DNA from: a virus | Lineage: Duplodnaviria; Heunggongvirae; Uroviricota; Caudoviricetes | IMG/VR virus record: IMGVR_UViG_3300002054_000021 | Coordinates: 141,864 to 205,863 of that record | Length of the DNA: 64,000 nucleotides | Strand: one strand, 5' to 3' | Shown: positions 1 to 64,000 of the stretch, piece by piece | Numbering within the stretch: position 1 is the first letter of the stretch | Layout of the letters: every line of letters begins with the position of its first letter | Made by a program: the position numbers and the translations under genes | The notes under the pieces: generated by a model | Databases searched by the model: none | What the model saw: the letters and a program-made list of their open reading frames with translations, nothing else | What the model was told of the DNA's origin: nothing

Positions 1-21
1 AGGTCAGAAAGTCAATAAATA

Positions 22-297
22 ATGAGAGAACTTTGCATCATATCCGAATCAACAACACCCAGAGATATAGAGATGATCTTTGGCCCTTGTGAATCAACAG
101 ATGAATTTATTCCTATAACAGCCTTTAGAGATATGGCGGATATTTGGGTTTATGCAGGATTTTTTCCTAGTAGAGGTCAAGCCAATAAAAACAATCACGG
201 CGGCGATATACCTAAAGGATTTACAGACATAATAAAATTAAAGCGCGGTGTTCGTGTAACTATATGGGATTGTGAAGATCTTAACGATGATGAATAA
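22..297 (+). CDS. hypothetical protein, possible S4-like RNA-binding fragment
   Basis: ORF track; the GFFPSRGQANKN segment resembles S4-like helices. Confidence 0.45.
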   Translation: MRELCIISESTTPRDIEMIFGPCESTDEFIPITAFRDMADIWVYAGFFPSRGQANKNNHGGDIPKGFTDIIKLKRGVRVTIWDCEDLNDDE

Positions 298-312
298 TTT
301 TTATTTTTCTTG

Positions 313-341
313 TTGACTCTATTTTTATTATTTGTTATTCA
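313..341 (+). promoter_or_regulatory. sigma70-like promoter lacking -7T
   Basis: TTGACT-17bp-TATTCA with a T-rich upstream tract; the -35 box overlaps GACTC. Confidence 0.65.
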
Positions 342-483
342 ATAATCATCACCTAGACTTCGAGAGCTAGTGATATTTGCTAGACCGCAGATAGGCGGGG
401 TAGGCTTGGACGGTCTAATAGCGAGAGTCGTGAGACCAACTTGCTTTTGTTCAAGTCGCCCCAAATCTGCAAAAGGGAAAATT

Positions 484-627
484 ATGTCTGATAAAAATCT
501 TACAGGTCAAACCGTTCACTGTTTGGAGTGTGACGACACGTATCCAGAACAAACCAACCCCGTTAAATCATGCCCGACGTGTGGCAATACTGATATGATG
601 CAAACAGTTTACTTACAGGAAGAGTAA
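484..627 (+). CDS. small zinc-ribbon protein
   Basis: ATG 484 follows AAAAGGG; contains CLEC...CPTC; in frame with ORF 370..627. Confidence 0.7.
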   Translation: MSDKNLTGQTVHCLECDDTYPEQTNPVKSCPTCGNTDMMQTVYLQEE

Positions 628-986
628 TGAAGTTTGTAGCAACAATAACATGCCCTTATTACGGTGATGTCGAATCATTTTGTAATGGCAATTATTTTGA
701 TGATGAAGAAGAGTTTAAAAGAATTCACGCTCAATCTGGTTACAGTCACTATCATTTAAATGTGAAGAAAATAAAAGCAGTCGTAACGGAAGATATTCCT
801 ATAAGATACAATCTAACAATGAAGAACGGAAATACGTGTTTTTCATTGGGTTGGGACGACCAAGGAACATCGGTTGGAGGACTTTTTGTTAACGTCCCAA
901 AAGAAGTTAGGGATAAGGCTATGGAGATAGCCAAAAAAGAATATAAGAGGGATGATTTATTTTGGGTTGAAGAATACGTCGTTTAA
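627..986 (+). CDS. hypothetical protein
   Basis: ORF track; TAATG-coupled to the upstream gene. Confidence 0.75.
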   Translation: MKFVATITCPYYGDVESFCNGNYFDDEEEFKRIHAQSGYSHYHLNVKKIKAVVTEDIPIRYNLTMKNGNTCFSLGWDDQGTSVGGLFVNVPKEVRDKAMEIAKKEYKRDDLFWVEEYVV

Positions 987-987
987 T

Positions 988-1059
988 TTCGCATCTTCAT
1001 ACGTACAAGATCGCATCTTCATATATTTATATATGTTATTATTTCGCATCTTCATACGT
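988..1059 (+). repeat. TTCGCATCTTCATA(CGT) repeat cluster 1 (3 copies)
   Basis: Copies at 988, 1011 and 1043, read directly. Confidence 0.9.
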
Positions 1060-1265
1060 ATGTCTGTATTTACCTTTTCGGGGTATAGACTTTGATCTAT
1101 CTTGGATCACGCGAGTTCGCTGCGTACCTACGACACGGCTCTTAGCATATGGGTTTCTTTTACTCGACATAACTTTACTGTATACACCTATAAACATTAT
1201 TTGTCAAGTTTTGTTTTTTTATTTTTTTATATTGACAACAATGAATCAATATCTTATCAATAATA

Positions 1266-1332
1266 GAACGCAAGTTTCCGTCACCAAGGAAGCGTTATGG
1301 CGCTATCGTAGCAAGTCTAAGAGCTTGCGTTC
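1266..1332 (+). promoter_or_regulatory. structured 5' leader (multibranch)
   Basis: Closing stem GAACGCAAGTT/AGCTTGCGTTC with internal hairpins, lying between promoter 1232 and the SD of gene 1353. Confidence 0.55.
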
Positions 1333-1352
1333 AAATTAAAAGGGAAAAAGAT

Positions 1353-1724
1353 ATGGCTAACTATTGTTCAAATGATATTGAGGTTAGAGGTGAAAACGTT
1401 TTAGCTGTCGCTGAATATATTCGTGACGGTCAAACATTAATTTCATTTCAAAAAATTATGCCGCGTGACGAAAGTAAAATGCCGAAAGAAGGTGAGTTTT
1501 TTCAGAACAGTGAGCAACGTGAAGAAACATACAAATGGGGCGTAGGGGCAGAACCTACAGATATATACTTACATGATTTGAATGATTCTTACATGTGCAT
1601 ATGCTTTGAAACACGATGGACATACCCCGACAAAATTATTGATGCACTAAGGGAAAAGTTTAAAAACAATACATTTAAATTATCTTATCATGAGCCTAAC
1701 GAAGGCCTTAAAGGGGTTTATTAA
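1353..1724 (+). CDS. DUF1281/YubB ferredoxin-like family protein
   Basis: MANYCSN N-terminus, KWG and FETRWTYP motifs; paralogue of 2104..2547. Confidence 0.65.
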   Translation: MANYCSNDIEVRGENVLAVAEYIRDGQTLISFQKIMPRDESKMPKEGEFFQNSEQREETYKWGVGAEPTDIYLHDLNDSYMCICFETRWTYPDKIIDALREKFKNNTFKLSYHEPNEGLKGVY

Positions 1725-1807
1725 ATGGGAATTATAGACCTGCTTTTAATTGTTGTTATATTCTGGGGATTAATTATGATGTACAAAATAAATAATCCGA
1801 GACGATA

Positions 1808-2029
1808 ATGAAACCTCAATGCGCATTTCGTTTAATACCCTCATTTTACATTTCTAAAATGGAGAGAGGCATATGGATCTATATTTTTTCATACAAATTT
1901 AAAATTCCTTTGCCTTGGTTACCCGTCATTGTAGGTTTCGGTCCTTTATGGGGGCAAGATGAAATGCCCTATACGGAGTGGAAGCCAAGAAAGGCTATAT
2001 GGTGTCCGCATAGACAAGAATTCATATAA
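1808..2029 (+). CDS. hypothetical protein
   Basis: ORF track. Confidence 0.55.
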   Translation: MKPQCAFRLIPSFYISKMERGIWIYIFSYKFKIPLPWLPVIVGFGPLWGQDEMPYTEWKPRKAIWCPHRQEFI

Positions 2030-2103
2030 TTTATTTTTCTTGTTGACAGTCATATAAAAATGTTTATAACGGGAATCAACAAAACAGAAAAGGGTTAAAG
2101 ATT

Positions 2104-2547
2104 ATGCCAAATTGGTGCCAAAATGAATTAACGATATCTTGCGACACGGAAGAAGAGTTAAATAAAATTCTTGAGCTTGTGAAGAGTGAAGATACTCCGC
2201 TTGATTTCGATAAAATTATTCCATACCCAAAAGAATTTTCCGATATGGATAAAATAGCTTCCGACTGGGAAAAGAATCGCACAACAGAATCTTACGCAAA
2301 TAAACCTAAAGATGGTTTTAATAGTGGCGGTTATGAATGGTGTTGCGAAAATTGGGGCACAAAATGGAACGCATGTATTGATGAAGGTGTTGATTGGGAT
2401 GTTGACGGAGATTATGCAATTATTCATTTTAACACCGCTTGGGCACCGCCTGAACCTATTATTGCTAAATTGCGGGAAAAATTCCCTGATGCGAATTTCA
2501 ACGGATTTTACCGTGAAGACGGTATGCAGATTTGCGGTTACTTTTAA
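2104..2547 (+). CDS. DUF1281/YubB ferredoxin-like family protein
   Basis: MPNWCQN, NWGTKWNA and FNTAWAPP motifs. Confidence 0.8.
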   Translation: MPNWCQNELTISCDTEEELNKILELVKSEDTPLDFDKIIPYPKEFSDMDKIASDWEKNRTTESYANKPKDGFNSGGYEWCCENWGTKWNACIDEGVDWDVDGDYAIIHFNTAWAPPEPIIAKLREKFPDANFNGFYREDGMQICGYF

Positions 2548-2589
2548 CCGTTAAATAAAAACATCTATTTTTAAAAAGAGGAAAATATC

Positions 2590-3096
2590 ATGGGTTACAC
2601 GACAGATTTTGAAGGTGAGTTTAAATTAGACAAACCACTAACCGACGAGCATGCGGCATACCTTAGGGCTTTTGCAGACACGCGGCGCATGAAGCGTAAT
2701 GCAAGTATCAGCGAGACTGTAGAAGATAAAGTTAGAACTGATGCAGGGCTTCCCATTGGAGTTGAGGGCGGCTACTTTGTTAATGCAGATGGTTTCAAAG
2801 GGCAGGACAGAGATTCATCTGTATTAGATGGAAACCGTCCGCCGTCTGGACAACCTAGCTTATGGTGTCAATGGGTTCCTAATGATGATGGAACGGCTAT
2901 TGAGTGGGATTGCGGTGAAAAGTTTTATGAGTATGTCCCTTGGATTAAATACATCGTAGAGCACTTTATTAAACCTTGGGGATATATTCTTAACGGTGAA
3001 GTGGAATGGAGCGGCGAAGAAAGCACAGACTTAGGTAAAATTGTCATTAAAGATAATGTCGTTACTGAAAAGTTAGGAACGGTAACTTACGGATAA
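2590..3096 (+). CDS. conserved phage hypothetical protein
   Basis: ORF with SD AGAGGA; MGYTTDFEGEF...WCQW...GEKFY pattern. Confidence 0.75.
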   Translation: MGYTTDFEGEFKLDKPLTDEHAAYLRAFADTRRMKRNASISETVEDKVRTDAGLPIGVEGGYFVNADGFKGQDRDSSVLDGNRPPSGQPSLWCQWVPNDDGTAIEWDCGEKFYEYVPWIKYIVEHFIKPWGYILNGEVEWSGEESTDLGKIVIKDNVVTEKLGTVTYG

Positions 3097-3299
3097 TTTT
3101 TATATACGTTAAAATTTAACAAGGATAGGTCAATGATTGAAAGTGATGAAATAGTTAAAGAGCTTGCAGAGGCTTTTGATGATGACTTGTCCTTAGTTAA
3201 TTTCTTTAATGCAAGATTGGTTGCAAGGATTAGGAGAACTGCTTACGCGCTAAAAGATGGAGCTATACCGCCTAAAGAAAATTAAATTTATTTTTCTTA

Positions 3300-3328
3300 T
3301 TGACTCTTAGTTTTTGGTTTCGTATAAG
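3300..3328 (+). promoter_or_regulatory. sigma70-like promoter lacking -7T
   Basis: TTGACT-17-TATAAG; GACTC in the -35 box and GAATC near +1. Confidence 0.7.
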
Positions 3329-3357
3329 GAATCAACAAAACAAAAAGGGTTAATCAA

Positions 3358-4002
3358 ATGAAGTATCTACGGATCATTCAAACAGAGTGCCAAGTAAGTG
3401 GCGGTATGGGCTGGGCTATAAAAGGCGCTGATATAGACCATCATGATTTTGCGGCGTCATTTCCTGATGATATGCGGTTAATTGCACACGATATTGTCGA
3501 GCACCCTAGCTTAGTTAATATAGGCTCTGTAGAGGACGAATTAGAGGCTTTAGGGGGTGCATGGAACACGCGCGGCAAATGGGGCGACTCTGTAACAGAT
3601 GAAGGCATTGCGGGAGACGTAGGAAATATGTTTAGTCAGTGTCCTGCAGGAGAGTTGAAGAAGGCCCCTAAAACGCGCGGGTTTTATGATGAAGACTTAT
3701 TTAAAATGATTATTAAGTTAGCTAAGAAGTATGCAAAGGATATGTGCGGATATACAAAACAAGCTTGGAAGAAATTTAAAAAGCAAGCTTTGCGGTGGAT
3801 GGGTTTAGGTTATGTTAAATCAGTCAAACGCTTTGGTGATCGATTCGTCAGTAATAATTTATTCAATTCAATAAAAGAAGAATTAGAAAGAGTTGTTCAA
3901 TACGCAATGCCTTATGAAGAGGTTAGTTTAGGCTACTCTTTCAAGAATGGTAGAGTAAAGGTTAGAGCCAGAATCTTTAACCCTTACGAGAATGAGTATT
4001 GA
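3358..4002 (+). CDS. hypothetical protein
   Basis: ORF track, SD AAAGGG. Confidence 0.75.
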   Translation: MKYLRIIQTECQVSGGMGWAIKGADIDHHDFAASFPDDMRLIAHDIVEHPSLVNIGSVEDELEALGGAWNTRGKWGDSVTDEGIAGDVGNMFSQCPAGELKKAPKTRGFYDEDLFKMIIKLAKKYAKDMCGYTKQAWKKFKKQALRWMGLGYVKSVKRFGDRFVSNNLFNSIKEELERVVQYAMPYEEVSLGYSFKNGRVKVRARIFNPYENEY

Positions 4003-4033
4003 CTTTTATTTATCAGTTGGATATACAATAATC

Positions 4034-4237
4034 ATGTCATTTCAAATAACATTCAAGACACGTCGTGCCGCAAGGGTTGGATTAACCGCCATGAAGCAGA
4101 GAAGGGCGTATTATGAATCAGAGGCTTGCAAGTTTAGAGACCTGCCTCACCAAGCAGAATACGTCGCGCAATGCCACGCAGTAATTGACGAGATTGACGA
4201 GACAATAAATGATTTTCAATCAAAAGGATTTCATTAA
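4034..4237 (+). CDS. hypothetical protein
   Basis: In-frame ATG 4034 just after promoter 3999. Confidence 0.6.
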   Translation: MSFQITFKTRRAARVGLTAMKQRRAYYESEACKFRDLPHQAEYVAQCHAVIDEIDETINDFQSKGFH

Positions 4238-4274
4238 AAAGTGAAATAATTATGACTACTCTAAAGGAAAAGAC

Positions 4275-4940
4275 ATGAAAAATTTAGTTGCAATGAATAG
4301 AATATCCTTTCCAGAATTTTCTGGAGTTATAGTCAATATGATGCCTTTTATTATGGGTGATAATAACACGCTACCAGACAGTATAAAAACATATGGAAAA
4401 ATTATTGATAGTTGCAATCTTCCTGATAGTGAAATTGGTAAGGTTGGTTATTTGACAGTAACAGAATCCATTGTCAGTGAAAACGAATCACAGAGGCGCG
4501 GCGGTGTTCATACGGAAGGCTTTAGCGGTGTTGGATGGGGTACTGGATGGGGTACTGGATGGGGCAGAGGTAAAACAAAGCAATCATTCGGAGGCTCTAC
4601 ATTTGGTGCAAGTAATGGTTATGATTTAGATGGTGGTCTATACATGGCAAACTCTATAGATGACACTTGCCAAGCTTGGGATATGCACGTTAAAGAAACT
4701 GGACATTTAGGCTGTCTCGCTCATTTAGGGTTGAAAGATGGTCATAAGATGGAAAAGAATCGGTTATACTGGATGCATGACAGAACCCCACATGAAGCGC
4801 TTCCCTTTGCAGGTGGTAAACGTCAATTTTTCAGGCTTGTTACTTCGGATGTTAGCGTTTGGTATGATAAGCATAATACTCCAAATCCACTAGGGGTTAA
4901 GCCTGCCTGTAAAATAATTTCATCTAATAAATTTCAATGA
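4275..4940 (+). CDS. putative 2OG-Fe(II) oxygenase-fold protein with GWGT repeats
   Basis: HTEG...HEALP...RQFFRL pattern; 12-bp tandem repeat at 4532-4567. Confidence 0.5.
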   Translation: MKNLVAMNRISFPEFSGVIVNMMPFIMGDNNTLPDSIKTYGKIIDSCNLPDSEIGKVGYLTVTESIVSENESQRRGGVHTEGFSGVGWGTGWGTGWGRGKTKQSFGGSTFGASNGYDLDGGLYMANSIDDTCQAWDMHVKETGHLGCLAHLGLKDGHKMEKNRLYWMHDRTPHEALPFAGGKRQFFRLVTSDVSVWYDKHNTPNPLGVKPACKIISSNKFQ

Positions 4941-5347
4941 ACTTTAACTACGCAGGAAATAGAGGATTCGGAATGTCTTACGCTATAGGTGGCTTAGGCA
5001 TGGTTGGCGGATTTTTGGGTCAGATGGCGAATCGATCTCGCGGTTACAAAATAAATGAATATGGAAATATTTCTTATTTCAGACCTATAGGCCCGATTAC
5101 AAAAGAAGAGCACGACTCTATAGAATTAGTTAAGAGAGCAAAAGCTTTTCGCAAGATCGAAGCTAAGCACTACTCTAAGCCGTTCTCATATCCGCCCCAT
5201 CCAGAGGAGACGCGACAACAAAGACGTGCGAGAGAAAGGCTTGAGGCAAAAATGGATTCAGGTCAATATCATAATCAGTCACAAAAGGGAATAAGAACCT
5301 TGACAAAATATGATAGATTTGGCAAAGTGATTAAGAAGGCTAGATGA
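4937..5347 (+). CDS. hypothetical basic protein
   Basis: ORF overlaps the upstream stop (ATGA). Confidence 0.65.
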   Translation: MNFNYAGNRGFGMSYAIGGLGMVGGFLGQMANRSRGYKINEYGNISYFRPIGPITKEEHDSIELVKRAKAFRKIEAKHYSKPFSYPPHPEETRQQRRARERLEAKMDSGQYHNQSQKGIRTLTKYDRFGKVIKKAR

Positions 5348-5510
5348 TAGCCGCCTAATAGAGAATCAAGGAGATTTGATTATGCGCTAGAGAAACGCGA
5401 AGGCGATACTGAGGAACCTTGCCGCAAGGTAATAGTGGGTGACCTCTAACACAATGTTTTAAATTCCGCGAGGTCGGCTCTTAAGTAACAGAGCGCGGCC
5501 TCATTTGTTT

Positions 5511-5835
5511 TTCGCATCTTTGTCCGTGCGCAAATTATTTTATTTTTGTTGTTGACTCTAAAATTCAGATGTGCTTTAAAGTCTTTACAGACTATTTTCC
5601 GAAAGGGTGTCCGAGAAGTTACAGGTGCATATCAGAGGTCATTAGACGTAATGAATTAGGTATGCATATCAGAGGAAGACGGAGCCTTAGTTGGCAGACG
5701 AGCGCAGGTATAAGGTAACTTAATCCTGTCCCTTTCGGAAAATAGTTTTTATGACCGCCTATTTTACCAGATTAACGTCACTTGGTATGTGGCGAGGGGG
5801 TCTCCAAAATTCGCATCTTCATACGTGCGCAAATT
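5511..5835 (+). repeat. TTCGCATCTT repeat cluster 2 (2 copies flanking a candidate ncRNA unit)
   Basis: Copies at 5511 and 5810, both followed by (C/T)CGTGCGCAAATT. Confidence 0.85.
5591..5750 (+). ncRNA. candidate small RNA with 17-bp terminal stem and internal direct repeats
   Basis: ACTATTTTCCGAAAGGG/CCCTTTCGGAAAATAGT followed by a T-run; TGCATATCAGAGG twice (5626, 5663); upstream TTGACT at 5552. Confidence 0.6.
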
Positions 5836-5853
5836 TTTATAAAGGGAATAATT

Positions 5854-6033
5854 ATGTCTGTTAATGTGACAAGGCCGATCAATGGAATATCTATTAACGG
5901 CAATGAGTTTTTACTGGACGATTCTGGCGATCCTATGATTTTTGATAATCAAGAAAGCACTAAATCCTTTCTAATGGAAAATGGTATAGATAAAGATGAT
6001 TTAGATTGTTTTAATTATCCCGAACATAAATAA
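5854..6033 (+). CDS. hypothetical protein
   Basis: ATG 5854 with SD AAAGGG, in frame with ORF 5782..6033. Confidence 0.65.
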   Translation: MSVNVTRPINGISINGNEFLLDDSGDPMIFDNQESTKSFLMENGIDKDDLDCFNYPEHK

Positions 6034-6104
6034 TTTATTTTTCCTGTTGACTCCCTAATTCTTTTGTGCAAGTTATGACTTAACAAAACGAAAAGGGAAT
6101 CGAC

Positions 6105-6668
6105 ATGCAACAATTTAATCCTGCAATACACCAGACAGTAACCATCGGTTATTGGGCAGACGAGCCATATGATAGCTCATTCTATCCTATAGCTTCATTT
6201 AATACTCACATGGTGTCAATGTTATTAGATACATATACGTCAATGGTTAAAGAGTGCTATAAGACCGCAAAGCGCGACATTGGAGACAATGTTGTTATGC
6301 TTGCACATCATGACTTAGAAAACAAAATCAATCCTGATATCGATTCTCGCAATGAGATTGAATTGACATTTGATGATTTGCCACCCTTAAACCTATCTAA
6401 AGCAGATTGCGAAATGCTTGTCGCTAGGCTTGATGAATATCCGCACCCAGATGATGATGAATGGGCACGTTATCACCTTGAGTCTGGAGAGCATATAGAT
6501 TGTAATTTTTACTTAAAGGAAAATAATGACGGCTCTTTTGAGCAGACCATAACAGCATATCGAGTCGTTGATAACGAGACTTTGACTACTAAAGATGAAG
6601 ATATGTTCAAAGTTAAATTCAAATTAAATCAAGATGGAAAAACTTACACTGTTTTGGGGTTTGACTAA
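6105..6668 (+). CDS. hypothetical protein
   Basis: ORF track, own promoter and SD. Confidence 0.75.
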   Translation: MQQFNPAIHQTVTIGYWADEPYDSSFYPIASFNTHMVSMLLDTYTSMVKECYKTAKRDIGDNVVMLAHHDLENKINPDIDSRNEIELTFDDLPPLNLSKADCEMLVARLDEYPHPDDDEWARYHLESGEHIDCNFYLKENNDGSFEQTITAYRVVDNETLTTKDEDMFKVKFKLNQDGKTYTVLGFD

Positions 6669-7102
6669 TGTCTCAATATGCTGATATGACAGAGTCCGAA
6701 ATACTTGATGTTATCGGCCATACTCATGAGCGTTGTGAGTGGTGCGGAACAACAAGTTCTTTCAAAGATATACAAGCGTCTAGCGATGAAGGTGAGTGCC
6801 CTAGTTGCGGACGCCAAGAGGATTTGACGCCGATATTAAAGCCAGAGACAGAAACTCCTAAAAAGGTTACTAGGGGCGATGTAACGGATGATATTTGCGA
6901 GTTCTATATTAGCGGCAATGTGACAGGCGGCGATGAACCTAATACGGACTATCATGCTTGCATTTGGCGTGACACAGAAACAGGCGAAATCATGGGTCAT
7001 ATGTCAAACGGACATTTTGACAACACAGAAAGAACGCGGGACATTCCGCAACAGTCAGCAAGAAAAGCTTATCTTTGGGCTTGGAGTCAATACTATGCCT
7101 AA
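6668..7102 (+). CDS. zinc-finger-containing hypothetical protein
   Basis: CEWC...CPSC. Confidence 0.65.
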   Translation: MSQYADMTESEILDVIGHTHERCEWCGTTSSFKDIQASSDEGECPSCGRQEDLTPILKPETETPKKVTRGDVTDDICEFYISGNVTGGDEPNTDYHACIWRDTETGEIMGHMSNGHFDNTERTRDIPQQSARKAYLWAWSQYYA

Positions 7103-7337
7103 GCTTCCAGATGAATATATAAATGAGTATGATGAATTTTACATCACGCAACACAACAATCCAGAAGATAAGGACGCTAAGCCTTACGTGTTTATAACTG
7201 GCGGAGAAGATATCTTAGACGCTGACGAAGACGCTAAGTTATTGATGAAGGTTCCTGCAAAGGTCTTATTAGATGCCGCTGAGAAGTGGTCTTTGACTCA
7301 AGAATTATTTGATATGAATAAAAAGAAGCGGAAGTGA
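7095..7337 (+). CDS. hypothetical protein
   Basis: ATG 7095 with SD GGAG, in frame with ORF 6933..7337. Confidence 0.6.
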   Translation: MPKLPDEYINEYDEFYITQHNNPEDKDAKPYVFITGGEDILDADEDAKLLMKVPAKVLLDAAEKWSLTQELFDMNKKKRK

Positions 7338-7570
7338 TGAAAAACTGTAAAGATTGTGGCTACTATAAGCCCATATGCAAAGAAATGGCAGATTACTATG
7401 AAGTCAAGCAAGTTGGCGGATTGTGTCAGTATTCATCATATGACGGACTAGATAAAGAAGATTCCGATGATGTTGACTTGTTGGCTTATGCAAGTGATGA
7501 TAGCGGCCTTATGACTGATTTGCATGTAGGCCCTAATTTTGGTTGCGTTAAATTTATCGAGAAAAAATGA
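7334..7570 (+). CDS. small Cys-rich protein
   Basis: CKDC...C...FGC. Confidence 0.6.
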   Translation: MMKNCKDCGYYKPICKEMADYYEVKQVGGLCQYSSYDGLDKEDSDDVDLLAYASDDSGLMTDLHVGPNFGCVKFIEKK

Positions 7571-7626
7571 AATTAACACTTGACAATATATTCGATATTC
7601 ACTAAATATAATTATATTGAAATTGT

Positions 7627-7703
7627 CCGCGCTTAGCTCAGTTGGTAGAGCACTCAGTAGATTAACTGAGGGGTCTGAGTTTCGAGTCCTTGAGCGCGGA
7701 CCA
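7627..7703 (+). tRNA. atypical tRNA / tRNA-like RNA with 8-nt anticodon loop (undetermined isotype)
   Basis: Acceptor CCGCGCT/AGCGCGG-A-CCA; D arm GCTC/GAGC; stem CTCAG/CTGAG with loop TAGATTAA; T loop TTCGAGT with T53 mismatch. Confidence 0.75.
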
Positions 7704-7725
7704 AATTCAGTCTAAAGGGATTTAC

Positions 7726-8208
7726 ATGTCAAGACCATTTTTTGAAACTAGATACTGCCCGAAAGAAGAGGCAATAGCTATGATTGAGCAGGTTAATATA
7801 ACACCTGAATCAACAGTGCTTGAACCGAGCGCGGGAGAAGGTGGAATTTCTGATCTGATTTACATGCGAACAAATAACGTAACAGCTATTGAGCTTCACA
7901 AACCTCACTACGAGACATTAAAAGAAAAACCTTATCGGACGTTAAACAAAAACTTTCTACTTGTCACCGAGAAGGATATAGGGCTATTTTCACACATTGT
8001 TTCATGTCCACCATTTGATACGGTTAACCATTTAAACCATATGAGAAAATTATTAGAAAATAATGGCGTTCTTATAGCATTAGTTATGGGGAATCTTTTG
8101 AATGATTTTTGGTTAGACTATTACAAAGAATTGAATCTAGATTTTAAGGCACCAGATGGGAGAATGATAAAATGTGGTATCGTAAAATATTTACATGGCG
8201 TCAATTAG
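7726..8208 (+). CDS. SAM-dependent methyltransferase (amino-MTase-like, motif IV variant CPPF)
   Basis: Motif I VLEPSAGEGG; IVSCPPF. Confidence 0.7.
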   Translation: MSRPFFETRYCPKEEAIAMIEQVNITPESTVLEPSAGEGGISDLIYMRTNNVTAIELHKPHYETLKEKPYRTLNKNFLLVTEKDIGLFSHIVSCPPFDTVNHLNHMRKLLENNGVLIALVMGNLLNDFWLDYYKELNLDFKAPDGRMIKCGIVKYLHGVN

Positions 8209-8621
8209 GAGGTCTTAAAGAATGTCCTTATTTCAGAAGAACTATATTAAATTTTGGATTCTTTACAATTAGATTTCACAGGTGGTATGGAGATGACGAT
8301 AATCGCGCTTTACACTGTCATCCTTTCTCTTTTGTTACATTCGTTATCACAGGCGGCTATACAGATGTAAATGAAAGCGCTGACGATGTTGTTAGGGCAG
8401 GGTCTGTACGTTTTCGTAATGCTGAATATAGACATTCAGTAAGAGATGTTTTACCTAATACGCGAACCATTTTGATTACCACTAAAGCGTTTAGGCGTTG
8501 GGGTTTTTATGTAGATGGAAAGCTTATAAAGAGGGATAAATATTTTTCTGAATATGGACACCATCCTTGCGATGTTAACGATAAGGCAATAAGAATTAAT
8601 CCTGATGGAAAACGTATTTAA
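8172..8621 (+). CDS. cupin-like phage protein
   Basis: LHCHPFSFVTFVITGGYTD...H motif. Confidence 0.6.
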   Translation: MWYRKIFTWRQLGGLKECPYFRRTILNFGFFTIRFHRWYGDDDNRALHCHPFSFVTFVITGGYTDVNESADDVVRAGSVRFRNAEYRHSVRDVLPNTRTILITTKAFRRWGFYVDGKLIKRDKYFSEYGHHPCDVNDKAIRINPDGKRI

Positions 8622-8862
8622 TTTTGGTTGCATTAAATTTGTTGATAAGGTATAATTATTAGGCATGTTCGGGCCTACGGGTGGACTACAAGAAGGTATT
8701 TGCGGCACCTGAATAACACGAAAAAAAGTTATTCGAATAGCCGCTACTTTCATTTTGATCTGAATTATAATTCATATAAATATTAATATTATATGTAATT
8801 ATTATTCTTGACTTCCTCAATATTTATGTTATATTATTACAGTGTAATAAAGTAACTTATTT

Positions 8863-9456
8863 ATGGGGATTGCAATGAGTGTATGTAGTGTAGACGGGTG
8901 CGACAAAAAAATCAAATGTAAAAAATTATGTAACAATCACTATATGATTGCTAGGCGTAATAATGGAAATCCAATCTCATCTAAAACCAAGCATGGCTTA
9001 CCGTCAAAGTATTTAGATGAACAATTAGCTATAGACACAGATGATTGTCAGGAGTGGCCATTCTCTTGCAATACTAATGGCGGTCATGGAAGAATAAGAA
9101 TCGATGGAAGTCCAGATTATGTTACAAGAGAGGCGCTAAGAAGAGTTGGAATCCTAACACCAGATAAAGAACATCTTATGGTTCTGCATCAGCCTCTAAT
9201 TTGCCATAATCCAAAATGTTTTAATCCAAAGCATCTAAGATTAGGAACATGTAAAGATAACCACGCAGACATGTTTATAGATGGGACTAGACGAAGAGGG
9301 AAGGCTCCTCGCTGGATCGCTGGATTAGAAAACAAGGAAGTTTTAATTATATCCAGTTTGATATGGCAAGGTTATTCTGAGAAGTTCCTTTCTGAAATAT
9401 TTGAGACCTCAGAAGATACAATACAATTTATAAAGAACGGCGCTACCTATTACTAA
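8863..9456 (+). mobile_element. HNH/His-Me finger homing endonuclease
   Basis: N-terminal CSVDGC...CNNHY; LHQPLICHNPKCFNPKHL. Confidence 0.85.
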
Positions 9457-9463
9457 TTTAATT

Positions 9464-9577
9464 TTCGCATCTTCAAACTTGAATGCGAGTCAATTTTTCG
9501 CATCTTGATTCACTTTGGGGAGCAAAATTTTCGCATCTTGATTCACAAACACGAGTCGTTTTCGCATCTTCATAGGT
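9464..9577 (+). repeat. TTCGCATCTT repeat cluster 3 (4 copies)
   Basis: Copies at 9464, 9497, 9530 and 9561 (31-33 bp period). Confidence 0.9.
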
Positions 9578-9925
9578 ATATATAGGTAAAAACTTACCCG
9601 CACATACGCCCACGAAATTTCATATGTTATAAAATAACATTTTATGAAAATAAACACATAATGTTATATTATCACATTACTGCGATTCATCATTTTTCAC
9701 ACATAAGATTATAGACCCTTAACGGATGTTAAGAATCAGAGTTAATCGGATTAACCTTAATCATAAATAAAGATTCGCGTCAAGGGGGAATCTAGATTAT
9801 CTTTATTTTTCTTATATACATTATATAGGGAAATTATTTTTTATTTTTTATGTTTTTTTTTGTTGACGTATTTATTTTTATGTGCAAAAAACAATCATCT
9901 TATAAATCAGGAAAGGAAAAATAAG

Positions 9926-10771
9926 ATGGGAATTATAATGAAACCGCTAGACGATATGAAATTTTTTGAAGTATCGCGCCAACCTGTTACGCTTGAAGGC
10001 ACAGACATTCTTGTCCCGCGCAAAAATGCGATAACAGTTAACGGAACGCCAACGGGCCACATGACAAGCGAAAAATACGCTATTCATCAACCTAAAAATA
10101 TTTACCGTTCTTTTCAGCGCGTATGCAAAAAGACTGGACTTGAAATTGACCGCAAGCGCTCTTTTTTAAATCCTTCAAATGGCGGCATGATTTTAAGCGC
10201 AAAATATAAAACCAAGATGTTCGACACTGGAAACAAGAAAGAACGTCATGATTTTAACGTGGTATTCTATACGGCGCATGATGGGAAATATAAGACGTTC
10301 TTAACTATTGACGTTTTACGCTTGCTTTGCATGAATCAAGCCCCTGCCCTATATCGCGGTAAAGACAATCATGTTATGAGTGAAAAGCACTATAAGAACG
10401 CGCTTAAGCTCTCCACACTTGAAAGCCGTTTAGAAGGGATTGAACAATCTGTTAATATGTATCAAGCTAGAATGGAAAATTTATGCGATGTTAAAATGAC
10501 ACTTGCGGATTTTAAAGAGTTCTATATTGCGCACTATAAGCTTGATAAAGAATCATCTCATTTTGACGGCAAAATGGAAACGCTTGAAGATGTCTATTAT
10601 GACGCCAAAGGGCAAAGCGAAATTGCCAACGATACCGCTTACAAGGCCTTTAACGTGATTACATACCTAAACACGCATAAGGTTAGTAACACCAATGGGC
10701 GGGAAGAAAACAAGCTTACAGTAAAAGCAAAAGACACTAGCAAGGTCTTACGTGAATTGTTGGCGGCATAG
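9926..10771 (+). CDS. DUF932-family protein
   Basis: TAHDG...RLLCMNQ and C-terminal AYKAFNVITYL pattern; ATG 9926 follows SD GAAAGGA. Confidence 0.7.
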   Translation: MGIIMKPLDDMKFFEVSRQPVTLEGTDILVPRKNAITVNGTPTGHMTSEKYAIHQPKNIYRSFQRVCKKTGLEIDRKRSFLNPSNGGMILSAKYKTKMFDTGNKKERHDFNVVFYTAHDGKYKTFLTIDVLRLLCMNQAPALYRGKDNHVMSEKHYKNALKLSTLESRLEGIEQSVNMYQARMENLCDVKMTLADFKEFYIAHYKLDKESSHFDGKMETLEDVYYDAKGQSEIANDTAYKAFNVITYLNTHKVSNTNGREENKLTVKAKDTSKVLRELLAA

Positions 10772-10792
10772 CCCGAATCACATAACCAAAGA

Positions 10793-10817
10793 AAGCGGGG
10801 TTAAGCCCCGTTTTTTT
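10793..10817 (+). terminator. rho-independent terminator
   Basis: CGGGG-TTAAG-CCCCG followed by T7. Confidence 0.85.
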
Positions 10818-10844
10818 ATGTCTGAAATTATTTTATTTTTCTTG

Positions 10845-10951
10845 TTGACTCGAATAAAAAACTATTTTAAAATGGTTATGGAGCCTTGAAAAAAGATCGA
10901 AATTTTCTACGAGCATCACCCAATTTTATCTGATTCGCCGTTCCGTGTCAA
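10845..10951. promoter_or_regulatory. convergent promoter pair
   Basis: + TTGACT-17-TAAAAT (10845-10873); - TTGACA-17-TAAAAT (10951-10923). Confidence 0.7.
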
Positions 10952-10994
10952 GCGAAAAGATTTTATTTTTTATCGTTTATTTTTATTTTTCTTA

Positions 10995-11023
10995 TTGACT
11001 TGTTAAGACTTACGCCTTAAAAG
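10995..11023 (+). promoter_or_regulatory. sigma70-like promoter lacking -7T
   Basis: TTGACT-17-TAAAAG followed by GGAATC. Confidence 0.6.
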
Positions 11024-11054
11024 GGAATCATCAAAAAAGGAAAGGTTTGATAAA

Positions 11055-11555
11055 ATGAATAAATCTAATATGCAAAAAATTGACGCCCTAATGAATGGCG
11101 GTAATGCGGGGGCCTTCGCAAGCCTTGTGACTGTGACTCGCGTCGGTATCTTAAAGCCATGCGGCAAAATCGTTAAAGGGACTCGCGCTCTTAAAGACGG
11201 TGAGAGAGAAGTCACTAAACGCGCCGAGTTTGTAACACAAAGCAAAACAAGCTATGTGAAGCGCGCCACGGCCAAAGATTCAAGCTTTGAATTATCGCCG
11301 CGCAGATGGGGCGAAAGAATCTCAAAGAACCTTGTTCAACATAATGGCGGGTTATATCTTGAAACTATCCATGACCCTGAAAACGGACTCGCAAAGCCAA
11401 AAGTCACATATTTTGTTGACGGTATCGAGACTCCCGCGTCTGATTTGGAATTGCCAAAAGCACGGCCAAGTAAAAGCGGAATCGAGGTGCGCACATTTAA
11501 AGGCGAATCAATCCGTCAAATCAAACTAGGCGGGGAAACTATAATCGCCGCGTAG
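11055..11555 (+). CDS. conserved phage hypothetical protein
   Basis: ORF with SD GAAAGG. Confidence 0.75.
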   Translation: MNKSNMQKIDALMNGGNAGAFASLVTVTRVGILKPCGKIVKGTRALKDGEREVTKRAEFVTQSKTSYVKRATAKDSSFELSPRRWGERISKNLVQHNGGLYLETIHDPENGLAKPKVTYFVDGIETPASDLELPKARPSKSGIEVRTFKGESIRQIKLGGETIIAA

Positions 11556-11562
11556 CTCTTAA

Positions 11563-11588
11563 GGGGAGTCGGCATAATTCGACTCCCA
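11563..11588 (+). terminator. terminator-like hairpin
   Basis: GGGGAGTCG/CGACTCCCC followed by ATAATTTTTT. Confidence 0.65.
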
Positions 11589-11701
11589 TAATTTTTTATA
11601 TAAGGAATAAATCCGATGGAAGATGGAAACGGATTCACCTCAAAATTTGCACTAGGCCTTGCAATGTTCTTTGCTATAGCCTTAGCGTTTGGCTCTTAAT
11701 C

Positions 11702-12076
11702 ATGGCTAAGGATATTTATCAAAAGTTGACTCATCATGAGCTAGTCAATGATTTGCGCTATGAGATTAAGCGCTCTAATGATGTTGCGCCAATGGCAAAT
11801 ATTAGCGCCGTTAATAAGCTCTTAGATGAAACGTATGACCGCTTAAGCTCTTACACGTCAAATCTAATGCTTGCTATATTAACAGGTTTAATTTTCGGAT
11901 GTGCAGTGGCGGCAATCGGAATCATGACTCAGCACAATTTAGACAAGTCAAAAATGGTTGATTGTGTCGAATATATAGAAGTCGATAACTTTTCAAGATG
12001 TGCCATTTTTAAATGGAAAGATATGAAGTATGCGACTCAGTATGCGGAAACATATCCTGATAAAGGAGTCGAGTAA
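11702..12076 (+). CDS. hypothetical membrane protein
   Basis: One hydrophobic segment (LMLAILTGLIFGCAVAAIGIM). Confidence 0.65.
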   Translation: MAKDIYQKLTHHELVNDLRYEIKRSNDVAPMANISAVNKLLDETYDRLSSYTSNLMLAILTGLIFGCAVAAIGIMTQHNLDKSKMVDCVEYIEVDNFSRCAIFKWKDMKYATQYAETYPDKGVE

Positions 12077-12280
12077 TGTCTATTTTTCAACATATCTATT
12101 GGTATATTATAGCAATGATAGAGTTTAGGAGTATGGTGACAACGAGCCACCCCGATGAATTTATGTTTACATATGACAAGGGACGTGATATGGCTCACAA
12201 GTTAACGCTTAGATATTTTGACAATGAATGAAAACAGTAAAAATAGACTAGCGGCTCTTTCCCCTTAACGCTAGTCGATT

Positions 12281-12310
12281 GCCTCGCCTGAAATATGGCG
12301 GGGCTTTTTT
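12281..12310 (+). terminator. rho-independent terminator
   Basis: GCCTCGCC/GGCGGGGC followed by T6. Confidence 0.8.
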
Positions 12311-12530
12311 GTTACTATATAACATAAATAAAATACGCGCAGGATTCGGCGGCATCCGAACCAGACTCCCGTATCGTGATTATTTTATTACATATATAAA
12401 AATTAGAGTCAACAGGAAAAATAAAATATATGGATTTATTTTAGGTAGTGACGCCTTAGTTAAATCAGGCTTTGGAAACCCATATGAATAAATCTCAAAA
12501 TTGGCGTTATAATTTTTTTTATTTTTCATG

Positions 12531-12639
12531 TTGACACGCCCCCGAAAATCGTGTTAATGTGGGGCGACGAATCAAATTACCCGCCGCCCCTAACCGTAGG
12601 CTCCGTGTCCATTTTAGCTGATTCGATTGCTACTGTCAA
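12531..12639. promoter_or_regulatory. convergent promoter pair
   Basis: + TTGACA at 12531; - TTGACA-17-TAAAAT (12639-12611); GGGGCG/CGCCCC hairpin between them. Confidence 0.65.
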
Positions 12640-12680
12640 GCATTAATTTTATTTTTTTATATATGTTTTTATTTTTATTA

Positions 12681-12709
12681 TTGACTCGTTAACTTTTAAT
12701 ATCTATAAA
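12681..12709 (+). promoter_or_regulatory. sigma70-like promoter lacking -7T
   Basis: TTGACT-17-TATAAA, GACTC overlap. Confidence 0.7.
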
Positions 12710-12741
12710 TAAATTATCGAAACAAATATGGAGATTCGATT

Positions 12742-12972
12742 ATGCCGTTAGACATTACAATTAGGCGCAATAAAGCTATATCTCAAGCCGTAGTGACTAA
12801 ATCACTAGCGCAAGAGGTTGTTAAGAGTAGAATAGAGAATCTTAAATTCAGAGGCATTGAAGGCGATTCTGGGATGGTCTTAGTTGCGCTTGATATTGCT
12901 ATGACGCAAAACAGAACTGCGTCAGGATGGTTTGGTCCTTATCAATTCCTCTTTACAGGACGAATAAAATAG
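12742..12972 (+). CDS. hypothetical protein
   Basis: ORF with SD GGAG. Confidence 0.65.
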   Translation: MPLDITIRRNKAISQAVVTKSLAQEVVKSRIENLKFRGIEGDSGMVLVALDIAMTQNRTASGWFGPYQFLFTGRIK

Positions 12973-12987
12973 TGTGTAATTGTATCT

Positions 12988-13545
12988 ATGTCAGATAATG
13001 TAAAAATATGTTCTATAAATAATTGCGAAAGACCCGTTCTGTGTAAGGGTTGGTGTGGCTTGCATTATGATAGGGATAGGAAGGGCATAGATATGAATAA
13101 ACCTATTCCTGCGCCATTTGGAGCGGGCTTTGACTTTATTGTAAGTCTCATATTTTACACTGGTGACGATTGCGTTAACTGGCCTTACAGTCAAGCTGAT
13201 GGATATGGAAAATTAAAATATAAAGGAAAGACATTTACGGCTAGTAGATTATTACTTCAGTTAATCTATGGTGAGGACGCAGTAAAGGGAATGGATTCTG
13301 CGCATTCATGTCACAACAGATTATGTTGCAATCCAAATCATTTAAGAATTGCTACTAGGAAATCTAATATGATGGACAAGCTAGCAGACGGGACAAATAT
13401 AGGCGGCAGAAAATTAACTGAAAGCGAAGCTATAAAGATTAAATATGACACTAGGATTCCGTATAGGGTTATCGCAGAAGATTACAATACAACAGTTTCA
13501 AATGTAAGTTCTATAAAACTTGGCAAATCATGGAAGTATATTTAA
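12988..13545 (+). mobile_element. HNH/His-Me finger homing endonuclease
   Basis: CSINNC...CGLHY; AHSCHNRLCCNPNHL; C-terminal HTH. Confidence 0.9.
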
Positions 13546-13679
13546 GGAGAATCAAATGAGTTATGATGAAAAAACTATGGCCATTTTAAAAGGTGGTGTT
13601 TGTCTAATGTTTGTAACATTTTGTTTTTCAGCATGGCAAGCCGTAGAATTATTAGAAAACATAAAAGGGATGTATTAAA

Positions 13680-13871
13680 ATGAGAGTTCAAATTAAATCA
13701 GGCCGCAAGGTTGAGTCCGCTACTGCCTCGCATGGAGAGAACGGGTTAATTATTATTAAAAGTAATAAAAGCGATATTCACACAAGCCTAGATTCGAAAG
13801 ACTTTAACAAGCGATTTATGCGCTACGGTAGCAAGGCCGTTTTTTACCCTAATCTTAAAAGGAGTCGTTAG
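13680..13871 (+). CDS. hypothetical protein
   Basis: ORF with SD AAAGGG. Confidence 0.55.
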   Translation: MRVQIKSGRKVESATASHGENGLIIIKSNKSDIHTSLDSKDFNKRFMRYGSKAVFYPNLKRSR

Positions 13872-14080
13872 TGGTAAAGCCAACAACAGAAGAGGGCAAA
13901 GTCTGGGTTAAGCATCCGCAATATGGAAAGCCTGTCTATAGAAAGAAGCGTAATATATATGCGGATAAGTACGCGCCGCAATGGCTTTATTTAGTTGACA
14001 AAAGAAATTAAATTTCGATCTTAACGAATCATTTACCTGTTTAGCCTATAAAGGCAATTCAACAAAACGAAAGAAAAACT

Positions 14081-14656
14081 ATGTTAAACAGATTTACAAT
14101 TTCAGCGTCTATCTTTGCGGCAGGCTTTGCGCTTATCGCGGCCCACGCGGAACCCGTTAACAAGCCAGTAAAGACCGAGTCAGATATTGCGACTCAACGT
14201 GTAGAAGCTAGACAGGCTTTGCAGTTGGCTCAAGATATCGAGCGGGAAAGGGTTAAACAGTTATCATGCCTTGCATATACATTATGGGGCGAAGCTCGGT
14301 CAGAAAGCCAGCTAGGTCAAGAGATGGTCGCAACGGTTATTCTTAATCGTGTGGACTCATCAAAATTTCCAGATACTATTTGCGGAGTCGTGCATCAAAG
14401 TAAGCAATTTTCAATGTATAATAAAGGTGATGTAAACGGTGGTAAAGCTCATAAAGCATTTACTAGCGCAAAGCCTTCAAATGAAGTTTTAATGGCCTTG
14501 CACGTCTCTAAGAAGGTTTTAAGAACTCCAAAAGTTAATCGCATACTTCCTAAATCTAGTCTTAATTATCATACTACATCTGTTAGCCCGAAGTGGAACA
14601 AAAACCTCAAAAAATATGCTTCGGTAGATTCACATATATTTTATACGCTACCTTGA
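14081..14656 (+). CDS. cell wall hydrolase, SleB/Hydrolase_2 family
   Basis: CLAYTLWGEARSE, VILNRV, FPDTICGVVHQSKQFS, NYHTTSVSPKW, HIFY; N-terminal signal peptide. Confidence 0.9.
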   Translation: MLNRFTISASIFAAGFALIAAHAEPVNKPVKTESDIATQRVEARQALQLAQDIERERVKQLSCLAYTLWGEARSESQLGQEMVATVILNRVDSSKFPDTICGVVHQSKQFSMYNKGDVNGGKAHKAFTSAKPSNEVLMALHVSKKVLRTPKVNRILPKSSLNYHTTSVSPKWNKNLKKYASVDSHIFYTLP

Positions 14657-14695
14657 CTTTTCCCTATCATATGGTATTATTCAACCATAACAATA

Positions 14696-15412
14696 ATGGG
14701 GCGTGGAATGACTTGCACAATAGAAGGATGTGACAGAAAGCATAAGGCAAGAGGTTATTGCGATATGCACTACAATAGATGGAGAAAGCATGGTGATGAC
14801 TTTGACAGGTCATTGCCTGCAACCTTTGACCAATGCAGTGTGGAGGGGTGCGACAACCCTCATTATGGTAATTCTTTTTGCTCACCTCACAATAAAAGAT
14901 TCAAGAAACATGGATGCCCTTTGCATGGAGGCCCATTAAAAAAGAAGGTTAAAGCAGGAACAGCGGATAAGTTTATAGATAGCTTAGGAGGTATAAAACA
15001 TAATGATTGCATTATATGGCCGTTCTATAAGAATCCTCAAGGACAGATGATACATAGAGTTGATGGGATTACAGTAACGGCAGGCAGGGTTATTTTAGAA
15101 CGTCATGTAGGGCCACCGCCAAGCCCTAATCATGCCGCATTACATAAGCCTATTGACTGTCATAATCAATCTTGTTGCAACCCAAATCATTTGCGATGGG
15201 GAACATATAAAGAGAATCAACTTGATATGATAAAAGATAAAACTGTTATTAGAGGAGAGGATTGTAAGTCTTCTAAACTTAAAGAAAATCAAGTTAGAGA
15301 GATAAGGGCAGACAATAGATATATAAAAGATATAGCAAATGATTACGGAGTTTCATTTTCACTTGTTAGTCAAATAAAAAGACGTGAGGCTTGGTCATGG
15401 TTAAAGGATTAG
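14696..15412 (+). mobile_element. HNH/His-Me finger homing endonuclease with tandem Zn-binding repeats
   Basis: Two C-x-x-EGC...C-x-x-H repeats; LHKPIDCHNQSCCNPNHL; HTH tail. Confidence 0.9.
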
Positions 15413-15589
15413 TTATGCAAGACCATAATAAAATACATATACAAAAAATGATTGCGTGGATTGGCGCGCTTTCATTTTCTGTTATGCTTTGGGGAATCAT
15501 TATAGAATTTATTTCATATATTTTATTTTTATGATTGACTCAATTAACCTGATAGTTCATAACAAGATAACAAAACGGGAAAGAAGAAA

Positions 15590-16114
15590 ATGAAAACGCT
15601 ATTAAAAACTTTATCAATCTGCGCTCTTGCTATTAGCGCAACAGCTTGCGGCGTTCAATCGGATGCAAAGAAAGAAGTTTCAAAAATTGTCCTAGACCCT
15701 ACGTCTTTAATTTGGGGCGATTCGGTGGTCATGCCCTATAAAGATGGTCAAAAAATTGTCTGCGGTCATTTCAATGCAAAGAACGCGCTAGGGGCCTATG
15801 TGGGCAATACGGCTTATATTTACATTGACGCAAAACCGCCTATTGTTGATATGCAAACGGCAGATAATTCAAGCCAGTTCTTAAAGGTTTGGAATAGCTC
15901 TTGCTTTGAACGTGACGAAAGCGGAGTCGGTCAAGTATATCGTGAGAGCTTAAATAATTATGAAAGCAAATTTCAGATATATGCAAATGATGACAATAAA
16001 AATAATGATTGTTTATATATTATGAGCGCTATTAGGTTAATCAATAAAGCGGACGGGAGTCTAAATCAATATATGACGATTTGGCAAGACCGCAAAGAAA
16101 AGTATTGCCGCTAA
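15590..16114 (+). CDS. putative lipoprotein
   Basis: Signal peptide with lipobox ATAC; VCGHFNAKNALGAYVG. Confidence 0.7.
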   Translation: MKTLLKTLSICALAISATACGVQSDAKKEVSKIVLDPTSLIWGDSVVMPYKDGQKIVCGHFNAKNALGAYVGNTAYIYIDAKPPIVDMQTADNSSQFLKVWNSSCFERDESGVGQVYRESLNNYESKFQIYANDDNKNNDCLYIMSAIRLINKADGSLNQYMTIWQDRKEKYCR

Positions 16115-16115
16115 T

Positions 16116-16355
16116 ATGTTTAAATCATTTGAAGTTGATAAAGTAGAGTCGGCCCTAATCAATGGAGTCTTTTCAGAGTTAATAAATATAAAGTTTGAAG
16201 ACCTTAGAGCCTTAAAGAATAAACCGCCTAACAAGGTCTCATTGCAAGCTTTGCGTGTCATGGTCAATCTTTTAGAGAAGACTGTAACGCCTGAAATTTT
16301 CGAGCACTTGATAAGCGAGAAAGATTTAGCTTTGATTGAGAGCTACGAAACATAA
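16116..16355 (+). CDS. hypothetical protein
   Basis: ORF track. Confidence 0.6.
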   Translation: MFKSFEVDKVESALINGVFSELINIKFEDLRALKNKPPNKVSLQALRVMVNLLEKTVTPEIFEHLISEKDLALIESYET

Positions 16356-16379
16356 ATTTAATATTCACTCCCCTAACTA

Positions 16380-16407
16380 GCCCGCCATAATCGCGGGCAT
16401 TTTTTTT
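16380..16407 (+). terminator. rho-independent terminator
   Basis: GCCCGC/GCGGGC followed by AT8. Confidence 0.8.
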
Positions 16408-16573
16408 GCATATATTTTATTTTTCTTGTTGACTCCATAAATTATTATGTCTATAAAATAATTGAGGATGGCGATAAGGCAAATGGTTTGGGAGTGCGGG
16501 GTGTATTTTAAATAAATATTGATTTATTTTTTATTTATGGTATAATATAACATATAAAATACGGGATATAATC

Positions 16574-17038
16574 ATGACTAAAATAAATTATTATGAAAGG
16601 ATTAAATACTTAGAATCTATAGATTTAAATTCTAATGAATGTATAGAATGGCCGTTTGCTCTAGATGGCAATGGGTATGGAATATTTTATTTCAAGAAGG
16701 AAAAGTTTAGAGCTAGTCGAGAATCTCTTATTATACATAAATGCAAAAGGCCTAGTGAAAATCATTATGCTTTGCACATCCCTGAAATATGTCATAACCC
16801 AAAATGCGTTAATCCAAATCATTTATACTGGGGAACAATATCTGACAATCATAAGGATATGGAATTTGACAACACAAGCGCAAAGGGCGAAAGACACCCT
16901 CAATCAATACTAACTGAAATTGATGTTTTGAAAATTAGAGAAGATTGCCGAAGCTACAGGATTATAGGCAATGATTATGGAGTTTCAAAAAGTTGTATAA
17001 GAGATATAAAAATAGGTAAAACTTGGTCTCATATCTGA
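16574..17038 (+). mobile_element. HNH/His-Me finger homing endonuclease
   Basis: CIEWPF; LHIPEICHNPKCVNPNHL; HTH tail. Confidence 0.9.
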
Positions 17039-17069
17039 TTTATATTTACTATTCAAATTTTTGGCTCGA

Positions 17070-17150
17070 TTCGCATCTTCATACTTTTATATACGCACAA
17101 ATTTCGCATCTTCACATGTATAGCCACGCGCGAGATTCGCATCTTCATAC
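17070..17150 (+). repeat. TTCGCATCTTCA repeat cluster 4 (3 copies)
   Basis: Copies at 17070, 17103 and 17136 (exact 33-bp period). Confidence 0.9.
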
Positions 17151-17178
17151 ATATACACGCATAGGAATATATACCTAT

Positions 17179-17226
17179 GTTCACCCCTTGTTCTAATTTC
17201 CTGCCCACGCGGAACAGAAACAGAAC
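17179..17226. promoter_or_regulatory. two alphaproteobacterial-type LexA (SOS) boxes
   Basis: GTTC-N7-GTTC at 17179-17193 and GAAC-N7-GAAC at 17212-17226. Confidence 0.45.
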
Positions 17227-17354
17227 GCGGCAAATGTTACAATATAACATAGCAAAGCCCATAGGAATTTATACCTATAAGAGAATCATAATTATTGCTC
17301 AAATCGTTTCATAGATTCATTAATAAATCTATAAGAAAATAATTTATTATTCGT

Positions 17355-17464
17355 TTGACTGAAATGTGGAATCGAGATTATAATGGACTGACGCCCCAAA
17401 GTGATTCTATAAATAAATTTCAAACATCAAACCATTATAGCATGATTCTCTATAGTTTTGTCAA
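17355..17464. promoter_or_regulatory. convergent promoter pair
   Basis: + TTGACT-18-TATAAT; - TTGACA with extended -10 TGCTATAAT (17464-17434). Confidence 0.6.
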
Positions 17465-17559
17465 ACGAATAATTTTTATTTTTTATGTATGAAATTAATT
17501 GACTGTTAACTAATAAGGCTTATAAGGGGATATAACTTAATGATTTGGGAGAATCAAAA

Positions 17560-17751
17560 ATGACTAACGAAATTGAACAAGTGATAATCGCACAGGAAAG
17601 CGCAAAAGGCGCAGCAAGTGCAACAAAGCGGATTAACGGCGAAAGATATGACCGCAACCCGCACAAGCCTAGCCAGTCTATATATTGGGCATGGCAGGGT
17701 GGCTTTAATCGCGTATGGGATAAACGTCCAGCGCATATGATTACGTGCTAG
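17560..17751 (+). CDS. hypothetical protein
   Basis: ATG 17560 after SD GGGAG. Confidence 0.6.
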   Translation: MTNEIEQVIIAQESAKGAASATKRINGERYDRNPHKPSQSIYWAWQGGFNRVWDKRPAHMITC

Positions 17752-17762
17752 GAGTCGGGATA

Positions 17763-18023
17763 ATGAAAAACTTGCAAACAATTTCACATCCGCAAAAGGG
17801 TTCAATCCAGTTTAATTATGGTTCGTTCAAGCTTTCCATGTTTATGGGTTTTAATAATCCTAATGAGTTAAGCCTTATTGAGTTTAGCATAATTGAGAAC
17901 GGAATCATTAGAAGTGATTCTATTAGTCATATATTCGCGCATGACGTGCCAGAGGTTTTGCATATGTTTAGCACGCAATCTCATAATGCGGACTCTGCTG
18001 TCAAAGCACTGAACGAATTTTAA
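17763..18023 (+). CDS. hypothetical protein
   Basis: ATG 17763 after AGGAG/GGGA. Confidence 0.6.
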   Translation: MKNLQTISHPQKGSIQFNYGSFKLSMFMGFNNPNELSLIEFSIIENGIIRSDSISHIFAHDVPEVLHMFSTQSHNADSAVKALNEF

Positions 18024-18035
18024 GGAGATACATTC

Positions 18036-18218
18036 ATGACTAAGAACGAAATTAAAAAGATTGCCCATGACCATGGATTTGGAATTAAAACCCTCCTGAG
18101 CGGTTCTGTGGTACTTACAGACGCATTAGGTGATGAGTCTGGATGGAACCCGATAAGAAGGTTGAACCATAATCAAGGTTACTGTAAATCAGATTTATTC
18201 TATGCACTCGGTTATTGA
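18036..18218 (+). CDS. hypothetical protein
   Basis: SD AAGGAG. Confidence 0.65.
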   Translation: MTKNEIKKIAHDHGFGIKTLLSGSVVLTDALGDESGWNPIRRLNHNQGYCKSDLFYALGY

Positions 18219-18327
18219 TATTTTTTTATTTTTATATGTAAAAATAACCCGATGTTATTGACTTGTTAACGAATCTAAATTATACAATAGGTAAGCAATC
18301 AAGCTTAACCGATTTGGGAGAATCAAA

Positions 18328-18567
18328 ATGACTACACTTTTAAAAGAGACTCAAAACCACGCTCTAAAATGCGTAATGAATGTGTTTTGGAATGAATTTG
18401 AATCTTGCAAAAGACTCGTTGCACTAGGAAATGGATTAGACCTTGAGCAAAAAAAGTCTCTTATGTCTGGTATTGTATCTATAGTTGAATTAGGACATAA
18501 TTCTTTCTTGGATAACTTAAGCAAAACAGATATTAAAATTTTGCGGAACTGGTCAATATTAGCTTAA
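18328..18567 (+). CDS. hypothetical protein
   Basis: Leader GATTTGGGAGAATCAAAA shared with gene 17560. Confidence 0.65.
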   Translation: MTTLLKETQNHALKCVMNVFWNEFESCKRLVALGNGLDLEQKKSLMSGIVSIVELGHNSFLDNLSKTDIKILRNWSILA

Positions 18568-18643
18568 AGACTCCCCGTCCTAAGCATGACGTAACAAAGG
18601 CTTATAAATTTTAATATATCGAAAGACAGGAAAGGGAATCGAT

Positions 18644-18841
18644 ATGACAGTTAAAACTAAAACACAAGTAGGCGTAATAAATTTACAGCCAACATGGACT
18701 CAAATGATGGGCGGTATGATTGCCGTATTGCAAAACCCAAATGCAAAACAAGAGTCCCTTGATGCTGTCCGCGACGAATTATTTCGCCTTGCAAAATTTG
18801 CAGATGACTTCAACACTAGCCAAGATAAGGAAGCGGCATAA
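18644..18841 (+). CDS. hypothetical protein
   Basis: SD AAAGGG. Confidence 0.65.
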   Translation: MTVKTKTQVGVINLQPTWTQMMGGMIAVLQNPNAKQESLDAVRDELFRLAKFADDFNTSQDKEAA

Positions 18842-19228
18842 CATGACGACAGAAGAGCACAACACAAAGGAGAACAAGGCAAAAGGAAATGACTCGCCGT
18901 TTGCTGTTCTCGGAAATTTCTTTGGCGATGATGATGACGCGACAGATTTAACAGCGGTTAAAGCCACGCCTATCCGCAAAGTAAAATAACGAAACACCCC
19001 ACCCCGAAATCCTAAGCACGATTCAAAACTGCTTACTCCCCCGCCATATTTTTTCCTATGGTTTTTACTTGACATTTTAATTTCTTACAAAAATAAATCG
19101 ACTCGCACCCCTAGGGTGTGTTGTGGCTGATCGCGTCATCCAATACCTTTGAATATCTGCAAATCCAAACTTTTATTGACTTTCACCTGAAAATGGAGTA
19201 TAAAAAATAAAAAAAGAAAAATTATACT

Positions 19229-19789
19229 TTGGGGAAATATACCAACATGCCTACACACGAAAAAATATACCTACAAGCACTCATAGATTATCCTGATTTA
19301 ACCAAAACCTCTAAGCATGAAGTTTTTGTACAAGACGCCATAAGCTCTAACACGTCTAAATGCATCCTATGGCCATTTACCTGTAAAATAGATACGATTA
19401 ATTACAAAACGCCAGTAATGAGGAAGTCTATCCAAGGTAAGCAATTATGTATGAACCCATGTAGATTGTCACTTATTTTATCTCAAGGGTATAGCGATAT
19501 TAAAGAAAGAAACGAATGTGCCCATGATCCTATATTATGCAACAATAGTTTATGCATTAATCCAAAGCATCTGAGGTGGGCAACAAGACAAGAGAATCAT
19601 GACGACACAAAGATCGCAGAAACAAACCCTGAAGGAGTTAGAAATTCTCAGGCAGTTTTGACAGAGGGTGATGTTAGAGCTATAAGAAAAGACACTCGCA
19701 AACTAAGAGAAACTTCTGAAGACTATGGAGTTACAGGATCTATGATTCATCTTATCAGGACAAAGCAGAGGTGGAAGCACATCAAGTGA
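19229..19789 (+). mobile_element. HNH/His-Me finger homing endonuclease
   Basis: CILWPF; AHDPILCNNSLCINPKHL; HTH tail. Confidence 0.9.
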
Positions 19790-19856
19790 AACTTAGATTG
19801 ACAAAACCTCCAAAATAAGGTATCAAAAAAATAAAAAAGAAAATTTAGGAGATGAT

Positions 19857-20144
19857 ATGTCGAATATAGACCGTGATCGTGAAGACGCCAAGAGCTTAGG
19901 CTTATCTAAGTCTGAATTCATAAGACGGAGAGAAGCTATAAACGCAGCCGCGAAAGAAGCTGATCTTAAAACTAAATCCTTATGCGGAAAATGTAATAAT
20001 AAATTTAGTGGAACTTGTGTAGAGTGCGGGGAAAATGTTCACCCTCATCAAGGGCACTTAGAGTATAGAAGCCGTAGACGTTGGGGTAAATTAAAGCTGC
20101 CTTGGTCAAGAAAGATAATCGTTAGGCATTGTAGCTGCTTATAA
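19857..20144 (+). CDS. zinc-finger-like hypothetical protein
   Basis: CGKC...CVEC...HCSC. Confidence 0.6.
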   Translation: MSNIDRDREDAKSLGLSKSEFIRRREAINAAAKEADLKTKSLCGKCNNKFSGTCVECGENVHPHQGHLEYRSRRRWGKLKLPWSRKIIVRHCSCL

Positions 20145-20245
20145 ATCAACCCCTCAAATATAAATCCATCGAAAATGTGTCTTCAATTTTACAAAAAAAA
20201 ATAAAATTCACTTGACATAAAAAATTTATCCACACAAGGTAAGTC

Positions 20246-20770
20246 ATGAATATAAAAAAACAAGTAAAGAGATTTATTAAGTCATTCCTACCTCATGAGC
20301 GCAGAGAGGTTGAAGACGCTCTTTTTAAATGGTTTCTTAAAAGTGCCTCTAAGGAGAAACTTGAGTCCTTAAAAAACCAAATCAGATATAGTGAAGCCCT
20401 GCTTGTAACTCCAAAGATTCTTCATAAAGAGGAAGGTAGAGTTAGAAAGGACTATAAAATATATGGGGAATTAACTCCTAGTCTTATGAATAAAATTCTT
20501 GCTCATGAAGCACAAGAGAAAAATCCAACAGAAGATATGAGTGTATGTTTTGACATAAACAACTCTAACTCAGATTATGTTAAAAAAGAACTTTGGGATA
20601 GAATGTTACGTCATGAAAATGAATTTTACTCTTGGTTAATAAGAAATCCAGATCTATTGGATATATATACATCTAATGGTGAGAATGCTGGTGTGAAGAG
20701 AAATAAAGAGAATTCTCCAGAGCTGTCAAATGCAGTTAGGGTATATAGCCCAGATGACGAGTTAGATTAG
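20246..20770 (+). CDS. hypothetical protein
   Basis: ORF track. Confidence 0.7.
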   Translation: MNIKKQVKRFIKSFLPHERREVEDALFKWFLKSASKEKLESLKNQIRYSEALLVTPKILHKEEGRVRKDYKIYGELTPSLMNKILAHEAQEKNPTEDMSVCFDINNSNSDYVKKELWDRMLRHENEFYSWLIRNPDLLDIYTSNGENAGVKRNKENSPELSNAVRVYSPDDELD

Positions 20771-20779
20771 GAGTTATTC

Positions 20780-21007
20780 ATGACAATAACTATAACATTT
20801 ACGAGCTTGCTTTGGGTGCTGGCTATTATCTTGTCTGTTTTAGGAATAGGATTTTTTGGATATAGAGCGTTCATTTCTCTTATTTACACTGGAGGAGATG
20901 GGTGGTACACGCCAAGAACAACTCTTTTTGATGTAATATTTAATGCATGCTTAACACTTATATGCCTACTGCTATTTGGTTACTCTTTTATGAGTCTGTT
21001 TAGTTAG
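20780..21007 (+). CDS. small membrane protein
   Basis: Two hydrophobic helices; SD AGGAG. Confidence 0.7.
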   Translation: MTITITFTSLLWVLAIILSVLGIGFFGYRAFISLIYTGGDGWYTPRTTLFDVIFNACLTLICLLLFGYSFMSLFS

Positions 21008-21015
21008 TTTTTGTT

Positions 21016-21426
21016 ATGACTGAAAACCCGCATAGATTTATAATTATAAAAGTCACTAAGGATGAGGTGTCTACCATGAAGGTGGCAGCATCTTGGTATG
21101 GCGGATTAATGGGGACTTCCATGTGGAGGATTAGCTCAGGAATTACTGAAGCTGAAAAGCATTATGACTTTTATGAATTTAAAAACTATTCTGGGTCTTT
21201 ATACCGTTGTCATGAAAAATCATACGGTGCCTCTTCTTTAACTTATAACAAAATACAATCTCTCAAGAATAAAATAATTGAGAAGAAAATAGACGCAAGT
21301 ATTGAAGTGCTAAGTGAAGATGAATTCAAATCTTGGATTGAAAAAGAATACGGCCTAGACACGTCTCCATCTGCCCCCAAGGAAATTATTATAGGTGAAC
21401 CAAAAGAGGTTTTTGACGATTTTTAA
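21016..21426 (+). CDS. conserved phage hypothetical protein
   Basis: WYGG...WRISSGI...SGSLYRC. Confidence 0.7.
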   Translation: MTENPHRFIIIKVTKDEVSTMKVAASWYGGLMGTSMWRISSGITEAEKHYDFYEFKNYSGSLYRCHEKSYGASSLTYNKIQSLKNKIIEKKIDASIEVLSEDEFKSWIEKEYGLDTSPSAPKEIIIGEPKEVFDDF

Positions 21427-21447
21427 TTAACAATCTGGAGAAAAATA

Positions 21448-21630
21448 ATGACCACATTTGAAAAATTAATGGAAGCAATCATAAAAAGAATAACTCCATG
21501 CGAACATGATTGGGAGGACTTGGGGGATGTAAAGACTTATGACAGTCATTCATTTAATAAGCGTCCTATTAAAATAAGGCGCACATGGTCCTGCAAGAAG
21601 TGTAAAAAATCTAAATCGGTTAGTAGATAA
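21448..21630 (+). CDS. small Zn-binding protein
   Basis: CEHDW...CKKC. Confidence 0.6.
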   Translation: MTTFEKLMEAIIKRITPCEHDWEDLGDVKTYDSHSFNKRPIKIRRTWSCKKCKKSKSVSR

Positions 21631-22151
21631 TGTTTACTAATAAGAATATATTCTCAAGGTCTGGTAAAGGCAGGACTTGTCCATCCGAGACTACAAGGCG
21701 ATATTCTTTTCTTCGTAATAACAAGCAGGTTATGTTTTTTGAGTCAGGCTTGTGTGTTGTTGTTGGGGAGTGCACTGATTCAGGAATAGGTGTAAAGTCT
21801 CATAGGAATGAAAAGTTCTTCGTCGCTAAGATAACCGCTTACCCAAGGAGATCTGAAAGATTCTATTCCTGCTTTGGCAGACACAAGTTCAGGACTATTA
21901 GGAAAGCAAAGGAACACGGATTAGATTTGCTAGATGCAGAGATTAATCGAGAAAGCTTCACAATCCCTAAAAGAGATCAGTTTCATGTCGCCATTAAAGG
22001 CTCTAAGTGGCATGCTTACAGGAAGGCTGGCAGATGGTACTCAGGTGGATCTGGAAGTTCTAGGCATTCAAGAAAGATAGCTTGGGGTAGGTCTTCATCA
22101 AAAAAGCTAGCTCAATCTGACGCAGACTCTTGGTTAAATACACTCTCCTAA
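21630..22151 (+). CDS. hypothetical basic protein
   Basis: Coupled ORF. Confidence 0.6.
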   Translation: MFTNKNIFSRSGKGRTCPSETTRRYSFLRNNKQVMFFESGLCVVVGECTDSGIGVKSHRNEKFFVAKITAYPRRSERFYSCFGRHKFRTIRKAKEHGLDLLDAEINRESFTIPKRDQFHVAIKGSKWHAYRKAGRWYSGGSGSSRHSRKIAWGRSSSKKLAQSDADSWLNTLS

Positions 22152-22401
22152 TCAAATTATTTTAAAGTTATATTTCATTTTGATTAATATTTAAATTATT
22201 TTTTTAATAGTTAAATAAAAATATTATCATTAAATCTTATTAAACCATGCATTTATATCATAAATTTATAATTTATTTATTTCATATACAGCAATATTAG
22301 TTTCGGTGAAAAATAAAATAATAAAAGAAAAAGTTCTTGACTGTAACAACTGCTATAAGTATTAAATACTCAATAGTTAGATTGCATAGACAGGGATAAT
22401 C

Positions 22402-23733
22402 ATGACAGTTAAAAAATTTAATTTAGGTGTAAGTTATATTTATGATTACAAGCAACACTTAACAGAAGAGTTTTTATTGAAGATTGATGGTTGGAGAGAT
22501 AAGAGTGTTGTCGAAGTCGATGAAGAGACTTTAGATGAGTTTCTCTCTTCCACAAACCTAAAATTGGCTTACTATGTAACAACTAGGAAACGCGGTGTTT
22601 ACGATTGCGTTATTACTACATATCAAATATCTGCTAAAGCCAGAGAAAATTACACATCTTCAGACAGAATACCACCTCAACCCGTTCAAGTAACAACATG
22701 GGATGGGTCTGGCAGGGACTATTATGCGTCAATAGCAGCTAATATACTTGGACCTATAGTGGAAAAGAAGATAATATTGTCCGTGCCTCACGGAAGAGCA
22801 AAGGAAATGAGTCCTCGCGGAGCCTTTCAAATATATGTTTGGTCCCACCCAGATATAAATTGCACCAAAGGTAATTCAACTCCTAGTTATATGTGGGGTG
22901 AAGCTGTTTCTTGTACAGACAGCTCGTTTGCACCGTCCAGATCCACAGACCCATCTGTGATTATAAGTAGTGATGGCCATGCAGTTGCAGAGGTTTGCTC
23001 TAATGCGCTTTATATATACCATGACGCTGTGCATCATCACGACCATCAGTCCGAATACATATTTTCTAGAATATTATGGGAAGCCTCCAAAATAATCAAA
23101 GGTGTTGATTTTGAAAAGATAGAAGCTGAGCGAGAGCAGAGACATATAGAGGCTGAAAAAAGAGCTTTTGATGATTTTATCAAACAATCTATACCTCGCC
23201 AAGTATCTCGCAATAAGGAAGAGATTAATGGCCTTAACAGGAAAATAAAGAACAAAGAGGAGGAGCTTCATTCATTGAGGCGAGATGCTGCTAATTTTAA
23301 CGCATCTATGGATCATGATGCTGCAATAGATGGATTTAAAAAAGAATTCGAGAAATTGCAAAACGGATTCCCTATGATAGAGAAAGTATCACTATCTGGT
23401 ACTGATCTAGAGATTGAAACAGAGGCGATTATATCAACTGACAAGTTAAATGACAATAAGTACCATTTAGGTAAAATGAGATTAATTCTTGGTCTTGGCG
23501 ATATACCTAACGTCAGAGCTTATGGGCTTGAGACAACTTTAGACTTACCTCATGTTTACATGGAGGATGGTCACAGAATATGCGCTGGAACTGTTCATGA
23601 TGAAATAAATGCCTACCTAGCAAACTACGAAATAGCAGCAGCTGCATCATTAATGGTAGCTTTCTTTCAGTCTGGAATCGATGTCAGGGATGACTTCGGT
23701 ATCCGCCTCCTAAACTTCCCTCCAGCTATATAA
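22402..23733 (+). CDS. coiled-coil protein with putative C-terminal prokaryotic E2-like domain
   Basis: Central coiled coil; LPHVYMEDGHRICAG resembles the HPH...CxG E2-like motif; first gene of the JAB/E1/Ubl operon. Confidence 0.55.
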   Translation: MTVKKFNLGVSYIYDYKQHLTEEFLLKIDGWRDKSVVEVDEETLDEFLSSTNLKLAYYVTTRKRGVYDCVITTYQISAKARENYTSSDRIPPQPVQVTTWDGSGRDYYASIAANILGPIVEKKIILSVPHGRAKEMSPRGAFQIYVWSHPDINCTKGNSTPSYMWGEAVSCTDSSFAPSRSTDPSVIISSDGHAVAEVCSNALYIYHDAVHHHDHQSEYIFSRILWEASKIIKGVDFEKIEAEREQRHIEAEKRAFDDFIKQSIPRQVSRNKEEINGLNRKIKNKEEELHSLRRDAANFNASMDHDAAIDGFKKEFEKLQNGFPMIEKVSLSGTDLEIETEAIISTDKLNDNKYHLGKMRLILGLGDIPNVRAYGLETTLDLPHVYMEDGHRICAGTVHDEINAYLANYEIAAAASLMVAFFQSGIDVRDDFGIRLLNFPPAI

Positions 23734-23742
23734 GGTATTAAA

Positions 23743-24585
23743 ATGTCTAAAAATAAAGATAAAAGAAAAAATTACAGAGGTGGAACTAACCTTGGAATGT
23801 ATGGAGGTTATGGGGGTGGGACAACATACCTATCCAACAGAAGGAAGTTTCCTGTAAGAAGTAAGTTTGATAGACCGTATGGTGAACAATTTACCGTATC
23901 TATGCAAAGCTCACAATTTCCAACAGTTATTATATCTCATAAAGCTCACTCTAAAATGTGGTCTTTAGTTCAAGAGTGCGACATAGAAATAAGCTGGCTA
24001 TCATCTGTAACTGTCACAGATGACGGAGATTATGTTATTGATGATGTTTACGTGCCAAAGCAAACGTGTGGTCACGCAACTACAGAAATCTCCAGTGATG
24101 GTGAAGCAGAAATGATAATGGAGATGATGAATTCTGGACAAACATCTGAGATAAACAAACTTAGATGCTGGGGTCATTCTCATGTTAATATGCACGTATC
24201 GTCTTCTGGAACGGATGAGACTCAAACTCAGAGCTTTATAGATAGATTTAATGACTTCTTCGTTAGGTTTATAGGAAATAAAGATGGTGAGCTTTCTTGT
24301 CATGTGTACATGATAGACAAAGGGGTTGTTTTGAACGAGCCTGACATAAAAGTACTTAAGTCAGATGAAGAATTTGAAGATGACTATACCGATTGGGCGA
24401 TTGATCAGATTGAGGAAAAGGTTACTGAACAAGTATACACCTACAATCATGCTAGAGGTGGCCAATTCGGTGATATAGGAGGTGACGCATACCCTTACGA
24501 AGATTATTACGGTGGTTACGGATGGTCTGGAGTTGATGGGTATGACTACTATGATGATAGAGATGTAGGAACTAAAAAGGAATAA
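23743..24585 (+). CDS. JAB/MPN+ metalloprotease
   Basis: E...HSHVNMHVSSSGTD matches H-S-H-x7-S-x2-D. Confidence 0.9.
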   Translation: MSKNKDKRKNYRGGTNLGMYGGYGGGTTYLSNRRKFPVRSKFDRPYGEQFTVSMQSSQFPTVIISHKAHSKMWSLVQECDIEISWLSSVTVTDDGDYVIDDVYVPKQTCGHATTEISSDGEAEMIMEMMNSGQTSEINKLRCWGHSHVNMHVSSSGTDETQTQSFIDRFNDFFVRFIGNKDGELSCHVYMIDKGVVLNEPDIKVLKSDEEFEDDYTDWAIDQIEEKVTEQVYTYNHARGGQFGDIGGDAYPYEDYYGGYGWSGVDGYDYYDDRDVGTKKE

Positions 24586-24587
24586 TT

Positions 24588-25265
24588 ATGACTATAGATA
24601 CATCAAGACATGCACTTTATTTTAATCCAATGAAATTTAGAGATAGAGTTGATATTATTGGAGCTGGCGCTGTTGGCTCTAAGGTTGGAATGGAGATGGC
24701 GAAGTTAGGGATTAAAGATATACATGTTTGGGATGGTGATGAAGTTGAGGGGCACAATATAGCTAATCAAGCATTTTATCTTGATGATATAGGTAAGTCT
24801 AAAGTTTCAGCGCTTTCTGAGCACATAGAAAGAGCTACAGGAACATCTATAAACTGCCACGAAGAATACATCACAGAAGAGACTGAATTAGGAAAAGTAG
24901 TCTTTCTATGTGTTGACACTATGAAAGCAAGAAAAGATATATTCGAAAACTCTATCAAAGGAAAATTTTCAACCGATCTAGTTGTTGAGACTAGAATGGG
25001 TGTAGAAGAATTGCGCATCTATGGAATAAATCCAAGGTCGCGCTCTAATATTATCGATTGGGAGGCATCTCTTGTCGATGATGACAAAACAGTAGAAAGT
25101 GCGTGTGGCGCAAAGACTACTGTGGGGTCCACCGCTAGTATGACTGCAGCAATGGCTGTTGCAAGATTCATGCAGTGGTTTAACTGGGAGAATGGCGCTA
25201 CTGGCGTTGCTCCTTCTTTCGAGCAGGTCGTGATGCTACGCCCTCTCATCACTATTAGTAACTAG
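24588..25265 (+). CDS. ThiF/E1-like ubiquitin-like protein activating enzyme
   Basis: IIGAGAVGS, DGDEVEGHNIANQ, KSK, CVD...AR, SACG. Confidence 0.9.
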   Translation: MTIDTSRHALYFNPMKFRDRVDIIGAGAVGSKVGMEMAKLGIKDIHVWDGDEVEGHNIANQAFYLDDIGKSKVSALSEHIERATGTSINCHEEYITEETELGKVVFLCVDTMKARKDIFENSIKGKFSTDLVVETRMGVEELRIYGINPRSRSNIIDWEASLVDDDKTVESACGAKTTVGSTASMTAAMAVARFMQWFNWENGATGVAPSFEQVVMLRPLITISN

Positions 25266-25274
25266 GAAAAAGTT

Positions 25275-25487
25275 ATGACAGATACTATTACTATCGCACA
25301 AACTGGCGCTGTTCAGGAAGTTGAATTCGAGGAGGGCATGAACCTCACCGAAGCTCTTGAGAAGGCTGGTATGGCTGTTGGTGAAGGCATGGAAGTTCGT
25401 TTGAACTCTGCTGCCTGCGAAGATCTTGAGACTGTTCTTCAGAGCGGTGATCAAATCTTGATCGTTGGTGCCATTCGCGGCGCTTAG
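25275..25487 (+). CDS. ubiquitin-like (beta-grasp) protein
   Basis: 70 aa; ThiS/MoaD-like pattern LQSGDQILIV; ends IRGA. Confidence 0.85.
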   Translation: MTDTITIAQTGAVQEVEFEEGMNLTEALEKAGMAVGEGMEVRLNSAACEDLETVLQSGDQILIVGAIRGA

Positions 25488-25637
25488 GCCAATATAATTT
25501 AAATATTAGCATTGCCATATGGCTGTGCTAAAAAAATAATTTGTCACTTGACAATTATTATGCACCCATGTAGATTCTCCTAAATTAGGAGAGTCTCATG
25601 GGAAATTTATTTCTAGGCTACTCTTTTTAACTAAGGA

Positions 25638-25850
25638 TTGTATATGTCTGATATAAAGAATGCTGGAATTTTCTCCGTTATTGGCGTCTTTTGCGTTGTT
25701 GTTATTTGCATGTTAGTAATGTTTAGAGATCCTGTAGTGTCTGAGACAAAAATATCAGAGGCAAAAGAGTATGAAAGCTATGAATATTGCTCATACAGCT
25801 GCGTGAAATTCACTTGTGGTGGAGTATCCCTTGATGGATCAAGCTCTTAA
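25638..25850 (+). CDS. small membrane protein
   Basis: N-terminal hydrophobic helix. Confidence 0.5.
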   Translation: MYMSDIKNAGIFSVIGVFCVVVICMLVMFRDPVVSETKISEAKEYESYEYCSYSCVKFTCGGVSLDGSSS

Positions 25851-26054
25851 TGTGGGTTTCAATCTACAATTTGCAGCGGCAGCCAATTAGAAAGAATAAG
25901 TAGATACCAAGTCAGGATAATTAGAGAATCTGGTAAAGTTTCTATCAGGGAGAAAAATAAAACTCTTGCCGTGCTGTCAACCTGCAATTAATATTTGTTG
26001 ACTATTACTCACTCATGTGCTAAAGATTCCCGATAACAAGGGGCTTAATTTAAT

Positions 26055-26513
26055 ATGAAAAAATTATATATATGTGGTGTGGCAGCATCTTTAAATAAGA
26101 GAGATTCTGCTGGAGATTTGTTCACTGAAAATGTAGAATTTATTAAAAATTACACTACGCCGATGTTTTATAATCACAAGGGTTCAATAGCAGATTCATC
26201 TTACAATGAGGACTACAGGCCTGTGGGTTCGGTTCATGATCATAAAATAGCGCATGGAGGATTATATATATCAGCAAGCATCGTAATCAATACACCAGAA
26301 ACAGAAAACTTGTCAGATATGATAAAGTCTGAAATTGTTACTGGATTGTCAACTGGCATATATATCATGCAAATGAACAGGCCTATAAAAGGACAGTCAG
26401 ATATATCTAGATGCGTACTAGAAGAGGTTTCTATTTGCCCCTTCCCTATGGAAAATAACTGCAGAATAATATCTTGGTCAGACACCGAGATACCGTTGAG
26501 CGATATTATATAA
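26055..26513 (+). CDS. HK97-type prohead-protease-like protein
   Basis: DSAGD, MFYNH...PVG, GGLY, GLSTG, LEEVSICPFP. Confidence 0.7.
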   Translation: MKKLYICGVAASLNKRDSAGDLFTENVEFIKNYTTPMFYNHKGSIADSSYNEDYRPVGSVHDHKIAHGGLYISASIVINTPETENLSDMIKSEIVTGLSTGIYIMQMNRPIKGQSDISRCVLEEVSICPFPMENNCRIISWSDTEIPLSDII

Positions 26514-26782
26514 GGAGTTATCAATAATGCCTAAAAATAACAAATCAGAAATTAGAGATATTGAGGAAAGGTGGAATAACTATAAAAGCAAAGTTTTTTT
26601 CACCAAGTAAAACAAGTGAAAAGTCGTTTAGGTTAAACTTGGGAATGGTTAGAAGTGCGTTTATTTACGCCTCAAAAGAATCAGAGAATATTTTAATGAA
26701 GAGCTTAAATGATGTTCAGTGTGATCATGAGGTGAGTGGCGATAAAAGTAAAGGCAGCGGCGAAAAATCTACGCCGCCAACT

Positions 26783-26977
26783 CTATTTTGAAAACATTAA
26801 TCCTAAATCCGTAATCTCTATCCAATTCCTTGAGAAGCCATAATCCCTTATTTGCACACAACCCATATCAAGAGCCTCTTTCATGGCCTTAGTATTCTGC
26901 CAGTTGGAGCTTATGCTGTCATTTTCTTTCAGTTCCCTTAGTAGAGCTAGTGTAGAATCGTTTATTTTGTTATTCAT
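26783..26977 (-). CDS. hypothetical protein
   Basis: SD GAGGGGA on the minus strand. Confidence 0.55.
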   Translation of the reverse strand: MNNKINDSTLALLRELKENDSISSNWQNTKAMKEALDMGCVQIRDYGFSRNWIEITDLGLMFSK

Positions 26978-27085
26978 TTAATTCCCCTCGTTGATAACTT
27001 CAATAGCACAAAACATAGGGATAGTCAATGAAATTATATTCTTGACTTAATTATTTTAATATGTATTTTTAATTAAGGACTGTCA

Positions 27086-27559
27086 ATGAGTAAATTAATA
27101 CAAGAAATGATGAATGAGGGGATAATTAAAGAAACCCCAAGAGCAATGAGCATAGTCTCTACATCAAAAGGACCAAATACTAGAGATGTAAACCTTTGGA
27201 TTCCCCAGCAAGTTATTCCAGCTATAATTCAAGATGGAAATGATTTTACAATAAAACAGAGCAAGGAGACAATAGAAGTTAAGCTTGGATTCTTGAGTGA
27301 TTTAGATATTGTCAGATCGCTAAATAAGTATTGTAACCATAAATTATGCTATTCTGGTGACGGATTTTTAATACACAGTAGTGAAATAATTGGCCTTGAT
27401 AGGTCTTGGATGCTTAGTAAAGAATCTTTTGAGTATTTTGGATATGACAATAAGTATATATTTCGCCCATTCGGAGAGAGATTAGATGGAAGCAATAATG
27501 TAATAGATATAAATGTATCAAAATATGATTTTGGTATTAAATTTGCTGGATTGGGGTAA
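27086..27559 (+). CDS. hypothetical protein
   Basis: SD AAGGA, own promoter. Confidence 0.65.
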   Translation: MSKLIQEMMNEGIIKETPRAMSIVSTSKGPNTRDVNLWIPQQVIPAIIQDGNDFTIKQSKETIEVKLGFLSDLDIVRSLNKYCNHKLCYSGDGFLIHSSEIIGLDRSWMLSKESFEYFGYDNKYIFRPFGERLDGSNNVIDINVSKYDFGIKFAGLG

Positions 27560-27730
27560 GTAAATTGTTTTACGAAGATAATAACTTAAAGCTTTTGTTT
27601 TTAATAGCTACAATTATGATGATAACAATATGGTCAACTGAGAATATATTTGTAACAAAATTAGTTACCTCTATATTGGTTCTACTAATACTAGCAGCGT
27701 CTCTAATAGGAAGGATGAGGTAGAAGCAAA

Positions 27731-27976
27731 ATGTCTGAAATTCAAATTTTAAAAATGATTAATAAATCAATAAAGTCACTAACACGAAAACAACAATCTT
27801 GTATTTTGACTTTATTGTGGTTCCTACTTATACCTTTCACATTGATGGTAATGATATTTTTGTGGAGGGTTATAGGGATATTCGATCCCGCATCTGTTGT
27901 GGGGGTTGCAGCATTGAATTTAACTGTAATGACAGTCGCTGTTTGTATTATGCTAGGTTCTTGGGGGGATTGGTAG
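27731..27976 (+). CDS. membrane protein
   Basis: Two TM helices. Confidence 0.6.
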   Translation: MSEIQILKMINKSIKSLTRKQQSCILTLLWFLLIPFTLMVMIFLWRVIGIFDPASVVGVAALNLTVMTVAVCIMLGSWGDW

Positions 27977-28066
27977 TGTCACAACAAAGCAAGGAAAGAA
28001 AGTTCTTCTCTCAACCTATACTTAGCTCTTCAGAGCAACTAAAGTTCATTTTTTTTCGCATCTACT

Positions 28067-28513
28067 ATGAAAGTTTCTAATTCATGTATAATTTGGCCGT
28101 ATTCAAGCAGGGTTAGAAATGGTTACGAATATCCTAAAATAAATGTTAGATTAGATGGTGCTTCATTGTCACTAAATCCATATAGGGTTTCATTAATAAT
28201 GAGCTGTGGATATCATGATGACGAAGAATTTAATATTGCCTGTCACGATCCTGTACACTGCACTACTAGTCTATGCATAAATCCTCGTCATTTAAGATGG
28301 GGAACTCACTCAGAAAATATGGCTGACAAGATTTTATCTGGAACAAGTGGAAAAGGGTCTAAAAATGGGTGGGCTAAATTAACTGAAGATGATGTTAGAA
28401 ATATATTGTCTGATTCTAGATCTGGGGTTGAAATGTCAAAAATATATGGAGTTAACCCGTCAGCAATATCAAAAATAAGAACTGGAAAAAGATGGGGTCA
28501 TATAAAAGTATGA
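28067..28513 (+). mobile_element. HNH/His-Me finger homing endonuclease
   Basis: CIIWPY; CHDPVHCTTSLCINPRHL; HTH tail. Confidence 0.9.
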
Positions 28514-28570
28514 CAACAATCTTGACATTTATGTATAGCTATTGTATTATGTCATAAAATTATATTAAGA

Positions 28571-28849
28571 TTGATAATTATGAACAGCAAGTATTTTATT
28601 TCTTTTATTGGTATACTTATGTGCTTATGCATGTGGAAGTATATATCTGAATCAAAATCTGAGCCTACAATAACTTTAGATAGTCATGTTTCTTACATAA
28701 ATAAGTGCGAAGCTAATAATCATAAGTTAAACAAGGAGCTGGAGGATCTTTACGCCAAGAACTTGCAAATAATATCAGATTATAGACTTGATCGAGTTAA
28801 GCATAATCTTGAATTTCACCACAACCACCACGAGTCAAGTAATGATTAA
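28571..28849 (+). CDS. membrane-anchored hypothetical protein
   Basis: N-terminal TM plus coiled coil. Confidence 0.55.
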   Translation: MIIMNSKYFISFIGILMCLCMWKYISESKSEPTITLDSHVSYINKCEANNHKLNKELEDLYAKNLQIISDYRLDRVKHNLEFHHNHHESSND

Positions 28850-29183
28850 TGAAAATGAAGTTGGTAAGATCGCTGTATTTTGGAGAAGGGGCTATAAAGG
28901 GGCTGCGACAGGAAAATATACAGCCTCTTGTGTTAATAGAAAATGCTACTCCTCTTGGGAAATAAGTAGGGACGCGGCGCTAAGAAAGTTAACATGTAAT
29001 TGCGAGGCTGATTAATAAAATGATAGAGGATGCTGGAAAAAGGAAGTCTGATAACCAATCGTTAAATGATAGGTTAAGGGAAATAAAATCTGAGGAAGGA
29101 TGGGTAGATACTTCAGATCCAGACTGGAAGGCTAGACTTTCAGAGAGAATGAATAAAAAATCAAAAGATGATGAGATTTAAGG

Positions 29184-29405
29184 ATGAGTGAAAATATAGA
29201 AAATCAAAGAGATGTAATTATCATACAAGCCTTAATTGGGGCTGAAGAGTTTAGGATATCCAAAATGAGATCTGGATTAAATAACTTGAACATGAGTGCG
29301 GAAAATATAAATAAATTTAAAGATGCTGTCGATGAAGTTGAGGTTGAGCTATTATCCTTAAGGAAAAGGTTTAATAAAATAAAAGATAGACAAAAAATTT
29401 ATTAA
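29184..29405 (+). CDS. hypothetical coiled-coil protein
   Basis: ORF track. Confidence 0.55.
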   Translation: MSENIENQRDVIIIQALIGAEEFRISKMRSGLNNLNMSAENINKFKDAVDEVEVELLSLRKRFNKIKDRQKIY

Positions 29406-29415
29406 GGGAGTTTAT

Positions 29416-29820
29416 ATGGCTTTGTGGCCTTTCAATAAAGAGTTTGGGTTTTGGGATGAGTGGAGAGGCCATAGCGATGGGACCCCTGTATTCTTTTCAA
29501 GGACTATATTTAGATTCAAGGGGTGGAAAATAGGAATTCATTCTATGGTGCATCCAGATATGGAGGCATGTTTCCATTCTCACCCCGCAATCGCAACAAG
29601 ATTTGTATTTTGGGGTGGATACACCGAAGAAATTTATTCAGAAGACATTAAGATATCAATAATGAATGACGTAAAGCCGATGTCAGTCTCAAAGATCGTT
29701 CCAAATATGGTCCACAGAATTCATGAAATAACAAATGGAAAAACATCTTATACTCTTTGGATAAGGAGACCTATCACACACAAGGTAAGGCTAGTGGGTT
29801 CTGGGTGGTCTAAATTATAG
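29416..29820 (+). CDS. cupin-like phage protein
   Basis: FHSHP...GGYTE...HRIH; resembles 8172..8621. Confidence 0.6.
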   Translation: MALWPFNKEFGFWDEWRGHSDGTPVFFSRTIFRFKGWKIGIHSMVHPDMEACFHSHPAIATRFVFWGGYTEEIYSEDIKISIMNDVKPMSVSKIVPNMVHRIHEITNGKTSYTLWIRRPITHKVRLVGSGWSKL

Positions 29821-29877
29821 AGCTTGACTATTAGACTTATGCATGTATAATGCTCAATCTAATATTAGGGAGGCTCT

Positions 29878-30165
29878 ATGGAGCGGGAAAGATATAAAGT
29901 TGTCACAGGAGATGGTGAGGTCATACATATGTTAAAGGAATCTCTAGTTAACAACTGGATTTCCAAGGACAAATGGATAAGCATGCCTTATCAGATGAGT
30001 GTGTATGACGCTTACACTGGTGAAATATATCATAACTGCGAGATAGTTGGTGATAATTGGTGCGGATACGAAGAGGATACACTTCACGCTCTGGTTGAGC
30101 CAACTCATTATATGTATTTAGATCCGCCAGATAATAAAAAAAAGGACGATAATGATGGAAGATAA
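29878..30165 (+). CDS. DUF551-like phage protein
   Basis: WIS...PTHYMYLDPP. Confidence 0.5.
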   Translation: MERERYKVVTGDGEVIHMLKESLVNNWISKDKWISMPYQMSVYDAYTGEIYHNCEIVGDNWCGYEEDTLHALVEPTHYMYLDPPDNKKKDDNDGR

Positions 30166-30272
30166 GAAGAGTATAAACTTTGGTTGGATGGCAGACTTGC
30201 TTGTTATCTATCTAATAATTTGCATGTTCATAGGTGTTTTTGTTAATTTAAATTGGATTTACTCCATTATTT

Positions 30273-30803
30273 TTACCTAGAATGCATAACTCTATCTATA
30301 GCCTCTATGCCTTGAGTTCTGGCTTGATTAATAGATTGTGATATTTTTAGGTTGCCTCCTACGTCTGGGTGGTGCCTCTTTAAAAGCTTGTTTGCTGCAG
30401 AATTTATGCTTGACTTGTCCACCTTTCCCCAAATGCCCAAAACTTTAAGCCAATTTGCCGACTTCCTCATCCTTAATGAAGGATTCTTATTCTCAAGCTT
30501 TATTATGCCGTCTAAAGATATGACAAGATCTCTTAACTTCTTCCTAGTTTCAACCTTCGGCATTAATCCAGTAGCAACATTAATCCCATATCTATCAGGA
30601 AATGAACTGATATCTATAACATAGTCATGTATAACTATACATTCAGAATCAACAAGATTAACCACCAGAGAATTACTTCCTGAGCCATCGTTAACTTGAT
30701 CTATTAAGTGGTTCAGCAATGTCGCCAATGAATTATCCCATTTTTTACACGTTCTAAATCCTTGCTTCCAATATTTTGGCAATACTCTGTATAAGTCCAT
30801 CAT
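30273..30803 (-). CDS. protein with C-terminal J-domain-like motif
   Basis: LLKRHHPDVGGN...INQA. Confidence 0.7.
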   Translation of the reverse strand: MMDLYRVLPKYWKQGFRTCKKWDNSLATLLNHLIDQVNDGSGSNSLVVNLVDSECIVIHDYVIDISSFPDRYGINVATGLMPKVETRKKLRDLVISLDGIIKLENKNPSLRMRKSANWLKVLGIWGKVDKSSINSAANKLLKRHHPDVGGNLKISQSINQARTQGIEAIDRVMHSR

Positions 30804-30855
30804 AATCTCCTACAGTAGGACATTACTGTATTGAAAAGATTTGTCAATATTTAAA

Positions 30856-31107
30856 TTATTTTTTATTCTTTCCTTTCTTAATACTTAATAGACGGTTCTT
30901 TAATTCTTCGTTTTCATTTTTCAATTCCACAACTCTCCCATAGACATATCTCATATTGTTAGATTTTATCTTGTCCTTTAATTCAAGCTCTAACCACATA
31001 CATAAGTGCTCAAGCAAATCTAACTCGCTAGGGATGGCTGAAGAAACTGTTATAGTGCAAGTATCTCTCGTCGTACACAATTTAGTCCAATCTTTGTCTA
31101 TATTCAT
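30856..31107 (-). CDS. hypothetical protein
   Basis: ORF track. Confidence 0.55.
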   Translation of the reverse strand: MNIDKDWTKLCTTRDTCTITVSSAIPSELDLLEHLCMWLELELKDKIKSNNMRYVYGRVVELKNENEELKNRLLSIKKGKNKK

Positions 31108-31205
31108 AATTTAAACCTTGTTAATACATATGAACAAATAGTTAACAAATAATATAATGCAATAGATAATTTAAATTTTGTTTTATTGACACGGCTTATT
31201 AATTA

Positions 31206-31589
31206 TTGTATAATTTGATTATGAATATTAAAAATATATTTCCATCTTGGTCAGAGGGTCGTCAAGGGTCTGGGTATTATGTTATGCCGCTCATCTGTTC
31301 AAATAGACTCAGATTTGATTCTTATATATTGAAATTTCCAGACAAGTCATATATAGATGACCACAAAGATCCTGTAGAAAAAGGCATTCATGTTAGAATA
31401 AATATAGTTATTAAAAAGCCGTCGGCTGGCGGTGTGTTTGCATGTGAAAAGACCATATTGAACTTGCCGAGACTAAAGATTTTTCGACCAGATAAATATA
31501 ACCATTCTGTAAGTGAAGTATTCGGCAAACCTAGAATTGTTTTAAGTGTCGGGTTTAACCTCATCAACCCCTTCTCCAAGGCAAAATGA
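31206..31589 (+). CDS. 2OG-Fe(II) oxygenase (prolyl-hydroxylase-like)
   Basis: HKD...HSV...R-x-x-LS. Confidence 0.75.
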   Translation: MYNLIMNIKNIFPSWSEGRQGSGYYVMPLICSNRLRFDSYILKFPDKSYIDDHKDPVEKGIHVRINIVIKKPSAGGVFACEKTILNLPRLKIFRPDKYNHSVSEVFGKPRIVLSVGFNLINPFSKAK

Positions 31590-31998
31590 TATATAATTAG
31601 ATATCATGTCTCTAACCAAATCTAGATCGGTAGGAGCACCTTCATCCCATTCAAACTTCCTATAACATTCATCACAGGTTAGCCTTCTGCCTTCACAGTT
31701 TGAGCATGGAGCATTTCCTACGTGACAATAACAGGGGTCGTCGTCATAGTCGTAAAACAACAAACCTTCGCATCTATAATAACCACAGACAGAACCTTCT
31801 TCTTCTCCTATAGCCATAAAATTACTTGACTTTCTTAAAAAATAGTGCATAATGAAAAAATGATTCATTTTATATTAACAAAATTGTTCAAGAAAAGCAA
31901 GTGCGAAATGTTGCTTGTGGGCACTTTTGGATCAGATGAAAATGGATTCTTTGAGAGATATGAATGCCAATGCGGAAAAAAATACAGGATAGAGGGAA

Positions 31999-32538
31999 TT
32001 GAGAAATAGAGAAATATCGTTATCTAGTAAAGATGTTGACTTAATAGCTAGAGCTGCCAAGTTCGCTAAAGAAAAACATGAAGGTGTATTTAGAAAGAAC
32101 TCTAAAGAGCCGTACTTCACGCACCCAGAGAGGGTTGCCAATTTAGTTAGGTCATTTGGTGGTGACGCAGCTCAGATAGCGGCTGCTTATTTACACGACG
32201 TGCCAGAGGATACAGACGTTGAAATATCAGAAATAAAGAACAAGTTTGGCAGAGATGTTGCCCATTTAGTTATATGGATGACCAATAGATGTGACCATCT
32301 TCACGGCAATAGAAGATTAAGAAAGAAGTTAGAGAGAGGTTTTATTAAACATGCTCCAGACAGAGTTAAGACTATAAAAGTATGCGATGTCCTAGACAAT
32401 ACTGCAGATCTCGAATCTCATGATCCAGACTTCAGAGACTTATATCTATCTGAAAAGAGAGAGCTATTTAAAGAATCTTTAAAGGGTGCAGACTCAGAGG
32501 CTCTTGAATTGCTTAGAATTAGATTATTTGGAGAATAG
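31999..32538 (+). CDS. HD-domain small alarmone hydrolase-like protein (RelA/SpoT hydrolase, Mesh1-like)
   Basis: KHEG..RK...EPYFTHP, AAYLHDVPED, KVCDVLDN. Confidence 0.85.
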   Translation: MRNREISLSSKDVDLIARAAKFAKEKHEGVFRKNSKEPYFTHPERVANLVRSFGGDAAQIAAAYLHDVPEDTDVEISEIKNKFGRDVAHLVIWMTNRCDHLHGNRRLRKKLERGFIKHAPDRVKTIKVCDVLDNTADLESHDPDFRDLYLSEKRELFKESLKGADSEALELLRIRLFGE

Positions 32539-32955
32539 GTGCTTAAAATCTTTCCTCATCTCTTCTTTCTCTTCATCTGTCTTTGATTTCATTTCTTCGT
32601 AAATTTTATCAAGCTCTGAATTTACAAAGCTTACAACCTCCATACAGAACTTTTTATTTCCTGTAGATATGTATTGATTGGAGTGCTTGTAAGCTTGCTC
32701 ATACTTAAGCTTAGCAAAACCTCCAGACCTAGAAACCCTGCACCCTAAAGTTAGGTCTTCTGCCAAGTTTCTTATATGCATAGCTACATACGTATTCTTA
32801 CTCCCAGATCCAGCATATGAGGATATACAATGCCTCATCCTTGAGGATTCGTGTCTATAATCATCACTACTGCAAAGCACTACTACTTTAGACTTATACC
32901 TTTCATCACCATCAATCATTGAACCCACCATTTTGGAAAGATTAAACCCGCCCAA
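32524..32955 (-). CDS. PcfJ-like domain, C-terminal half of a split gene
   Basis: ESSRMRHCISSY; in frame with 32971..33876 across one TAA. Confidence 0.6.
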   Translation of the reverse strand: MGGFNLSKMVGSMIDGDERYKSKVVVLCSSDDYRHESSRMRHCISSYAGSGSKNTYVAMHIRNLAEDLTLGCRVSRSGGFAKLKYEQAYKHSNQYISTGNKKFCMEVVSFVNSELDKIYEEMKSKTDEEKEEMRKDFKHLFSK

Positions 32956-32970
32956 TTTTGAGTTATATCC

Positions 32971-33876
32971 TTAATATAAGGAGTTATAAAGATTTGATAT
33001 CCCGTCGTGATAGTCTGTAAATCTCTTTATTGACCACTTAGGGTTTACTTGAAGCTCGACATCGCAAGCAGCCGCCATCCTTTTTGCGTCGTACACCATA
33101 CCCATTAGACGAGTGCCCTCATTTGTCTTACCTCCCCCATAGTAAGATCCTAGGCTTTCTATACGAGCATCCCTTGTTCTTAAAATGGAATCTAGGTTGT
33201 TTAAAGTAAAGAATATTAGTGCCTTATTTTTATACATATCTTTACTATAACCAGTAAGAGCGACAGATCTCCTAATGTCTTGAATATCATGCTGAAGTAA
33301 TTCTTTTATGAATGATATATTGTCATCCATATTTTCTTCCTTCATGCATTTTAGGAGAAAATTATTTTGACCTCTTGTATTATTTATTAGCTTCGCCCAT
33401 AACCCTTTACCAAGAAAAGACCTCAGCTCTTGAGGTGTTTTATTAAATAGAAAAATAAACTGAGATATATGACATATCTTATCTTTCTCCAATTGATCAA
33501 CAATGGAATTATCCCTGTTGTAATTTTTTATTATTTCTTCCTTTATCTTTTTTGGATATCTACTTATCGCCATATGCTTCCTAATGAAACTATCTATAAA
33601 AAGATCATTCATCAGCACGTCAGTCCAAAATCTTATGTCATCTCTGTTGGGTTTTTCTGACCTTTCAGGACGATCAATTTCTGGCAGGTCTGAACTTAAA
33701 AGATGCTTATATTCAGAATATACTTGTGTTTTACCGTCGCTGCACTTCAAGTTTATTTTTTTGTTTTTTCTATCAACATATATCTTACAGGTATAGTAAT
33801 CTTTTAACCCTCTCCTGCTATATCCACGATCAAATGAATAAGGATTTACATGTATTTCTTTATAAAGCTCTTGCAT
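32971..33876 (-). CDS. PcfJ-like protein, N-terminal part
   Basis: DAKRM...WSIKRF..YHD, paralogous to 33933 and 37652. Confidence 0.6.
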   Translation of the reverse strand: MQELYKEIHVNPYSFDRGYSRRGLKDYYTCKIYVDRKNKKINLKCSDGKTQVYSEYKHLLSSDLPEIDRPERSEKPNRDDIRFWTDVLMNDLFIDSFIRKHMAISRYPKKIKEEIIKNYNRDNSIVDQLEKDKICHISQFIFLFNKTPQELRSFLGKGLWAKLINNTRGQNNFLLKCMKEENMDDNISFIKELLQHDIQDIRRSVALTGYSKDMYKNKALIFFTLNNLDSILRTRDARIESLGSYYGGGKTNEGTRLMGMVYDAKRMAAACDVELQVNPKWSIKRFTDYHDGISNLYNSLY

Positions 33877-33932
33877 AAAATTGCTTCTAAGTTATTATAT
33901 CGCATGCGTCAATAGTTAAACAGAAAATAATC

Positions 33933-35279
33933 ATGTCGAAGAAAAAGCAAGATAAAGAATATTATGCTAAAAGGTATAAAAAAATAAAACCCGCGAAAAT
34001 AAATATTGAATCTGACTATGAAGCTGGGGTTGTAAAAGTTGGCAAATTCTCTTCAACTGATAAAATTCACTTTAGTTTAAAACCCGTTGATATACACTCA
34101 ATAATATCTAAAAATAACAATCCTGAGGAGATTAAAAAATTTGAAGAAATAACCTTTAGTTCTAATGTTCATAGAAGTAGGGCGTTTAGGAATTTATTTT
34201 TCCCTAAAAATAGAGACGCCGTTTATACGGCAAAATGCTTTGATGTGTTCATAAATAATCCGTCAGAAATAACTCCATCCAAGCATATGACAATATCTCA
34301 AGCGGTATCTAAATATGGCTGGAGAGGAAAACAAATAAGGGCTGAGAAAGTTAGATTTATAAGAAAAAATATAGACATGATAAACAAACTTATAGATGAT
34401 AGTCAAGAAAATTTAGTAAAAATGTCGATAGAGCTTGGGTTTGATGTGGCCAAACACAGAAAAACCACATTTAGTAAATCATCTTGGAAGAAATGCTTAA
34501 AAAATACTGAGCATAGAAATTATATATCTGCGCTGTTGTACAAAAAGTCACCAGATGACCCTTTTGCTGACGCTGCCCCTTTGACTTTTGATGATATATT
34601 TAAATTTAGATCAAAAACTATAATGAACGGAACTAAGATTAGGTCTGTCTTTATATCACTTCAGGCGCTTTCTATAATAGAAAAAATCTGCAAACACTCC
34701 GCAACAAAGAATGAATTGAACAGAATTGGGTCTCTAGTTCACGACACTGAGAGAATGTGTCGTCGTCAGGGTGTTACATTTAATAATAAGTGGTCACATC
34801 AAAGATTACTGAGGGAGCATGAAGAGAGATCAAGAAATGTAAACTTTTCAAGAGGATTAAATTTTTCTGATGATGAAATTTTTCTTAATCCTAAGAAGGT
34901 GTGCAAGAGATTAAGGAAGAAAGATAACATTTTTACCAAAATATCAAAATATAAATTCTCATACGAAAGAAAAGATGCACCTAAGGTTATCATTAAAGTT
35001 TTGGTTAACAAGTCTGATTTTAGAGAGGAGTCTCAATTGATGAAACACTGTATAGGGTCATACTGCTCTAGATCTAGAGGTGGAACTTATTTAGCTTTAA
35101 ATTTATCATATGAAGAGGATGGAATCTCTGGTCCGTGTACTGCAGGATACTCCCTGTCACCTGATGGATTGTTTAGGGTTCAACAAGTATATTCAGCAAG
35201 AAACAAAGACGCAGACCCATACCTAAAAGATGTTGCCCATAACATCGTTGGAAAACATATCAATAAAAAGAAGAAGTAA
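33933..35279 (+). CDS. PcfJ-like domain protein
   Basis: DTERM...WSHQRLLREHE...ESQLMKHCIGSY. Confidence 0.65.
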   Translation: MSKKKQDKEYYAKRYKKIKPAKINIESDYEAGVVKVGKFSSTDKIHFSLKPVDIHSIISKNNNPEEIKKFEEITFSSNVHRSRAFRNLFFPKNRDAVYTAKCFDVFINNPSEITPSKHMTISQAVSKYGWRGKQIRAEKVRFIRKNIDMINKLIDDSQENLVKMSIELGFDVAKHRKTTFSKSSWKKCLKNTEHRNYISALLYKKSPDDPFADAAPLTFDDIFKFRSKTIMNGTKIRSVFISLQALSIIEKICKHSATKNELNRIGSLVHDTERMCRRQGVTFNNKWSHQRLLREHEERSRNVNFSRGLNFSDDEIFLNPKKVCKRLRKKDNIFTKISKYKFSYERKDAPKVIIKVLVNKSDFREESQLMKHCIGSYCSRSRGGTYLALNLSYEEDGISGPCTAGYSLSPDGLFRVQQVYSARNKDADPYLKDVAHNIVGKHINKKKK

Positions 35280-35290
35280 ACAACTGGCAT

Positions 35291-35318
35291 AAAAAAAGGC
35301 GGGGAAACCCGCCTTTTT
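35291..35318. terminator. bidirectional rho-independent terminator
   Basis: A7-GGCGGG-GAAA-CCCGCC-T5 between convergent genes. Confidence 0.9.
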
Positions 35319-35339
35319 ATTGACATCTTTTGGAGGATG

Positions 35340-36257
35340 CTATTTTGCTTGACGCTTTGTAAGATTTCTCTTGACGAAGCTTGAATTAGCTTCACCTTTC
35401 TCACTATCAACTTTACCGCTGATTGCTTTGTAGACGTCTGACACCTCAAGCTCAAGACCATCAAGATCTTTTTGCGTGATCGCTGACAGAGATGTGTACT
35501 TATCGCCAAATCGGCAATCGCGGTAAACAACAAGCTCTCCAGAAGTTCCAGTCTCGCAAGATGAAGCCTCTGCCGTAGGGCAGATAACTAGAGAGTCTGG
35601 TCTAGCTGTGATGTAGAACGATCCTCTATTATACACGCTAAATGTGCCTTGGACAGAACCGTCATCAAACGCGCTAACACTATTAACTTCACCACGGCGC
35701 AATACAGACCATAAAGTGTCTCTAAAGTCATCAATAGAGTTGACGCCCCATTCTGGGTCTTGCTCTTGTAGTTCCTCGCAGAATGCACGAGTGGCCTCCT
35801 CTTGAGCTGAAGAAGGCTCAGAAAGGTTATCACCAAGATCGTTTACGCCAGAAACTTCCTCATCATAAGAAGGGATGCTTCCATTTCGGCCAGTAACAGA
35901 GCTGATATCTGCATCATAGTCGTATGACTTACCAAAGAACCCAGTTGTGCCGATATGGCCATTAGATGTCTCTAGATGATTAGATGATACTGCATTCATA
36001 TCAAATACACTATAAACGCGCCAAGAGCCGTTAACAGCTTCCGAGAAAAATGCTTTTAAGTTACTTCTCGCGTATGCGCTCTCATCCGCAAACTCATTAT
36101 GAGTCTTCAGCAATTGATAGCGAATGTGAATATTGTCTTCACCGTCTTCGCCATTATTGTAGACAAAACTTTCTGGCATATCGCCAATATTCATCTCTTT
36201 ATCTGCGTAGTCTTCGTGGCAAAAATTGCCTTGGTTGTCTTCGTATGCTTCGGTCAC
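35340..36257 (-). CDS. acidic hypothetical protein
   Basis: ORF with SD AAGGAG. Confidence 0.75.
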   Translation of the reverse strand: MTEAYEDNQGNFCHEDYADKEMNIGDMPESFVYNNGEDGEDNIHIRYQLLKTHNEFADESAYARSNLKAFFSEAVNGSWRVYSVFDMNAVSSNHLETSNGHIGTTGFFGKSYDYDADISSVTGRNGSIPSYDEEVSGVNDLGDNLSEPSSAQEEATRAFCEELQEQDPEWGVNSIDDFRDTLWSVLRRGEVNSVSAFDDGSVQGTFSVYNRGSFYITARPDSLVICPTAEASSCETGTSGELVVYRDCRFGDKYTSLSAITQKDLDGLELEVSDVYKAISGKVDSEKGEANSSFVKRNLTKRQAK

Positions 36258-36292
36258 AGTTTTCTCCTTGAATTGCTACTGTATATCTTCTT

Positions 36293-36739
36293 TTACACTG
36301 AAATAAAATCAATGTCAAATGATTTTATAAAATTTATTCCGTCTTCAGTTATCTTACACATAAAGCTATCTGTATTTCCAACTTGACCTACACTTATATA
36401 CGACTTTTCTTTTAAATAGTCATACTTCTTAATGTCTTCGTCACTTATTTCAAAAGATTTTATGCCGTATCTCTTGTATATATATTTCATGTCCCTTGAA
36501 GACCTTCTCTTATCGCAAGTTGAACAAACCTCTGGTGTTCGATCTTTTTCTTGAGAAAGCTCTCTAGCCCTAACCTCAAGCTCAGATCTTAAATCATGCT
36601 CAGTTTTCAAGTTACCAAAAACATCTCTTTTAAAAATATTTAAAGAACCCCTAACGGTTGATGTTCTCGTAGATATTATATTGCATAGAGGACAGAAAGC
36701 CTTATAAGAATATCTTTTTTCTATGTATTCAACACTCAT
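36293..36739 (-). CDS. zinc-binding hypothetical protein
   Basis: CPLC...CSTC. Confidence 0.6.
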   Translation of the reverse strand: MSVEYIEKRYSYKAFCPLCNIISTRTSTVRGSLNIFKRDVFGNLKTEHDLRSELEVRARELSQEKDRTPEVCSTCDKRRSSRDMKYIYKRYGIKSFEISDEDIKKYDYLKEKSYISVGQVGNTDSFMCKITEDGINFIKSFDIDFISV

Positions 36740-36853
36740 ATTATGAATTCCCCATTACCTCTAATAATTAACACATATTCTGGTATTTGTCAATATAAAA
36801 TTTACAATAAATTTATTGACATCACCAATTTAAAATACTATTATGTTTAAGAT

Positions 36854-37447
36854 ATGCCTATTTTAAAAGAAAAATTCGCTGATGAAGACCTGTCAATACT
36901 TTGCGCTGAGGCCTCTAGATTTGATAGTTTAACCCATTCCGTGGAATCTATAATGAATTCCGACGACTTAAGAGATAATAAAATATACAAACTTAGGCAA
37001 ATGGGATTAAGTTTGCAATCGATAGGGGATAGATTTGGGAAAATTTCAAGGGAGAGGGTTAGGCAAATATATAATGACTGCAAAGATAGGTTGGAGAAAG
37101 GGCAGAGCCTTAACTCTCCTAAAACAAGAAAGCCTCGAATGACGGAAGATCAAAGGTTTATAAGAGAGCTTAAAATAACGCCAAGAGCTATGAATTTTAT
37201 GTGTTGGCTCTCTGACAATATAAAGCCAAACGATAAAGGGCAAAAGATATTTGATTGGAATAGCGCAGATTTGTATTGTGAGGAATCAATAGAGACTATA
37301 ACTGATGTTGTCATGAAAGGGTTATTTGTCAGAAAACTAATTTTTATTGTTGACAGTAAATCAAAAACATACCATAGAGACCATAACGCCACATTCGCCA
37401 TAACTGAAGATGGGGATAAGGCAGCAAAACTAAGAGAATTGTATTAA
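36854..37447 (+). CDS. protein with sigma70 region-4-like HTH
   Basis: GLSLQSIGDRFGKISRERVRQI. Confidence 0.7.
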   Translation: MPILKEKFADEDLSILCAEASRFDSLTHSVESIMNSDDLRDNKIYKLRQMGLSLQSIGDRFGKISRERVRQIYNDCKDRLEKGQSLNSPKTRKPRMTEDQRFIRELKITPRAMNFMCWLSDNIKPNDKGQKIFDWNSADLYCEESIETITDVVMKGLFVRKLIFIVDSKSKTYHRDHNATFAITEDGDKAAKLRELY

Positions 37448-37659
37448 TGGCTGACAAGACTATAACGGTTGATTTACTTGAGTTACGGGACGCTGTTGCG
37501 GCTTGGATAAAAAACAAGTACAAAGAGGACGCCCTTCCAGAAAATATAATCTTCAAGGAGATTTATGATTCCAATGTAGCAGAGAAAGCTGGATTAGAAT
37601 ATAATTCTGTAACAATAGCAACAGTAAATATAGAAATGAAGGGATCTGCAGATGAGTAG
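37447..37659 (+). CDS. hypothetical protein
   Basis: Coupled ORF. Confidence 0.6.
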   Translation: MADKTITVDLLELRDAVAAWIKNKYKEDALPENIIFKEIYDSNVAEKAGLEYNSVTIATVNIEMKGSADE

Positions 37660-38704
37660 TCTTGTAATGTGGCCAGAAGCTGACGTAGTTGAGGCATGGA
37701 AAGTTAGTAAAGAATTTATGCTTACGGCGCTTTGTTGTAAATGTAACGGAACAGGGTTGGACAATGGTATAAGGAGAATTGCGAATAAAATATCTCCCAT
37801 AATAGACCAATGCTATGAAGACGAACTTTTTGGTGCTGTTCCATACTGCCTTATGTTTCAGAGGTCTCCAAAGGACGCAAAAGAGCTTTTAGGATCAGGT
37901 GTATGGAAGTCCATTATTAAAAGGCACCCTATACTTTCAGCAATCATCAATAGCTGTTTGCACTCTGCTGATATATCTGAAGAATTGATGGTAGAAATCA
38001 TCCAATCGACACACAATATAGATGCAAGTGTATTAATCTATTACATTTATGAGTGGAATAAAGACAACGGTCAAAGCGCTAATTTTGATTTAGCTCTACT
38101 GCTAAGGTTAAACAGGCTGCAAGATAAGTCTGAAGAAAATATTGAGCGCCATATCAACATGATAAGGGATTGCAGACGTATGTGCAATCAGTTAGACGAG
38201 GAATTCGACCCATCGATGGGCTGGACAAGGCTTAGGGAGTTTCATGATCTCTTGAGCGAAAAGATAGCATTCAAAGATCTTGGTATACCAGAGGGTAGTA
38301 ATTTTGTCATTGCTGATAAGTGTCAGGAAGTTTTGGACAACATTGAACTGCCTGAAAGTATTTCAGCTAAAGTTCTTACTAGTGTGGGCGATTTTAAAAA
38401 TGAACTTAATCAGATGCACCATTGTATCTTTTCTTACTGCAAGAGAAGCTTTGAAGACAGATATGTTGCGGTTCATATATCAGAGGTTATAGGTGACGGC
38501 ACCACCGTCGAGAGCACCTTAGGTATATCGTGCTCAGCCGACGCAAGCGGAAAAACTCTTGGCTCTTTCAATAAAGACCAACATTATGGAAAGAGAAACA
38601 AGTCGATCAGGAGTCACGACGACACGGTTAAGTCAGAAAAGCTTATCGTCTCTGCTTTTAATGCTTGGAAGGTGAAAGATGATAAATTAGAAAAGGAAGC
38701 TTAA
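37652..38704 (+). CDS. PcfJ-like domain protein
   Basis: DCRRM...LREFHD...ELNQMHHCIFSY. Confidence 0.65.
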   Translation: MSSLVMWPEADVVEAWKVSKEFMLTALCCKCNGTGLDNGIRRIANKISPIIDQCYEDELFGAVPYCLMFQRSPKDAKELLGSGVWKSIIKRHPILSAIINSCLHSADISEELMVEIIQSTHNIDASVLIYYIYEWNKDNGQSANFDLALLLRLNRLQDKSEENIERHINMIRDCRRMCNQLDEEFDPSMGWTRLREFHDLLSEKIAFKDLGIPEGSNFVIADKCQEVLDNIELPESISAKVLTSVGDFKNELNQMHHCIFSYCKRSFEDRYVAVHISEVIGDGTTVESTLGISCSADASGKTLGSFNKDQHYGKRNKSIRSHDDTVKSEKLIVSAFNAWKVKDDKLEKEA

Positions 38705-38733
38705 TGTAGTGCGATGCACTAAAGGGGGAAGTT

Positions 38734-40401
38734 TTGTTTGATAGAGACTTTATTGAAAAAATAAAATTGACTGTTAAGACATCAGAGGTGGTGGGTAAAA
38801 CAGTTAAATTGAAAAGGAGAGGTAGAGAATTTGTGGGTCTCTCCCCCTTCAAGGTTGAAAAAACGCCAAGCTTCACAGTTAGTGATGAAAAGGGATTTTA
38901 CCATTGTTTTTCATCTGGAAAGCACGGCGACATAATAAATTTCGTAATGGAAACTGAAAACGCTGACTTCACATCAGCTGTAAGAAAGATATGTTTAGAC
39001 TTTGGTATTGAGGAAGAATTCTCAAGCGAGGAAGATTTCAAAGCATACAAAAACCAAACATCCATGATGGACTGCTTAAAATCCGCACACGAGTTTTTTA
39101 AAGAATCATTATTTGCGGAAAGTTCAGGTAGTTTAGAGGCTAGATCCCATCTTATATCTAGAGGAATGAAGGTTAATGATGTTGGCAAATTCGGGATTGG
39201 GTATTCTGACTCTAACAAAAAATCATTATGCTTGCATCTTAACTCTTTAGGTTTTGATGATGAAATAATAACCGCATGTGGATTGTCAATGCCTAAAATT
39301 GACCAGCTTCCTATAATAGATAAATTTACGTCAAGAATAATGTTCCCCATAAAGAATAGATATGGTCAAGTTGTCGCCTTTGGTGGGAGAAAGGTTTCAG
39401 GTGATGGAGCTAAATATATAAACTCTCCAGAGACGGCAGTTTTTAAAAAGAGAGAAACATTATATAATATAGAAAATGTTCTTAAATCTTACAAGCACGG
39501 AAATAACGTTTTGTTTGTTGAGGGTTATATGGATGTCATATCCCTTCATCAGTCTGGAATTGTTAACGCATTGTCTCCTATGGGCACCGCGCTAACAATA
39601 GATCAGCTCACTAAAGTTTGGGACTTCTGCCCCAACCCAATAGTGTGTTTTGATGGAGATGAAGCTGGTAAAAGGTCTGCTATTAGATTTCTTAAATCCT
39701 GCCTTCCTGATGTCAAGCCAGAAAATACATTTAGCTTTGTATTTCTTGAAGATGGAATGGACCCAGAGGACTTTATAAATAAAAAAGGTGCCAATGAATT
39801 AAAAAGACTTATATCCTCTCCTGTGAGTATATGCGAGGCCGTATGGATGTTTGAAAAAGAACTGTTAAAACCAATCAACACTCCAGAAAAAAGGTCTTTA
39901 CTAAGACAAAACTGCTTGTCCGCAGTTTCTAAAGTTAAACATAAAGATTTAGGCTTTGGGTTTAGATCTGAAATAATAAAAATGTTCTCATCTGAGTTTC
40001 CTCAATCATATTCAAAATCAAGTAAAAGAGGTTACGTGGATGACAGATGTGAAGTATCAAGTGTGGATGGTAACAATATAGAATCGCTTTTAATGGGCTG
40101 TGTGTTTTTCTTTCCAGATATATTTAAGGGCATAAAAGACATGCTAAAAGGCATCGAATGTCAAACTCCAGAATGCAAAGAGATAAGATCTGCTTTATCA
40201 TCAATAAATGAAGACGCCAGCGCACTTGATGTTGAAAAAGAAATGCTTTTTAATCTGTCACCAGAATGTATAAAATACTTCATGAGGAACAAAAATAAGA
40301 TAATTCAATCTTTTGGGTCGGGAGAATTGCAATCAGATGATGTTTCAGAAATATGGAAATTTAATTTAAAAAAATTAATAGAGGTACGCGCTAGTGGATA
40401 A
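38734..40401 (+). CDS. dnaG: DNA primase, bacterial DnaG type
   Basis: Zn-binding domain (GLSPF...YHCFSSGKHGD), KYINSPET, TOPRIM EGYMDV and FDGDEAG, DPED. Confidence 0.97.
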   Translation: MFDRDFIEKIKLTVKTSEVVGKTVKLKRRGREFVGLSPFKVEKTPSFTVSDEKGFYHCFSSGKHGDIINFVMETENADFTSAVRKICLDFGIEEEFSSEEDFKAYKNQTSMMDCLKSAHEFFKESLFAESSGSLEARSHLISRGMKVNDVGKFGIGYSDSNKKSLCLHLNSLGFDDEIITACGLSMPKIDQLPIIDKFTSRIMFPIKNRYGQVVAFGGRKVSGDGAKYINSPETAVFKKRETLYNIENVLKSYKHGNNVLFVEGYMDVISLHQSGIVNALSPMGTALTIDQLTKVWDFCPNPIVCFDGDEAGKRSAIRFLKSCLPDVKPENTFSFVFLEDGMDPEDFINKKGANELKRLISSPVSICEAVWMFEKELLKPINTPEKRSLLRQNCLSAVSKVKHKDLGFGFRSEIIKMFSSEFPQSYSKSSKRGYVDDRCEVSSVDGNNIESLLMGCVFFFPDIFKGIKDMLKGIECQTPECKEIRSALSSINEDASALDVEKEMLFNLSPECIKYFMRNKNKIIQSFGSGELQSDDVSEIWKFNLKKLIEVRASG

Positions 40402-41140
40402 GTTAGATTATGCGAATAGAGTTATAGTTGGAGATACCGAAACTACTGGACTATTCAGCGCAACTGATAGGATAACTGAAGTTGGATTTATGGAGGTTAT
40501 TGACTTTAAATCTACTGGAAAATTCTTTCACTCGTACATTTACAGTGGAAAAAAAATACCTGATAGAGTTGTTGAGCTTACAGGTATAACAAATTCATTC
40601 TTAGAGGGTAAGCCAGAGTTCAAAACTATAGCCCCATTGATGATGAACTTTATCGGTGATTCTAAAATGGTATTCCATAACGCTGATTTTGATATGGGAT
40701 TCATAAATTCAGAATTAAGGAAGTGCTTACTCCCAGAATATCCTAATGATAGATTTATAGATACACTTAAGATAGCTCGTGAAAAATTTGCAGGAAGAAA
40801 AAACTCATTAGACGCTTTATGCTCAAGGTTTGGCATATCGCTTTCTGGTAGAGAATTGCATGGGGCAATTGTTGATACTGGATTACTGTGTGGTGTTTAT
40901 AAAGAGCTTTGCCTTGAGAAACCAGACCTGTTTAATGGAGATGGAATCGAAAAAAAGAGTGAGACTGTAAGTAAATTTATATACAACGCTCCTAAAAGAC
41001 CAACTCCATTACCATCACTAATTACTGACGATGAGAGAAACAACCACAATAGATTTATAAACGAAATGGAGAGTGAGGGGAACAGGATGTTGTGGTGGCG
41101 TCACTTAGATAAAGATAAAATAAAACTTGACACTGAGTAA
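40394..41140 (+). CDS. dnaQ: DNA polymerase III epsilon-like 3'-5' exonuclease
   Basis: DTETTG, HNADFD, SLDALCSRFGI, LHGAIVD. Confidence 0.95.
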   Translation: MDKLDYANRVIVGDTETTGLFSATDRITEVGFMEVIDFKSTGKFFHSYIYSGKKIPDRVVELTGITNSFLEGKPEFKTIAPLMMNFIGDSKMVFHNADFDMGFINSELRKCLLPEYPNDRFIDTLKIAREKFAGRKNSLDALCSRFGISLSGRELHGAIVDTGLLCGVYKELCLEKPDLFNGDGIEKKSETVSKFIYNAPKRPTPLPSLITDDERNNHNRFINEMESEGNRMLWWRHLDKDKIKLDTE

Positions 41141-41160
41141 GGCCAGTCTTATAAGTATGT

Positions 41161-41721
41161 ATGACATGTAGCCTTAACATAATATACGTCGATGACTTTG
41201 CTGATGTTTCAGATTTTGAACCATTAAGCAATATAGATTGGGTTCAAAGAGAAAATACTCCAAGAAAAGAGTATTGGGACACCACTCTTGGTGAGGCATA
41301 CACATATGGATCTGGAAATGGCATCAGGACTTACGAGCCAAATCCTAGACTAGACATAATTAATAAATACAGAGATAGATTAGAAGAAGAGTATGGTGTG
41401 TTTTATGAAGGTTGCTTCTTAAATAAATACGACACAAAAAAAGACTGGCTTGGTTGGCACTCTGACGATGATGAGGGAATAGACCACTCAAAACCTATAG
41501 CTGTGATAACTCTTGGACAAGAGAGGGAAATAAATTGGAAGCCTATGGGTTCTAAAGGGAATGATTCTATAAGTAGGATAATGCTTAAGAGTGGATCTCT
41601 TTTTATAATGCCTGCAGGAATGCAACAAACCCATTTACATAAAATACCAAAATCTGGCAAAGATATTGGTGTGAGAATATCTTTAACTTTCAGATCATTG
41701 ATGGAGAATAAAAATGATTAA
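41161..41721 (+). CDS. alkB: AlkB-family 2OG-Fe(II) dioxygenase
   Basis: LNKY...LGWHSDDD, HLHKIPK, RISLTFR. Confidence 0.9.
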   Translation: MTCSLNIIYVDDFADVSDFEPLSNIDWVQRENTPRKEYWDTTLGEAYTYGSGNGIRTYEPNPRLDIINKYRDRLEEEYGVFYEGCFLNKYDTKKDWLGWHSDDDEGIDHSKPIAVITLGQEREINWKPMGSKGNDSISRIMLKSGSLFIMPAGMQQTHLHKIPKSGKDIGVRISLTFRSLMENKND

Positions 41722-42004
41722 GAAAATATCTGTGATTTTATTATGTTCGCTATTAGCATCTTGTGCTGTAGGTGATTCTGATGTCTCTAATACATCGCCT
41801 GAAGAGTCTTCTTCATACCACACAAAAGGTAATAGATTAAATATAATAAAGAGTAAAAGGTTTTATGTTGACGAAGAGACTGGATGTCAATATATACAAG
41901 CCGCATATGCTGAGGGAGTTTGGACCCCCAGAATTGATTCTGATGGAGTCACACATAAAGGTTGTCGTCATGGGTCTCCTTTACTAGCGGACAACAAATA
42001 CTAA
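41714..42004 (+). CDS. putative lipoprotein
   Basis: Lipobox LASC; DEETGCQY. Confidence 0.6.
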   Translation: MIKKISVILLCSLLASCAVGDSDVSNTSPEESSSYHTKGNRLNIIKSKRFYVDEETGCQYIQAAYAEGVWTPRIDSDGVTHKGCRHGSPLLADNKY

Positions 42005-43387
42005 CTAAAGATAAAATGATCCGTCATCATTAATATTACTCATCCTATTGCTGGAAATTAATGCTGGCCCACTTTTTATCCTAGCTTTAAATGCGACGGC
42101 TACCGAAGGGTCTAGATTTTTAGCATTATCTAACATCCATCTGACATAACTAATTGGTATGTCTTTTATTTTTACACCAGCATGTTTACCCCAAGGCATA
42201 GGTGTCTCTTGACTATAGAACATTTTGAATTTTGCACTTCCAGCACTTTGATTACTTCTGTTCGGCGTTACTTGACCAAATTCATTGAATAAGTCATGGT
42301 AACCCTTTCTAGTTTCTCTTATCTCGTACTTTAATGGATTGCCCATTCTTTTATAATTACCACTAAGGTCAAAAACAGATGCCCTTTTTCCTTCAAATAT
42401 CCTAGCTATTCTTCCTATTTTTTGATAATGTAGAGCAGGGCTTCTTATAGGCCTAGCGTCTATAATGCAGTCGAGTCTAGGATTATCATACCCAGTTGTT
42501 AAGGTCCCCACATTGGATACAAACTGTATTTCACCAGAATTAAACTTCTCTAAATTCTCTCTTCTCTCTTTCTTTTTGGTGAGCGCATTAATTTCACATG
42601 CAGAAAAACCTAACTCCCTTATCCTTCTTACAATCTCAACACTGCTAGCAACATCCGTCGCAAATATTAGAACAGAGCTAAATGTATCATGTATGCTTTT
42701 GACAACATCCAACACCTTTCCTTCGATATCATTTTCTTGAATGAACAATGTTAGAGATTCTTTAGTATAATCACCTCCAGTAGAGTTGACAACCAAAATA
42801 TTATCGTCTGTTTTTATTTCGTGGAACTCTGGATTTACTAAAAAGCCTTTTTCTACTAACTCCCAAGGATTAATATTGTATATTATTTCCTTAAATATTT
42901 TTGGCCTAGTTCTAGTTATCATTCTTGTTTCTGAACCCATAGAGTTTCTATGCTGCCTATATGGGGTTGCGGTCAACCCTATAAGCCTTTTAGGTTTAAG
43001 TTCATCTATGAGAGTTTTATACATTCCTCCGCTGGAGTTAACATTGTGGCACTCATCAACTATTATATTTTCAAAACCATCAAAAAGATCTAACTTTTTT
43101 ATTATAGAGCCTATAGTGGCGTACACAGTGTGAGACATTTTTTTCTCACCATATGATGCACTGTAAGCTGTTGCGTCTAAAACACCAGCCCAATGTATTT
43201 TTTGTATATTAGATTTAAGTATCTCTGCAGAAGGTTGAAGGACTAAAGTTTTCCCCTGTGATCTCTGAACTATACCAGAAGCAACTACTGACTTACCGCA
43301 GCCTGTAGCGGCAGATATAACTCCATTTGAGCATTCCATAGCAGCTTGTATTGCCTCATCTTGGTAAGGCCTATTTACTATTTTCAA
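42005..43387 (-). CDS. superfamily 2 DExH helicase (UvsW/YejH-like)
   Basis: RPYQ, ATGCGKS, DECH, LTATP, LTTGYDNP, QKIGR. Confidence 0.95.
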   Translation of the reverse strand: MKIVNRPYQDEAIQAAMECSNGVISAATGCGKSVVASGIVQRSQGKTLVLQPSAEILKSNIQKIHWAGVLDATAYSASYGEKKMSHTVYATIGSIIKKLDLFDGFENIIVDECHNVNSSGGMYKTLIDELKPKRLIGLTATPYRQHRNSMGSETRMITRTRPKIFKEIIYNINPWELVEKGFLVNPEFHEIKTDDNILVVNSTGGDYTKESLTLFIQENDIEGKVLDVVKSIHDTFSSVLIFATDVASSVEIVRRIRELGFSACEINALTKKKERRENLEKFNSGEIQFVSNVGTLTTGYDNPRLDCIIDARPIRSPALHYQKIGRIARIFEGKRASVFDLSGNYKRMGNPLKYEIRETRKGYHDLFNEFGQVTPNRSNQSAGSAKFKMFYSQETPMPWGKHAGVKIKDIPISYVRWMLDNAKNLDPSVAVAFKARIKSGPALISSNRMSNINDDGSFYL

Positions 43388-43478
43388 GAAACTTCCCCCG
43401 CCCCTTTTTGAAATCTTTTATTGATTTCTGTTTTTTAATATGATACATTATTTTTATCAATAAGTCAACAGGTTTGTC

Positions 43479-43913
43479 ATGAAGAAGATATTAGTGTGTG
43501 GGGGTCGCCATTTTGGAGAGCTTAATTACAATGAGCAAATTGAAGGCAAATGGATAAAAGTAGAAAGAGATTATGATCAGGTAAAGGCAGAAAGAATTTT
43601 AATGAATGCAGTCCTATATATGATAAAGCCCACATTTATTGTTCAGGGTGCAGCCAAGGGCGCAGATTCAATGTCGGTGAGATGGGCAGATAAGTTTAAT
43701 GTTGACCATTCTGGTGATATTTACAAGGCAGATTGGGATCTTCATGGCCACAAAGCTGGTATGATAAGAAACAAATTAATGCTTTCAGAGAACAAAGATA
43801 TAGAACTAGTTGTAGCATTTGAGGGAGGGTCTGGAACAGAAAACATGACATTCATTTCTAAAAAATCAGGCATAGAGGTTATAGAGCCTAAGATAATATC
43901 AACTACCGTCTGA
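43479..43913 (+). CDS. YspA/SLOG-family (DUF2493) protein
   Basis: LVCGGR, GAAKGAD, ADW..HG.KAG.IRN. Confidence 0.85.
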   Translation: MKKILVCGGRHFGELNYNEQIEGKWIKVERDYDQVKAERILMNAVLYMIKPTFIVQGAAKGADSMSVRWADKFNVDHSGDIYKADWDLHGHKAGMIRNKLMLSENKDIELVVAFEGGSGTENMTFISKKSGIEVIEPKIISTTV

Positions 43914-44309
43914 AAATGAAACTATTTGACCTAAAGACACAGTTTGATTTGTCCAACTTGTATTACTTGAATAGAATTTAGTCGGATCTTTTATTTGGTT
44001 CCAATTCATGCCAAACAATACCTCACCGTTGCGGTTAAAGCTCACGGAGTTTATAACGCAGTTTAGTACGTCCTTCTTGTAAGGGGCACTGTTGTATGGC
44101 ATATTGTATTTAACAGGAGTTGCGACAACTTTTAATCCAATATACTTTTCAACTATCCTTGACCTTATTAAACTCATGCGCCTTTCATGCCTATCAAGCT
44201 CCTCTTGGGCATCACTAACATCACTATCAATAAGCTTGGATATTTTCAAGCATTGCTGATAGGGTAGATTTGTGTTTATCTGAGACTTTCTTCTACTTCT
44301 TGAAGTCAC
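43899..44309 (-). CDS. hypothetical protein
   Basis: Coupled ORF. Confidence 0.6.
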   Translation of the reverse strand: MTSRSRRKSQINTNLPYQQCLKISKLIDSDVSDAQEELDRHERRMSLIRSRIVEKYIGLKVVATPVKYNMPYNSAPYKKDVLNCVINSVSFNRNGEVLFGMNWNQIKDPTKFYSSNTSWTNQTVSLGQIVSFSDGS

Positions 44310-44767
44310 TAAAAATCCTCACACTTTTGTCCGACATCAAAAAGAAATATTCCTCTTGCTATCCACACATCTCGACATACACATGGCCTATCATCAACCG
44401 CAAAAGATATTATCTTACCAGTGGACGACTGTAGGTCTTCAACCATTCTATTTTTTACAACAACATCAGATACCGATGCTTCTGAATATCTATCTCTCAT
44501 CATAAAATGATCAAATGTTATACCATTACGATCCAGCCATTCGATAGTGACATCTCTAAACTCGCTAGATCTACCAGTAAATATGGCCATGTCATACTTT
44601 TTCGTAGCCTGTATGGCTTTGTACAAATCAATTACGGCGTCATTAGGAGTGTCAAGAAACATACTGTAATTGAATGACGGCCAGTCTGGATTATCACATT
44701 GAACCAAGTGTCTCCTGTGTTCTATATTTGCTAGTGATCCATCAATGTCGAAAACGCATATGGTCAT
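44309..44767 (-). CDS. HAD-family RNA 3'-phosphatase (PNKP phosphatase domain only)
   Basis: FDIDGSL, FTGR, WL, MR...D...K, DDR. Confidence 0.85.
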   Translation of the reverse strand: MTICVFDIDGSLANIEHRRHLVQCDNPDWPSFNYSMFLDTPNDAVIDLYKAIQATKKYDMAIFTGRSSEFRDVTIEWLDRNGITFDHFMMRDRYSEASVSDVVVKNRMVEDLQSSTGKIISFAVDDRPCVCRDVWIARGIFLFDVGQKCEDF

Positions 44768-44785
44768 TTTTCTACCTTAATAATT

Positions 44786-45574
44786 TTATTGCATCTTGTA
44801 TTTTATGATTTCAAAAGCATCCTCATATGTCTCATCATCATTTTCCGAGGTAAGATGACTTGACATCATTTCACTTACACTGAAGGGTATGGGTTTAGAG
44901 ACAATTTTAGATCTCACGATATTATCTTCTATAGTATACATCTCCTTGTAAGAGGCAACCCCATAAAAGTACATATCTTCTATAGCGTCATGTATACTTT
45001 CAACATCAAGTTCTGAAATTATCATTGACCTCTTTTCTTCATCTTTGACACCTTGAAGAGATTTGTGCCCAAATATACCATGAGCCTTAGAGCTTACAGC
45101 GTTTTTCATAGCATCATTCTGTCTCCAAACAAGCTTATTATATAACTCTATTAGATTTGGTACTTGACAAACTCTAGTATCAAAGTGAGGGACCTTAGAC
45201 CCTCCCTTCTCAGATATATCATTTATTTTTCTGGAAAAATTTGATGAAGCAGATCCAGCTAAAACGGTTGCCATTTTCATAACTCTACCACCAAACATAA
45301 AATTTTCTATAGGTTTACCATTTTTCCAAAATAGAGATATCTCATCTGATTGAGTAAATGCAAAGTCGGCGTGTGTTTTTTCAACCAAGTACTCTGCAGT
45401 GCTTATCATAGAATTAGAAATATCTTTATCAAATGGCTTATCAAATGATTTGGTATAACTAGAGAACTTCCTGCCATCTACACGAGCGTAAACAGGCAAG
45501 AAGTTCATCAGTTTAATATTATTAATAGATTCGTATGATTTCATACGATCACCTAAATTATCTTGAGTCATCAT
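44786..45574 (-). CDS. thg1: tRNA-His guanylyltransferase-like 3'-5' polymerase (Thg1/TLP)
   Basis: LGDRMKSYE, ARVDGRKFS, FTQSDEIS, FDTR, WRQNDA. Confidence 0.95.
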   Translation of the reverse strand: MMTQDNLGDRMKSYESINNIKLMNFLPVYARVDGRKFSSYTKSFDKPFDKDISNSMISTAEYLVEKTHADFAFTQSDEISLFWKNGKPIENFMFGGRVMKMATVLAGSASSNFSRKINDISEKGGSKVPHFDTRVCQVPNLIELYNKLVWRQNDAMKNAVSSKAHGIFGHKSLQGVKDEEKRSMIISELDVESIHDAIEDMYFYGVASYKEMYTIEDNIVRSKIVSKPIPFSVSEMMSSHLTSENDDETYEDAFEIIKYKMQ

Positions 45575-45585
45575 GTATCCTCAGA

Positions 45586-46800
45586 TTAACCTTTTACATT
45601 AACCACCTGCTTCAAGGTATGCATTACTTCTATTAAATCAGACTGAGCCGCAATAACTGCATCTATATTTTTATATGCAGATGGACTTTCATCAAGGATG
45701 GCCTTATCCTTTCTGCACTCAATCCCTTCAGTGGCAGCTATATGTTCCTCAATAGATATCTTCTTTTTAGCCTCGGTTCTAGACATTACTCTACCAGCTC
45801 CATGTGAGCATGAGCAGAAAGAGTCTGGATTTCCAAGCCCCCTAACAATTAAACTTTTAGCTCCCATAGAGGCAGGTATAATTCCTAAGTCGTCTTTCCG
45901 AGCACGAACAGCGCCTTTGCGAGTAACGTACACGTCCTCTCCAAAGTGATTTTCCATTTCAGCGTAATTATGATGACAATTGACGGCAACTTTACCTAGT
46001 TTAAATGGCCTCAAATGCTTCCTCAAAACCCTGAGTACGCTATCCATCATAACATTCCTGTTTTCACGAGCGTAATTCTGAGACCACTGCATAGCTTCCC
46101 AGTAATCATTAAAAGACCCTGAGCCTTCAACAAGATATGCTAAGTCTGCGTCAGGCAAGTTAATGAAATGTCTCTCCATTTCTTTCTTAGCCTGCTTGAT
46201 GAATGTTTGTCCTATCATATTGCCAATACCTCTAGACCCGCTATGAAGCATGACCCAAACGATATTATTTTCATCTAAGCATACTTCAATAAAGTGATTT
46301 CCTCCGCCTAAAGATCCAAGTTGCTTTGAAGCATCTTTTTTTGCAAGGTGTGGAAACTTGTCTTTTATCTTAGCAAGACCAGCATCTAAAGATGCGTACT
46401 TCGTTAGGACGGAATTTGGAACTACGTCCCAAGAACCCTTAACAGACCTCCCTCTTACAGTAACAAATCCATGAGGAACAGCCCTCTCTATGTCTGACCT
46501 GATCTCCTTTAGTGAATCTGGCAAGTCGTCAGCTGTAAGAGTTGTTTGCACGGCATGCATACCGCAACCAAGGTCAACGCCAACAGCGGCTGGTATAATG
46601 GCCTTTTTTGTGGCTATTACAGAACCAACCGTAGACCCTCTACCAAAGTGACCATCTGGCATGACCGCGATGTGCTTGTGTATAAATGGCAAGCTTGCTG
46701 TCTTATGCAGTTGCGCATACGTGTTTTCATCAAAATGAACACCTTTATCCCAAGCTTTAACAGGAAAGGAGCCTTCTTCTTTGTAATACGTATATGTCAT
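45586..46800 (-). CDS. rtcB: RtcB RNA ligase
   Basis: MPDGH, GVDLGCG, GGGNHFIE, HSGSRG, HHNY, RKGA, HGAGR, DESPSAYK. Confidence 0.98.
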   Translation of the reverse strand: MTYTYYKEEGSFPVKAWDKGVHFDENTYAQLHKTASLPFIHKHIAVMPDGHFGRGSTVGSVIATKKAIIPAAVGVDLGCGMHAVQTTLTADDLPDSLKEIRSDIERAVPHGFVTVRGRSVKGSWDVVPNSVLTKYASLDAGLAKIKDKFPHLAKKDASKQLGSLGGGNHFIEVCLDENNIVWVMLHSGSRGIGNMIGQTFIKQAKKEMERHFINLPDADLAYLVEGSGSFNDYWEAMQWSQNYARENRNVMMDSVLRVLRKHLRPFKLGKVAVNCHHNYAEMENHFGEDVYVTRKGAVRARKDDLGIIPASMGAKSLIVRGLGNPDSFCSCSHGAGRVMSRTEAKKKISIEEHIAATEGIECRKDKAILDESPSAYKNIDAVIAAQSDLIEVMHTLKQVVNVKG

Positions 46801-46803
46801 TGC

Positions 46804-47007
46804 TCAATCCTTTCTTATTTCATCTAAATAATTTAGAGCTTTTATTGCTCTTTCACATTCTCTTAACCTAGAGTTTTCTCTAGATAAGTAATTAATTCTC
46901 TCTTTAACCTTGCTAATAATATTAGATGCAAGCGGTATTTTCTGAAGATAAGCTTCAGCTTGCATTGCAGTTAACATACTTATAAGTTCTTCGTCAGACA
47001 TATTCAT
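46804..47007 (-). CDS. hypothetical protein
   Basis: ORF track. Confidence 0.55.
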   Translation of the reverse strand: MNMSDEELISMLTAMQAEAYLQKIPLASNIISKVKERINYLSRENSRLRECERAIKALNYLDEIRKD

Positions 47008-47016
47008 ATTTTATAT

Positions 47017-47697
47017 TTATATATAATCGTCGTCAAGTCTTATTTTAGTTTTTTCTATATCCAGTAAAGTTAAATGACCTTTACTTTTGTGAGCGCCAGT
47101 ATCTACAAAGAGTACGTTGCCGACCACGACGACATTAATTCTTGGCGTATGTCCGCAAAAAACTTTTCCTATATTCTTTATAAACTTTTCCTTCCTTTCA
47201 TTGTTTATAACAGATCGACCCCAAAGCATGAAGTCCTCATTATGTCTTGCAGTGACATTATTCCAGTCTCTAGGAGGATCTGTGTGACATATTCCTATAG
47301 AATCCTCTCCATCACCTATAGTTATAGAGTAAGGCAGTCTACGAGCCATTTCAGCAGCCTTATTAAGCCTATCCTCAGGAGCTGATAGAGACCACTCGCC
47401 GCCATTAGAAAGCCACACGTTTCTGTACTCCTTATCTCTGCCTATAATGCTCTTAACTAACATATCTTCATGGTTTCCCTTCACAGCAAAAAACCAATCT
47501 TGATATATTAATTCAAGACAACTTAAGGAGTGAGGACCTCTGTCGATTAAGTCTCCGACAGAAAATATCCTATCCTTTTCTTTATCGAACTGAACAGAGT
47601 TCATGCATTCAAATAATTGCGCAATTTCACCATGAATATCTCCACACACAAAATCTCTGCCTTTTTGATTGAATTCAAATTTATCATTCCTTAACAT
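47017..47697 (-). CDS. metallophosphoesterase (PphA/NinI-like)
   Basis: GDIHG, GDLIDRG, GNHE, GHT, DTG. Confidence 0.95.
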   Translation of the reverse strand: MLRNDKFEFNQKGRDFVCGDIHGEIAQLFECMNSVQFDKEKDRIFSVGDLIDRGPHSLSCLELIYQDWFFAVKGNHEDMLVKSIIGRDKEYRNVWLSNGGEWSLSAPEDRLNKAAEMARRLPYSITIGDGEDSIGICHTDPPRDWNNVTARHNEDFMLWGRSVINNERKEKFIKNIGKVFCGHTPRINVVVVGNVLFVDTGAHKSKGHLTLLDIEKTKIRLDDDYI

Positions 47698-47792
47698 TTT
47701 CTTGACTTTTCCTTAATTTGTGATATATTATAACAATACTGATCGCGGAATTGGCGTTCCCATCAGCACTAAACCTTATAGGAGGATCAGCA

Positions 47793-48530
47793 ATGAAAAT
47801 TAATAAAACTATAGTATACAAAACCACTAACCTTGTCAATGGTAAATACTATATTGGCACACACAGGTGCGGAAAACAACCTTATTGCAAGTCTGGAAGA
47901 TGTAGGTATTTAGGTTCTGGAATATTGCTTCAGGATGCCGTAAAAAAATACGGCAGAGATAAATTTATAAGAGAAACTCTCTTTGAGTTCGATTTTTATG
48001 AGGACGCGATAACTAAAGAAGAAGAATTAGTTACAAGGGAATTAATAATTGATAACGATTGCTACAATATACATTTAGGTGGAGGATATAATGAGGGCTA
48101 CGATAAAGATAAATTAGAATTGTTTAGGAATAACTCCTTAGGCGAAAACAACCCTATGTTTGGTAAAAGGCATTCCCAAAAAACAAAAGATTTAATTAGT
48201 AGAATTATGACAGATATGAATAAGGATAAAAATTATACCCATCCATCAAAAGGAAAGAGAAGAGGAGATTTGTCTGAGAGAAACAGAATTCCTACAAAAT
48301 TTATGAATAATGGAATTATTCAAAAGAAGATTAGAATAGAAGATATTGCCTATATGGAGACTTGTGGTTTTTCTCTAGGAATGCTTGATAGTAAGAGTAA
48401 AAAAGGAAAGCCTTTTGAAAAAGTTAAGTGTGAATATTGCGGAATAGAAAAACCAAAGAATTCTATTTGGCGACATAAAATTAAATGTGAAAAAGGGCCA
48501 CCGAAGCAGCCCTTTATAACAAGAATTTAA
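47793..48530 (+). mobile_element. GIY-YIG (Seg-like) homing endonuclease with NUMOD3
   Basis: IVYKTTNLVNGKYYIG, YLGSG, YN...GG, NPMFGKRHSQKTK; ATG 47793 after GGAGG. Confidence 0.9.
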
Positions 48531-48537
48531 ATTAACT

Positions 48538-50031
48538 TTAAGCTGAAATTACAGAGTACCTTTCAGAGTTAATCACATCTTCCATCATTTCTAAAGGAGT
48601 CTTTTGAACAACCTTAGAGATCACTTTTTCAACAACCTCTCCATCTTCAATTACTTGCTCAACAGTTTCCTCTATACGAGTGTCATTGAATACCGTTGAC
48701 ATTAATCTAGTGCTAAATCCACCGACAAGAGTTGCTTTTCTGTCGCCTGCATCAGCATGTGAGACAGAATCGCTTCCAGCATTGAGATTCCAGAAAATAA
48801 CCCTAGGCATTTCATATCCTGCGTTTTGATATCTAGTTGACATCATATTCATGAATGACTGGTCGGGATTACTTGCACATCTATCGAACTGCATATCAGA
48901 GAATATAACAACTTTTGTTGGCATATCTTCTGCAGGAACCGAACCATCTAAAGCTGTCTGTAAGATTAACTTAAAGACGGCTTCAATATCAGTATTCATT
49001 CCGACGCGAGAGTTTCTCATCAGTGAAGCAGACTCTGTAAAGGTTCTATCACCAATATCGATTAACTGAGGATCTCGATTAAATGAAATAAAGTGATTTT
49101 TAAAAGCTCCTTTAAGTCTCTGAGATAGATACACACCCATAGATATAGCTACGTCCATAGGAGTAATTATTCCAGATATTGTGGTCCAAGTCATAGATGC
49201 AGACGTATCAACAACAGAGATAACATTTTCATCCTTAGCCACAACGTCATTTGGAAGAGCCTTCCACATGGCGTTAATCATATTATCCTTGACTTTTCCA
49301 GACTTTTGCATGCGCATTACATCATGAGGGAATAAGTCCTTACCATTCATCTCATTATCTAAAACATACTTACCAAATCTATCTTCGTCATTTCTTGAGA
49401 AAGCAGCTGTATATCTAGACATGGCCACAGAAGGAACTTTACTGTAGTCAATATCTGACCATTCTGCGTCACACATTTTAGTTTCAACAACTTTTGATGA
49501 CTTAGCAAGAAGCTTCCTAAAGCTCTTAGGATCTAACTTTAGAGCCTTTCTAATTTTGTGGGCATAAGATCTATGCTTCCCAGATAATCTAGGGCACCAC
49601 TTTGCAGCAAGCGCGTTACCTTCTTTTAGCGCGGTTGCATAAAAATATATAGCGTCCGCCTCAAGAGGAGTATTAAATAAAGACAGCACATCATCCCATC
49701 TACCATACTCTGGTATATGCTGGATTAAATGAGCTGGAAATTTACCATTCTGAGCAGCGAGGTTCATTATGCCTTGGAAAGAGTTTCTCTCACCAGAACC
49801 TTTTCTAATATCTCTCAACCAAAACAGTATGCGTAAGGCATCAGTTGGATTGCTGTCATATGCCGAAACAAAGCTCTGATACTTACCAGACTTAAATCCA
49901 GTCTTTCTTTGAGAAGGAACCTTATAGAAAAAATCCAACCTAGTGTCAGTAGTTGACACAGACGCAGGCATGCCGTTTTGTGTGACGGTTTGATTTTCTT
50001 TAGCCTTCATAGCTTTTACTAGTGCATTCAT
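48538..50031 (-). CDS. TROVE/Ro60-related protein with vWA domain (DUF2828-type)
   Basis: RDIRKGSGER, EYGRWDD, AAKWCPR, VPSVAM, VDTSASM (MIDAS), SDMQFD, IFWNL. Confidence 0.85.
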   Translation of the reverse strand: MNALVKAMKAKENQTVTQNGMPASVSTTDTRLDFFYKVPSQRKTGFKSGKYQSFVSAYDSNPTDALRILFWLRDIRKGSGERNSFQGIMNLAAQNGKFPAHLIQHIPEYGRWDDVLSLFNTPLEADAIYFYATALKEGNALAAKWCPRLSGKHRSYAHKIRKALKLDPKSFRKLLAKSSKVVETKMCDAEWSDIDYSKVPSVAMSRYTAAFSRNDEDRFGKYVLDNEMNGKDLFPHDVMRMQKSGKVKDNMINAMWKALPNDVVAKDENVISVVDTSASMTWTTISGIITPMDVAISMGVYLSQRLKGAFKNHFISFNRDPQLIDIGDRTFTESASLMRNSRVGMNTDIEAVFKLILQTALDGSVPAEDMPTKVVIFSDMQFDRCASNPDQSFMNMMSTRYQNAGYEMPRVIFWNLNAGSDSVSHADAGDRKATLVGGFSTRLMSTVFNDTRIEETVEQVIEDGEVVEKVISKVVQKTPLEMMEDVINSERYSVISA

Positions 50032-50060
50032 AACTCTCTCCTTATTGATGTTATTTTAAA

Positions 50061-50187
50061 TACAGATTGAATTTTAATTTCGTAGTCTGATTTGTAGTCA
50101 GATGCCTAACCATTTGGCTTATCTCCCTATTGGGAAATATCGGATTCGAACCGATAATCACTTAATGTGAATTGCTGAAATCAATCT
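50061..50187 (-). ncRNA. array unit 5 (promoter-distal): circularly permuted tRNA-like RNA opened at the variable region
   Basis: AGATTGA-TTTCAGCAA / hairpin / T arm ATCGG-TTCGAAT-CCGAT / acceptor ATTTCCC-AATA-GGGAGAT / D arm / arm TCTGA-CTACAAA-TCAGA / TCAATCT-GTA. Confidence 0.8.
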
Positions 50188-50219
50188 TTAATTTATAATA
50201 ATATTTCATATAAATATAT

Positions 50220-50349
50220 TACAGTATCTGTTTTAGTTTCTAGCGCTCTACCACTGAGCTAACTCCCCGTAGAATGTTGGGGAGTGTCGGATTCGAACCA
50301 ACGACCTCTCGTTTCATAGACGAACGAAATAATTTGCTGAAAAGATACT
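50220..50349 (-). ncRNA. array unit 4: circularly permuted tRNA-like RNA opened at 26/27
   Basis: AGTATCT-TTTCAGCAA; arm TTCGT-CTATGAA-ACGAG; T arm GTTGG-TTCGAAT-CCGAC; ACTCCCC-10nt-GGGGAGT; D arm GCTC/GAGC; AGATACT-GTA. Confidence 0.85.
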
Positions 50350-50372
50350 TCAAATTTATTCATAATTTTAAA

Positions 50373-50502
50373 TACAGCTTCTGTTTTAATTTCTAAGCGC
50401 TCTACCACTAAGCTATCCCCGCATATTATTGGAGCGGGGAGCAGGAATCGAACCTGCGTCTCTTCCGTGACATGGAATGAAATAATTTGCTGAAAAGAAG
50501 CT
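50373..50502 (-). ncRNA. array unit 3: circularly permuted tRNA-like RNA, Gly-like acceptor with encoded CCA
   Basis: AGCTTCT-TTTCAGCAA; TTCC-ATGTCAC-GGAA; GCAGG-TTCGATT-CCTGC; TCCCCGC-T-CCA-ATAATAT-GCGGGGA; D arm; AGAAGCT-GTA. Confidence 0.85.
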
Positions 50503-50530
50503 TTAATTCAATAACAATAATTCCTTTTTT

Positions 50531-50626
50531 TGTAGGCTCAACGTTAATTTTAAACTCAGGGTTTGAACCTGACTTTTCGAGTATTGATCGAAAATTTAAC
50601 CATTTTGGTTTTGCTGAAATGAACCT
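50531..50626 (-). ncRNA. array unit 2: tRNA-like D/anticodon/T arms with the acceptor replaced by the array stem
   Basis: AGGTTCA-TTTCAGCAA; AACC/GGTT; TTTTCGA-TCAATAC-TCGAAAA; TCAGG-TTCAAAC-CCTGA; TGAGCCT. Confidence 0.7.
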
Positions 50627-50647
50627 TCTTAATAATATTTAAAGAGA

Positions 50648-50709
50648 TACAGTAAGAGGTTTAATCTTTTTTTACAAACAAAAATTAGATAATTTGCTGA
50701 ATTCTTACT
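50648..50709 (-). ncRNA. array unit 1 (promoter-proximal): minimal unit without tRNA body
   Basis: AGTAAGA-ATTCAGCAAATT-hairpin-TCTTACT-GTA. Confidence 0.7.
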
Positions 50710-50729
50710 TTAATCTCAAATTCTGAATA

Positions 50730-50758
50730 ACAATAGCAAAATTTGAAGCTTATGTCAA
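50730..50758 (-). promoter_or_regulatory. promoter for the RNA array and TROVE gene
   Basis: TTGACA-17-TATTGT with extended -10 TG. Confidence 0.7.
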
Positions 50759-50776
50759 CATGTTTTTTTAAAAAAA

Positions 50777-51379
50777 TTACTTTATTGCGTCTTTTCTGTC
50801 CTCATCAGAGAAAGTTAAATCAGAAACAGACCCTGTAGATGCATATGCTAAAGTTTTAGCTCCCCTTGACCTCATGACATCCTTATAATTACCTTTACTC
50901 ATATTTAGTGTCTGATTTACATTTATGCCAACGCTGTTACTAGTTTCGAAGGCGTTAAAATCAGCACCTATAAAAGAGACCCCATAGTTACTTTTCTCAA
51001 AACCAGATATTATAGCCTTTGCCGACGCATTATTATATTCTTTACTATTATTCTCGCCACCATCAGTTATAATTATTATATCTGCAGACTTTCTTTTTTT
51101 CTTATTGACTAAATCACCTAAAAAGCCGATTGCGTCATATAGAGGTGTCATCGCTCTTGGTCTGAACTCATCACAAGATATAGATTTCCACTCTGAAGCT
51201 TTTACCTTTCGCCTAACTATGTCAATAGATTGACTATCGAACACAACGGTGGTAATTTTCATCTTATGAGGTTTTTTACCCTTTGAAAGCTCATCAACGT
51301 ATGCGTTTACAGAGCCTATTGTTTCATCCCATCTGGTTCCCATAGATCCAGATCTATCTATAAGTATATAGCAGTGCAT
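50777..51379 (-). CDS. vWA domain protein
   Basis: LIDRSGSM, TPLYDAIG, IITDGGENNS, FIGA. Confidence 0.92.
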   Translation of the reverse strand: MHCYILIDRSGSMGTRWDETIGSVNAYVDELSKGKKPHKMKITTVVFDSQSIDIVRRKVKASEWKSISCDEFRPRAMTPLYDAIGFLGDLVNKKKRKSADIIIITDGGENNSKEYNNASAKAIISGFEKSNYGVSFIGADFNAFETSNSVGINVNQTLNMSKGNYKDVMRSRGAKTLAYASTGSVSDLTFSDEDRKDAIK

Positions 51380-51400
51380 TATATATTCCCCTTAATATTT

Positions 51401-51496
51401 TGGTGTGGACAGAAAAGCCGCCTATTCTCTTTTCTACACGCGAGTATTCAATTCGCTGCTCTTTCTAGTTGCCTAAAGACTATGAGCTACATCCAC
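51401..51496 (-). tRNA. non-canonical tRNA-like RNA, anticodon GAA (Phe-like), expanded D and T loops
   Basis: GTGGATG/TGTCCAC-A-CCA; GCTC/GAGC with 22-nt loop; GCGAA-TTGAATA-CTCGC; GAAAAG/CTTTTC arm without TTC. Confidence 0.7.
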
Positions 51497-51505
51497 GTAA
51501 AACTT

Positions 51506-51589
51506 TGGTGTGAAGTGGGGGCCGACTACGCCTCCCGACACGCGAGTATTCAATTCGCTGCTCTTTAATAGTCACTGAGCTAACTTCAC
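51506..51589 (-). tRNA. non-canonical tRNA-like RNA, anticodon GAA (Phe-like)
   Basis: GTGAAGT/ACTTCAC-A-CCA; 13-nt D loop; same 29-nt anticodon region as its neighbour; 10-nt T loop without TTC. Confidence 0.7.
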
Positions 51590-51679
51590 ATAAAAACAAA
51601 TTAATTTAACTACAAAGTAGCTCCCTTAACTTGACTTATTAATGACACATTAAAATACATAAGTCAACAACTTTATTCA

Positions 51680-52393
51680 TTATTTTTCAAAAAAATATGA
51701 ATTAATCTCTAAAAGTCTATCTAAGCCTATGGCTATTTCATAAACCTTCATATCTTCGGAAAAATCTGTTCTTATAGAGCAGGACGCGACTTCCATCCAC
51801 TTACCGTTAAACATTAGCTCTATATCCTTAGTGCTCTCTGCGTATGACGGCGGCTTTGAGTCCTGTATCCTAACCTCTGAATTTGATAGTGAAGATAACA
51901 GATCTGCGATTTTATTTATTGTCATGTCGCGATAATCTGCCATTGTTGTTTCAGAGTATATACATTGAAATTCTAACTGATAAAACTCATTAAATCTAAG
52001 CTTTGAAGGAGAGGCTCCGTCAAGCACCTCTCTTCTAAAAGACTTGCCCGATTGCCACACACAAATAGGAGGAGAAAACCTCTTTCCTTTTCGCATCAAA
52101 TTACGAGCATATTGATAACTGGCAGGAGTTGTCTCAGCTCTTAAAACTGCTTCGCATTCGCCATAATTATGGTTGGTCACAAAAACATCATTGTCAGTAT
52201 AATTTTCTGAAATGTAAGACCTAGGTATTAAAATTGGTCCTTCCACTCTGTGAAATGAAAACCCCCTATTTGCACTAAGTAAAAGCTCCTTAACCTCAAG
52301 ACTTATCTGCGAGATAAAATTGTCTCGTAAATTCACCTCTCTCTCATTCCAGAATCTCAAAGATCCAGTTTCACTATATAGCGCTTCGCTCAT
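51680..52393 (-). CDS. minimal class II aminoacyl-tRNA synthetase catalytic core (GlyRS-alpha2/ProRS-like), no anticodon-binding domain
   Basis: LRAET, motif 2 GKSFRRE...EFYQLEFQ, WMEVASCSIR, motif 3 IGLDRL. Confidence 0.8.
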   Translation of the reverse strand: MSEALYSETGSLRFWNEREVNLRDNFISQISLEVKELLLSANRGFSFHRVEGPILIPRSYISENYTDNDVFVTNHNYGECEAVLRAETTPASYQYARNLMRKGKRFSPPICVWQSGKSFRREVLDGASPSKLRFNEFYQLEFQCIYSETTMADYRDMTINKIADLLSSLSNSEVRIQDSKPPSYAESTKDIELMFNGKWMEVASCSIRTDFSEDMKVYEIAIGLDRLLEINSYFFEK

Positions 52394-52410
52394 TTTAATA
52401 CTTTCTTTAT

Positions 52411-52914
52411 TTAGACCTTAGTTAGATTTGATCTTCTCATTTTATTCTTAACAATATGATCACTTGAGTGACTTGCAGCAAAAGCATATGGCTTTACCTT
52501 AGGCGCAAACCCCATTTGCCCAGTAACATAACCTATAGCCTCTTTAACTGCAACACTAGATGCATGCTTGTCGTCGCCGTTAATATCAACATGGACCTCA
52601 AAGTTTCTATCTCCAACATGATCTATTAAAGCAAGGGCAACCTCAGTCACCATGAAAACTTCATTCATGAGTCTTTGCTTTATATTGCCATAATCATCAA
52701 TAACTCTCTTTTCAATAAAAATTATAGAAGCCCCATGCTTAGAATCTTTGTGAAGCCAAACAGATGTAGAGTACTTAGCCTCTTTCCAAACTCTTCCAGA
52801 TTTTTTATCCTTTCTTGAGAATACCTGACTATCACACCCAACATAAACGCTAGACGATTCAGAAGATTCTTTTATAGCTTTTATAGCTTTATCGTATTTT
52901 TTATCATCAGTCAT
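52411..52914 (-). CDS. RNase H-like YkuK-family protein
   Basis: VYVGCDSQ, RLMNEV, EVHVDIN, KPYAFAAS..SD. Confidence 0.85.
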   Translation of the reverse strand: MTDDKKYDKAIKAIKESSESSSVYVGCDSQVFSRKDKKSGRVWKEAKYSTSVWLHKDSKHGASIIFIEKRVIDDYGNIKQRLMNEVFMVTEVALALIDHVGDRNFEVHVDINGDDKHASSVAVKEAIGYVTGQMGFAPKVKPYAFAASHSSDHIVKNKMRRSNLTKV

Positions 52915-53230
52915 AATTAATCATCCCGAAAAGATGAACTCTAAAATTAAAAGGAATAGGTATATAGCTCCAACTATAATAATTGATGCTATTGAGGTAG
53001 ACTTTATATAGTCTATCTCATCCTTACATTCCCCATACAATTTGTCAAATGCTTTATTTATTATTTTCATAATTTAAAAATTTTTGCGGTAGGTCGGCTA
53101 TCTCCTACATTTCTCGATCTTTCATTTCTTACTAAAACTCAACCACTCGACCCCCTACAAAATGAATGGTGCGTGAGACCTTACTCACTTCGCAAAAACC
53201 CAGCCTTAGGCTGTACCCCTAACTTTATTT

Positions 53231-54160
53231 TTAAATATGAGAATCCCCTTCCCACCCTATATCCATTCTGAATCCGCTTGCATTTTTATGTCCGCCTCCG
53301 CCATAAGATGATGCTATCCTAGATACATCTGCCCCACCTTTTAGTGACCTTAGAGAGAATACTCTAGACCTAGAGGTATCGTAGTAACAGGCTGCAAACT
53401 CTGGCATAATCATATCGCCTACTACGGGCGAGTGAAACTCTTGACTTGCCATTATATTTCCAGCGTCAGAAGCCATAGTGTAAGGGATGTTTGCAACAGG
53501 AACGACATGTCCTCCTATCACCATAGGTCTTTTGCATTGTTTTATAAGTTCAGATATATCCTTATCCATTTTCTTATTTATCGCCATGCCAAAAGCAAAA
53601 CATTTCTCAGTATTTTCGTTTATTGAATTATTTAACTTATCCCAGTTATTGAAGTTATAATCATGAGAAAATATCAAAGAAGCAATCTCTCTTGATCCTT
53701 CAATTTCAAATTTCCACAAATCTCTATCTTCAACGAAATCTACTATTTTGGGCCTTTCTTCTTCTGGAAAACAAAAATCCCAAGCCATTCCTGCGCCACT
53801 TCTACTCATGTCAAACAATGTCATTCCAGAGTTGCTCTCGCCACAAGCTAGATAGTCATTTATATTAAAGTTAGCGTTAATTATATTTTGCAAGGAGCTT
53901 TCATTCAAGTCACTCTGAGCAGAAATATGATGGTCTATAACTATCAGACTATTTGCATCTGACGCCATATCTTCAAGAATTTTCCTTTTGTACGAGAAAT
54001 CAAGTATAAAAACATTCTTCCCTTTCACAGAAGGGGGTATAGACCCATGAGTGGCGGCATAGTATTCTATTCCATCTTCACCGAATTTTTGTTTAAAAAC
54101 CCAAGCTGAGGTAAATCCGTCAGCACAGTTTCCGTGATATATAACAATATCTGGTCTCAA
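53231..54160 (-). CDS. DHH/DHHA1 phosphoesterase (nanoRNase-like)
   Basis: YHGNCADG, LDF, IDHH, DRDLW, FSLRS, GGGGH. Confidence 0.9.
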   Translation of the reverse strand: MRPDIVIYHGNCADGFTSAWVFKQKFGEDGIEYYAATHGSIPPSVKGKNVFILDFSYKRKILEDMASDANSLIVIDHHISAQSDLNESSLQNIINANFNINDYLACGESNSGMTLFDMSRSGAGMAWDFCFPEEERPKIVDFVEDRDLWKFEIEGSREIASLIFSHDYNFNNWDKLNNSINENTEKCFAFGMAINKKMDKDISELIKQCKRPMVIGGHVVPVANIPYTMASDAGNIMASQEFHSPVVGDMIMPEFAACYYDTSRSRVFSLRSLKGGADVSRIASSYGGGGHKNASGFRMDIGWEGDSHI

Positions 54161-54235
54161 AATTAATCCCCTACAAATAAAATATAATTTTTATATATAG
54201 GAAAATTATTCACATGTCAAGAATTTTATTCAACT

Positions 54236-54380
54236 GTAGTGTTTTTAATTTCACTCACACTACCACCACAACCATTAACGGGAAGGAATATTTCATCCTT
54301 CCCGCAATTAGGTATTAAGGAAATAACCTTGCAACATTCACACTGATGTAAAACGTTGTGCTTTCCAGATAAAAATACCT
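54236..54380 (-). ncRNA. candidate structured intergenic RNA
   Basis: AGGTAT/ATACCT junction, CAACGT/ATGTTG, AAGG/CCTT, GCGGGAAGGA/TCCTTCCCGT, GTAGTGT/ACACTAC; G-U pairs fit the minus strand. Confidence 0.45.
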
Positions 54381-54398
54381 GCCAGCTATGATCCATCT

Positions 54399-54926
54399 TT
54401 AAGTCTCTCTCCAGTTTTTAAACTCCTGAGCATAATTAGGGGCATATTTTTTTGCCATTTGCTCAACTCTTTCCCAGTTTGGATTGGTTTTAGGGTTAGA
54501 CTCTATACTTGAATAAGCAGTTCCTTTTGAAAAACCGTAAGCCAAGTGAGTGGATCTAGCCTCTCCTCTTAGTCCAGACTTGTCTCTCCTGTGGGTGTTT
54601 ATTGAAGCAAGTTGTGATGATATCTTATTAATTCTAGCGTCAATTTCATCTCTGTAATCTTCGGAGTTAGGAAGTGAATCTATATGATTCAACCTCTCCT
54701 TGAGAATGTCTATTCTAGACGACAGAACTCCTTCACCATCACCACTAGATGAAACTTTGGACTTTAACCTATCAATAGAATTTTGAAGCTTCTGTTTTTC
54801 AGCATCTCTATCTGAGTTCAGCAAATAAAGCCTTGTTAATTGCTTCTTTAACTGGCGCTCTCTTCCTCTTATAATTCCACTCTCTGCGGCGAGGTGCATG
54901 CTTTTTATTTTTAACTCTATAGTCAT
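54399..54926 (-). CDS. conserved phage hypothetical protein
   Basis: LKIKSMHLAAES...EARSTHLAYGF. Confidence 0.7.
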   Translation of the reverse strand: MTIELKIKSMHLAAESGIIRGRERQLKKQLTRLYLLNSDRDAEKQKLQNSIDRLKSKVSSSGDGEGVLSSRIDILKERLNHIDSLPNSEDYRDEIDARINKISSQLASINTHRRDKSGLRGEARSTHLAYGFSKGTAYSSIESNPKTNPNWERVEQMAKKYAPNYAQEFKNWRET

Positions 54927-55002
54927 TTAATCAATTCCTTCTTTAACTATTTTATAATATTACTCTACTCTTACACAAGAGCCTAGAAAAGTCCAGAATA
55001 AA

Positions 55003-55185
55003 TGGTGGAGATCTAGCACGTTCAGAACATTTTTTTATCCTCAGTTTATACGACGGAATTATTTCGAGACGATCCGCCGACGTCATGCCCTTTAAATCAG
55101 GGACCTAAATTGCCGTGTCACTTTTTCGCAGTTATTCAGCACTATGCGTTACTAATATTTATAGTCAGATAGCAATGACTTAAAC
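55003..55185 (-). ncRNA. tmRNA-like fragment (3' acceptor end, pseudoknots, resume-codon context)
   Basis: Ends GATCTCC-A-CCA; two H-type pseudoknots foldable by eye; AATAACT-GCG-AAA-AAG-TGA; own promoter TTGACA-17-TAAGTT; no contiguous 5' GGGG end. Confidence 0.4.
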
Positions 55186-55232
55186 ATAACTTAATACAAT
55201 TATATGCATTTGTCAAGAAAAAAGTAAAATAA

Positions 55233-55646
55233 TTAATAAAGCTTCATGTGTCCAGTAATCTTATCTATGTCTTTTGACTTGTGAGGGCCTATCGCTATAC
55301 AAGTGTATGTTGGAACGCCGCCGAATTCTGTTTTACCAGAATCTTGTATTAATGCAACTCTAAGGTTGGAATCTTTTGCTTTCGAGTATATGTCAAGTAG
55401 TATATCTTCACTTTCAGCTTTTAGGCATACTTTAGTAAAGCTACCATTTAACCAATCCTCTATATCATCTGATATATTCGGAGTTAAGAGCGACCTAGAC
55501 CTTCCAGACATAGACAAAAACTCATATTCCTGTTTCTCTGGGTTTAAAAGAGCCGCCATACTTGCGTGTGCAGACTGAGCCGCAATTTTACCCTTCCTCA
55601 TTCCAAGATCAGAACGCATAACTATTACTTGTTTAACGTCGCTCAT
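55233..55646 (-). CDS. pth2: peptidyl-tRNA hydrolase type 2
   Basis: KQVIVMRSDLGMRKGKIAAQSAHAS, KVCL, IQDSGKTEF, TCIAIGP. Confidence 0.95.
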   Translation of the reverse strand: MSDVKQVIVMRSDLGMRKGKIAAQSAHASMAALLNPEKQEYEFLSMSGRSRSLLTPNISDDIEDWLNGSFTKVCLKAESEDILLDIYSKAKDSNLRVALIQDSGKTEFGGVPTYTCIAIGPHKSKDIDKITGHMKLY

Positions 55647-55831
55647 TTTTTATACTTCCTATATTCTTTAGATATTTTATCTCCAGCAGATTTGTATAAT
55701 TGCACTGCTTCATCAAAAGTAGACTTTGATGCCTGAGTAAAAGTTTGCCCTTCTGACATTTTGTCAGAAACCACAAGTGTGGCCACAACTACTTTAATTA
55801 CCCCAATACAAAACGCCGTATTAACAATCAC
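55643..55831 (-). CDS. small hypothetical protein
   Basis: Coupled ORF. Confidence 0.5.
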   Translation of the reverse strand: MIVNTAFCIGVIKVVVATLVVSDKMSEGQTFTQASKSTFDEAVQLYKSAGDKISKEYRKYKK

Positions 55832-56000
55832 AATCAGTCTCCATATCCATCATTTTCATAAAGATCATTCCACCCGCATGAACCACAAAACCAGCTAGAT
55901 TCCTCTCTAAGGCAATCGTAAATTGATTTTATAGGCATATTACATATTGGGCATTTATCTTCATTCATTTAAATAATGATGGCACATTAAACAAGTTATG

Positions 56001-56381
56001 TCAAGTCTTTTTAGATCTTTTCTTGACCTCGTTTGATATTTGCCGAGAGGAAGATGACATCCAATCTTTATATTCATCCATACTTTCCTGATATTCAGTT
56101 AGCCTTTTGCTAAAACTTTCTTCAGATTCATGCAATTCAAGTATTACAAAGTAAGATATATGATCATTACTTTTCCTATGATTAAGTTCTAATGGGTCAA
56201 ATACTTCATTGGAAAACATGAACCCCTTCAACTCATTAGACATTGTGGATTTAGCTATTTCCACAGATAAAGACCTAAGCATATCGACGGAAGGGCACTT
56301 ATTTAGTTGCTCTTTACTTATGTGAACTATTATTGACTTATACTCCAATACTGGAACAATTGGCATTTCATTTAATCTCAT
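56001..56381 (-). CDS. hypothetical protein
   Basis: Coupled ORF. Confidence 0.6.
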   Translation of the reverse strand: MRLNEMPIVPVLEYKSIIVHISKEQLNKCPSVDMLRSLSVEIAKSTMSNELKGFMFSNEVFDPLELNHRKSNDHISYFVILELHESEESFSKRLTEYQESMDEYKDWMSSSSRQISNEVKKRSKKT

Positions 56382-57241
56382 ATTTCCCCCAATGAGTTTA
56401 TCTTTCCTTTAATTTTATCTATATCTTCAAAATTTCTTAGCAAATTCAAAACAAAGCTAGCCTCCTTGTCACACCTCCTGTGCTCAGAGGTAGAATTTCT
56501 TCTTACCCATTTTAGTTTAAATTTTAAATCTGGAAATTTTAATTTTAAGTAATCTATAAATTTCTGGTCAGATAGTAAGCCCTTACAATCGCAATTACAA
56601 AGTATGTCCCTAAAGCCCATATTGTAAGCTTCAGATATACCTTTTTTCAATGCATACTCTTCAGCCTTATAGCTTGTATCAATTAGTTCTGGACAAATAC
56701 CGTGCTGCCTTACAACACCTTTTCTGTCATCAATTGAATACGACCAACCTCCCATCATCATGCTATCGCAAAATGATGCATCTGAAGTAACCTTTGCGAT
56801 AGATTGAGAGTTTGACAGTTTAGTCCTGTTGGGCTTTTTTCTCAATCCGTGTATTCTATCATGCATACTCTTAATTTTTTTTACGGCTGCAATTCTTTTT
56901 TTTGATTTAGGCTGTGGTTCTATATTGAAAAACCTTAAGTTAACTTTAGTTCCAGAGAAAAAGTATGGGCCTTTGTATTTTTTCATGAAAGCGTCAAACT
57001 TATCAGACTGAAACCAAACATTTGCCGAATCTATTCTCATGGAAAAGCAAGTTTCAAGAACTATTTCTAAACTCTCCATAAAGGCTGACACCTCATCCTG
57101 CGCACTTCTATTATGGTAGCCACAGAACACAACCTCCCTATTTCCAACTTTTATCAAGAATGAATACTTAGATAAAGCATTTTTAGATCTAGATGTTATG
57201 GAAAACAAATATATGTTTGCATTTTTTTCTATGCTTGGCAT
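56378..57241 (-). CDS. RNase HI-like domain protein
   Basis: TSDASF, AEEYAL, NCDC, WVRR...CDKEA. Confidence 0.7.
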   Translation of the reverse strand: MPSIEKNANIYLFSITSRSKNALSKYSFLIKVGNREVVFCGYHNRSAQDEVSAFMESLEIVLETCFSMRIDSANVWFQSDKFDAFMKKYKGPYFFSGTKVNLRFFNIEPQPKSKKRIAAVKKIKSMHDRIHGLRKKPNRTKLSNSQSIAKVTSDASFCDSMMMGGWSYSIDDRKGVVRQHGICPELIDTSYKAEEYALKKGISEAYNMGFRDILCNCDCKGLLSDQKFIDYLKLKFPDLKFKLKWVRRNSTSEHRRCDKEASFVLNLLRNFEDIDKIKGKINSLGEI

Positions 57242-57247
57242 GACTTA

Positions 57248-57670
57248 TTAAGATCTATCCTCATCAAACAATTGGGATGCAATCCTCATATCTATACTTT
57301 GCCCAAAGTGAGATTTCATTAATGACATAGACTTGCCCTTGTCTAAACCATTACAACTCTTTCTTATAAATGCAGAAATATCTTCATTGGAGGTCATTTG
57401 AGGTAAATATTTTGATATGAATTCATTTTCAATTTTGAGAGATGTTACGATGTCTTCTCTGTCGGGAGCCGCTTCCATAGTTTTAGTATTGTTGGAGACA
57501 GCTTTTTTTAATATCAATAAGCACTCAGAATCAGAGGGCATCCTATCGCCATCATTCTTTCCTACCATTTCACATTCCGATATTAACATAGACATAAGCT
57601 TTGAAAGCCCATGTCTTTCTTTCCTCATTGAAATCAAATCACTTTTCATAACTTCTATCATATTCTTCAT
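57248..57670 (-). CDS. yqeY: GatB/YqeY domain protein
   Basis: DLISMRK, LISE...K, E...ISKYLPQ, GKSM. Confidence 0.85.
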   Translation of the reverse strand: MKNMIEVMKSDLISMRKERHGLSKLMSMLISECEMVGKNDGDRMPSDSECLLILKKAVSNNTKTMEAAPDREDIVTSLKIENEFISKYLPQMTSNEDISAFIRKSCNGLDKGKSMSLMKSHFGQSIDMRIASQLFDEDRS

Positions 57671-57677
57671 ATCGACA

Positions 57678-59009
57678 CTATAAGACCTTCCAGATGGTCT
57701 CAGCTCCTTTATCTTCTACAGATACACCTAACTTTGAAAGGTCTTCTCTAATTTTATCTGCCGCGTCCCAATCCTTAGCTAACTTCATTTTAACCCTTAA
57801 GTCAACCATGTCTTGAATTTTTTGCTCATCTACATCGCCCTTAAACCATACACTTGCATCACTTAAAAGCAAGCCGATAAGATTTAAGGATTGAATCATT
57901 TTTCCAAATAATGACATTTTTTCGTACTTGTGCACAACAGAAATAGCCTTAGGTACGTTAAAGTCATCAAATAACGCCTCTTTAAAATCAGATATATCAT
58001 TACCGACTATTTTAATATTTGGGAATTTTAATTTTTTATCATACCAGCGATCTAGATGGGATTTGCTTTTTGATAAAATATCATCAGACCATTCTATAGG
58101 CTTTTTATAGTGGGAGGATATTAAACCAAGCCTAACTACTTCACCACCCCACTCTTCTATAACATCTCTGGCAGAGGAAGAGTTTCCACTAGATTTGGCA
58201 ATCTTTCCTCCATCTATATTTACAAATTCATTGTGAATCCAGAAATTAGACAAAGGCTTATCGTGAGCGCATTGACTCTGAGCTATCTCGTTTTCATGAT
58301 GAGGGAACTTCAAATCAATACCACCACAATGTATATCAATAGTTTCTCCGAGAGTACTTTTTATCATTGATGAGCACTCAATATGCCATCCCATTCTACC
58401 ATATCCAAACGGGCTATTCCAGCCAACGTCAGTACCTTTAGATGGCTTCCACAGCACAAAATCTTCTTTTGATCTTTTCATCCTAAATACAGAAGGGTCT
58501 ATTCTTGATATCCGATCCTCTGTTTTTACGTGCTTAGAGAACATTAAATCATTAGGGTTGCTTTCCACATCGAAAAATACGTGACCATTAGACTCATACG
58601 CATGACCCTTCTCTATCAACAATGATATCATTTCTATCATTTGCTGAACATAATCTGTAGCTTTGGGTGATTTATTTGGATTTAGACAATTTAATGAAAG
58701 GACATCTTCTTCATATATTTTTCTGTACTTTTCAGAGATCTCAAATATAGACACGCCTTCATTATCAGCGGCAGTAATTATTTTATCATCTATATCGGTG
58801 ATATTTCTAGAGTACACAACACTATCTTCACCATACTTAATTAAGAGAACTCTATAAACTATATCAGAAGAAACAGCCGCCCTCATGTTGCCTATGTGAG
58901 CATAACTATAGACAGTAGGTCCACAAGAATACATTGTCACCCTATTATCATCTATAGGTACAAATTGAGTTTTTATTCCAGTTGCAGAATTTCTTATTTT
59001 TATGGTCAT
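57678..59009 (-). CDS. cysS: cysteinyl-tRNA synthetase
   Basis: CGPTVY...HIGN, DFVLWK, GWHIECS, DIHCGGIDLKFPHHENEIAQ, KIAKS. Confidence 0.97.
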   Translation of the reverse strand: MTIKIRNSATGIKTQFVPIDDNRVTMYSCGPTVYSYAHIGNMRAAVSSDIVYRVLLIKYGEDSVVYSRNITDIDDKIITAADNEGVSIFEISEKYRKIYEEDVLSLNCLNPNKSPKATDYVQQMIEMISLLIEKGHAYESNGHVFFDVESNPNDLMFSKHVKTEDRISRIDPSVFRMKRSKEDFVLWKPSKGTDVGWNSPFGYGRMGWHIECSSMIKSTLGETIDIHCGGIDLKFPHHENEIAQSQCAHDKPLSNFWIHNEFVNIDGGKIAKSSGNSSSARDVIEEWGGEVVRLGLISSHYKKPIEWSDDILSKSKSHLDRWYDKKLKFPNIKIVGNDISDFKEALFDDFNVPKAISVVHKYEKMSLFGKMIQSLNLIGLLLSDASVWFKGDVDEQKIQDMVDLRVKMKLAKDWDAADKIREDLSKLGVSVEDKGAETIWKVL

Positions 59010-59057
59010 TGTTTAGTAGTATATTGAATGACGACCAAAATCAAGCTTTATATGATA

Positions 59058-59789
59058 TTAGTTAGATATTAAGGCATTATGCGCATCTTTTAAAGAGACC
59101 ACATCTGAACTGTGAACAGATCCAAATCCCTGTATTTCAGCCTCACTATTTTGAGTAACTATTATACCTAAAGGTAAATTAGTTTCAGCATCAACAACAA
59201 TTCCTCCACTCATACCTCCCGCAACAGGTTCATTTAATATAGAATTCACGCCGTTTTTAGGGAAGATAATAATCCAAGTGGGATTTTCATAACCATCAGA
59301 ACCGCTTGAACTTCTCTTAAGGTACACTTGTCCGCGCCTTACGGCAAGCTCCTCATTGCCTCCAGAGTATCCAGCCATCCACACATCTTGACCCTCAATA
59401 AAATCTTCAGGATTCTCACAGGTCCAGTCATTACCGTAAAAAGTGGCATCTATAAAACTTTCTTGCTTGACAGCATCGCCAACAACGTTTTCAGGAACGC
59501 CTCCCAAAGTTTCTCTGTGTACATGATCGGCAGTTATCCATACTCCGCAATAATTCCAATATGTGCCATAAGCATTATTTATAAAACCTCTTGTCATTGA
59601 GTAAGATTCAACAAGATTTGCAGATACTTGCTTCCTTTCGCTCATTTCTACGACAGCGTCTTTAGTGAACAACCCAGCATAAAGGAGTGCTCCAACGGCT
59701 ATGCCAAAAATAAATGTCCTTAATGCCCATTTTAATTTTATTGGAGTGTTCAGCTCGTCTGATATACCATCACTTAGATCTATTTTCAT
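59058..59789 (-). CDS. membrane-anchored trypsin-like serine protease
   Basis: ITADHV, D, GGMSGG; N-terminal TM. Confidence 0.75.
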   Translation of the reverse strand: MKIDLSDGISDELNTPIKLKWALRTFIFGIAVGALLYAGLFTKDAVVEMSERKQVSANLVESYSMTRGFINNAYGTYWNYCGVWITADHVHRETLGGVPENVVGDAVKQESFIDATFYGNDWTCENPEDFIEGQDVWMAGYSGGNEELAVRRGQVYLKRSSSGSDGYENPTWIIIFPKNGVNSILNEPVAGGMSGGIVVDAETNLPLGIIVTQNSEAEIQGFGSVHSSDVVSLKDAHNALISN

Positions 59790-59850
59790 TTTGGTTACCT
59801 AATACTTATTAATCTAACCATATTAACATGAAAAATAAAAAAGTCAATAC

Positions 59851-60891
59851 TTACCGCATTTCACAATCCATTGATCTTGAGATCGTATGTACGCATTTAT
59901 CATGCATTAAATTAACATCATTGTGAGTTAAAGATTGATCCATAGACCTATATGTTACTCTATAACAATTTGACTTCCTGTCATTTTTTTCAAAACTATC
60001 TATCAGCAAAACGCTTTCAACCATATCTCCAGCGCATTCCCTGAATATTTCATTCATAGAGTTCTCGCAAAAAGAATCGCCTATCCACATACTTACATCT
60101 TTGTGGCATGGTGGGTACTTTGAGAAAGGCTTAAAATCAAATATACTTCCATCGAATTGGTCATGGAATCTTTTATCTTCACTCCACATTAACCTGATGT
60201 CTGGAATTTTAAACAATATCATAGCAAGCCTATCTATTCCCATTCCGAATGCCCAAGCTTTCTGTCCTGCGAGACCGCAATTATTCATTATTTTTTCATG
60301 AACAACACCGCAACCGAGAACTTCAAGCCAATCATTGTTATAAAATACATCTACCTCCCAAGATGGCTGCGTGAATGGGAATTTGTGCTCCCTCATTCTA
60401 AACTCACAATCGCCAAACAGTGAGTTTATAACACCTTCTAGATTAACTCTCAAATCATCTGCAACATCTACTTCGTCATCAACAATCTTGACACCCTCTA
60501 TTTGATGAAAAACTGGATAATGGCAAGAATCTATTTCATCACGCCTAAAGCAATCTCCTGCAACTAAGAAGGATTTATAGCCAGCCATCAATAGATCGTT
60601 CTGGTGTGCGCTTGTGTGCGTTCTTAAAACCGTCACCTCATCCTTATAATAAGTATCACTAAGAGATCTTGATACATGATCATCAGGGATTAGTAATTTA
60701 TCAAAATTATTACTTGTTGATACGAAAGGAGATATATCGTCAAATTTATTAAAGTCAGGGAAGCAAGAGAATATTTTTTCTTTTACGGTATTTATAGGAT
60801 GATTTAAAGTATTGTGTAAATTTTTTCCTATCTTTAATTCTACATGCTCTGGGATATTCATAACTATTTCCAATTCTATTTTATTCGTCAA
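59851..60891 (-). CDS. pheS: monomeric (mitochondrial-type) phenylalanyl-tRNA synthetase with C-terminal FDX-ACB domain
   Basis: SRSLSDTYY, LRTHTSAHQ, FRRDEIDSCHYPVFHQIEG, AFGMGIDRLAM, IPDIR, KYPPCHKDVS...SNCYRVTYRSMDQSLT. Confidence 0.92.
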   Translation of the reverse strand: MTNKIELEIVMNIPEHVELKIGKNLHNTLNHPINTVKEKIFSCFPDFNKFDDISPFVSTSNNFDKLLIPDDHVSRSLSDTYYKDEVTVLRTHTSAHQNDLLMAGYKSFLVAGDCFRRDEIDSCHYPVFHQIEGVKIVDDEVDVADDLRVNLEGVINSLFGDCEFRMREHKFPFTQPSWEVDVFYNNDWLEVLGCGVVHEKIMNNCGLAGQKAWAFGMGIDRLAMILFKIPDIRLMWSEDKRFHDQFDGSIFDFKPFSKYPPCHKDVSMWIGDSFCENSMNEIFRECAGDMVESVLLIDSFEKNDRKSNCYRVTYRSMDQSLTHNDVNLMHDKCVHTISRSMDCEMR

Positions 60892-60940
60892 TAATGTATA
60901 ATATAAATCATAAAATTATGTCAACATATTTGTAAGAAAT

Positions 60941-61567
60941 TTAACGCCTTGGCGGCAATCTGAATATGAACCTAAATATTTTATCCATAAATAATAAAAC
61001 ATTATTAGGGAATGTTTTAGCCCATTGATCATATCTTTCAATATCTCTAGCTATACCTTCTTCGTATTCTTTTTCCCTCTTATTAATCTCTTTATTATAA
61101 TAATCTATGGCTGACTTTATTTTATCTCTGACTTGTTCGTGAGTGAGTTGACAAGATTTTAGAAGAGATGAATATTTTTCGTCGTAAAGTATAGAAAAAT
61201 TAGAAGATGTAATTGATTTTGTTGTGCCGTCCATAAACAATATAGTTATATCATCGCCAGAAACCTTGATAGATTTAGCGAGGTGCGCTCCAGTGTTTTT
61301 AAATCTAGTATTATGAAAATTTATGATAGGGTCTTCACTTGAATGAAACTTATATCTATTGCTAGATAAGTGTATTGAAGAATATCTTATATATTTTATA
61401 TCCTTAAGCTTATCACGAGCCTCCTTGACGTCCTTATTTAAGTGAACGGTATCGATGGATGTGCGTAATTTCTGATAATTATCACAGTCCACCTTTCCAA
61501 GAACATAATTCTTAGACCCCTCTGGGGTAGTTATCATCAAAAGCCCTTTTGTATATTTATTGTCCAT
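60941..61567 (-). CDS. hypothetical protein
   Basis: ORF track. Confidence 0.65.
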   Translation of the reverse strand: MDNKYTKGLLMITTPEGSKNYVLGKVDCDNYQKLRTSIDTVHLNKDVKEARDKLKDIKYIRYSSIHLSSNRYKFHSSEDPIINFHNTRFKNTGAHLAKSIKVSGDDITILFMDGTTKSITSSNFSILYDEKYSSLLKSCQLTHEQVRDKIKSAIDYYNKEINKREKEYEEGIARDIERYDQWAKTFPNNVLLFMDKIFRFIFRLPPRR

Positions 61568-61586
61568 TTAATCTGTCCTTTAAAAA

Positions 61587-62279
61587 TCAAATATTATCGA
61601 AGTTAGACTCTCTGTCATCAAATATTCTTGAAACAGCAGCATGCATTCTATCAAATGCGCTCTTATGGACCATCTCATCTTGAGAACCCATATTTCCCTG
61701 TAAAGATAATGGTTTACAAACACTTCTGAGTATCATGCATATAGAATGCGCTGTTCTATAACTCTTTATCTCATCATCAGTTATCTCTTCTTGATCATAA
61801 AGTTTTTTTCTTATTATAGATAACGGGTATCCCATACCGCCTTCAGAGTACCTTACTGCCTCCTCTATTGCCTGCCAATTTCTTACTGTAGCTAAAGGGT
61901 CGCCTTCAGTATCATAATCTATGGACTTAATTTTTTCTATCCTTTCAGACATATAGTCAGATATAGATATTTCTCTTATACCTTCTTTAGTAAATAATTC
62001 CAATTTCTCATTTGACATTTCATCAAAGATATCTTTTCTACACATCCAGATATCGTTCCACTCTCTCTTCCAGTCATCACTAGAGATAGATCCAGTTTCT
62101 TCCCTGTCAGATAATATCTCATTCCCATCTTTATCGTTGATGCCGCCATAATCATTGTAGAATCCATTTACTAGATTGCCTTCAAACTTAAAGTAATCAG
62201 TAACGTAGCACCCAATATCTCTATGTTTGACCTCTGAGAGGATAGCTCCTATCACTGGAACTCCATCCCAAATAGGCAT
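61587..62279 (-). CDS. hypothetical protein
   Basis: ORF track (true start may lie further upstream). Confidence 0.6.
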   Translation of the reverse strand: MPIWDGVPVIGAILSEVKHRDIGCYVTDYFKFEGNLVNGFYNDYGGINDKDGNEILSDREETGSISSDDWKREWNDIWMCRKDIFDEMSNEKLELFTKEGIREISISDYMSERIEKIKSIDYDTEGDPLATVRNWQAIEEAVRYSEGGMGYPLSIIRKKLYDQEEITDDEIKSYRTAHSICMILRSVCKPLSLQGNMGSQDEMVHKSAFDRMHAAVSRIFDDRESNFDNI

Positions 62280-62382
62280 TCCAGATATTCCGCATGTAGC
62301 ATTAAAGCTTCCCGTGATAAATCCTTACAGTTAAAGAAATCTGTTTTAAGGAAATAATTTTTAATGTCAATGGTTGATTTTG

Positions 62383-62457
62383 TGGAGCCAGCAGAGATAC
62401 TTGAAATCTCAACCCATCCTTACGAAAGACGTATGTTTCCTCTTACACTATACTGGC
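62383..62457 (-). tRNA. tRNA-Thr(CGT), atypical
   Basis: GCCAGTA/TGCTGGC-T-CCA; loop TT-CGT-AA; T53-A61 pair. Confidence 0.75.
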
Positions 62458-62463
62458 TTGATT

Positions 62464-62542
62464 TGGCACCGACTGAGGGACTCGAACCCCCGCAAAAACC
62501 CAGATTCGTAATCTGGTGCTCTTCCTTCTGAGCTAAGTCGGC
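62464..62542 (-). tRNA. tRNA-Arg(ACG)
   Basis: GCCGACT/AGTCGGT-G-CCA; CCAGA-TT-ACG-AA-TCTGG; TTCGAGT. Confidence 0.9.
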
Positions 62543-62549
62543 ATAAAAT

Positions 62550-62623
62550 TGGTAGTCCTGAAGAGAATTGAACTCATGTCTTTCCGTTATCAGCGGAATG
62601 CTCTACCATTGAGCTACAGGACC
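62550..62623 (-). tRNA. tRNA-Ile(GAT)
   Basis: GGTCCTG/CAGGACT-A-CCA; TTCCG-CT-GAT-AA-CGGAA. Confidence 0.92.
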
Positions 62624-62631
62624 ATTTTTTG

Positions 62632-62705
62632 TGGTGGCGCTAAAGAGAATCGAACTCTTATCTTCTCTTGATGAGAGAGTTGCTCTTCCATTGAGCTATA
62701 GCGCT
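62632..62705 (-). tRNA. tRNA with CAT anticodon (Met or Ile2), atypical
   Basis: AGCGCTA/TAGCGCC-A-CCA (1:72 mismatch); loop CT-CAT-CA. Confidence 0.8.
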
Positions 62706-62713
62706 ATATAATT

Positions 62714-63178
62714 TCATTCCTTATTTTTATAAATCGATAATACATTATTAGAGATATCTATATAATCTAAATTTGACACACTTGCAGAACATGATCTTGA
62801 ACAGTATGTAGCTTTATTATTAGGCTTTGAAAGATGAGTCTGCCTTTTCTGTCTTTTAAATTCCTTTTTGCAGAAAGGGCATTGAAGAGACACTATAGTT
62901 TTAGGAGGGGCAGACTTGTAATTATTCTCTAATACAGTAAGAATTTGCAAGTTATCTATCCTATCGTCTGATTTAATATCATTTATATGGTCTACATGTT
63001 CATGATCTTCTAAATATCTCCCCAAATGAACAGACATTAAATAACGAGCATAGCTTGTTGTGCTTAAATCATTATCGCTATTCCTTAAGTGTACATTATT
63101 TCTTCCTGTTGATTTATTGTGCAATAAATATCCCAACCTCCAGTCTTCGTTATAAGGATATTTTAACTCTATTTTCAT
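62714..63178 (-). mobile_element. HNH homing endonuclease inside the tRNA cluster
   Basis: SYARYLMSVHLGRYL...VDHINDIKSDDRIDNLQIL...N; CPFC...YCSRSC. Confidence 0.9.
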
Positions 63179-63212
63179 AAATAATACTTTGTATCTTCTC
63201 AGTTTAAATATT

Positions 63213-63287
63213 TGGTGCCCTAAATCGGAATCGAACCAATTTACCCGACTTACAAGATCGGTGCATCGCCAGCAATGCTTTTAGGGC
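63213..63287 (-). tRNA. tRNA-Thr(TGT)
   Basis: GCCCTAA/TTAGGGC-A-CCA; CCGAT-CT-TGT-AA-GTCGG. Confidence 0.92.
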
Positions 63288-63450
63288 AATCGCTGTGACA
63301 ACTAAAGATGTAATGAAATTTAATACAGATGTATTTACAAACGACAGAAGACCCTTGCTTGTCACAAAGATGTGAGGGCCTACATATAAAGGTAGACCCT
63401 AGATAGTAATTCGTGTCATTCGTGTCATAGTGTATTCTCTATGTTAATTT

Positions 63451-63526
63451 TGGTAGGTCTTACTGGAATCGAACCAGTGGCTTCCATCTTGTAAGGATGG
63501 CACTCTTCCTGCTGAGTTAAAGACCC
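63451..63526 (-). tRNA. tRNA-Val(TAC)
   Basis: GGGTCTT/AAGACCT-A-CCA; CCATC-CT-TAC-AA-GATGG. Confidence 0.92.
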
Positions 63527-63641
63527 TCAATTTCAATAAATATACCACAATAAAAACATAAGTCAACACTTATTTAAAAAAAACTTGATTTTTTTATTAA
63601 TTGTGATAATATAACTTTTTAGCTCAAGGGTTAACCGTAAA

Positions 63642-64000
63642 ATGATATCAAAAAACAAATTAGAAGAGTTAACTTCTACAGGAATGTCAATAAGGGAAAT
63701 AGCTACAGATCAAGGAGTTGCCTATTCTACAGTAAGGCATTGGTTAAAAAAGTATGGATTAAAAACTTTAAACAACCCATCAGGAAGAAGAGGCCCAACG
63801 CTCTCCGATATAGACAGAGTCAAATCTGTCGCGAAGGAAAGTATTAGTATTTCAGACCTATTAAGAAACTTAGGTATGTCAATTTCTGGCTCTGGTTGGA
63901 GAAGTATATCAAAATATATAGATGACAATAACATAGACACGTCACATTTCATGACAAGATCTGAAATGACTAAACATTTAAGCTTTAAGAGAAGAAAGAC
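63642..64000 (+). CDS. partial HTH-containing protein, probable HNH endonuclease N-terminus (runs off the window)
   Basis: MISKNKLEELTSTGMSIREIA...STVRHWLKKYGL...SISDLLRNLG...IDTSHF; not in the ORF track. Confidence 0.7.
   Translation, partial: MISKNKLEELTSTGMSIREIATDQGVAYSTVRHWLKKYGLKTLNNPSGRRGPTLSDIDRVKSVAKESISISDLLRNLGMSISGSGWRSISKYIDDNNIDTSHFMTRSEMTKHLSFKRRK

Follow-up and report, generated by a model that had tools for sequence, protein, structure and literature searches.

A Strand-Specific Intergenic Motif in a 208-kb Phage Genome: Possibly a Second Promoter Class

Introduction

Class-specific promoter motifs that are near-invariant and co-oriented, such as the T7-type promoters, are common in lytic phages, and replication origins with iterons are established in phages, as in the lambda ori. 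In phage T4, the MotA box is a class-specific promoter motif; the middle promoters combine this box, centred at −30, with a good sigma-70 −10 element 12 ± 1 bp further downstream, and sigma is appropriated by MotA and AsiA (PMC2988021). Short words on one strand also mark the nick sites of phage tf, where 10 of the 14 mapped nicks are intragenic and two fall in genes that run the opposite way (PMC3517423). Here, a 10-nt word, TTCGCATCTT, is described from the window, the whole stretch of 64,000 nucleotides that was analysed (G000:C1:141864-205863), which lies within a phage record of 208,360 bp. Positions are those of the window unless they are given as genome positions.

Distribution of the Motif

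Exact copies of TTCGCATCTT occur 11 times in the window (988, 1043, 5511, 5810, 9464, 9497, 9530, 9561, 17070, 17103, and 17136), all on the + strand, against an expectation of 0.22; none of 100 shuffled sequences reached 11. A preliminary description of this DNA had reported twelve co-oriented copies. Their strand and their position outside real genes (12 of 12) hold, but the count becomes 11 exact copies and one near copy, since the word listed at 1011 is ATCGCATCTT at 1010–1019, with one mismatch and with its 9-nt core beginning at 1011. Past 17.2 kb, the window contains only one-mismatch words, TTCGCATCTA at 28055 and 31767, the first of which had been named as the sole partial copy while the second had been missed.

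The genome-wide count of copies and strands that the same description had proposed yields 28 exact copies on the + strand and none on the − strand of the 208,360 bp. Confinement to the early region, as claimed earlier, is true inside the window but only roughly so for the genome, where 17 of the 28 copies lie upstream of the window (genome 44,044–140,548). Most copies (23 of 28) fall within genome 124,955–159,008, and the structural/late block holds three single intergenic copies (68,583, 106,449, and 117,696) and two intragenic copies (44,044 and 84,416). Every copy lies inside the + strand gene block (40–184 kb) and points in the same direction as the genes; the − strand gene portion (~60 kb) has none. 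Non-coding DNA, which makes up 14% of the genome, contains 26 of the 28 copies (P about 2e-20). The array at genome 140,511–140,622 faces a tRNA and an endonuclease gene that are both on the − strand, an arrangement that counts against the promoter reading below but may result from later insertion.

The extended motif is asymmetric and about 21 nt long, AATT-TTCGCATCTT-CAYAYGT, with TTCGCATCTT as its core. A weight-matrix scan detected 31 sites scoring 14 bits or more on the + strand and none on the − strand, with no tail of weak sites. Within arrays, the core is 96% identical between copies and the flanks 46%. This difference, together with the 28:0 strand split and the restriction to non-coding DNA, supports the conclusion that TTCGCATCTT is the invariant core of an oriented, selected recognition signal; the polar recognition sites of the preliminary description are thus supported, whereas its specific proposals for their use fit poorly, as set out below. 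Copies are spaced by 22 and 33 bp in the array at 988, by 33, 33, and 31 bp in that at 9464, and by 33 and 33 bp in that at 17070. The phasing of about 33 bp, or three helical turns, previously pointed out is therefore present in the last two arrays, but spacings of 12, 23, 25, 25, 29, and 65 bp also occur in the genome. Overall, at least five arrays and about 10 single or double sites are laid out across 115 kb.

Several other sources of such a repeat were rejected. Chance and low complexity are excluded by the shuffles, the weight matrix, and the non-coding statistics. A coding repeat is incompatible with array spacings of 22, 31, and 33 nt, which break the frame, and with the stop codons present, and the ENA annotation has no genes at the arrays. 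The bias in 5-mers that could suggest Type IIS or type III restriction sites (GCATC, GAAGA) is the motif's own contribution only. As had been stated at the outset, the arrays are not CRISPRs: a 10-nt core (~21-nt motif) with intervals of 12–23 nt does not fit repeats of 24–48 nt with unique spacers of similar length. The word itself is not a sigma-70 promoter with TTCGCA as its −35 element, as there is no −10 element at 16–18 bp.

Loci in the Window

The copies in the window and the features adjoining them are as follows.

988–1052, + strand: array 1, with cores at 988–997 (exact), 1010–1019 (ATCGCATCTT), and 1043–1052 (exact)
5511–5520, + strand: single core copy, directly after a terminator-like hairpin (5470–5502 and a T-rich run)
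5533–5581, + strand: example of an early ("E") promoter, TTTTATTTTTGTTG + TTGACT + 17 nt + TTTAAA
5810–5819, + strand: single core copy, ~60 nt past the end of a structured RNA
8875–9456, + strand: HNH homing-endonuclease-like gene, directly upstream of array 3
9464–9570, + strand: array 3, with four exact copies (9464, 9497, 9530, and 9561; spacing 33/33/31)
16574–17038, + strand: HNH homing-endonuclease-like gene, directly upstream of array 4
17070–17145, + strand: array 4, with three exact copies (17070, 17103, and 17136; spacing 33/33)

Array 1 begins 2 nt past the stop codon of the open reading frame at 627–986, and the −35 element of the next early promoter is at 1232, 177 nt downstream. 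The copy at 5511, the only one that lies close to an early promoter, is 30 nt ahead of the UP/−35 region of the promoter for a structured RNA without an open reading frame (5591–5750). The copy at 5810 lies 44 nt ahead of the ATG at 5854 (ribosome-binding site AAGGGA), with no early promoter intervening. Array 3 begins 8 nt past the stop codon of its HNH endonuclease gene and is followed by 355 nt of non-coding DNA (26% GC) with early-type promoters and then by the DUF932 gene (9926–10771). Array 4 begins 32 nt past the stop codon of the other HNH endonuclease gene; the 414 nt of non-coding DNA after this array (30% GC) contain a TTGACT-18-TATAAT promoter at 17355. A comparison of the non-coding stretches after the arrays revealed AT-rich words only and no other common motif.

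Relation to Genes and Early Promoters

The early-type promoters (n = 24) follow the pattern TTTTATTTTTCTTG-TTGACT-17-TAtAAn with the leader AATCAACAAAAC, and 21 of them lie at genome 127.9–158.3 kb; 13 are found at 300–16,450 of the window. With their UP element, TTGACT, TATAAn, and common leader, they are distinct from the TTCGCATCTT motif, and the two occupy the same region on the same strand. Compact gene gaps contain either an early promoter or a TTCGCATCTT motif, never both, which starts 2–5 nt past the upstream stop codon; these gaps are 71–74 nt long with an early promoter and 45–57 nt long with the motif. Five genes at genome 125,030–127,381, among them the IF3 gene of the phage, are accompanied by six copies of the motif and no early promoter. 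The strict UP-plus-TTGAC pattern identified no early-type promoter on the + strand of genome 47.9–127.9 kb, and a looser pattern added one site only over that interval, at 96.4 kb.

Single copies of the motif are located 23–75 nt ahead of start codons. In longer gaps they are ATG-proximal, with distances to the previous stop codon and the next ATG of 216/58, 104/38, and about 60/44 nt; two single copies come right after terminator-like hairpins. A −10-like hexamer begins exactly 7 nt before the core, and thus ends one base ahead of it, in 7 of the 13 single copies (background 3.7% per position), and in three of these seven the hexamer does not contain the stop codon of any gene. The hexamer is absent from 13 of the 16 array copies. 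Arrays adjoin the end of the upstream gene and lie 300–520 nt from the next gene, which has an early promoter of its own.

Possible Functions of the Motif

The reading that we favour, with slightly less than even confidence and from sequence alone, is that TTCGCATCTT may mark a second, phage-specific class of promoters that would start transcription within the core and be read by the host polymerase and a putative phage factor. By the standard geometry between −10 element and start, RNA polymerase would begin at about the A of GCATCTT, with an nATAAT hexamer and no −35 element, and the leaders of ~17–70 nt would include the next gene's ribosome-binding site. Promoters without a −35 element should need a phage-made activator or a sigma-like subunit that recognizes the core; the motif promoters would therefore fire after the early ones, as a middle or delayed class. 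Transcription start at the motif, its timing, and the factor are what we infer here. Tandem arrays could represent multiple recognition sites, either tandem start sites or sites for loading the factor; however, the promoter reading accounts only partly for arrays with 22–33-bp spacing after gene ends, and a spacing of 33 bp is too tight for several bacterial polymerases side by side, given the footprint of the polymerase.

Considerably less likely is that a phage DNA-binding protein on the core represses or times weak, −10-only promoters at the single sites, while the arrays after early genes serve as an orientation-dependent roadblock or insulator against early read-through. The conserved block, downstream of the −10 hexamer at about −6 to +12 from the hexamer-predicted start, is in the usual, classic position of an operator, which also counts against the promoter reading, and the near-invariant core is as expected for a specific binding protein; dispersed asymmetric operators are reportedly used by the phage P1 C1 repressor, and a two-domain helix-turn-helix protein is encoded at 36854–37447. 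A roadblock would suit arrays that begin 2–32 nt past gene ends, mostly without the hexamer, in a region where intrinsic terminators are rare: terminator-like sites are about as frequent at 1–20,000 of the window as in shuffled sequence, and three were found in genome 123–163 kb by a stricter scan for perfect stems. On this explanation, however, the five-gene cluster at 125.0–127.4 kb would have repressor sites and no recognisable strong promoter, and, with an early promoter near one copy only (5511), early shut-off could not be direct.

A signal at the RNA level appears improbable, whether a processing site between cistrons or for small RNAs or tRNAs, a boxA-like antitermination site, or a site for an RNA-binding protein. 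In its favour, the copies consistently have the sense orientation and an intercistronic position, they flank two structured stretches without open reading frames (5591–5750 and genome 126,455–126,545), they lie 4 nt past a tRNA-Met gene, and CGC(A)TCTTTA may resemble boxA (CGCTCTTTA). Against this, a start at the position implied by the hexamer would give RNAs with half of the word only, no fold is common to the arrays, the word is base-paired in certain copies but unpaired elsewhere, and Rfam gave no match at these sites. The genome contains neither a complementary RNA nor a hammerhead-type partner; a trans-acting ribozyme or antisense partner was rejected, as no hammerhead-like core with matching arms was found, and a single 10-nt complementary word is present, inside a coding region, against about two such words expected by chance on a rough estimate.

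Very doubtful is a role as iterons, in which the arrays would bind a replication initiator or a partition protein at one or more origins and the single copies would be auto-regulatory. Three or four direct repeats at 22–33 bp do lie beside AT-rich non-coding DNA (26–30% GC at arrays 3 and 4), but at least five arrays and about 10 single or double sites are spread over 115 kb, the other spacings include 12, 23, 25, and 29 bp, no initiator gene adjoins, and the genes for DnaB-like and DnaG-like proteins are in other parts of the genome. The earlier suggestions of iterons, segregation sites, or one injection-stop region all fit poorly because single sites stand at fixed short distances before the ATG of unrelated genes, often with the −10-like hexamer directly upstream.

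Weakest of all is the earlier suggestion of one-strand nick sites in the style of T5, phiKMV-like phages, and tf, possibly cut by an HNH enzyme of the phage: the statistical signature of an exact 9–10-mer, on one strand only and unevenly spread, matches tf (PMC3517423) and three of the five arrays directly follow HNH genes (P ~0.003, hypergeometric estimate), but 26 of the 28 copies avoid genes whereas tf nicks are mostly intragenic and blind to gene orientation, breaks at intervals of 22–33 nt would release short oligonucleotides, a large non-coding gap is simply a place open to insertion of an endonuclease gene, and the HNH proteins encoded next to the arrays do not form a clade (25–43% identity, one of another type). 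A single HNH family targeting the arrays was rejected, as the three array-adjacent proteins are not mutual closest relatives.

Search for the Factor

A search of the genome with PF00940 gave no candidate for a T7-type RNA polymerase, and the DFDGD and DFDxD catalytic motifs are absent from the large proteins, although a very divergent RNA polymerase would escape this search; the large open reading frames encode tail fibre, tape measure, terminase, synthetases, and similar proteins. No sigma-70 region 2 was found in the 208-kb genome. The C-terminal domain of MotA (MotCF) and AsiA had no Pfam match in the genome, although remote homologues may have escaped this search, in which the control genomes could give no signal. 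PHROGs and Pfam scans of ~50 proteins and precomputed Pfam results for ~65 kb named no regulator. One gene encodes a candidate.

36854–37447, + strand: gene for a 197-aa protein with an N-terminal helix-turn-helix resembling sigma-70 region 4 (signature SRERVRQI)

The predicted model of the C-terminal part of this protein resembles winged-helix regulators, and the protein is the only candidate found for a sequence-specific factor, one that might read the motif. Rather improbably, TTCGCATCTT might be the binding site of one two-domain phage protein, possibly this product, that would create or gate transcription starts at single sites beside the −10 hexamer and act as a polar terminator or insulator at the co-oriented arrays after early genes and homing-endonuclease cassettes. 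To our knowledge, no phage system that combines the creation or gating of starts with a polar array terminator or insulator has been described.

Occurrence in Other Phages

Among the relatives searched, none was found to carry the TTCGCATCTT motif. GenBank phages gave no DNA match, the large terminase (TerL) shows no more than 43% identity to anything found, and the nearest rIIA proteins are 28–32% identical over most of their length; five loci from three of the rIIA relatives contain neither the word nor an analogous oriented motif. Back-translation scans for close relatives with DUF932 and rIIA were empty. Scans of other viruses and metagenomes with the tandem pattern returned 22 and at least 120 loci, of which all those inspected are unrelated coding or simple repeats; by blastn they show no resemblance to this genome, and at none of them does the extended consensus recur in a similar setting. 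The same phage is also represented by a second assembly and by a Logan contig, both of them 100% identical, which thus add no variation. A literature search for the word returned unrelated primers only.

If the promoter reading is true, the motif maps a second temporal class of genes in a lineage without cultured or close sequenced relatives, a class that would include the phage's own IF3 gene, several membrane proteins, and small RNAs, and the factor would redirect host RNA polymerase to promoters with a conserved element at and just past the start site. More unusual is the occurrence of tandem arrays after gene ends, which might point to a roadblock or insulator function.

Comparison with Known Systems

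Iterons of the lambda ori and of iteron plasmids are similar to the arrays in their tandem direct repeats, the 22–33-bp spacing, and the AT-rich neighbouring DNA; here, however, many arrays and single sites are dispersed and no initiator gene adjoins them. The nick sites of tf, phiKMV-like phages, and T5 share with TTCGCATCTT an exact 9–10-nt word on one strand with an uneven distribution (PMC3517423), but unlike the tf sites, TTCGCATCTT is 93% intergenic, is tied to gene starts and ends, and is often tandem. The PeSL (promoter-early stem-loop) cassettes of T4-type phages are regulatory cassettes that likewise recur between small early genes, in a plastic region with many homing endonuclease genes; consisting of an early sigma-70 promoter and a stem-loop, they fit the early-promoter class of this phage and not the TTCGCATCTT motif.

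The promoters of phage polymerases and sigma factors (T7-type 23-bp promoters, phiEco32 gp36, and the phiKZ/AR9 classes) also have a single-block, near-invariant motif of ~20 bp spanning the predicted start, and are strand-specific, intergenic, near gene starts, and co-oriented; in this genome, by contrast, no gene for an RNA polymerase or sigma region 2 is detectable. The T4 middle promoters resemble the present sites in that the −35 element gives way to a short, asymmetric element specific to the phage, in their many copies, all oriented with transcription, and in a prereplicative region with strong UP/−35/−10 early promoters and the rIIA–rIIB genes. They differ in that the conserved block is here immediately downstream of the −10-like hexamer; at the MotA distance, 11–13 bp after the core, the hexamer is not enriched, and the best downstream offset accounts for 3 of the 13 single copies. 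The TTCGCATCTT core is also far more invariant than the MotA boxes of T4, which has no comparable tandem arrays. The TTCGCATCTT motif is thus a well-supported phage regulatory signal of an ordinary kind, whose sequence is new and whose tandem arrays are unusual.

Distribution and Sequence of the Motif

The window contains 11 exact copies of the ten-letter core word TTCGCATCTT, all of them on the + strand, against 0.22 expected from dinucleotide-preserving shuffles. The preliminary description had listed twelve co-oriented copies; the shared orientation was borne out, and the twelfth copy is the near copy ATCGCATCTT.

Copies of the core word (window positions, or genome positions in the whole 208,360-bp record)
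Window 988, 1043, 5511, 5810, 9464, 9497, 9530, 9561, 17070, 17103, 17136; + strand; exact match to TTCGCATCTT
Window 1010; + strand; near copy ATCGCATCTT
Genome 44,044 and 84,416; + strand; exact copies within genes

Beyond 17.2 kb of the window, only one-mismatch words were identified, at 28055 and 31767, so that the earlier statement of a single partial copy there (28055) was right in finding no exact copy and missed the second word. In the whole genome, the word has 28 exact copies, every one on the + strand, a count that upholds the proposed strand bias. The supposed confinement to the early region holds within the window and only approximately in the genome: 17 of the 28 lie upstream of the window (positions 141,864–205,863 of the record), and the motif family is therefore understated by the window view.

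Alignment of the intergenic copies revealed approximately 21 informative positions, AATT-TTCGCATCTT-CAYAYGT; no second block of conservation was seen at a constant distance. With a weight matrix built from these copies, all 31 sites that scored 14 bits or more were on the + strand, and the range of 9–14 bits was almost empty, indicating that the family is sharply bounded. Of the 28 exact copies, 26 fall in the 14% of the genome that is non-coding when ORFs of 70 codons or more are counted as genes (P ~2e-20), and the two intragenic copies may be due to chance. Within arrays, the cores are 96% identical, whereas identity over the 20 flanking positions is 46% (41% between any two copies); each core is thus individually maintained. 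The motif is genuine and oriented, and selection on it is strong.

Genome Context and Relatives

Genes are directed along the - strand at 2–37 kb and 184–208 kb and along the + strand at 40–184 kb, and every motif copy lies within the + block, in the same direction as the genes. The genome encodes a T4-type large terminase, a tape measure protein, a baseplate wedge protein, a 2,701-aa fibre protein, rIIA-rIIB and IF3, together with many HNH and GIY-YIG endonucleases and tRNAs. The phage also has a second assembly (ENA ERZ27298441, 208,476 bp), which matches the IMG/VR record at 100% identity across the 22 kb compared and whose start is ~99 kb away from that of the record; the differing starts suggest a circular assembly of a circularly permuted or terminally redundant, essentially complete genome.

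No close relative was found: among 5.8 billion cluster-representative proteins, none exceeds 32% identity to the rIIA over most of its length, and identity of the large terminase to any GenBank phage reaches 43% at most. The nearest cultured relatives of the terminase include Brevundimonas, Caulobacter and Dinoroseobacter phages, and an alphaproteobacterial host with CcrM-type methylation is therefore conceivable. TTCGCATCTT is missing from three distant relatives with rIIA-rIIB-GP88 synteny, and when 2.9 million viral contigs and a metagenome collection were scanned for the motif pattern, the inspected matches were all unrelated coding sequences or simple repeats. The five relative loci (L041–L045; SRR4188651, ERZ27298441, ERZ6863811, ERR9287625/7) have GC contents of 41–44%, rIIA proteins 28–32% identical over most of their length and the gene order rIIA-rIIB-GP88-KTSC, and encode PolA, an SNF2 helicase and a 5′-3′ exonuclease; one of these relatives co-occurs with the phage in the same samples.

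Placement Relative to Genes and Early Promoters

A separate repeat family shares the region, consisting of TTTTATTTTTCTTG-TTGACT(c), approximately 17 nt, TAtAAn and a common leader (AATCAACAAAAC and a ribosome-binding site); its sequence marks it as an early promoter of host type that carries an UP element. A broader pattern detected 24 such promoters, all on the + strand and 21 of them at genome 127.9–158.3 kb. Between 47.9 and 127.9 kb, the strict UP-plus-TTGAC pattern detected none on the + strand, and a looser pattern added only a site at 96.4 kb. The early promoters (window 294–16463; genome 127.9–158.3 kb) carry two fixed GANTC words, TTGACTC at -35 and GGAATCA just past -10, and their -10 element often does not end in T (TATAAG, TATAAC, TATAAA).

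Placement was analyzed using gene calls from the identical second assembly. In compact gaps, either an early promoter or a motif starts 2–5 nt past the upstream stop codon, and none contains both; these gaps are 71–74 nt long with an early promoter and 45–57 nt long with a motif. The interval 125,030–127,381 of the genome contains five genes, including IF3, with six motif copies and no early promoter. In long gaps, single copies are positioned close to the next start codon and away from the previous stop.

Single copies in long gaps
Genome 68,583; 216 nt from the stop codon, 58 nt to the ATG
Genome 136,726; 104 nt from the stop codon, 38 nt to the ATG
Window 5810; ~60 nt upstream distance, 44 nt to the ATG

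Other single sites are at genome 125,565, 125,848 and 132,923. Terminator-like hairpins precede two single copies (one hairpin at window 5470–5502, the other after rIIB). The distance from the motif to the ATG is 37, 38, 43, 44, 46, 54, 58 or 75 nt for gene-proximal copies; in two doublets, the second copy is 23 and 25 nt from the ATG. An ORF-less stretch flanked by motif copies (genome 126,455–126,545; L038:2455-2545 in locus coordinates) holds a tRNA T-arm-like hairpin, AGGGTTCGACTCCCTT, inside a perfect closing stem of 7 bp (CTGAGCA/TGCTCAG), after which comes TTTT; the fold of the stretch is no stabler than those of shuffles (z -0.8), and it has no tRNA or Rfam match.

A -10-Like Hexamer and a Predicted Start

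Among the 13 single copies, 7 have a -10-like hexamer (second base A, sixth base T, and four or more of the six matching TATAAT) that begins exactly 7 nt upstream of the core, as do only 3 of the 16 array copies; the background is 3.7% per position. The seven hexamers at single copies are TAAATT, AATAAT, GATAAT, AATAAT, TACAAT, TATAAT and CATAAT. The upstream gene's stop codon falls within four of them and no gene's stop codon within the other three, which shows that stop-codon context alone does not account for the hexamer. No -35 element accompanies it in the aligned intergenic copies. Under standard bacterial promoter geometry, transcription would begin on the A of GCATCTT, with the conserved block at approximately -6 to +12.

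The most economical reading, which we favor tentatively, is that the motif marks transcription start regions of a second class, specific to the phage. Each would comprise a -10-like hexamer and a conserved start-site block without a -35 element, and would be used by the host RNA polymerase with a predicted phage factor, after the early promoters.

Tandem Arrays

Arrays and an associated region
Genome 126,546; 140,511; 142,851; 151,327; 158,933; + strand; five tandem arrays
Genome 140,433–140,719 (L038:16433-16719); converging tRNA-Met (+) and tRNA-Leu (-) with an array between them

Within the window arrays, copies are spaced at 22/33, 33/33/31 and 33/33 nt. The arrays start 2–32 nt past the end of a gene or tRNA, or after an ORF-less structured stretch, and 250–520 nt of non-coding DNA comes after them; four of the five have an early-type promoter 177–290 nt beyond the array. 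DNA-binding operator or roadblock sites would account for the arrays better than start regions would and for the five-gene cluster worse, and are a rather unlikely alternative. No RNA fold is common to the arrays, the stretches downstream share nothing except AT-richness, and the genome contains no RNA complementary to TTCGCATCTT and no hammerhead-like partner; a signal acting at the RNA level appears improbable. Iterons are a very doubtful reading of a family that includes single copies ahead of start codons as well as arrays. At window 9479–9489, an imperfect inverted copy, TTGAATGCGAG, the sole inverted partial copy seen, pairs with the first copy of the array there (array 3) to form an 11-bp bulged hairpin.

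An HNH endonuclease gene precedes three of the five arrays (P ~0.003, hypergeometric estimate); the adjoining HNH proteins are not a clade, and the largest non-coding gaps are also natural landing places for endonuclease genes. The array at 140,511 has four copies; on one side it is flanked by the + strand tRNA-Met, and on the other by a tRNA-Leu and an I-TevI-like gene, both on the - strand. Beyond the array, a degenerate early promoter (TTGACT-17-TATACA, at ~140,860) is directed into this endonuclease gene, suggesting that the - strand cassette is a later insertion; the region has the appearance of a scar left when an endonuclease-plus-tRNA cassette was inserted.

Candidate Factor

No T7-type RNA polymerase, no DFDGD or DFDxD catalytic motif in a large protein and no sigma region 2 was found in the genome, although a very divergent polymerase might be missed. 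Neither the MotA C-terminal domain nor AsiA had a match in it, although remote homologues could escape, and no regulator was named by profile scans of ~50 proteins or by precomputed Pfam over ~65 kb. One candidate emerged.

Candidate factor gene
Window 36854–37447; + strand; 197-aa protein, sigma-70 region 4-like and winged-helix-like

Residues 11–85 of this protein resemble sigma-70 region 4, including an SRERVRQI recognition helix (23.4 bits against a cut-off of 24.1), with weak matches to SigB and SigA chains; region 2 is absent, and the C-terminal half resembles a winged-helix regulator in a medium-confidence predicted model. Shortly downstream of the gene are PcfJ-like and DnaG-primase genes. 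Two different DNA-binding modules, as modeled, would suit an asymmetric 21-bp site, which is a lead rather than a result. The sigma-like residues that it retains may just as well indicate binding at the early promoters' TTGAC -35 elements, where the protein could be a mimic or competitor of host sigma region 4.

Comparison with Known Systems

In phage tf, 14 nicks were mapped in TACTRTGMC, all on one strand (PMC3517423). The motif shares this one-strand signature but not the indifference to genes of tf, in whose annotated record 10 of the 14 nicks are within coding sequences and two are in genes of opposite orientation; nick sites are the least probable reading. A MotA box has its -10 element 12 ± 1 bp downstream (PMC2988021), and the motif copies show no -10 enrichment at that distance. 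The kind of element is familiar; the novelty lies in details, namely the motif sequence, where it lies relative to the -10 hexamer, and the tandem arrays.

What the first reader, a model, noticed from the sequence alone, without database searches (positions are those of the whole stretch)
50061..50709. Five-unit RNA array with a covarying terminal stem and TTCAGCAA motif forms the leader of a TROVE/Ro60-like gene
On the minus strand, between a promoter (50758-50730) and the TROVE/vWA gene (ATG 50031), five units repeat one frame: a 7-bp stem, then (T/A)TTCAGCAA, a variable insert, and the complementary 7 nt followed by GTA (ACA in one unit). The stems differ in sequence but stay paired: AGTAAGA/TCTTACT, AGGTTCA/TGAGCCT, AGCTTCT/AGAAGCT, AGTATCT/AGATACT, AGATTGA/TCAATCT. 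That is covariation within one locus. Established: Ro60 binds a conserved terminal stem of Y RNAs, and bacterial YrlA RNAs carry a tRNA-like domain and are encoded beside Ro60 and rtcB. Inference: this is a divergent Ro60-like RNP system in which one protein-binding stem is grafted onto several different tRNA-derived cargoes. The motif does not match the canonical Y RNA motif as I know it.
Basis: partly seen in the sequence, partly recalled or inferred. Interest (0 to 1): 0.95.

Follow-up and report, generated by a model that had tools for sequence, protein, structure and literature searches.

The report
Phage Ro60-like protein with CAGCAA-handle RNAs
Five small RNA genes in front of a phage gene for a ring-shaped, Ro60-like RNA-binding protein share one conserved "handle" joined to different tRNA-like bodies. 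The same RNA-protein pairing recurs in hundreds of unrelated phages and closely resembles the unexplained Class I RNAs of social amoebae, so it is probably an undescribed branch of the Ro60/Y-RNA particle.

Summary
Observation confirmed. On the minus strand, 50709-50064, five units follow one promoter-like site and precede the 497-aa gene (ATG 50031). Each unit reads A|AG, a 7-bp stem, WUUCAGCAA, an insert, an A-rich ...AAC element, the complementary 7 nt, then GUA (ACA in unit 2).

Unit 1 has no cargo. Unit 2 holds a tRNA-like cloverleaf in normal order. Units 3-5 hold circularly permuted tRNA bodies, the YrlA topology.

The protein is Pfam DUF2828+DUF7788, not TROVE, but its model matches Ro60 over its full length (TM 0.62, E 1e-9).

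A covariance model of the handle found 78 units in 86 phage loci and 62 in 80 bacterial and archaeal genome records. All lie on the gene's strand, mostly next to the gene. It also found units in Listeria, Felix O1-type (including Bas63) and mycobacterial phages that were not used to build it.

No Rfam family reaches threshold. Rfam's Dictyostelium Class I RNA model picks these same units as its top hits (up to 36 bits; cut-off 41.5).

Best reading: Y-RNA-like partners of a Ro60-like protein. Binding, processing and function are all inferred.

This scan has already noted the same RNA family on other DNA, in at least 88 genomes. I found no published description of it.

The parts
50730..50758 (-). 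Sigma-70-type promoter-like site: TTGACA, 17 nt, TATTGT, with TG before the -10
   Evidence: Best consensus match in 48400-51500, 10 of 12. Unit 1 starts 20 nt downstream. A consensus match only; no transcript data.
50651..50709 (-). Unit 1: minimal handle RNA (59 nt). Stem AGTAAGA/TCTTACT, ATTCAGCAA, AT-rich hairpin, TAAACC. No tRNA part.
   Evidence: Scores 53.4 bits with model R1, of whose seed alignment it is one of 44 rows. Rfam Dicty_Class_I_RNA matches it end to end at 19.6 bits, below the cut-off.
50534..50626 (-). Unit 2: handle (AGGTTCA/TGAGCCT, one G-U) enclosing a cloverleaf in normal order: D-like hairpin, 7-bp hairpin with a 7-nt loop, T arm with a TTCAAAC loop. Followed by ACA.
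   Evidence: (MFE z -2.9).
50376..50502 (-). Unit 3: handle (AGCTTCT/AGAAGCT) enclosing a circularly permuted tRNA body opened at position 26/27. Order: anticodon-like hairpin (loop AUGUCAC, GUC), T arm, 7-nt acceptor 3' strand, U-CCA, 7-nt linker, acceptor 5' strand, D arm.
   Evidence: Rfam YrlA positions 28-81, 27.9 bits (cut-off 69). After computational rotation ARAGORN reads tRNA-Asp(GUC) for some junctions.
50223..50349 (-). Unit 4: paralogue of unit 3 (AGTATCT/AGATACT). Permuted tRNA body whose hairpin has a non-canonical 9-nt loop. The acceptor is closed by a 10-nt linker with no CCA.
   Evidence: Rfam YrlA positions 24-84, 29.8 bits.
50064..50187 (-). Unit 5: handle (AGATTGA/TCAATCT) enclosing a tRNA body permuted in the variable region. 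Order: extra hairpin, T arm, acceptor closed by AAUA, D arm, canonical anticodon arm (loop CUACAAA, anticodon ACA).
   Evidence: (z -3.4). After rotation ARAGORN calls tRNA-Cys(ACA) in 401 of 432 junction choices.
48538..50031 (-). 497-aa Ro60-fold protein (Pfam DUF2828 + DUF7788; phrog_850 'RNA-binding protein'): helical-repeat ring plus vWA domain. The invariant residues include D275, S277, S279, T347 and D379, which look like a MIDAS site.
   Evidence: Reading these residues as MIDAS rests on my knowledge of vWA domains.
44786..47697 (-). Context, downstream on the same strand: metallophosphoesterase (47697-47017), RtcB RNA ligase (46800-45586), Thg1-like 3'-5' polymerase (45574-44786). A GIY-YIG homing endonuclease lies on the + strand at 47751-48530.
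   Evidence: Pfam hits. RtcB lies within 4-5 kb of the homologous gene in only 12 of 169 other loci, so it is context and not a fixed part.
50777..52914 (-). Context, upstream on the same strand: 200-aa vWA protein (51379-50777), stand-alone class II aaRS catalytic-core-like protein (52393-51680), PF04308 RNase H-like protein (52914-52411).
   Evidence: A PF04308 gene also lies next to the homologous gene in KVP40, Vibrio phage F86 and L012.

Best explanation
The five units are genes for small structured RNAs of the Y-RNA type. They are transcribed from one promoter together with the gene for their protein partner, the 497-aa Ro60-fold DUF2828/DUF7788 protein.

Each RNA has a common handle:
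- the 5' and 3' ends pair in a 7-bp helix that starts (A)AG and ends CUGU;
- the helix opens into an asymmetric internal loop, with WUUCAGCAA on the 5' strand and an A-rich ...AAC on the 3' strand.

Inferred steps:
1. The AT-rich spacers are removed from the primary transcript.
2. The ring protein binds the handle, as Ro60 binds the terminal stem plus internal-loop motif of Y RNAs, and thereby protects and defines the RNA ends.
3. The variable inserts (none, a cloverleaf, or permuted tRNA bodies with a T-loop/D-loop elbow) act as interchangeable modules. These either present tRNA-shaped decoys or recruit tRNA-handling enzymes, in the service of tRNA/RNA repair or counter-defence during infection.
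4. Because the array forms the leader of the protein's own mRNA, binding may also feed back on expression of the gene.

What is shown: the sequence architecture, the compensated stems, the fold of the protein, and family-wide linkage and strand bias.
What is inferred: transcription, processing, binding, and the function of the cargo.
For: 1. Architecture and compensatory stem changes in the window.

2. The three closest relatives of the protein (56, 53 and 43% identity) carry 2-3 units of the same design directly upstream of the gene, with different stems and cargoes.

3. A stem-plus-motif scanner run on 80 IMG/VR loci holding a homologue gave 110 hits on the gene strand, 21 on the other strand and about 15 per strand in shuffles. 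When end features not used in the scan were also required (G at stem position 2, CYG at the end), the counts were 86 v 0 in IMG/VR and 33 v 1 in genome records.

4. Covariance model R1, built from 44 minimal units, gave 78 hits at E<=0.01 in 86 phage loci and 62 in 80 genome-contig loci. All are on the gene strand and most abut the gene. It also finds units in phages not used to build it: Listeria WIL-1, Felixounavirus AYO145A and Bas63, and Mycobacterium phage Archie.

5. The protein has the Ro60 fold over its full length. Solved Ro60-RNA complexes, including phage phiLo Ro60-Yrl2, bind a 5'-3' stem next to an internal loop that carries a short conserved motif (PMC12135203; PMC4201824).

6. 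U3 and U4, and long units in other loci, match Rfam YrlA. Two matches in L063 span the full model.

7. In Cronobacter phage S13 the same handle occurs as a capped arm inserted at position 26/27 of normal-order tRNA-like genes. This shows the handle is a portable module.

8. The Felixounavirus orthologue bas63_0130 (gp130) is reported to counter the Ppl defence system (PMC11482910; orthology).
Against: - There is no expression or end-mapping evidence for this phage.
- No binding experiment exists for any member of the DUF2828 family with these RNAs.
- The handle motif differs from the GNCGAA/CGAA motif of proven Ro60 ligands, and the protein does not match Pfam TROVE at E<=0.01.
- RNA-repair neighbours are not conserved across the family. 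RtcB was near the gene in 0 of 80 IMG/VR loci and 12 of 89 others. The repair-platform part of the mechanism therefore rests on this island and a minority of loci.
- Gene-RNA linkage alone would also fit a processing signal or a regulatory site recognised by another factor.
Confidence: 0.7

Rival explanations
1. Units 3-5 are circularly permuted tRNA genes, or split-tRNA precursors. The handle is a processing signal that is cut out. The neighbouring RtcB ligase joins the ends and RNase P and 3' trimming open the acceptor linker, giving functional tRNAs. A variant of this idea is a nicked two-piece tRNA held together by the handle.
For: - The 3' half precedes the 5' half, with 7-bp acceptor stems. 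U3 encodes U-CCA followed by a 7-nt leader. U3 and U5 keep 7-nt anticodon-type loops with U33 (GUC and ACA).
- RtcB and a Thg1-like enzyme lie 3-5 kb downstream.
- ARAGORN finds 29 tRNAs for 17 amino acids in this genome, with none for Asp, Ala or Tyr. U3 carries GUC, the Asp anticodon.
- M. smegmatis YrlA is cut by RNase P and receives CCA (PMC4201824).
Against: - U1 and U2 have nothing to mature, and 50-70-nt units without any tRNA part are the commonest form in the family.
- The handle is a plain 7-bp helix plus internal loop, not a bulge-helix-bulge, and none of the nine neighbouring ORFs scanned against Pfam matched a splicing-endonuclease family.
- U4 has a 9-nt loop and U5 has an A34 anticodon duplicating Cys. 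U3 has U73 and C2, not what I recall as the Asp identity elements G73 and G2-C71.
- S13 carries the handle as a capped arm in uninterrupted tRNA-like genes.
- RtcB is absent from most loci.
- The genome is only 93% complete, so missing tRNAs may lie in the unassembled part.
Confidence: 0.1
2. The array is mainly a cis-acting leader. The handles are operator sites through which the Ro-like protein, or another factor, controls stability or translation of the downstream mRNA. They are not stand-alone RNAs.
For: - The array lies between the promoter and the gene with no terminator-like site in between.
- In many loci a unit ends 20-50 nt before the gene.
- In KVP40 and Vibrio phage F86 a 40-nt handle look-alike (GACATT, TTACAGCA..., AATGTC) encloses the Shine-Dalgarno sequence and the start codon of the homologous gene.
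Against: - In other phages the units lie downstream of the gene or scattered among tRNA genes (Felixounavirus, Bas63, S13, KVP40 595-841).
- Elaborate tRNA-like cargo with compensated acceptor, T and D stems has no obvious role in an operator.
- The KVP40 leader helix is weak on its own (-3.5 kcal/mol, z -0.4).
- This reading is compatible with the best explanation as an added layer.
Confidence: 0.08
3. The handle is recognised by some other factor, such as a host RNase or processing enzyme or another phage protein. It travels with DUF2828 genes only because both belong to the tRNA/small-RNA region of large phages.
For: No direct binding data exist. DUF2828 genes often sit in or next to tRNA arrays. 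In Dictyostelium the look-alike Class I RNA binds an RRM protein, Rnp1A (PMC7919456).
Against: - The linkage is tight and strand-specific across very different phages and genome records. It holds in loci without nearby tRNA genes, for example Mycobacterium phage Archie and Listeria WIL-1.
- The only constant neighbour of the RNA is this gene.
- The fold of the protein is that of a proven stem-plus-motif RNA binder.
Confidence: 0.08

Closest known systems
Bacterial and phage Ro60 (Rsr) with YrlA-type Y RNAs (Rfam RF02553; Chen et al. 2014, PMC4201824)
   Same: - Small RNAs are encoded beside a ring-shaped Ro60-fold protein gene, on the same strand.
- The 5' and 3' ends pair in a stem next to a conserved single-stranded motif.
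- The effector domain is a tRNA mimic with the order T arm, closed acceptor, D arm, as in units 3-5.
- There are several RNAs per locus.
- RtcB is linked, as in the Salmonella rsr-yrlBA-rtcBA operon.
   Different: - The protein is Pfam DUF2828+DUF7788, not TROVE, with about 13-14% identity to Ro60 in the structural alignments.
- The motif is WUUCAGCAA rather than GNCGAA(N)G.
- Rfam YrlA scores are 28-39 bits against a cut-off of 69.
- Cargo is highly variable. Minimal units have none, and the tRNA body can be opened at different points.
- The ends are conserved as WAG...CUGU.
Thermus phage phiLo Ro60 with Yrl1/Yrl2 (PMC12135203; PDB 9KOP, 9L5Y)
   Same: A phage-encoded Ro60-fold protein has Y-like RNAs directly upstream of its gene. 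The RNA is a 5'-3' stem flanking an internal loop with a short motif that matters for binding. The authors propose a role against host defence or in hijacking host RNA enzymes.
   Different: phiLo Ro60 uses the canonical CGAA motif. Its binding has been shown by EMSA and cryo-EM, and PNPase recruitment has been shown in vitro. None of this has been tested for the family described here.
Dictyostelid Class I RNAs (Rfam RF01414; Kjellin et al. 2021, PMC7919456)
   Same: Class I RNAs start AAG and have a 6-bp terminal stem that covaries. The motif CCUUACAGCAA sits next to the 5' strand, the middle is variable, the RNA ends CUGU and the length is about 60 nt. The phage units have WAG, a 7-bp covarying stem, NUWCAGCAA, a variable middle, CUGU or CUGA, and minimal units of 50-70 nt. 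The Rfam model finds the phage units end to end as its top hits in whole phage records (up to 36.1 bits, E 9e-7 per record).
   Different: All scores are below the gathering cut-off of 41.5. Class I RNAs are eukaryotic, have their own DUSE promoter, are reported as unique to Dictyostelia, and their known direct binder is the RRM protein Rnp1A. Whether Dictyostelia encode a DUF2828 protein could not be checked here.
Bas63 gp130 (bas63_0130), counter of the Ppl defence system (PhageMaP preprint, PMC11482910)
   Same: It is a member of the same protein family. The Felixounavirus gene is about 30% identical to the window protein over 92% of its length, and the Bas63 copy is 94.9% identical in DNA to the AYO145A copy. 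The authors noted the Ro60-like fold and guessed that some neighbouring 'tRNA genes' might be Y RNAs.
   Different: The partner RNAs were not identified there. Model R1 places three units in gaps of the Bas63 tRNA array, not on annotated tRNAs. Whether the window protein counters any defence system is unknown.
Circularly permuted tRNA genes of the red alga Cyanidioschyzon merolae (Soma et al. 2007; from my own knowledge, not read here)
   Same: The 3' half lies upstream of the 5' half in one transcript, and the acceptor ends are joined by a linker.
   Different: Those genes mature through a bulge-helix-bulge cut, circularisation and RNase P/Z processing into functional tRNAs. Here the joint is a conserved handle that also occurs without any tRNA part, and no bulge-helix-bulge is present.

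Membership tests
YrlA / Y RNA-like (Rfam RF02553) | Reaches the Rfam gathering score (69 bits) | tested here: not met
   U4 scores 29.8 bits (model positions 24-84 of 114) and U3 27.9 bits (positions 28-81). The best relatives score 38.9-39.2 bits.
YrlA / Y RNA-like (Rfam RF02553) | tRNA-like domain in the order T arm, closed acceptor stem, D arm | tested here: met
   Met in U3, U4 and U5. Not met in U1. U2 has a body in normal order without an acceptor stem of its own.
YrlA / Y RNA-like (Rfam RF02553) | GNCGAA(N0-1)G motif near the 5' end, the proposed Ro60/Rsr contact (PMC4201824) | tested here: not met
   The sequence next to the 5' stem strand is WUUCAGCAA in all five units.
YrlA / Y RNA-like (Rfam RF02553) | Encoded within 4 kb of a Ro60 orthologue, on the same strand | tested here: met
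   The array ends 33 nt before the gene on the same strand. The partner is Ro60-like by fold only.
Ro60 / TROVE proteins | Ring of helical repeats plus a C-terminal vWA domain with a MIDAS site | tested here: met
   AF2 pLDDT 87.5, pTM 0.86. Foldseek match to 1yvr/2i91 with TM 0.62 and E 1e-9 over about 540 aligned columns. Swiss-Prot RO60 of five species at E 6e-10 to 4e-9. D275, S277, S279, T347 and D379 are invariant in 32 homologues.
Ro60 / TROVE proteins | Sequence match to the Pfam TROVE domain | tested here: not met
   The only hits are PF11443 DUF2828 (7e-29) and PF25043 DUF7788 (1.7e-47); there is no TROVE hit at E<=0.01. phmmer against PDB sequences finds nothing.
Ro60 / TROVE proteins | Binds Y RNA stems and misfolded RNA ends | not testable with these tools
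   Needs EMSA, RIP or a solved structure.
Dictyostelid Class I RNA (Rfam RF01414) | Reaches the gathering score (41.5 bits) | tested here: not met
   U1 scores 19.6 bits. Relatives score 23-24 bits and up to 36.1, 35.4 and 33.8 bits.
Dictyostelid Class I RNA (Rfam RF01414) | AAG start, short covarying terminal stem, an 11-nt motif ending in CAGCAA next to the 5' strand, and a CUGU end | tested here: met
   Met at sequence level. All five units read A|AG...; four of five end CUGU. Across 125 gene-strand units in 86 related phage loci the start is AAG in 54 and UAG in 31, and the end is CUGU in 54 and CUGA in 26. The real RNA ends have not been mapped.
Dictyostelid Class I RNA (Rfam RF01414) | Dictyostelid host with a DUSE promoter | tested here: not met
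   This is a phage record with a sigma-70-type promoter-like site.
Permuted tRNA genes (C. merolae type) | 3' half upstream of the 5' half, with acceptor ends joined by a linker | tested here: met
   Met in U3-U5.
Permuted tRNA genes (C. merolae type) | Bulge-helix-bulge at the joined termini and maturation to a functional tRNA | tested here: inconclusive
   No bulge-helix-bulge is visible; the joint is a 7-bp helix plus an asymmetric loop. Maturation cannot be tested here.

The most novel reading that the evidence does not exclude
The CAGCAA-handle RNAs of phages and prokaryotes and the Class I RNAs of dictyostelid social amoebae are one RNA family, related by descent or by transfer together with a DUF2828-type protein. 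If so, the unexplained and reportedly Dictyostelia-specific Class I RNAs would be the amoebal branch of a Ro60-like ribonucleoprotein, and a DUF2828/DUF7788 protein would be their missing partner.
Probability: 0.2. Interest if true: 0.92.

Novelty: new variant of a known kind. Interest (0 to 1): 0.8.

Why it matters
Ro60/Y-RNA particles are known from animals and from about 5% of bacteria, and their functions are still debated. This locus belongs to a much larger sister system that has not been described. A Ro60-fold protein family is present in about 700 sequenced phages and many genome records, and it travels with its own RNA family, which has a different handle and interchangeable tRNA-like cargo.

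- It names concrete RNA partners for a protein already reported to defeat a bacterial defence system (Bas63 gp130 against Ppl), so that mechanism can now be tested.
- It explains many odd 'tRNA-OTHER', pseudo-tRNA and long 'tRNA-Ser' annotations in phage genomes.
- It offers a testable origin and partner for the Dictyostelium Class I RNAs.

This window shows the design well: five units in one transcript cover the whole range of cargo, from none to three kinds of rearranged tRNA.

Tried and rejected
- Megablast of the locus against 50,697 phage records gave no match.
- The search for related loci with the single protein gave nothing. The alignment query worked.
- phmmer against PDB sequences gave nothing useful.
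- NCBIfam has no family for the protein.
- Sequencing runs: no RNA holder was listed. The only DNA holders come from one algae-metagenome sample, which is probably the source.
- Conserved protein neighbours: tblastn with the window's VWA, aaRS-like, PF04308, DHH, metallophosphoesterase, RtcB and Thg1-like proteins found almost none in 80 IMG/VR loci. RtcB was found in 12 of 89 other loci. I therefore dropped the idea of a fixed multi-gene system.
- The two Rfam tRNA hits at 50131-50268 and 50278-50420 are chimeras. Each joins the 5' half of one unit to the 3' half of the next across a 79-86-nt 'insert'. I rejected them as intron-containing tRNAs because each 5' half pairs perfectly with the 3' half of its own unit.
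- A handle-like match over the RtcB start (46818-46758; 15.1 bits, E 0.18) has G in place of the invariant C of CAGCAA and one mismatched pair. I treat it as chance.
- A second inner helix (AUUUC/GAAAU) in U3 and U4 is not supported in U1, U2 or U5, and I did not pursue it.
- Whether Dictyostelium encodes a DUF2828 protein could not be settled. AlphaFold DB rows came back without organisms, the Atlas shows only eukaryotic (haptophyte) DUF2828 clusters, and the literature searches were silent.
- One literature query was malformed.
- Complex prediction was not used because it does not model protein-RNA pairs.
Full report
**What is in the sequence.** The window is part of a 208,360-bp IMG/VR phage record that is estimated 93% complete. 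On the minus strand, a sigma-70-type promoter-like site lies at 50758-50730. It reads TTGACA, 17 nt, TATTGT with an upstream TG, and it is the best match in the region. Five units follow it and end 33 nt before the ATG (50031) of a 497-aa ORF.

The units, stem to stem, are:

| Unit | Coordinates | Length |
|---|---|---|
| U1 | 50709-50651 | 59 nt |
| U2 | 50626-50534 | 93 nt |
| U3 | 50502-50376 | 127 nt |
| U4 | 50349-50223 | 127 nt |
| U5 | 50187-50064 | 124 nt |

They are separated by AT-rich spacers of 24-35 nt. Each unit is built the same way:
- a 7-nt strand that starts AG and is preceded by A;
- then ATTCAGCAA or TTTCAGCAA;
- then an insert;
- then an A-rich element that mostly ends in AAC (ATTAAAC / ATTAAAAC-like);
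- then the exact complement of the first strand (one G-U in U2);
- then GUA (ACA in U2).

No minus-strand terminator-like site separates the array from the gene. No credible ORF covers the array.

**More than chance.** WTTCAGCAA occurs 13 times on both strands of the whole genome. Five of these fall in this 650-nt stretch on one strand, where 0.012 is expected. Elsewhere, only 14% of looser motif matches have a 7-bp partner. U3 and U4 are clear paralogues. Their handle stems differ at two base pairs, and both changes are compensated. Their acceptor and T stems also differ while staying paired.

**The inserts.**
- U1 holds only an AT-rich hairpin.
- U2 holds a cloverleaf in normal order, with a D-like hairpin, a 7-bp hairpin and a T arm with a TTCAAAC loop. 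The handle stands where the acceptor stem would be.
- U3 and U4 hold a tRNA body opened between positions 26 and 27. The order is hairpin, T arm, acceptor 3' strand, linker, acceptor 5' strand, D arm.
- U3 has a 7-nt loop with U33 and GUC, and it encodes U-CCA before a 7-nt linker. U4 has a 9-nt loop and no CCA.
- U5 is opened in the variable region. It keeps a canonical anticodon arm (anticodon ACA) and closes the acceptor with AAUA.

The order T arm, closed acceptor, D arm is the topology of YrlA. Rfam's YrlA model matches U4 and U3 over its tRNA-like domain only, at 29.8 and 27.9 bits against a cut-off of 69.

Rfam's two tRNA hits here are chimeras that join the halves of neighbouring units. 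ARAGORN sees none of the units.

**The protein.** Pfam gives DUF2828 plus DUF7788 and no TROVE hit. PHROGs gives phrog_850, 'RNA-binding protein'. An AlphaFold2 model built on 32 homologues has pLDDT 87.5 and pTM 0.86. It matches Ro60 structures over the full length:
- 1yvr and 2i91, TM 0.62, E about 1e-9;
- D. radiodurans Rsr;
- Thermus phage phiLo Ro60, 9l5y and 9kop.

It also matches Swiss-Prot RO60 from five species. The residues D275, S277, S279, T347 and D379 are invariant among the homologues, as expected for a vWA MIDAS site. So are several basic residues in the helical part: R42, R73, R82, R111, K144 and R148, with K169 and R172 nearly invariant. 'Ro60-like' is therefore correct by fold. 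'TROVE' is not correct by sequence family.

**Linkage across genomes.** tblastn finds the protein in 696 phage records: Felix O1-type coliphages and Salmonella phages, KVP40-type vibriophages, and Listeria, Staphylococcus, Enterococcus, Bacillus, Campylobacter and mycobacterial phages. In the mycobacterial records it is annotated 'Ro-like RNA binding protein'.

The three closest relatives (56, 53 and 43% identity) each carry two or three units of the same design just upstream of the gene. Their stems and cargoes differ, and one is a permuted tRNA.

In 80 IMG/VR loci fetched with a protein profile:
- A simple scanner (a 7-bp stem, then NTWC[AC]GCA, with the partner strand within 280 nt) found 110 units on the gene strand, 21 on the other strand and about 15 per strand in shuffles.
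- The gene-strand units share end features that the scanner did not ask for. In the 86 phage loci scanned, the start is AAG in 54 and TAG in 31 of 125 units, and the end is CUGU in 54 and CUGA in 26. The opposite-strand hits show no such pattern.
- With these end features required, the counts are 86 v 0 in IMG/VR and 33 v 1 in genome records.

Covariance model R1 was built from 44 minimal units.
- It gave 78 hits at E<=0.01 in 86 phage loci.
- It gave 62 hits in 80 bacterial and archaeal genome records that played no part in building it.
- All 140 hits are on the gene strand, and most lie within a few hundred bases of the gene.
- In cultured phages not used for the model it finds three units upstream of the gene in Listeria phage WIL-1, three downstream in Felixounavirus AYO145A, three in Bas63 and one in Mycobacterium phage Archie.

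Protein neighbours are not conserved. RtcB lies near the gene in 0 of 80 and 12 of 89 loci, and the other genes of this island almost never do. The constant pair is the protein gene and the RNA.

**The handle is a portable module.** In Cronobacter phage S13, two genes annotated tRNA-Ser and tRNA-OTHER are tRNA-like RNAs in normal order. They carry the same handle as a capped arm between the D arm and the anticodon region, built as an A-rich strand, a capped helix, then UAUUCAGCA. This is the circular permutation of the open handle seen here. A third S13 unit is of the open, permuted kind. KVP40 has a 247-nt unit after a tRNA-Ser gene. It also has a 40-nt handle look-alike that encloses the Shine-Dalgarno sequence and start codon of the homologous gene, and this look-alike is conserved in Vibrio phage F86. 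That helix is weak on its own.

**How it most likely works.** Proven Ro60 ligands are RNAs whose 5' and 3' ends form a stem beside an internal loop with a short conserved motif:
- GGUCCGA in vertebrates;
- GNCGAA in bacteria;
- CGAA in phage phiLo, where mutating the motif weakens binding three- to four-fold and basic helices of the ring contact the RNA (PMC4201824; PMC12135203).

The units here have the same layout with a different motif, and they sit beside a protein of the same fold. I therefore read them as the Y-RNA-like partners of this protein.
- They are co-transcribed with its mRNA and released from the AT-rich spacers.
- They are bound at the handle.
- The tRNA-like inserts act as effector modules. 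These are either decoys for enzymes that recognise tRNA shape or tethers for tRNA-handling enzymes.

In this phage the RNP gene lies in a co-oriented island with RtcB, a Thg1-like polymerase, phosphoesterases and a class II aaRS-core-like protein. This points to tRNA repair or protection.

The one functional datum for the family concerns Bas63 gp130, which I confirmed to be the orthologue bas63_0130. It is reported to counter the Ppl defence system, and its authors guessed that Y RNAs might hide among the neighbouring tRNA genes (PMC11482910).

All steps after the sequence architecture, the protein fold and the linkage are inferences. I put 0.7 on the RNP pairing and much less on any particular function of the cargo.

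**Rivals.**
- Permuted tRNA precursors matured with RtcB. In favour are the CCA and leader of U3, the intact anticodon-type loops of U3 and U5, and the absence of tRNA-Asp among the 29 tRNAs ARAGORN finds in this genome. Against it are the cargo-free units that dominate the family, the absence of a bulge-helix-bulge, the non-canonical features of U4 and U5, and the capped handles of S13.
- A purely cis-acting leader. This fits the position of the array and the KVP40 look-alike. It does not fit units placed downstream of the gene or among tRNA genes elsewhere. It may be an added layer.
- Recognition by another factor. This cannot be excluded without binding data.

**Comparison with what is known.** No Rfam 15 family reaches its threshold on the units. 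Full-text searches for DUF2828, DUF7788, Ro-like or Ro60-like proteins, and phage YrlA found no description of this RNA family.

Membership in YrlA fails on the score and on the defining 5' motif. It passes on topology and on linkage.

The closest match in sequence design is unexpected: the Class I RNAs of dictyostelid amoebae. These start AAG and have a 6-bp covarying stem. CCUUACAGCAA lies next to the 5' strand, the middle is variable, the end is CUGU and the length is about 60 nt. They are reported as unique to Dictyostelia (PMC7919456).

Rfam's Class I model matched U1 end to end at 19.6 bits. Searched over 30 whole phage records, it gave best scores of 36.1, 35.4, 33.8 and 30.7 bits, with E down to 9e-7 per record (cut-off 41.5). 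By coordinates, nine of its ten best hits are the same units that R1 and the scanner place next to the DUF2828 gene.

The resemblance is therefore objective. Whether it reflects common descent depends on whether Dictyostelia have a DUF2828-type protein, which I could not check.

**Earlier notes of this scan.** The same RNA-protein pairing has been noted before on other DNA, in at least 88 genomes. Those notes include the Felix O1-type, Listeria, KVP40 and mycobacterial cases and the Class I resemblance. I re-tested these points independently here. One earlier report carries a later check that kept the observation (90/100) but gave its bold reading only 6/100. This made me keep the probability of the Dictyostelium homology reading low. 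Another first-reader note on this same stretch reads U3-U5 as permuted tRNA genes. I treat that as the main rival.

**Verdict.** The array is real and well beyond chance. The system is a new variant of the Ro60/Y-RNA kind, with a distinct protein family, a distinct handle and modular tRNA-derived cargo. As far as the available literature and Rfam show, it is undescribed. Binding, processing and function remain to be shown.

Noticed in passing
window 50131-50268 and 50278-50420 (-): Rfam's tRNA model reports two 'tRNAs' with 79-86-nt inserts. Each is a chimera of the 5' half of one permuted unit and the 3' half of the next. Automatic annotation of such arrays will produce false intron-containing or pseudo-tRNAs.
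   Followed up: yes
L001 (Vibrio phage KVP40, NC_005083) 3966-4005; L003 (Vibrio phage F86) 3964-4005: The 5' leader of the homologous gene contains a 40-nt handle look-alike (GACATT, TTACAGCA, ..., AATGTC). The Shine-Dalgarno sequence sits in its loop and the start codon in its 3' strand. This may be an autoregulatory site. The helix alone is weak (-3.5 kcal/mol).
   Followed up: partly
L002 (Cronobacter phage S13, NC_028773) 5899-6019, 6029-6141, 6157-6291: The annotated 'tRNA-Ser' (121 nt) and 'tRNA-OTHER' (113 nt) are normal-order tRNA-like RNAs with the CAGCA handle inserted as a capped arm between the D arm and the anticodon region. An unannotated open, permuted unit follows them.
   Followed up: partly
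L182 (Escherichia phage JohannRWettstein = Bas63, MZ501086) 4251-4324, 4418-4482, 4873-4947: Three handle units lie in gaps of the tRNA array just downstream of bas63_0130, the gene reported to counter the Ppl defence system. The third is partly overlapped by a small opposite-strand CDS annotation.
   Followed up: partly
L101 (Listeria phage WIL-1, NC_025440) 2644-2912: Three handle units lie directly upstream of the DUF2828 gene. The region is annotated with several tiny (66-81 nt) hypothetical CDSs, which are probably spurious. An RtcB gene lies 1.3 kb downstream of the DUF2828 gene.
   Followed up: partly
window 53081-53198 (-): A skipping-rope RNA (Rfam RF02924; 41.2 bits, cut-off 36.7) lies in the same co-oriented island, between the DHH-like and PF04308 genes.
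   Followed up: no
window 51680-52393 (-): A stand-alone 237-aa class II aminoacyl-tRNA-synthetase catalytic core has weak hits to GlyRS, PylS and the PheS-related 'SrmL' ligase and no anticodon-binding domain. It lies two genes upstream of the RNA array. It might act on the tRNA-like units.
   Followed up: no
window 47751-48530 (+): A GIY-YIG/NUMOD3 homing-endonuclease-like gene is inserted on the opposite strand between the Ro-like gene and the metallophosphoesterase gene.
   Followed up: no
window 7627-7703 (+): ARAGORN calls a tRNA with a 4-nt anticodon (gatt) and undetermined identity.
   Followed up: no
whole genome G000 (208 kb): ARAGORN finds 29 tRNAs covering 17 amino acids and none for Asp, Ala or Tyr. 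Unit 3 of the array carries a GUC (Asp) anticodon-type loop. The genome is 93% complete, so this may be coincidence.
   Followed up: partly
G000:C1:37456-37679 (+), outside the window: A 224-nt candidate unit (AGATATA, GTACAGCAA, ..., TATATCT) has the AG start and CT end but is followed by AAAT rather than GU. Its coding context was not checked.
   Followed up: no
window 46758-46818 (-): A weak handle-like match (15.1 bits, E 0.18) lies over the RtcB start codon. It has G in place of the invariant C of CAGCAA, so it is probably chance.
   Followed up: yes

Follow-up and report, generated by a model that had tools for sequence, protein, structure and literature searches.

A large tailed phage encodes an organellar-type single-chain phenylalanyl-tRNA synthetase related to the mitochondrial enzyme

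The window analysed here is a stretch of 64,000 nucleotides from one virus record of 208,360 bp, which is 93% complete according to CheckV. Terminase, portal, major capsid, tail sheath and baseplate genes identify the carrier as a tailed phage, and a sequence-only reading of the same DNA was correct in regarding the gene described below as phage-encoded. Positions 50000-64000 of the window are covered without differences by one 28.8-kb contig of flat depth, which possibly comes from the source sample and is thus not independent. On the minus strand an open frame of 346 codons (59851-60891) encodes a phenylalanyl-tRNA synthetase (PheRS). The earlier reading gave the protein 346 residues. The frame is indeed open over that length from a TTG at 60891, but the start is more likely to be the ATG at 60861, since the public gene call has 336 aa and the homologues start there. 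Residue numbers from H82 to R336 are counted from this ATG. A promoter scan gave 10 hits where 7.1 were expected, which is chance level. The features needed in the following are:

59851..60861, minus strand: single-chain PheRS gene, 336 aa from the likely ATG start
60154..60828, minus strand: class II (PheS-type) catalytic domain; the arginines of motifs 2 and 3 are intact, as is the phenylalanine pocket
59854..60123, minus strand: FDX-ACB anticodon-binding domain, with D288, F290, S297 and R336 at the G34-reading positions
57678..59009, minus strand: CysRS, a synthetase neighbour in the same co-oriented cluster (TIGR00435, 408 bits, cutoff 340)
44786..57670, minus strand: downstream tRNA-repair and translation-rescue genes (Thg1, RtcB, stand-alone class II core, RNase H-like, DHH, Pth2, YqeY)
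51506..51589, minus strand: tRNA-like RNA 1, candidate substrate; cloverleaf with GAA in the anticodon loop, G1-C72, A73 and encoded CCA
51401..51496, minus strand: tRNA-like RNA 2, candidate substrate; anticodon arm of RNA 1, G1-C72, A73 and CCA
62383..63526, minus strand: upstream tRNA cluster (Thr, Arg, Ile, Met, Thr, Val)
G000:3146-3221, outside the window: canonical tRNA-Phe(GAA)

Pfam recognises tRNA-synt_2d (PF01409) at residues 22-246 of the 346-codon frame (E 3e-57) and a complete FDX-ACB domain (PF03147, model positions 1-94 of 94) at residues 257-346, the latter with E 2e-16 and 60.6 bits against a cutoff of 31.1. The class II motifs and the C-terminal FDX-ACB domain are thus joined in one chain, as had been read from the letters. 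The N-terminal coiled coil is absent, and so is the editing domain. The NCBIfam profile pheS_mito (TIGR00469) gives 320 bits, above its cutoff of 258.35, while the ordinary pheS profile (TIGR00468) gives 173 bits, below its cutoff of 237. The best sequence match in PDB is human mitochondrial PheRS (E 6e-87); E. coli PheS reaches only E 7e-37. An AlphaFold model (pLDDT 95.3) superposes on human FARS2 (3cmq) over both domains with a TM of 0.92. Residues H82, S84, Q87, R106, F118, Q120, E122, F161, F163, E180, A204 and R211 are the same as in PheS and the eukaryotic enzymes. D288, F290, S297 and R336 line up with D, Y, S and R, which are conserved in the C-termini of PheT, and correspond by pattern and spacing to Asp729, Tyr731, Ser742 and Arg780 of Thermus thermophilus, which read G34 (PMC9976931). 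With every testable family feature present, the protein is an organellar-type single-chain PheRS (PheRS-M), as first proposed. It is not an ordinary bacterial PheS alpha subunit, given the low pheS score, the missing coiled coil and B5 partner and the rejected grouping with alphaproteobacterial PheS/T (see below). Nor is it a member of the eukaryotic FARS2 clade in the narrow sense, as it branches outside that clade and has no targeting presequence.

The fusion of a PheS core to FDX-ACB is shared with the monomeric PheRS of mitochondria and plastids (human FARS2, PDB 3CMQ/3TUP; TIGR00469; PheRS-M of AARS Online, PMC11580382). Coiled coil and editing domain are absent in both, and the catalytic and anticodon residues are alike. 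Sampled eukaryotic organellar enzymes are 42-54% identical to the phage protein, which differs from them in its length of 336 aa, its tailed-phage origin, the lack of a presequence and its position outside their clade; it also lacks the insertion of about 33 residues that chordate enzymes carry after motif 2. The description of the architecture as organellar holds for the type, but not as an exclusive property, since by sequence it also appears in CPR bacteria, Bacteroidota, giant viruses and jumbo phages. The nucleocytovirus enzyme is likewise viral and alpha-only, and has been proposed to be monomeric (Kijima et al. 2024, PMC11304981); it is 44-48% identical to the phage PheRS. SrmL of Bacteroidota (NCBIfam NF051887, "PheS-related mystery ligase") has the same two domains in about 344 aa and 42-49% identity. 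In cells it accompanies pheS/pheT as an additional copy, whereas the phage protein scores 243.9 bits with the SrmL profile, under the curated cutoff of 300, and is not counted as a member. The single-chain PheRS of CPR (Patescibacteria) has the same fusion and replaces PheS/T. However, it is 380-455 aa long with an N-terminal extension, keeps an ancestral 19-residue spacer before motif 3, has W and Y at two pocket positions and is only 34-38% identical to the phage PheRS. The main text of a study of huge phages also proposes that phage synthetases charge phage tRNA variants (Al-Shayeb et al. 2020, PMC7162821). PheRS is absent from that main text, and the synthetases are described there as relatives of host enzymes, while the present PheRS is unrelated to host-type PheS.

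No PheT B5 domain was found in the carrier genome (93% complete) or in nine related phage genomes; it was present in 14 of 14 control genomes. ARAGORN finds 29 tRNA genes in the carrier, tRNA-Phe(GAA) among them; many tRNAs are common in jumbo phages. Other translation and repair genes encode CysRS, GluRS, IleRS, a CCA-adding enzyme, RtcB, Thg1 and Pth2. The IleRS-type synthetase is split between two frames, which encode 290 and 640 aa and are 37 bases apart (L124:15947-18779, minus strand; same coordinates in G000). A skipping-rope RNA over the Rfam gathering score adjoins the tRNA array (L124:179-308, minus strand). At 7627-7703 (plus strand) of the window ARAGORN calls a tRNA-like gene whose anticodon is given as four bases (gatt), and there are overlapping tRNA and YrlA-like Rfam matches at 50063-50460 (minus strand), upstream of a 497-aa DUF2828/DUF7788 gene. 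The carrier also encodes GapR, which among the controls was found only in Caulobacter, and its DnaG scores highest with a Caulobacter phage, Methylobacterium and Sphingomonas. These two proteins make an alphaproteobacterial host probable, in line with the initial suggestion. CysRS is a weak host indicator, with Paracoccus (306 bits) followed by Fusobacterium (293 bits).

Recognition by the monomeric mitochondrial PheRS depends on G1-C72, A73, C74 and the anticodon, with no contact at position 20, while E. coli PheRS uses U20 and U59 (PMC9976931). The coiled coil of the bacterial alpha subunit contacts the D-loop region (PMC8136816). The phage tRNA-Phe carries G1-C72, A73 and CCA, the mitochondrial-type identity set. 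It has A20 and, in the anticodon loop, G32/G37/U38, where Shinella, a stand-in from which the actual host may differ, has U20 and U32/A37/A38. A37 is the usual bacterial state in tRNA-Phe. As recognition by this kind of enzyme is confined to the acceptor end and the anticodon, the phage PheRS should charge its own tRNA-Phe. A tRNA-Phe(GAA) is encoded by 12 of 14 other carrier phages, a count that has no control set for comparison. Some carrier phages, namely L152 (G027:210484-210830), L149, L141 and L163, have 2-3 distinct tRNA-Phe(GAA) genes each, many of them with G37.

The two GAA look-alikes lie 8.3 kb downstream of the PheRS gene. Both fold as cloverleaves in which the D and T loops are non-canonical. 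RNA 1 receives no ARAGORN or Rfam call, and the fold of RNA 2 is no better than that of shuffled sequences (z -0.3). No other viral contig matches their anticodon arm exactly. Together with the phage tRNA-Phe they fit the identity rules of a single-chain PheRS, whereas those of the tetramer do not suit them. Directly upstream of both look-alikes is a stand-alone class II core of 237 aa (window 51680-52393, minus strand), with weak matches to GlyRS, PylRS and PheS and no anticodon domain. This core, and not PheRS, could be the partner of the look-alike RNAs.

From its architecture, residues, fold, phage context, tRNA features and family distribution, we infer that the protein is very probably an active PheRS that charges tRNA-Phe during infection without a beta subunit. 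Phe-AMP would be formed in the class II domain, while the GAA anticodon would be gripped by the enzyme's own FDX-ACB domain, and the tRNA would be charged by a presumed monomer without proofreading. The preferred substrate would be the phage's own tRNA-Phe, whose position 20 and anticodon loop are unlike those of the host type; the two elbow-altered GAA RNAs are perhaps also charged. The likely benefit is that the supply of Phe-tRNA is maintained when the host tRNA or synthetase is depleted, cut or attacked, and the neighbouring repair genes fit such a role. A ligase acting outside translation, which makes Phe-tRNA for another use or charges the look-alikes as decoys or donors and not for ribosomes, is conceivable in this clade because SrmL, of unexplained function, sits there beside pheS/pheT, nested in the same 22-row clade (96/94) as the phage PheRS. 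The two non-canonical GAA RNAs at 8.3 kb would suit such a function. However, the phage protein falls under the SrmL cutoff (244 against 300) and over that of pheS_mito, its Phe-pocket residues are all canonical and the carrier genome holds a canonical tRNA-Phe and several other synthetases, and this alternative is considered improbable.

The closest relatives of the phage PheRS are 53-69% identical and 334-345 aa long, and those that were traced lie on phage or phage-like contigs of up to 519 kb, beside tail sheath, RNA ligase, CCA or Thg1 genes. A single-sequence scan of IMG/VR found no relatives, while an alignment-based scan of the same database found 38 loci. Among 34 IMG/VR records examined, a terminase match was present in 11 (8 over cutoff) and nucleocytovirus capsids over cutoff in 2. 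Cultured phages in INPHARED gave no full-length match, only catalytic-domain matches at 28-37% identity. The sequences suggest that the single-chain PheRS is spread over many unrelated large phages as a widespread group. This group is apparently undescribed: in a literature covered mostly outside subscription journals, no published description was found of phage or CPR single-chain PheRS, and no relevant paper on SrmL. What was already known are organellar-type PheRS in giant viruses (PMC11304981) and phage synthetases in general (PMC7162821). Plasmid relatives were rejected, as the matches listed were ordinary pheS. One of the plasmids observed, Aminobacter pAA02, carries pheS without an adjoining pheT, surrounded by amidase and oxidoreductase genes (L121:3186-4253, plus strand).

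In cells, a GTDB scan with two short patterns returned Bacteroidota and CPR copies. The Bacteroidota copies pass the SrmL cutoff and coexist with pheS/pheT. In one CPR class the single-chain fusion is found in 29 of 151 genomes, and PheT B5 was detected in 1 of 28 carriers as against 18 of 20 non-carriers (Fisher p 5e-10, not corrected for relatedness). Since the carriers are nearly all without pheT, PheT is dispensable there; the single-chain form replaces the PheS/T tetramer, and a form related to the phage enzyme is enough in a bacterial cytoplasm. Taken together with the missing B5 domain in the phage, this agrees with the presumed independence from PheT. The single-chain form was not found in 400 sampled Pseudomonadota, nor in any of 401 genomes from the class of a GapR-bearing member, taken as Alphaproteobacteria, at thresholds that CPR or phage-type copies passed. 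GapR was found in none of 26 other large phages carrying the single-chain gene.

The careful trees rest on only 340 columns. Near-duplicate phage rows, archaeal PheS (a long branch) and long-branched eukaryotic representatives were left out, and so were L021, L049, L057 and L058, possibly misbinned rows that group inside the eukaryotes. A tree of 99 rows (LG+C20 PMSF) unites the single-chain forms in one clade (100/99) with CPR as the first branch (100/99); in it the eukaryotes are monophyletic (98/93) and the phage PheRS falls in a nine-row phage clade (98/98). A second tree has as outgroup bacterial PheS joined to the PheT C-terminus, and the 99-row tree agrees with it in shape, at lower support. 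Here CPR are deepest (100/98), and phages, eukaryotes, giant viruses and SrmL group together (100/99). The eukaryotes (99/95) lie inside two nodes (99/92 and 96/90) with phage lineages outside both, and the present phage PheRS belongs to another clade, the one of 22 rows that also contains giant viruses and SrmL. Support for the phages that are sisters of the eukaryotes is only 85/89 and 87/82. A FastTree run gave another root. In front of motif 3, PheS and CPR have a spacer of 19 residues, and that of phages, SrmL, giant viruses and eukaryotes is mostly 16-17 residues long; this indel agrees with a root that leaves CPR outside. Judged from these trees, phages appear among the nearest sampled relatives of mitochondrial PheRS, while the enzyme of the present carrier does not appear as the closest one in the best trees.

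Constrained topologies were compared by AU tests in IQ-TREE on 61-62 rows under LG and C20 models; as the constrained trees come from single LG+F+G4 searches, some of them shortened, rejections near p 0.01 are provisional. A grouping of eukaryotes with alphaproteobacterial PheS is rejected (p <= 5e-4), and so is that of the phage PheRS with alphaproteobacterial PheS/T (p 2.6e-5 and 3.3e-4). Eukaryotes with CPR (p 0.003-0.017) and eukaryotes with giant viruses (p 0.003-0.007) are also rejected. The latter is contrary to Kijima et al. 2024, who included no phages and derived the viral enzyme from organelles (PMC11304981); with phages added, giant viruses branch among phages, and the published grouping of mitochondrial and giant-virus PheRS is overturned in the present trees. 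Not rejected are eukaryotes with the phage PheRS (p 0.05-0.22), a single viral clade as sister to eukaryotes (p 0.32, 0.14, 0.25 and 0.08) and the phage PheRS as the deepest single-chain branch (p 0.06 and 0.13), which bears on the root and not on nesting in PheS.

The monomeric mitochondrial PheRS combines bacterial alpha and beta parts in a chimera for which no alphaproteobacterial precursor is known. The sequence-only reading held that such an enzyme in a phage with a probable alphaproteobacterial host bears on the origin of the mitochondrial one. The relevance stands, as the eukaryotic enzymes branch among phage lineages in the phylogeny it had called for. The host link is unsupported: GapR was found in none of the 26 other carriers and the form in none of the 401 alphaproteobacterial genomes, and the present PheRS groups with phages, giant viruses and SrmL in the best trees, although its sister position to eukaryotes is not rejected.

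The chances seem about even that a bacterial, CPR-like fusion passed to large phages and, before LECA, from these to the proto-mitochondrion or the stem of the eukaryotes, while giant viruses and Bacteroidota received it separately from the phage pool. The nested position of the eukaryotic clade with CPR deepest, the shortened spacer common to phages, SrmL, giant viruses and eukaryotes, and the rejection of alphaproteobacterial PheS, CPR and giant viruses as sisters of the eukaryotes all argue for such a phage donor. Against it are the surviving single viral clade (p 0.08-0.32), the modest support for the phage sisters, the few columns, the differing FastTree root and the labelling of several deep "phage" rows (P0066, P0092, P0246 and L046) by gene context only. 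The same unrejected viral clade suits a second reading, which is possible but on the doubtful side: an extinct or unsampled bacterium gave the enzyme separately to the eukaryotic stem and to large phages, and the phages are cousins, not donors. CPR bacteria show that the single-chain form is used in cells, but the maximum-likelihood trees favour nesting, and no cellular sister of the eukaryotes was found in GTDB (two short patterns), the 400 Pseudomonadota or the 401 alphaproteobacterial genomes. Capture of the gene for an organellar PheRS, with an alga or protist as its source, or a contig chimeric with eukaryotic DNA, is suggested by the best named matches, which are eukaryotic (49-54% identity), by the sample, an algae metagenome, and by the unrejected grouping of eukaryotes with the phage PheRS, but it is unlikely: the phage PheRS nests inside the eukaryotic clade in no tree, it has neither presequence nor intron, its closest relatives are in phage-like contexts and one flat-depth contig spans the locus, so that recent capture is largely refuted and only a pre-LECA timing is possible.

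A contribution of phages to mitochondrial replication and transcription, through RNA and DNA polymerases, has already been proposed (PMC4558845). A phage donor of PheRS would extend this contribution to translation, and a core component of mitochondrial translation would be phage-derived. As a tentative proposal, somewhat short of an even chance, the mitochondrial and plastid PheRS of all eukaryotes would come from a large-tailed-phage gene of CPR-like fusion origin, and the phage enzyme and its elbow-altered tRNA-Phe variants, unreadable for the host tetramer, would be a private pair. As sampled relatives, the phage and CPR forms make the origin of mitochondrial PheRS testable, and the interest lies more in this family than in the present copy, one of many, or in its host. 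For genetic-code engineering, an editing-free PheRS of 336 residues that comes with divergent tRNAs of its own is a candidate for a minimal enzyme.

Some further single-chain copies were observed. In Gracilibacteria and Peribacteria (TGA = Gly), single-chain PheRS of 453-455 aa occur besides ordinary pheS and pheT (L065, L066, L067 and L070, about 7750-9110). A Lapillicoccus chromosome assembly has a 600-aa single-chain PheRS among fungal-type enzymes (L058:7506-9308, plus strand), by contamination or transfer; L049, L057 and L021 also nest among eukaryotes. The deep-branching copy L046 (7989-9005, plus strand) lies on a 59-kb contig of a Nitrospiraceae bin, where ten neighbouring frames have no Pfam match, and this locus is probably a mobile element.
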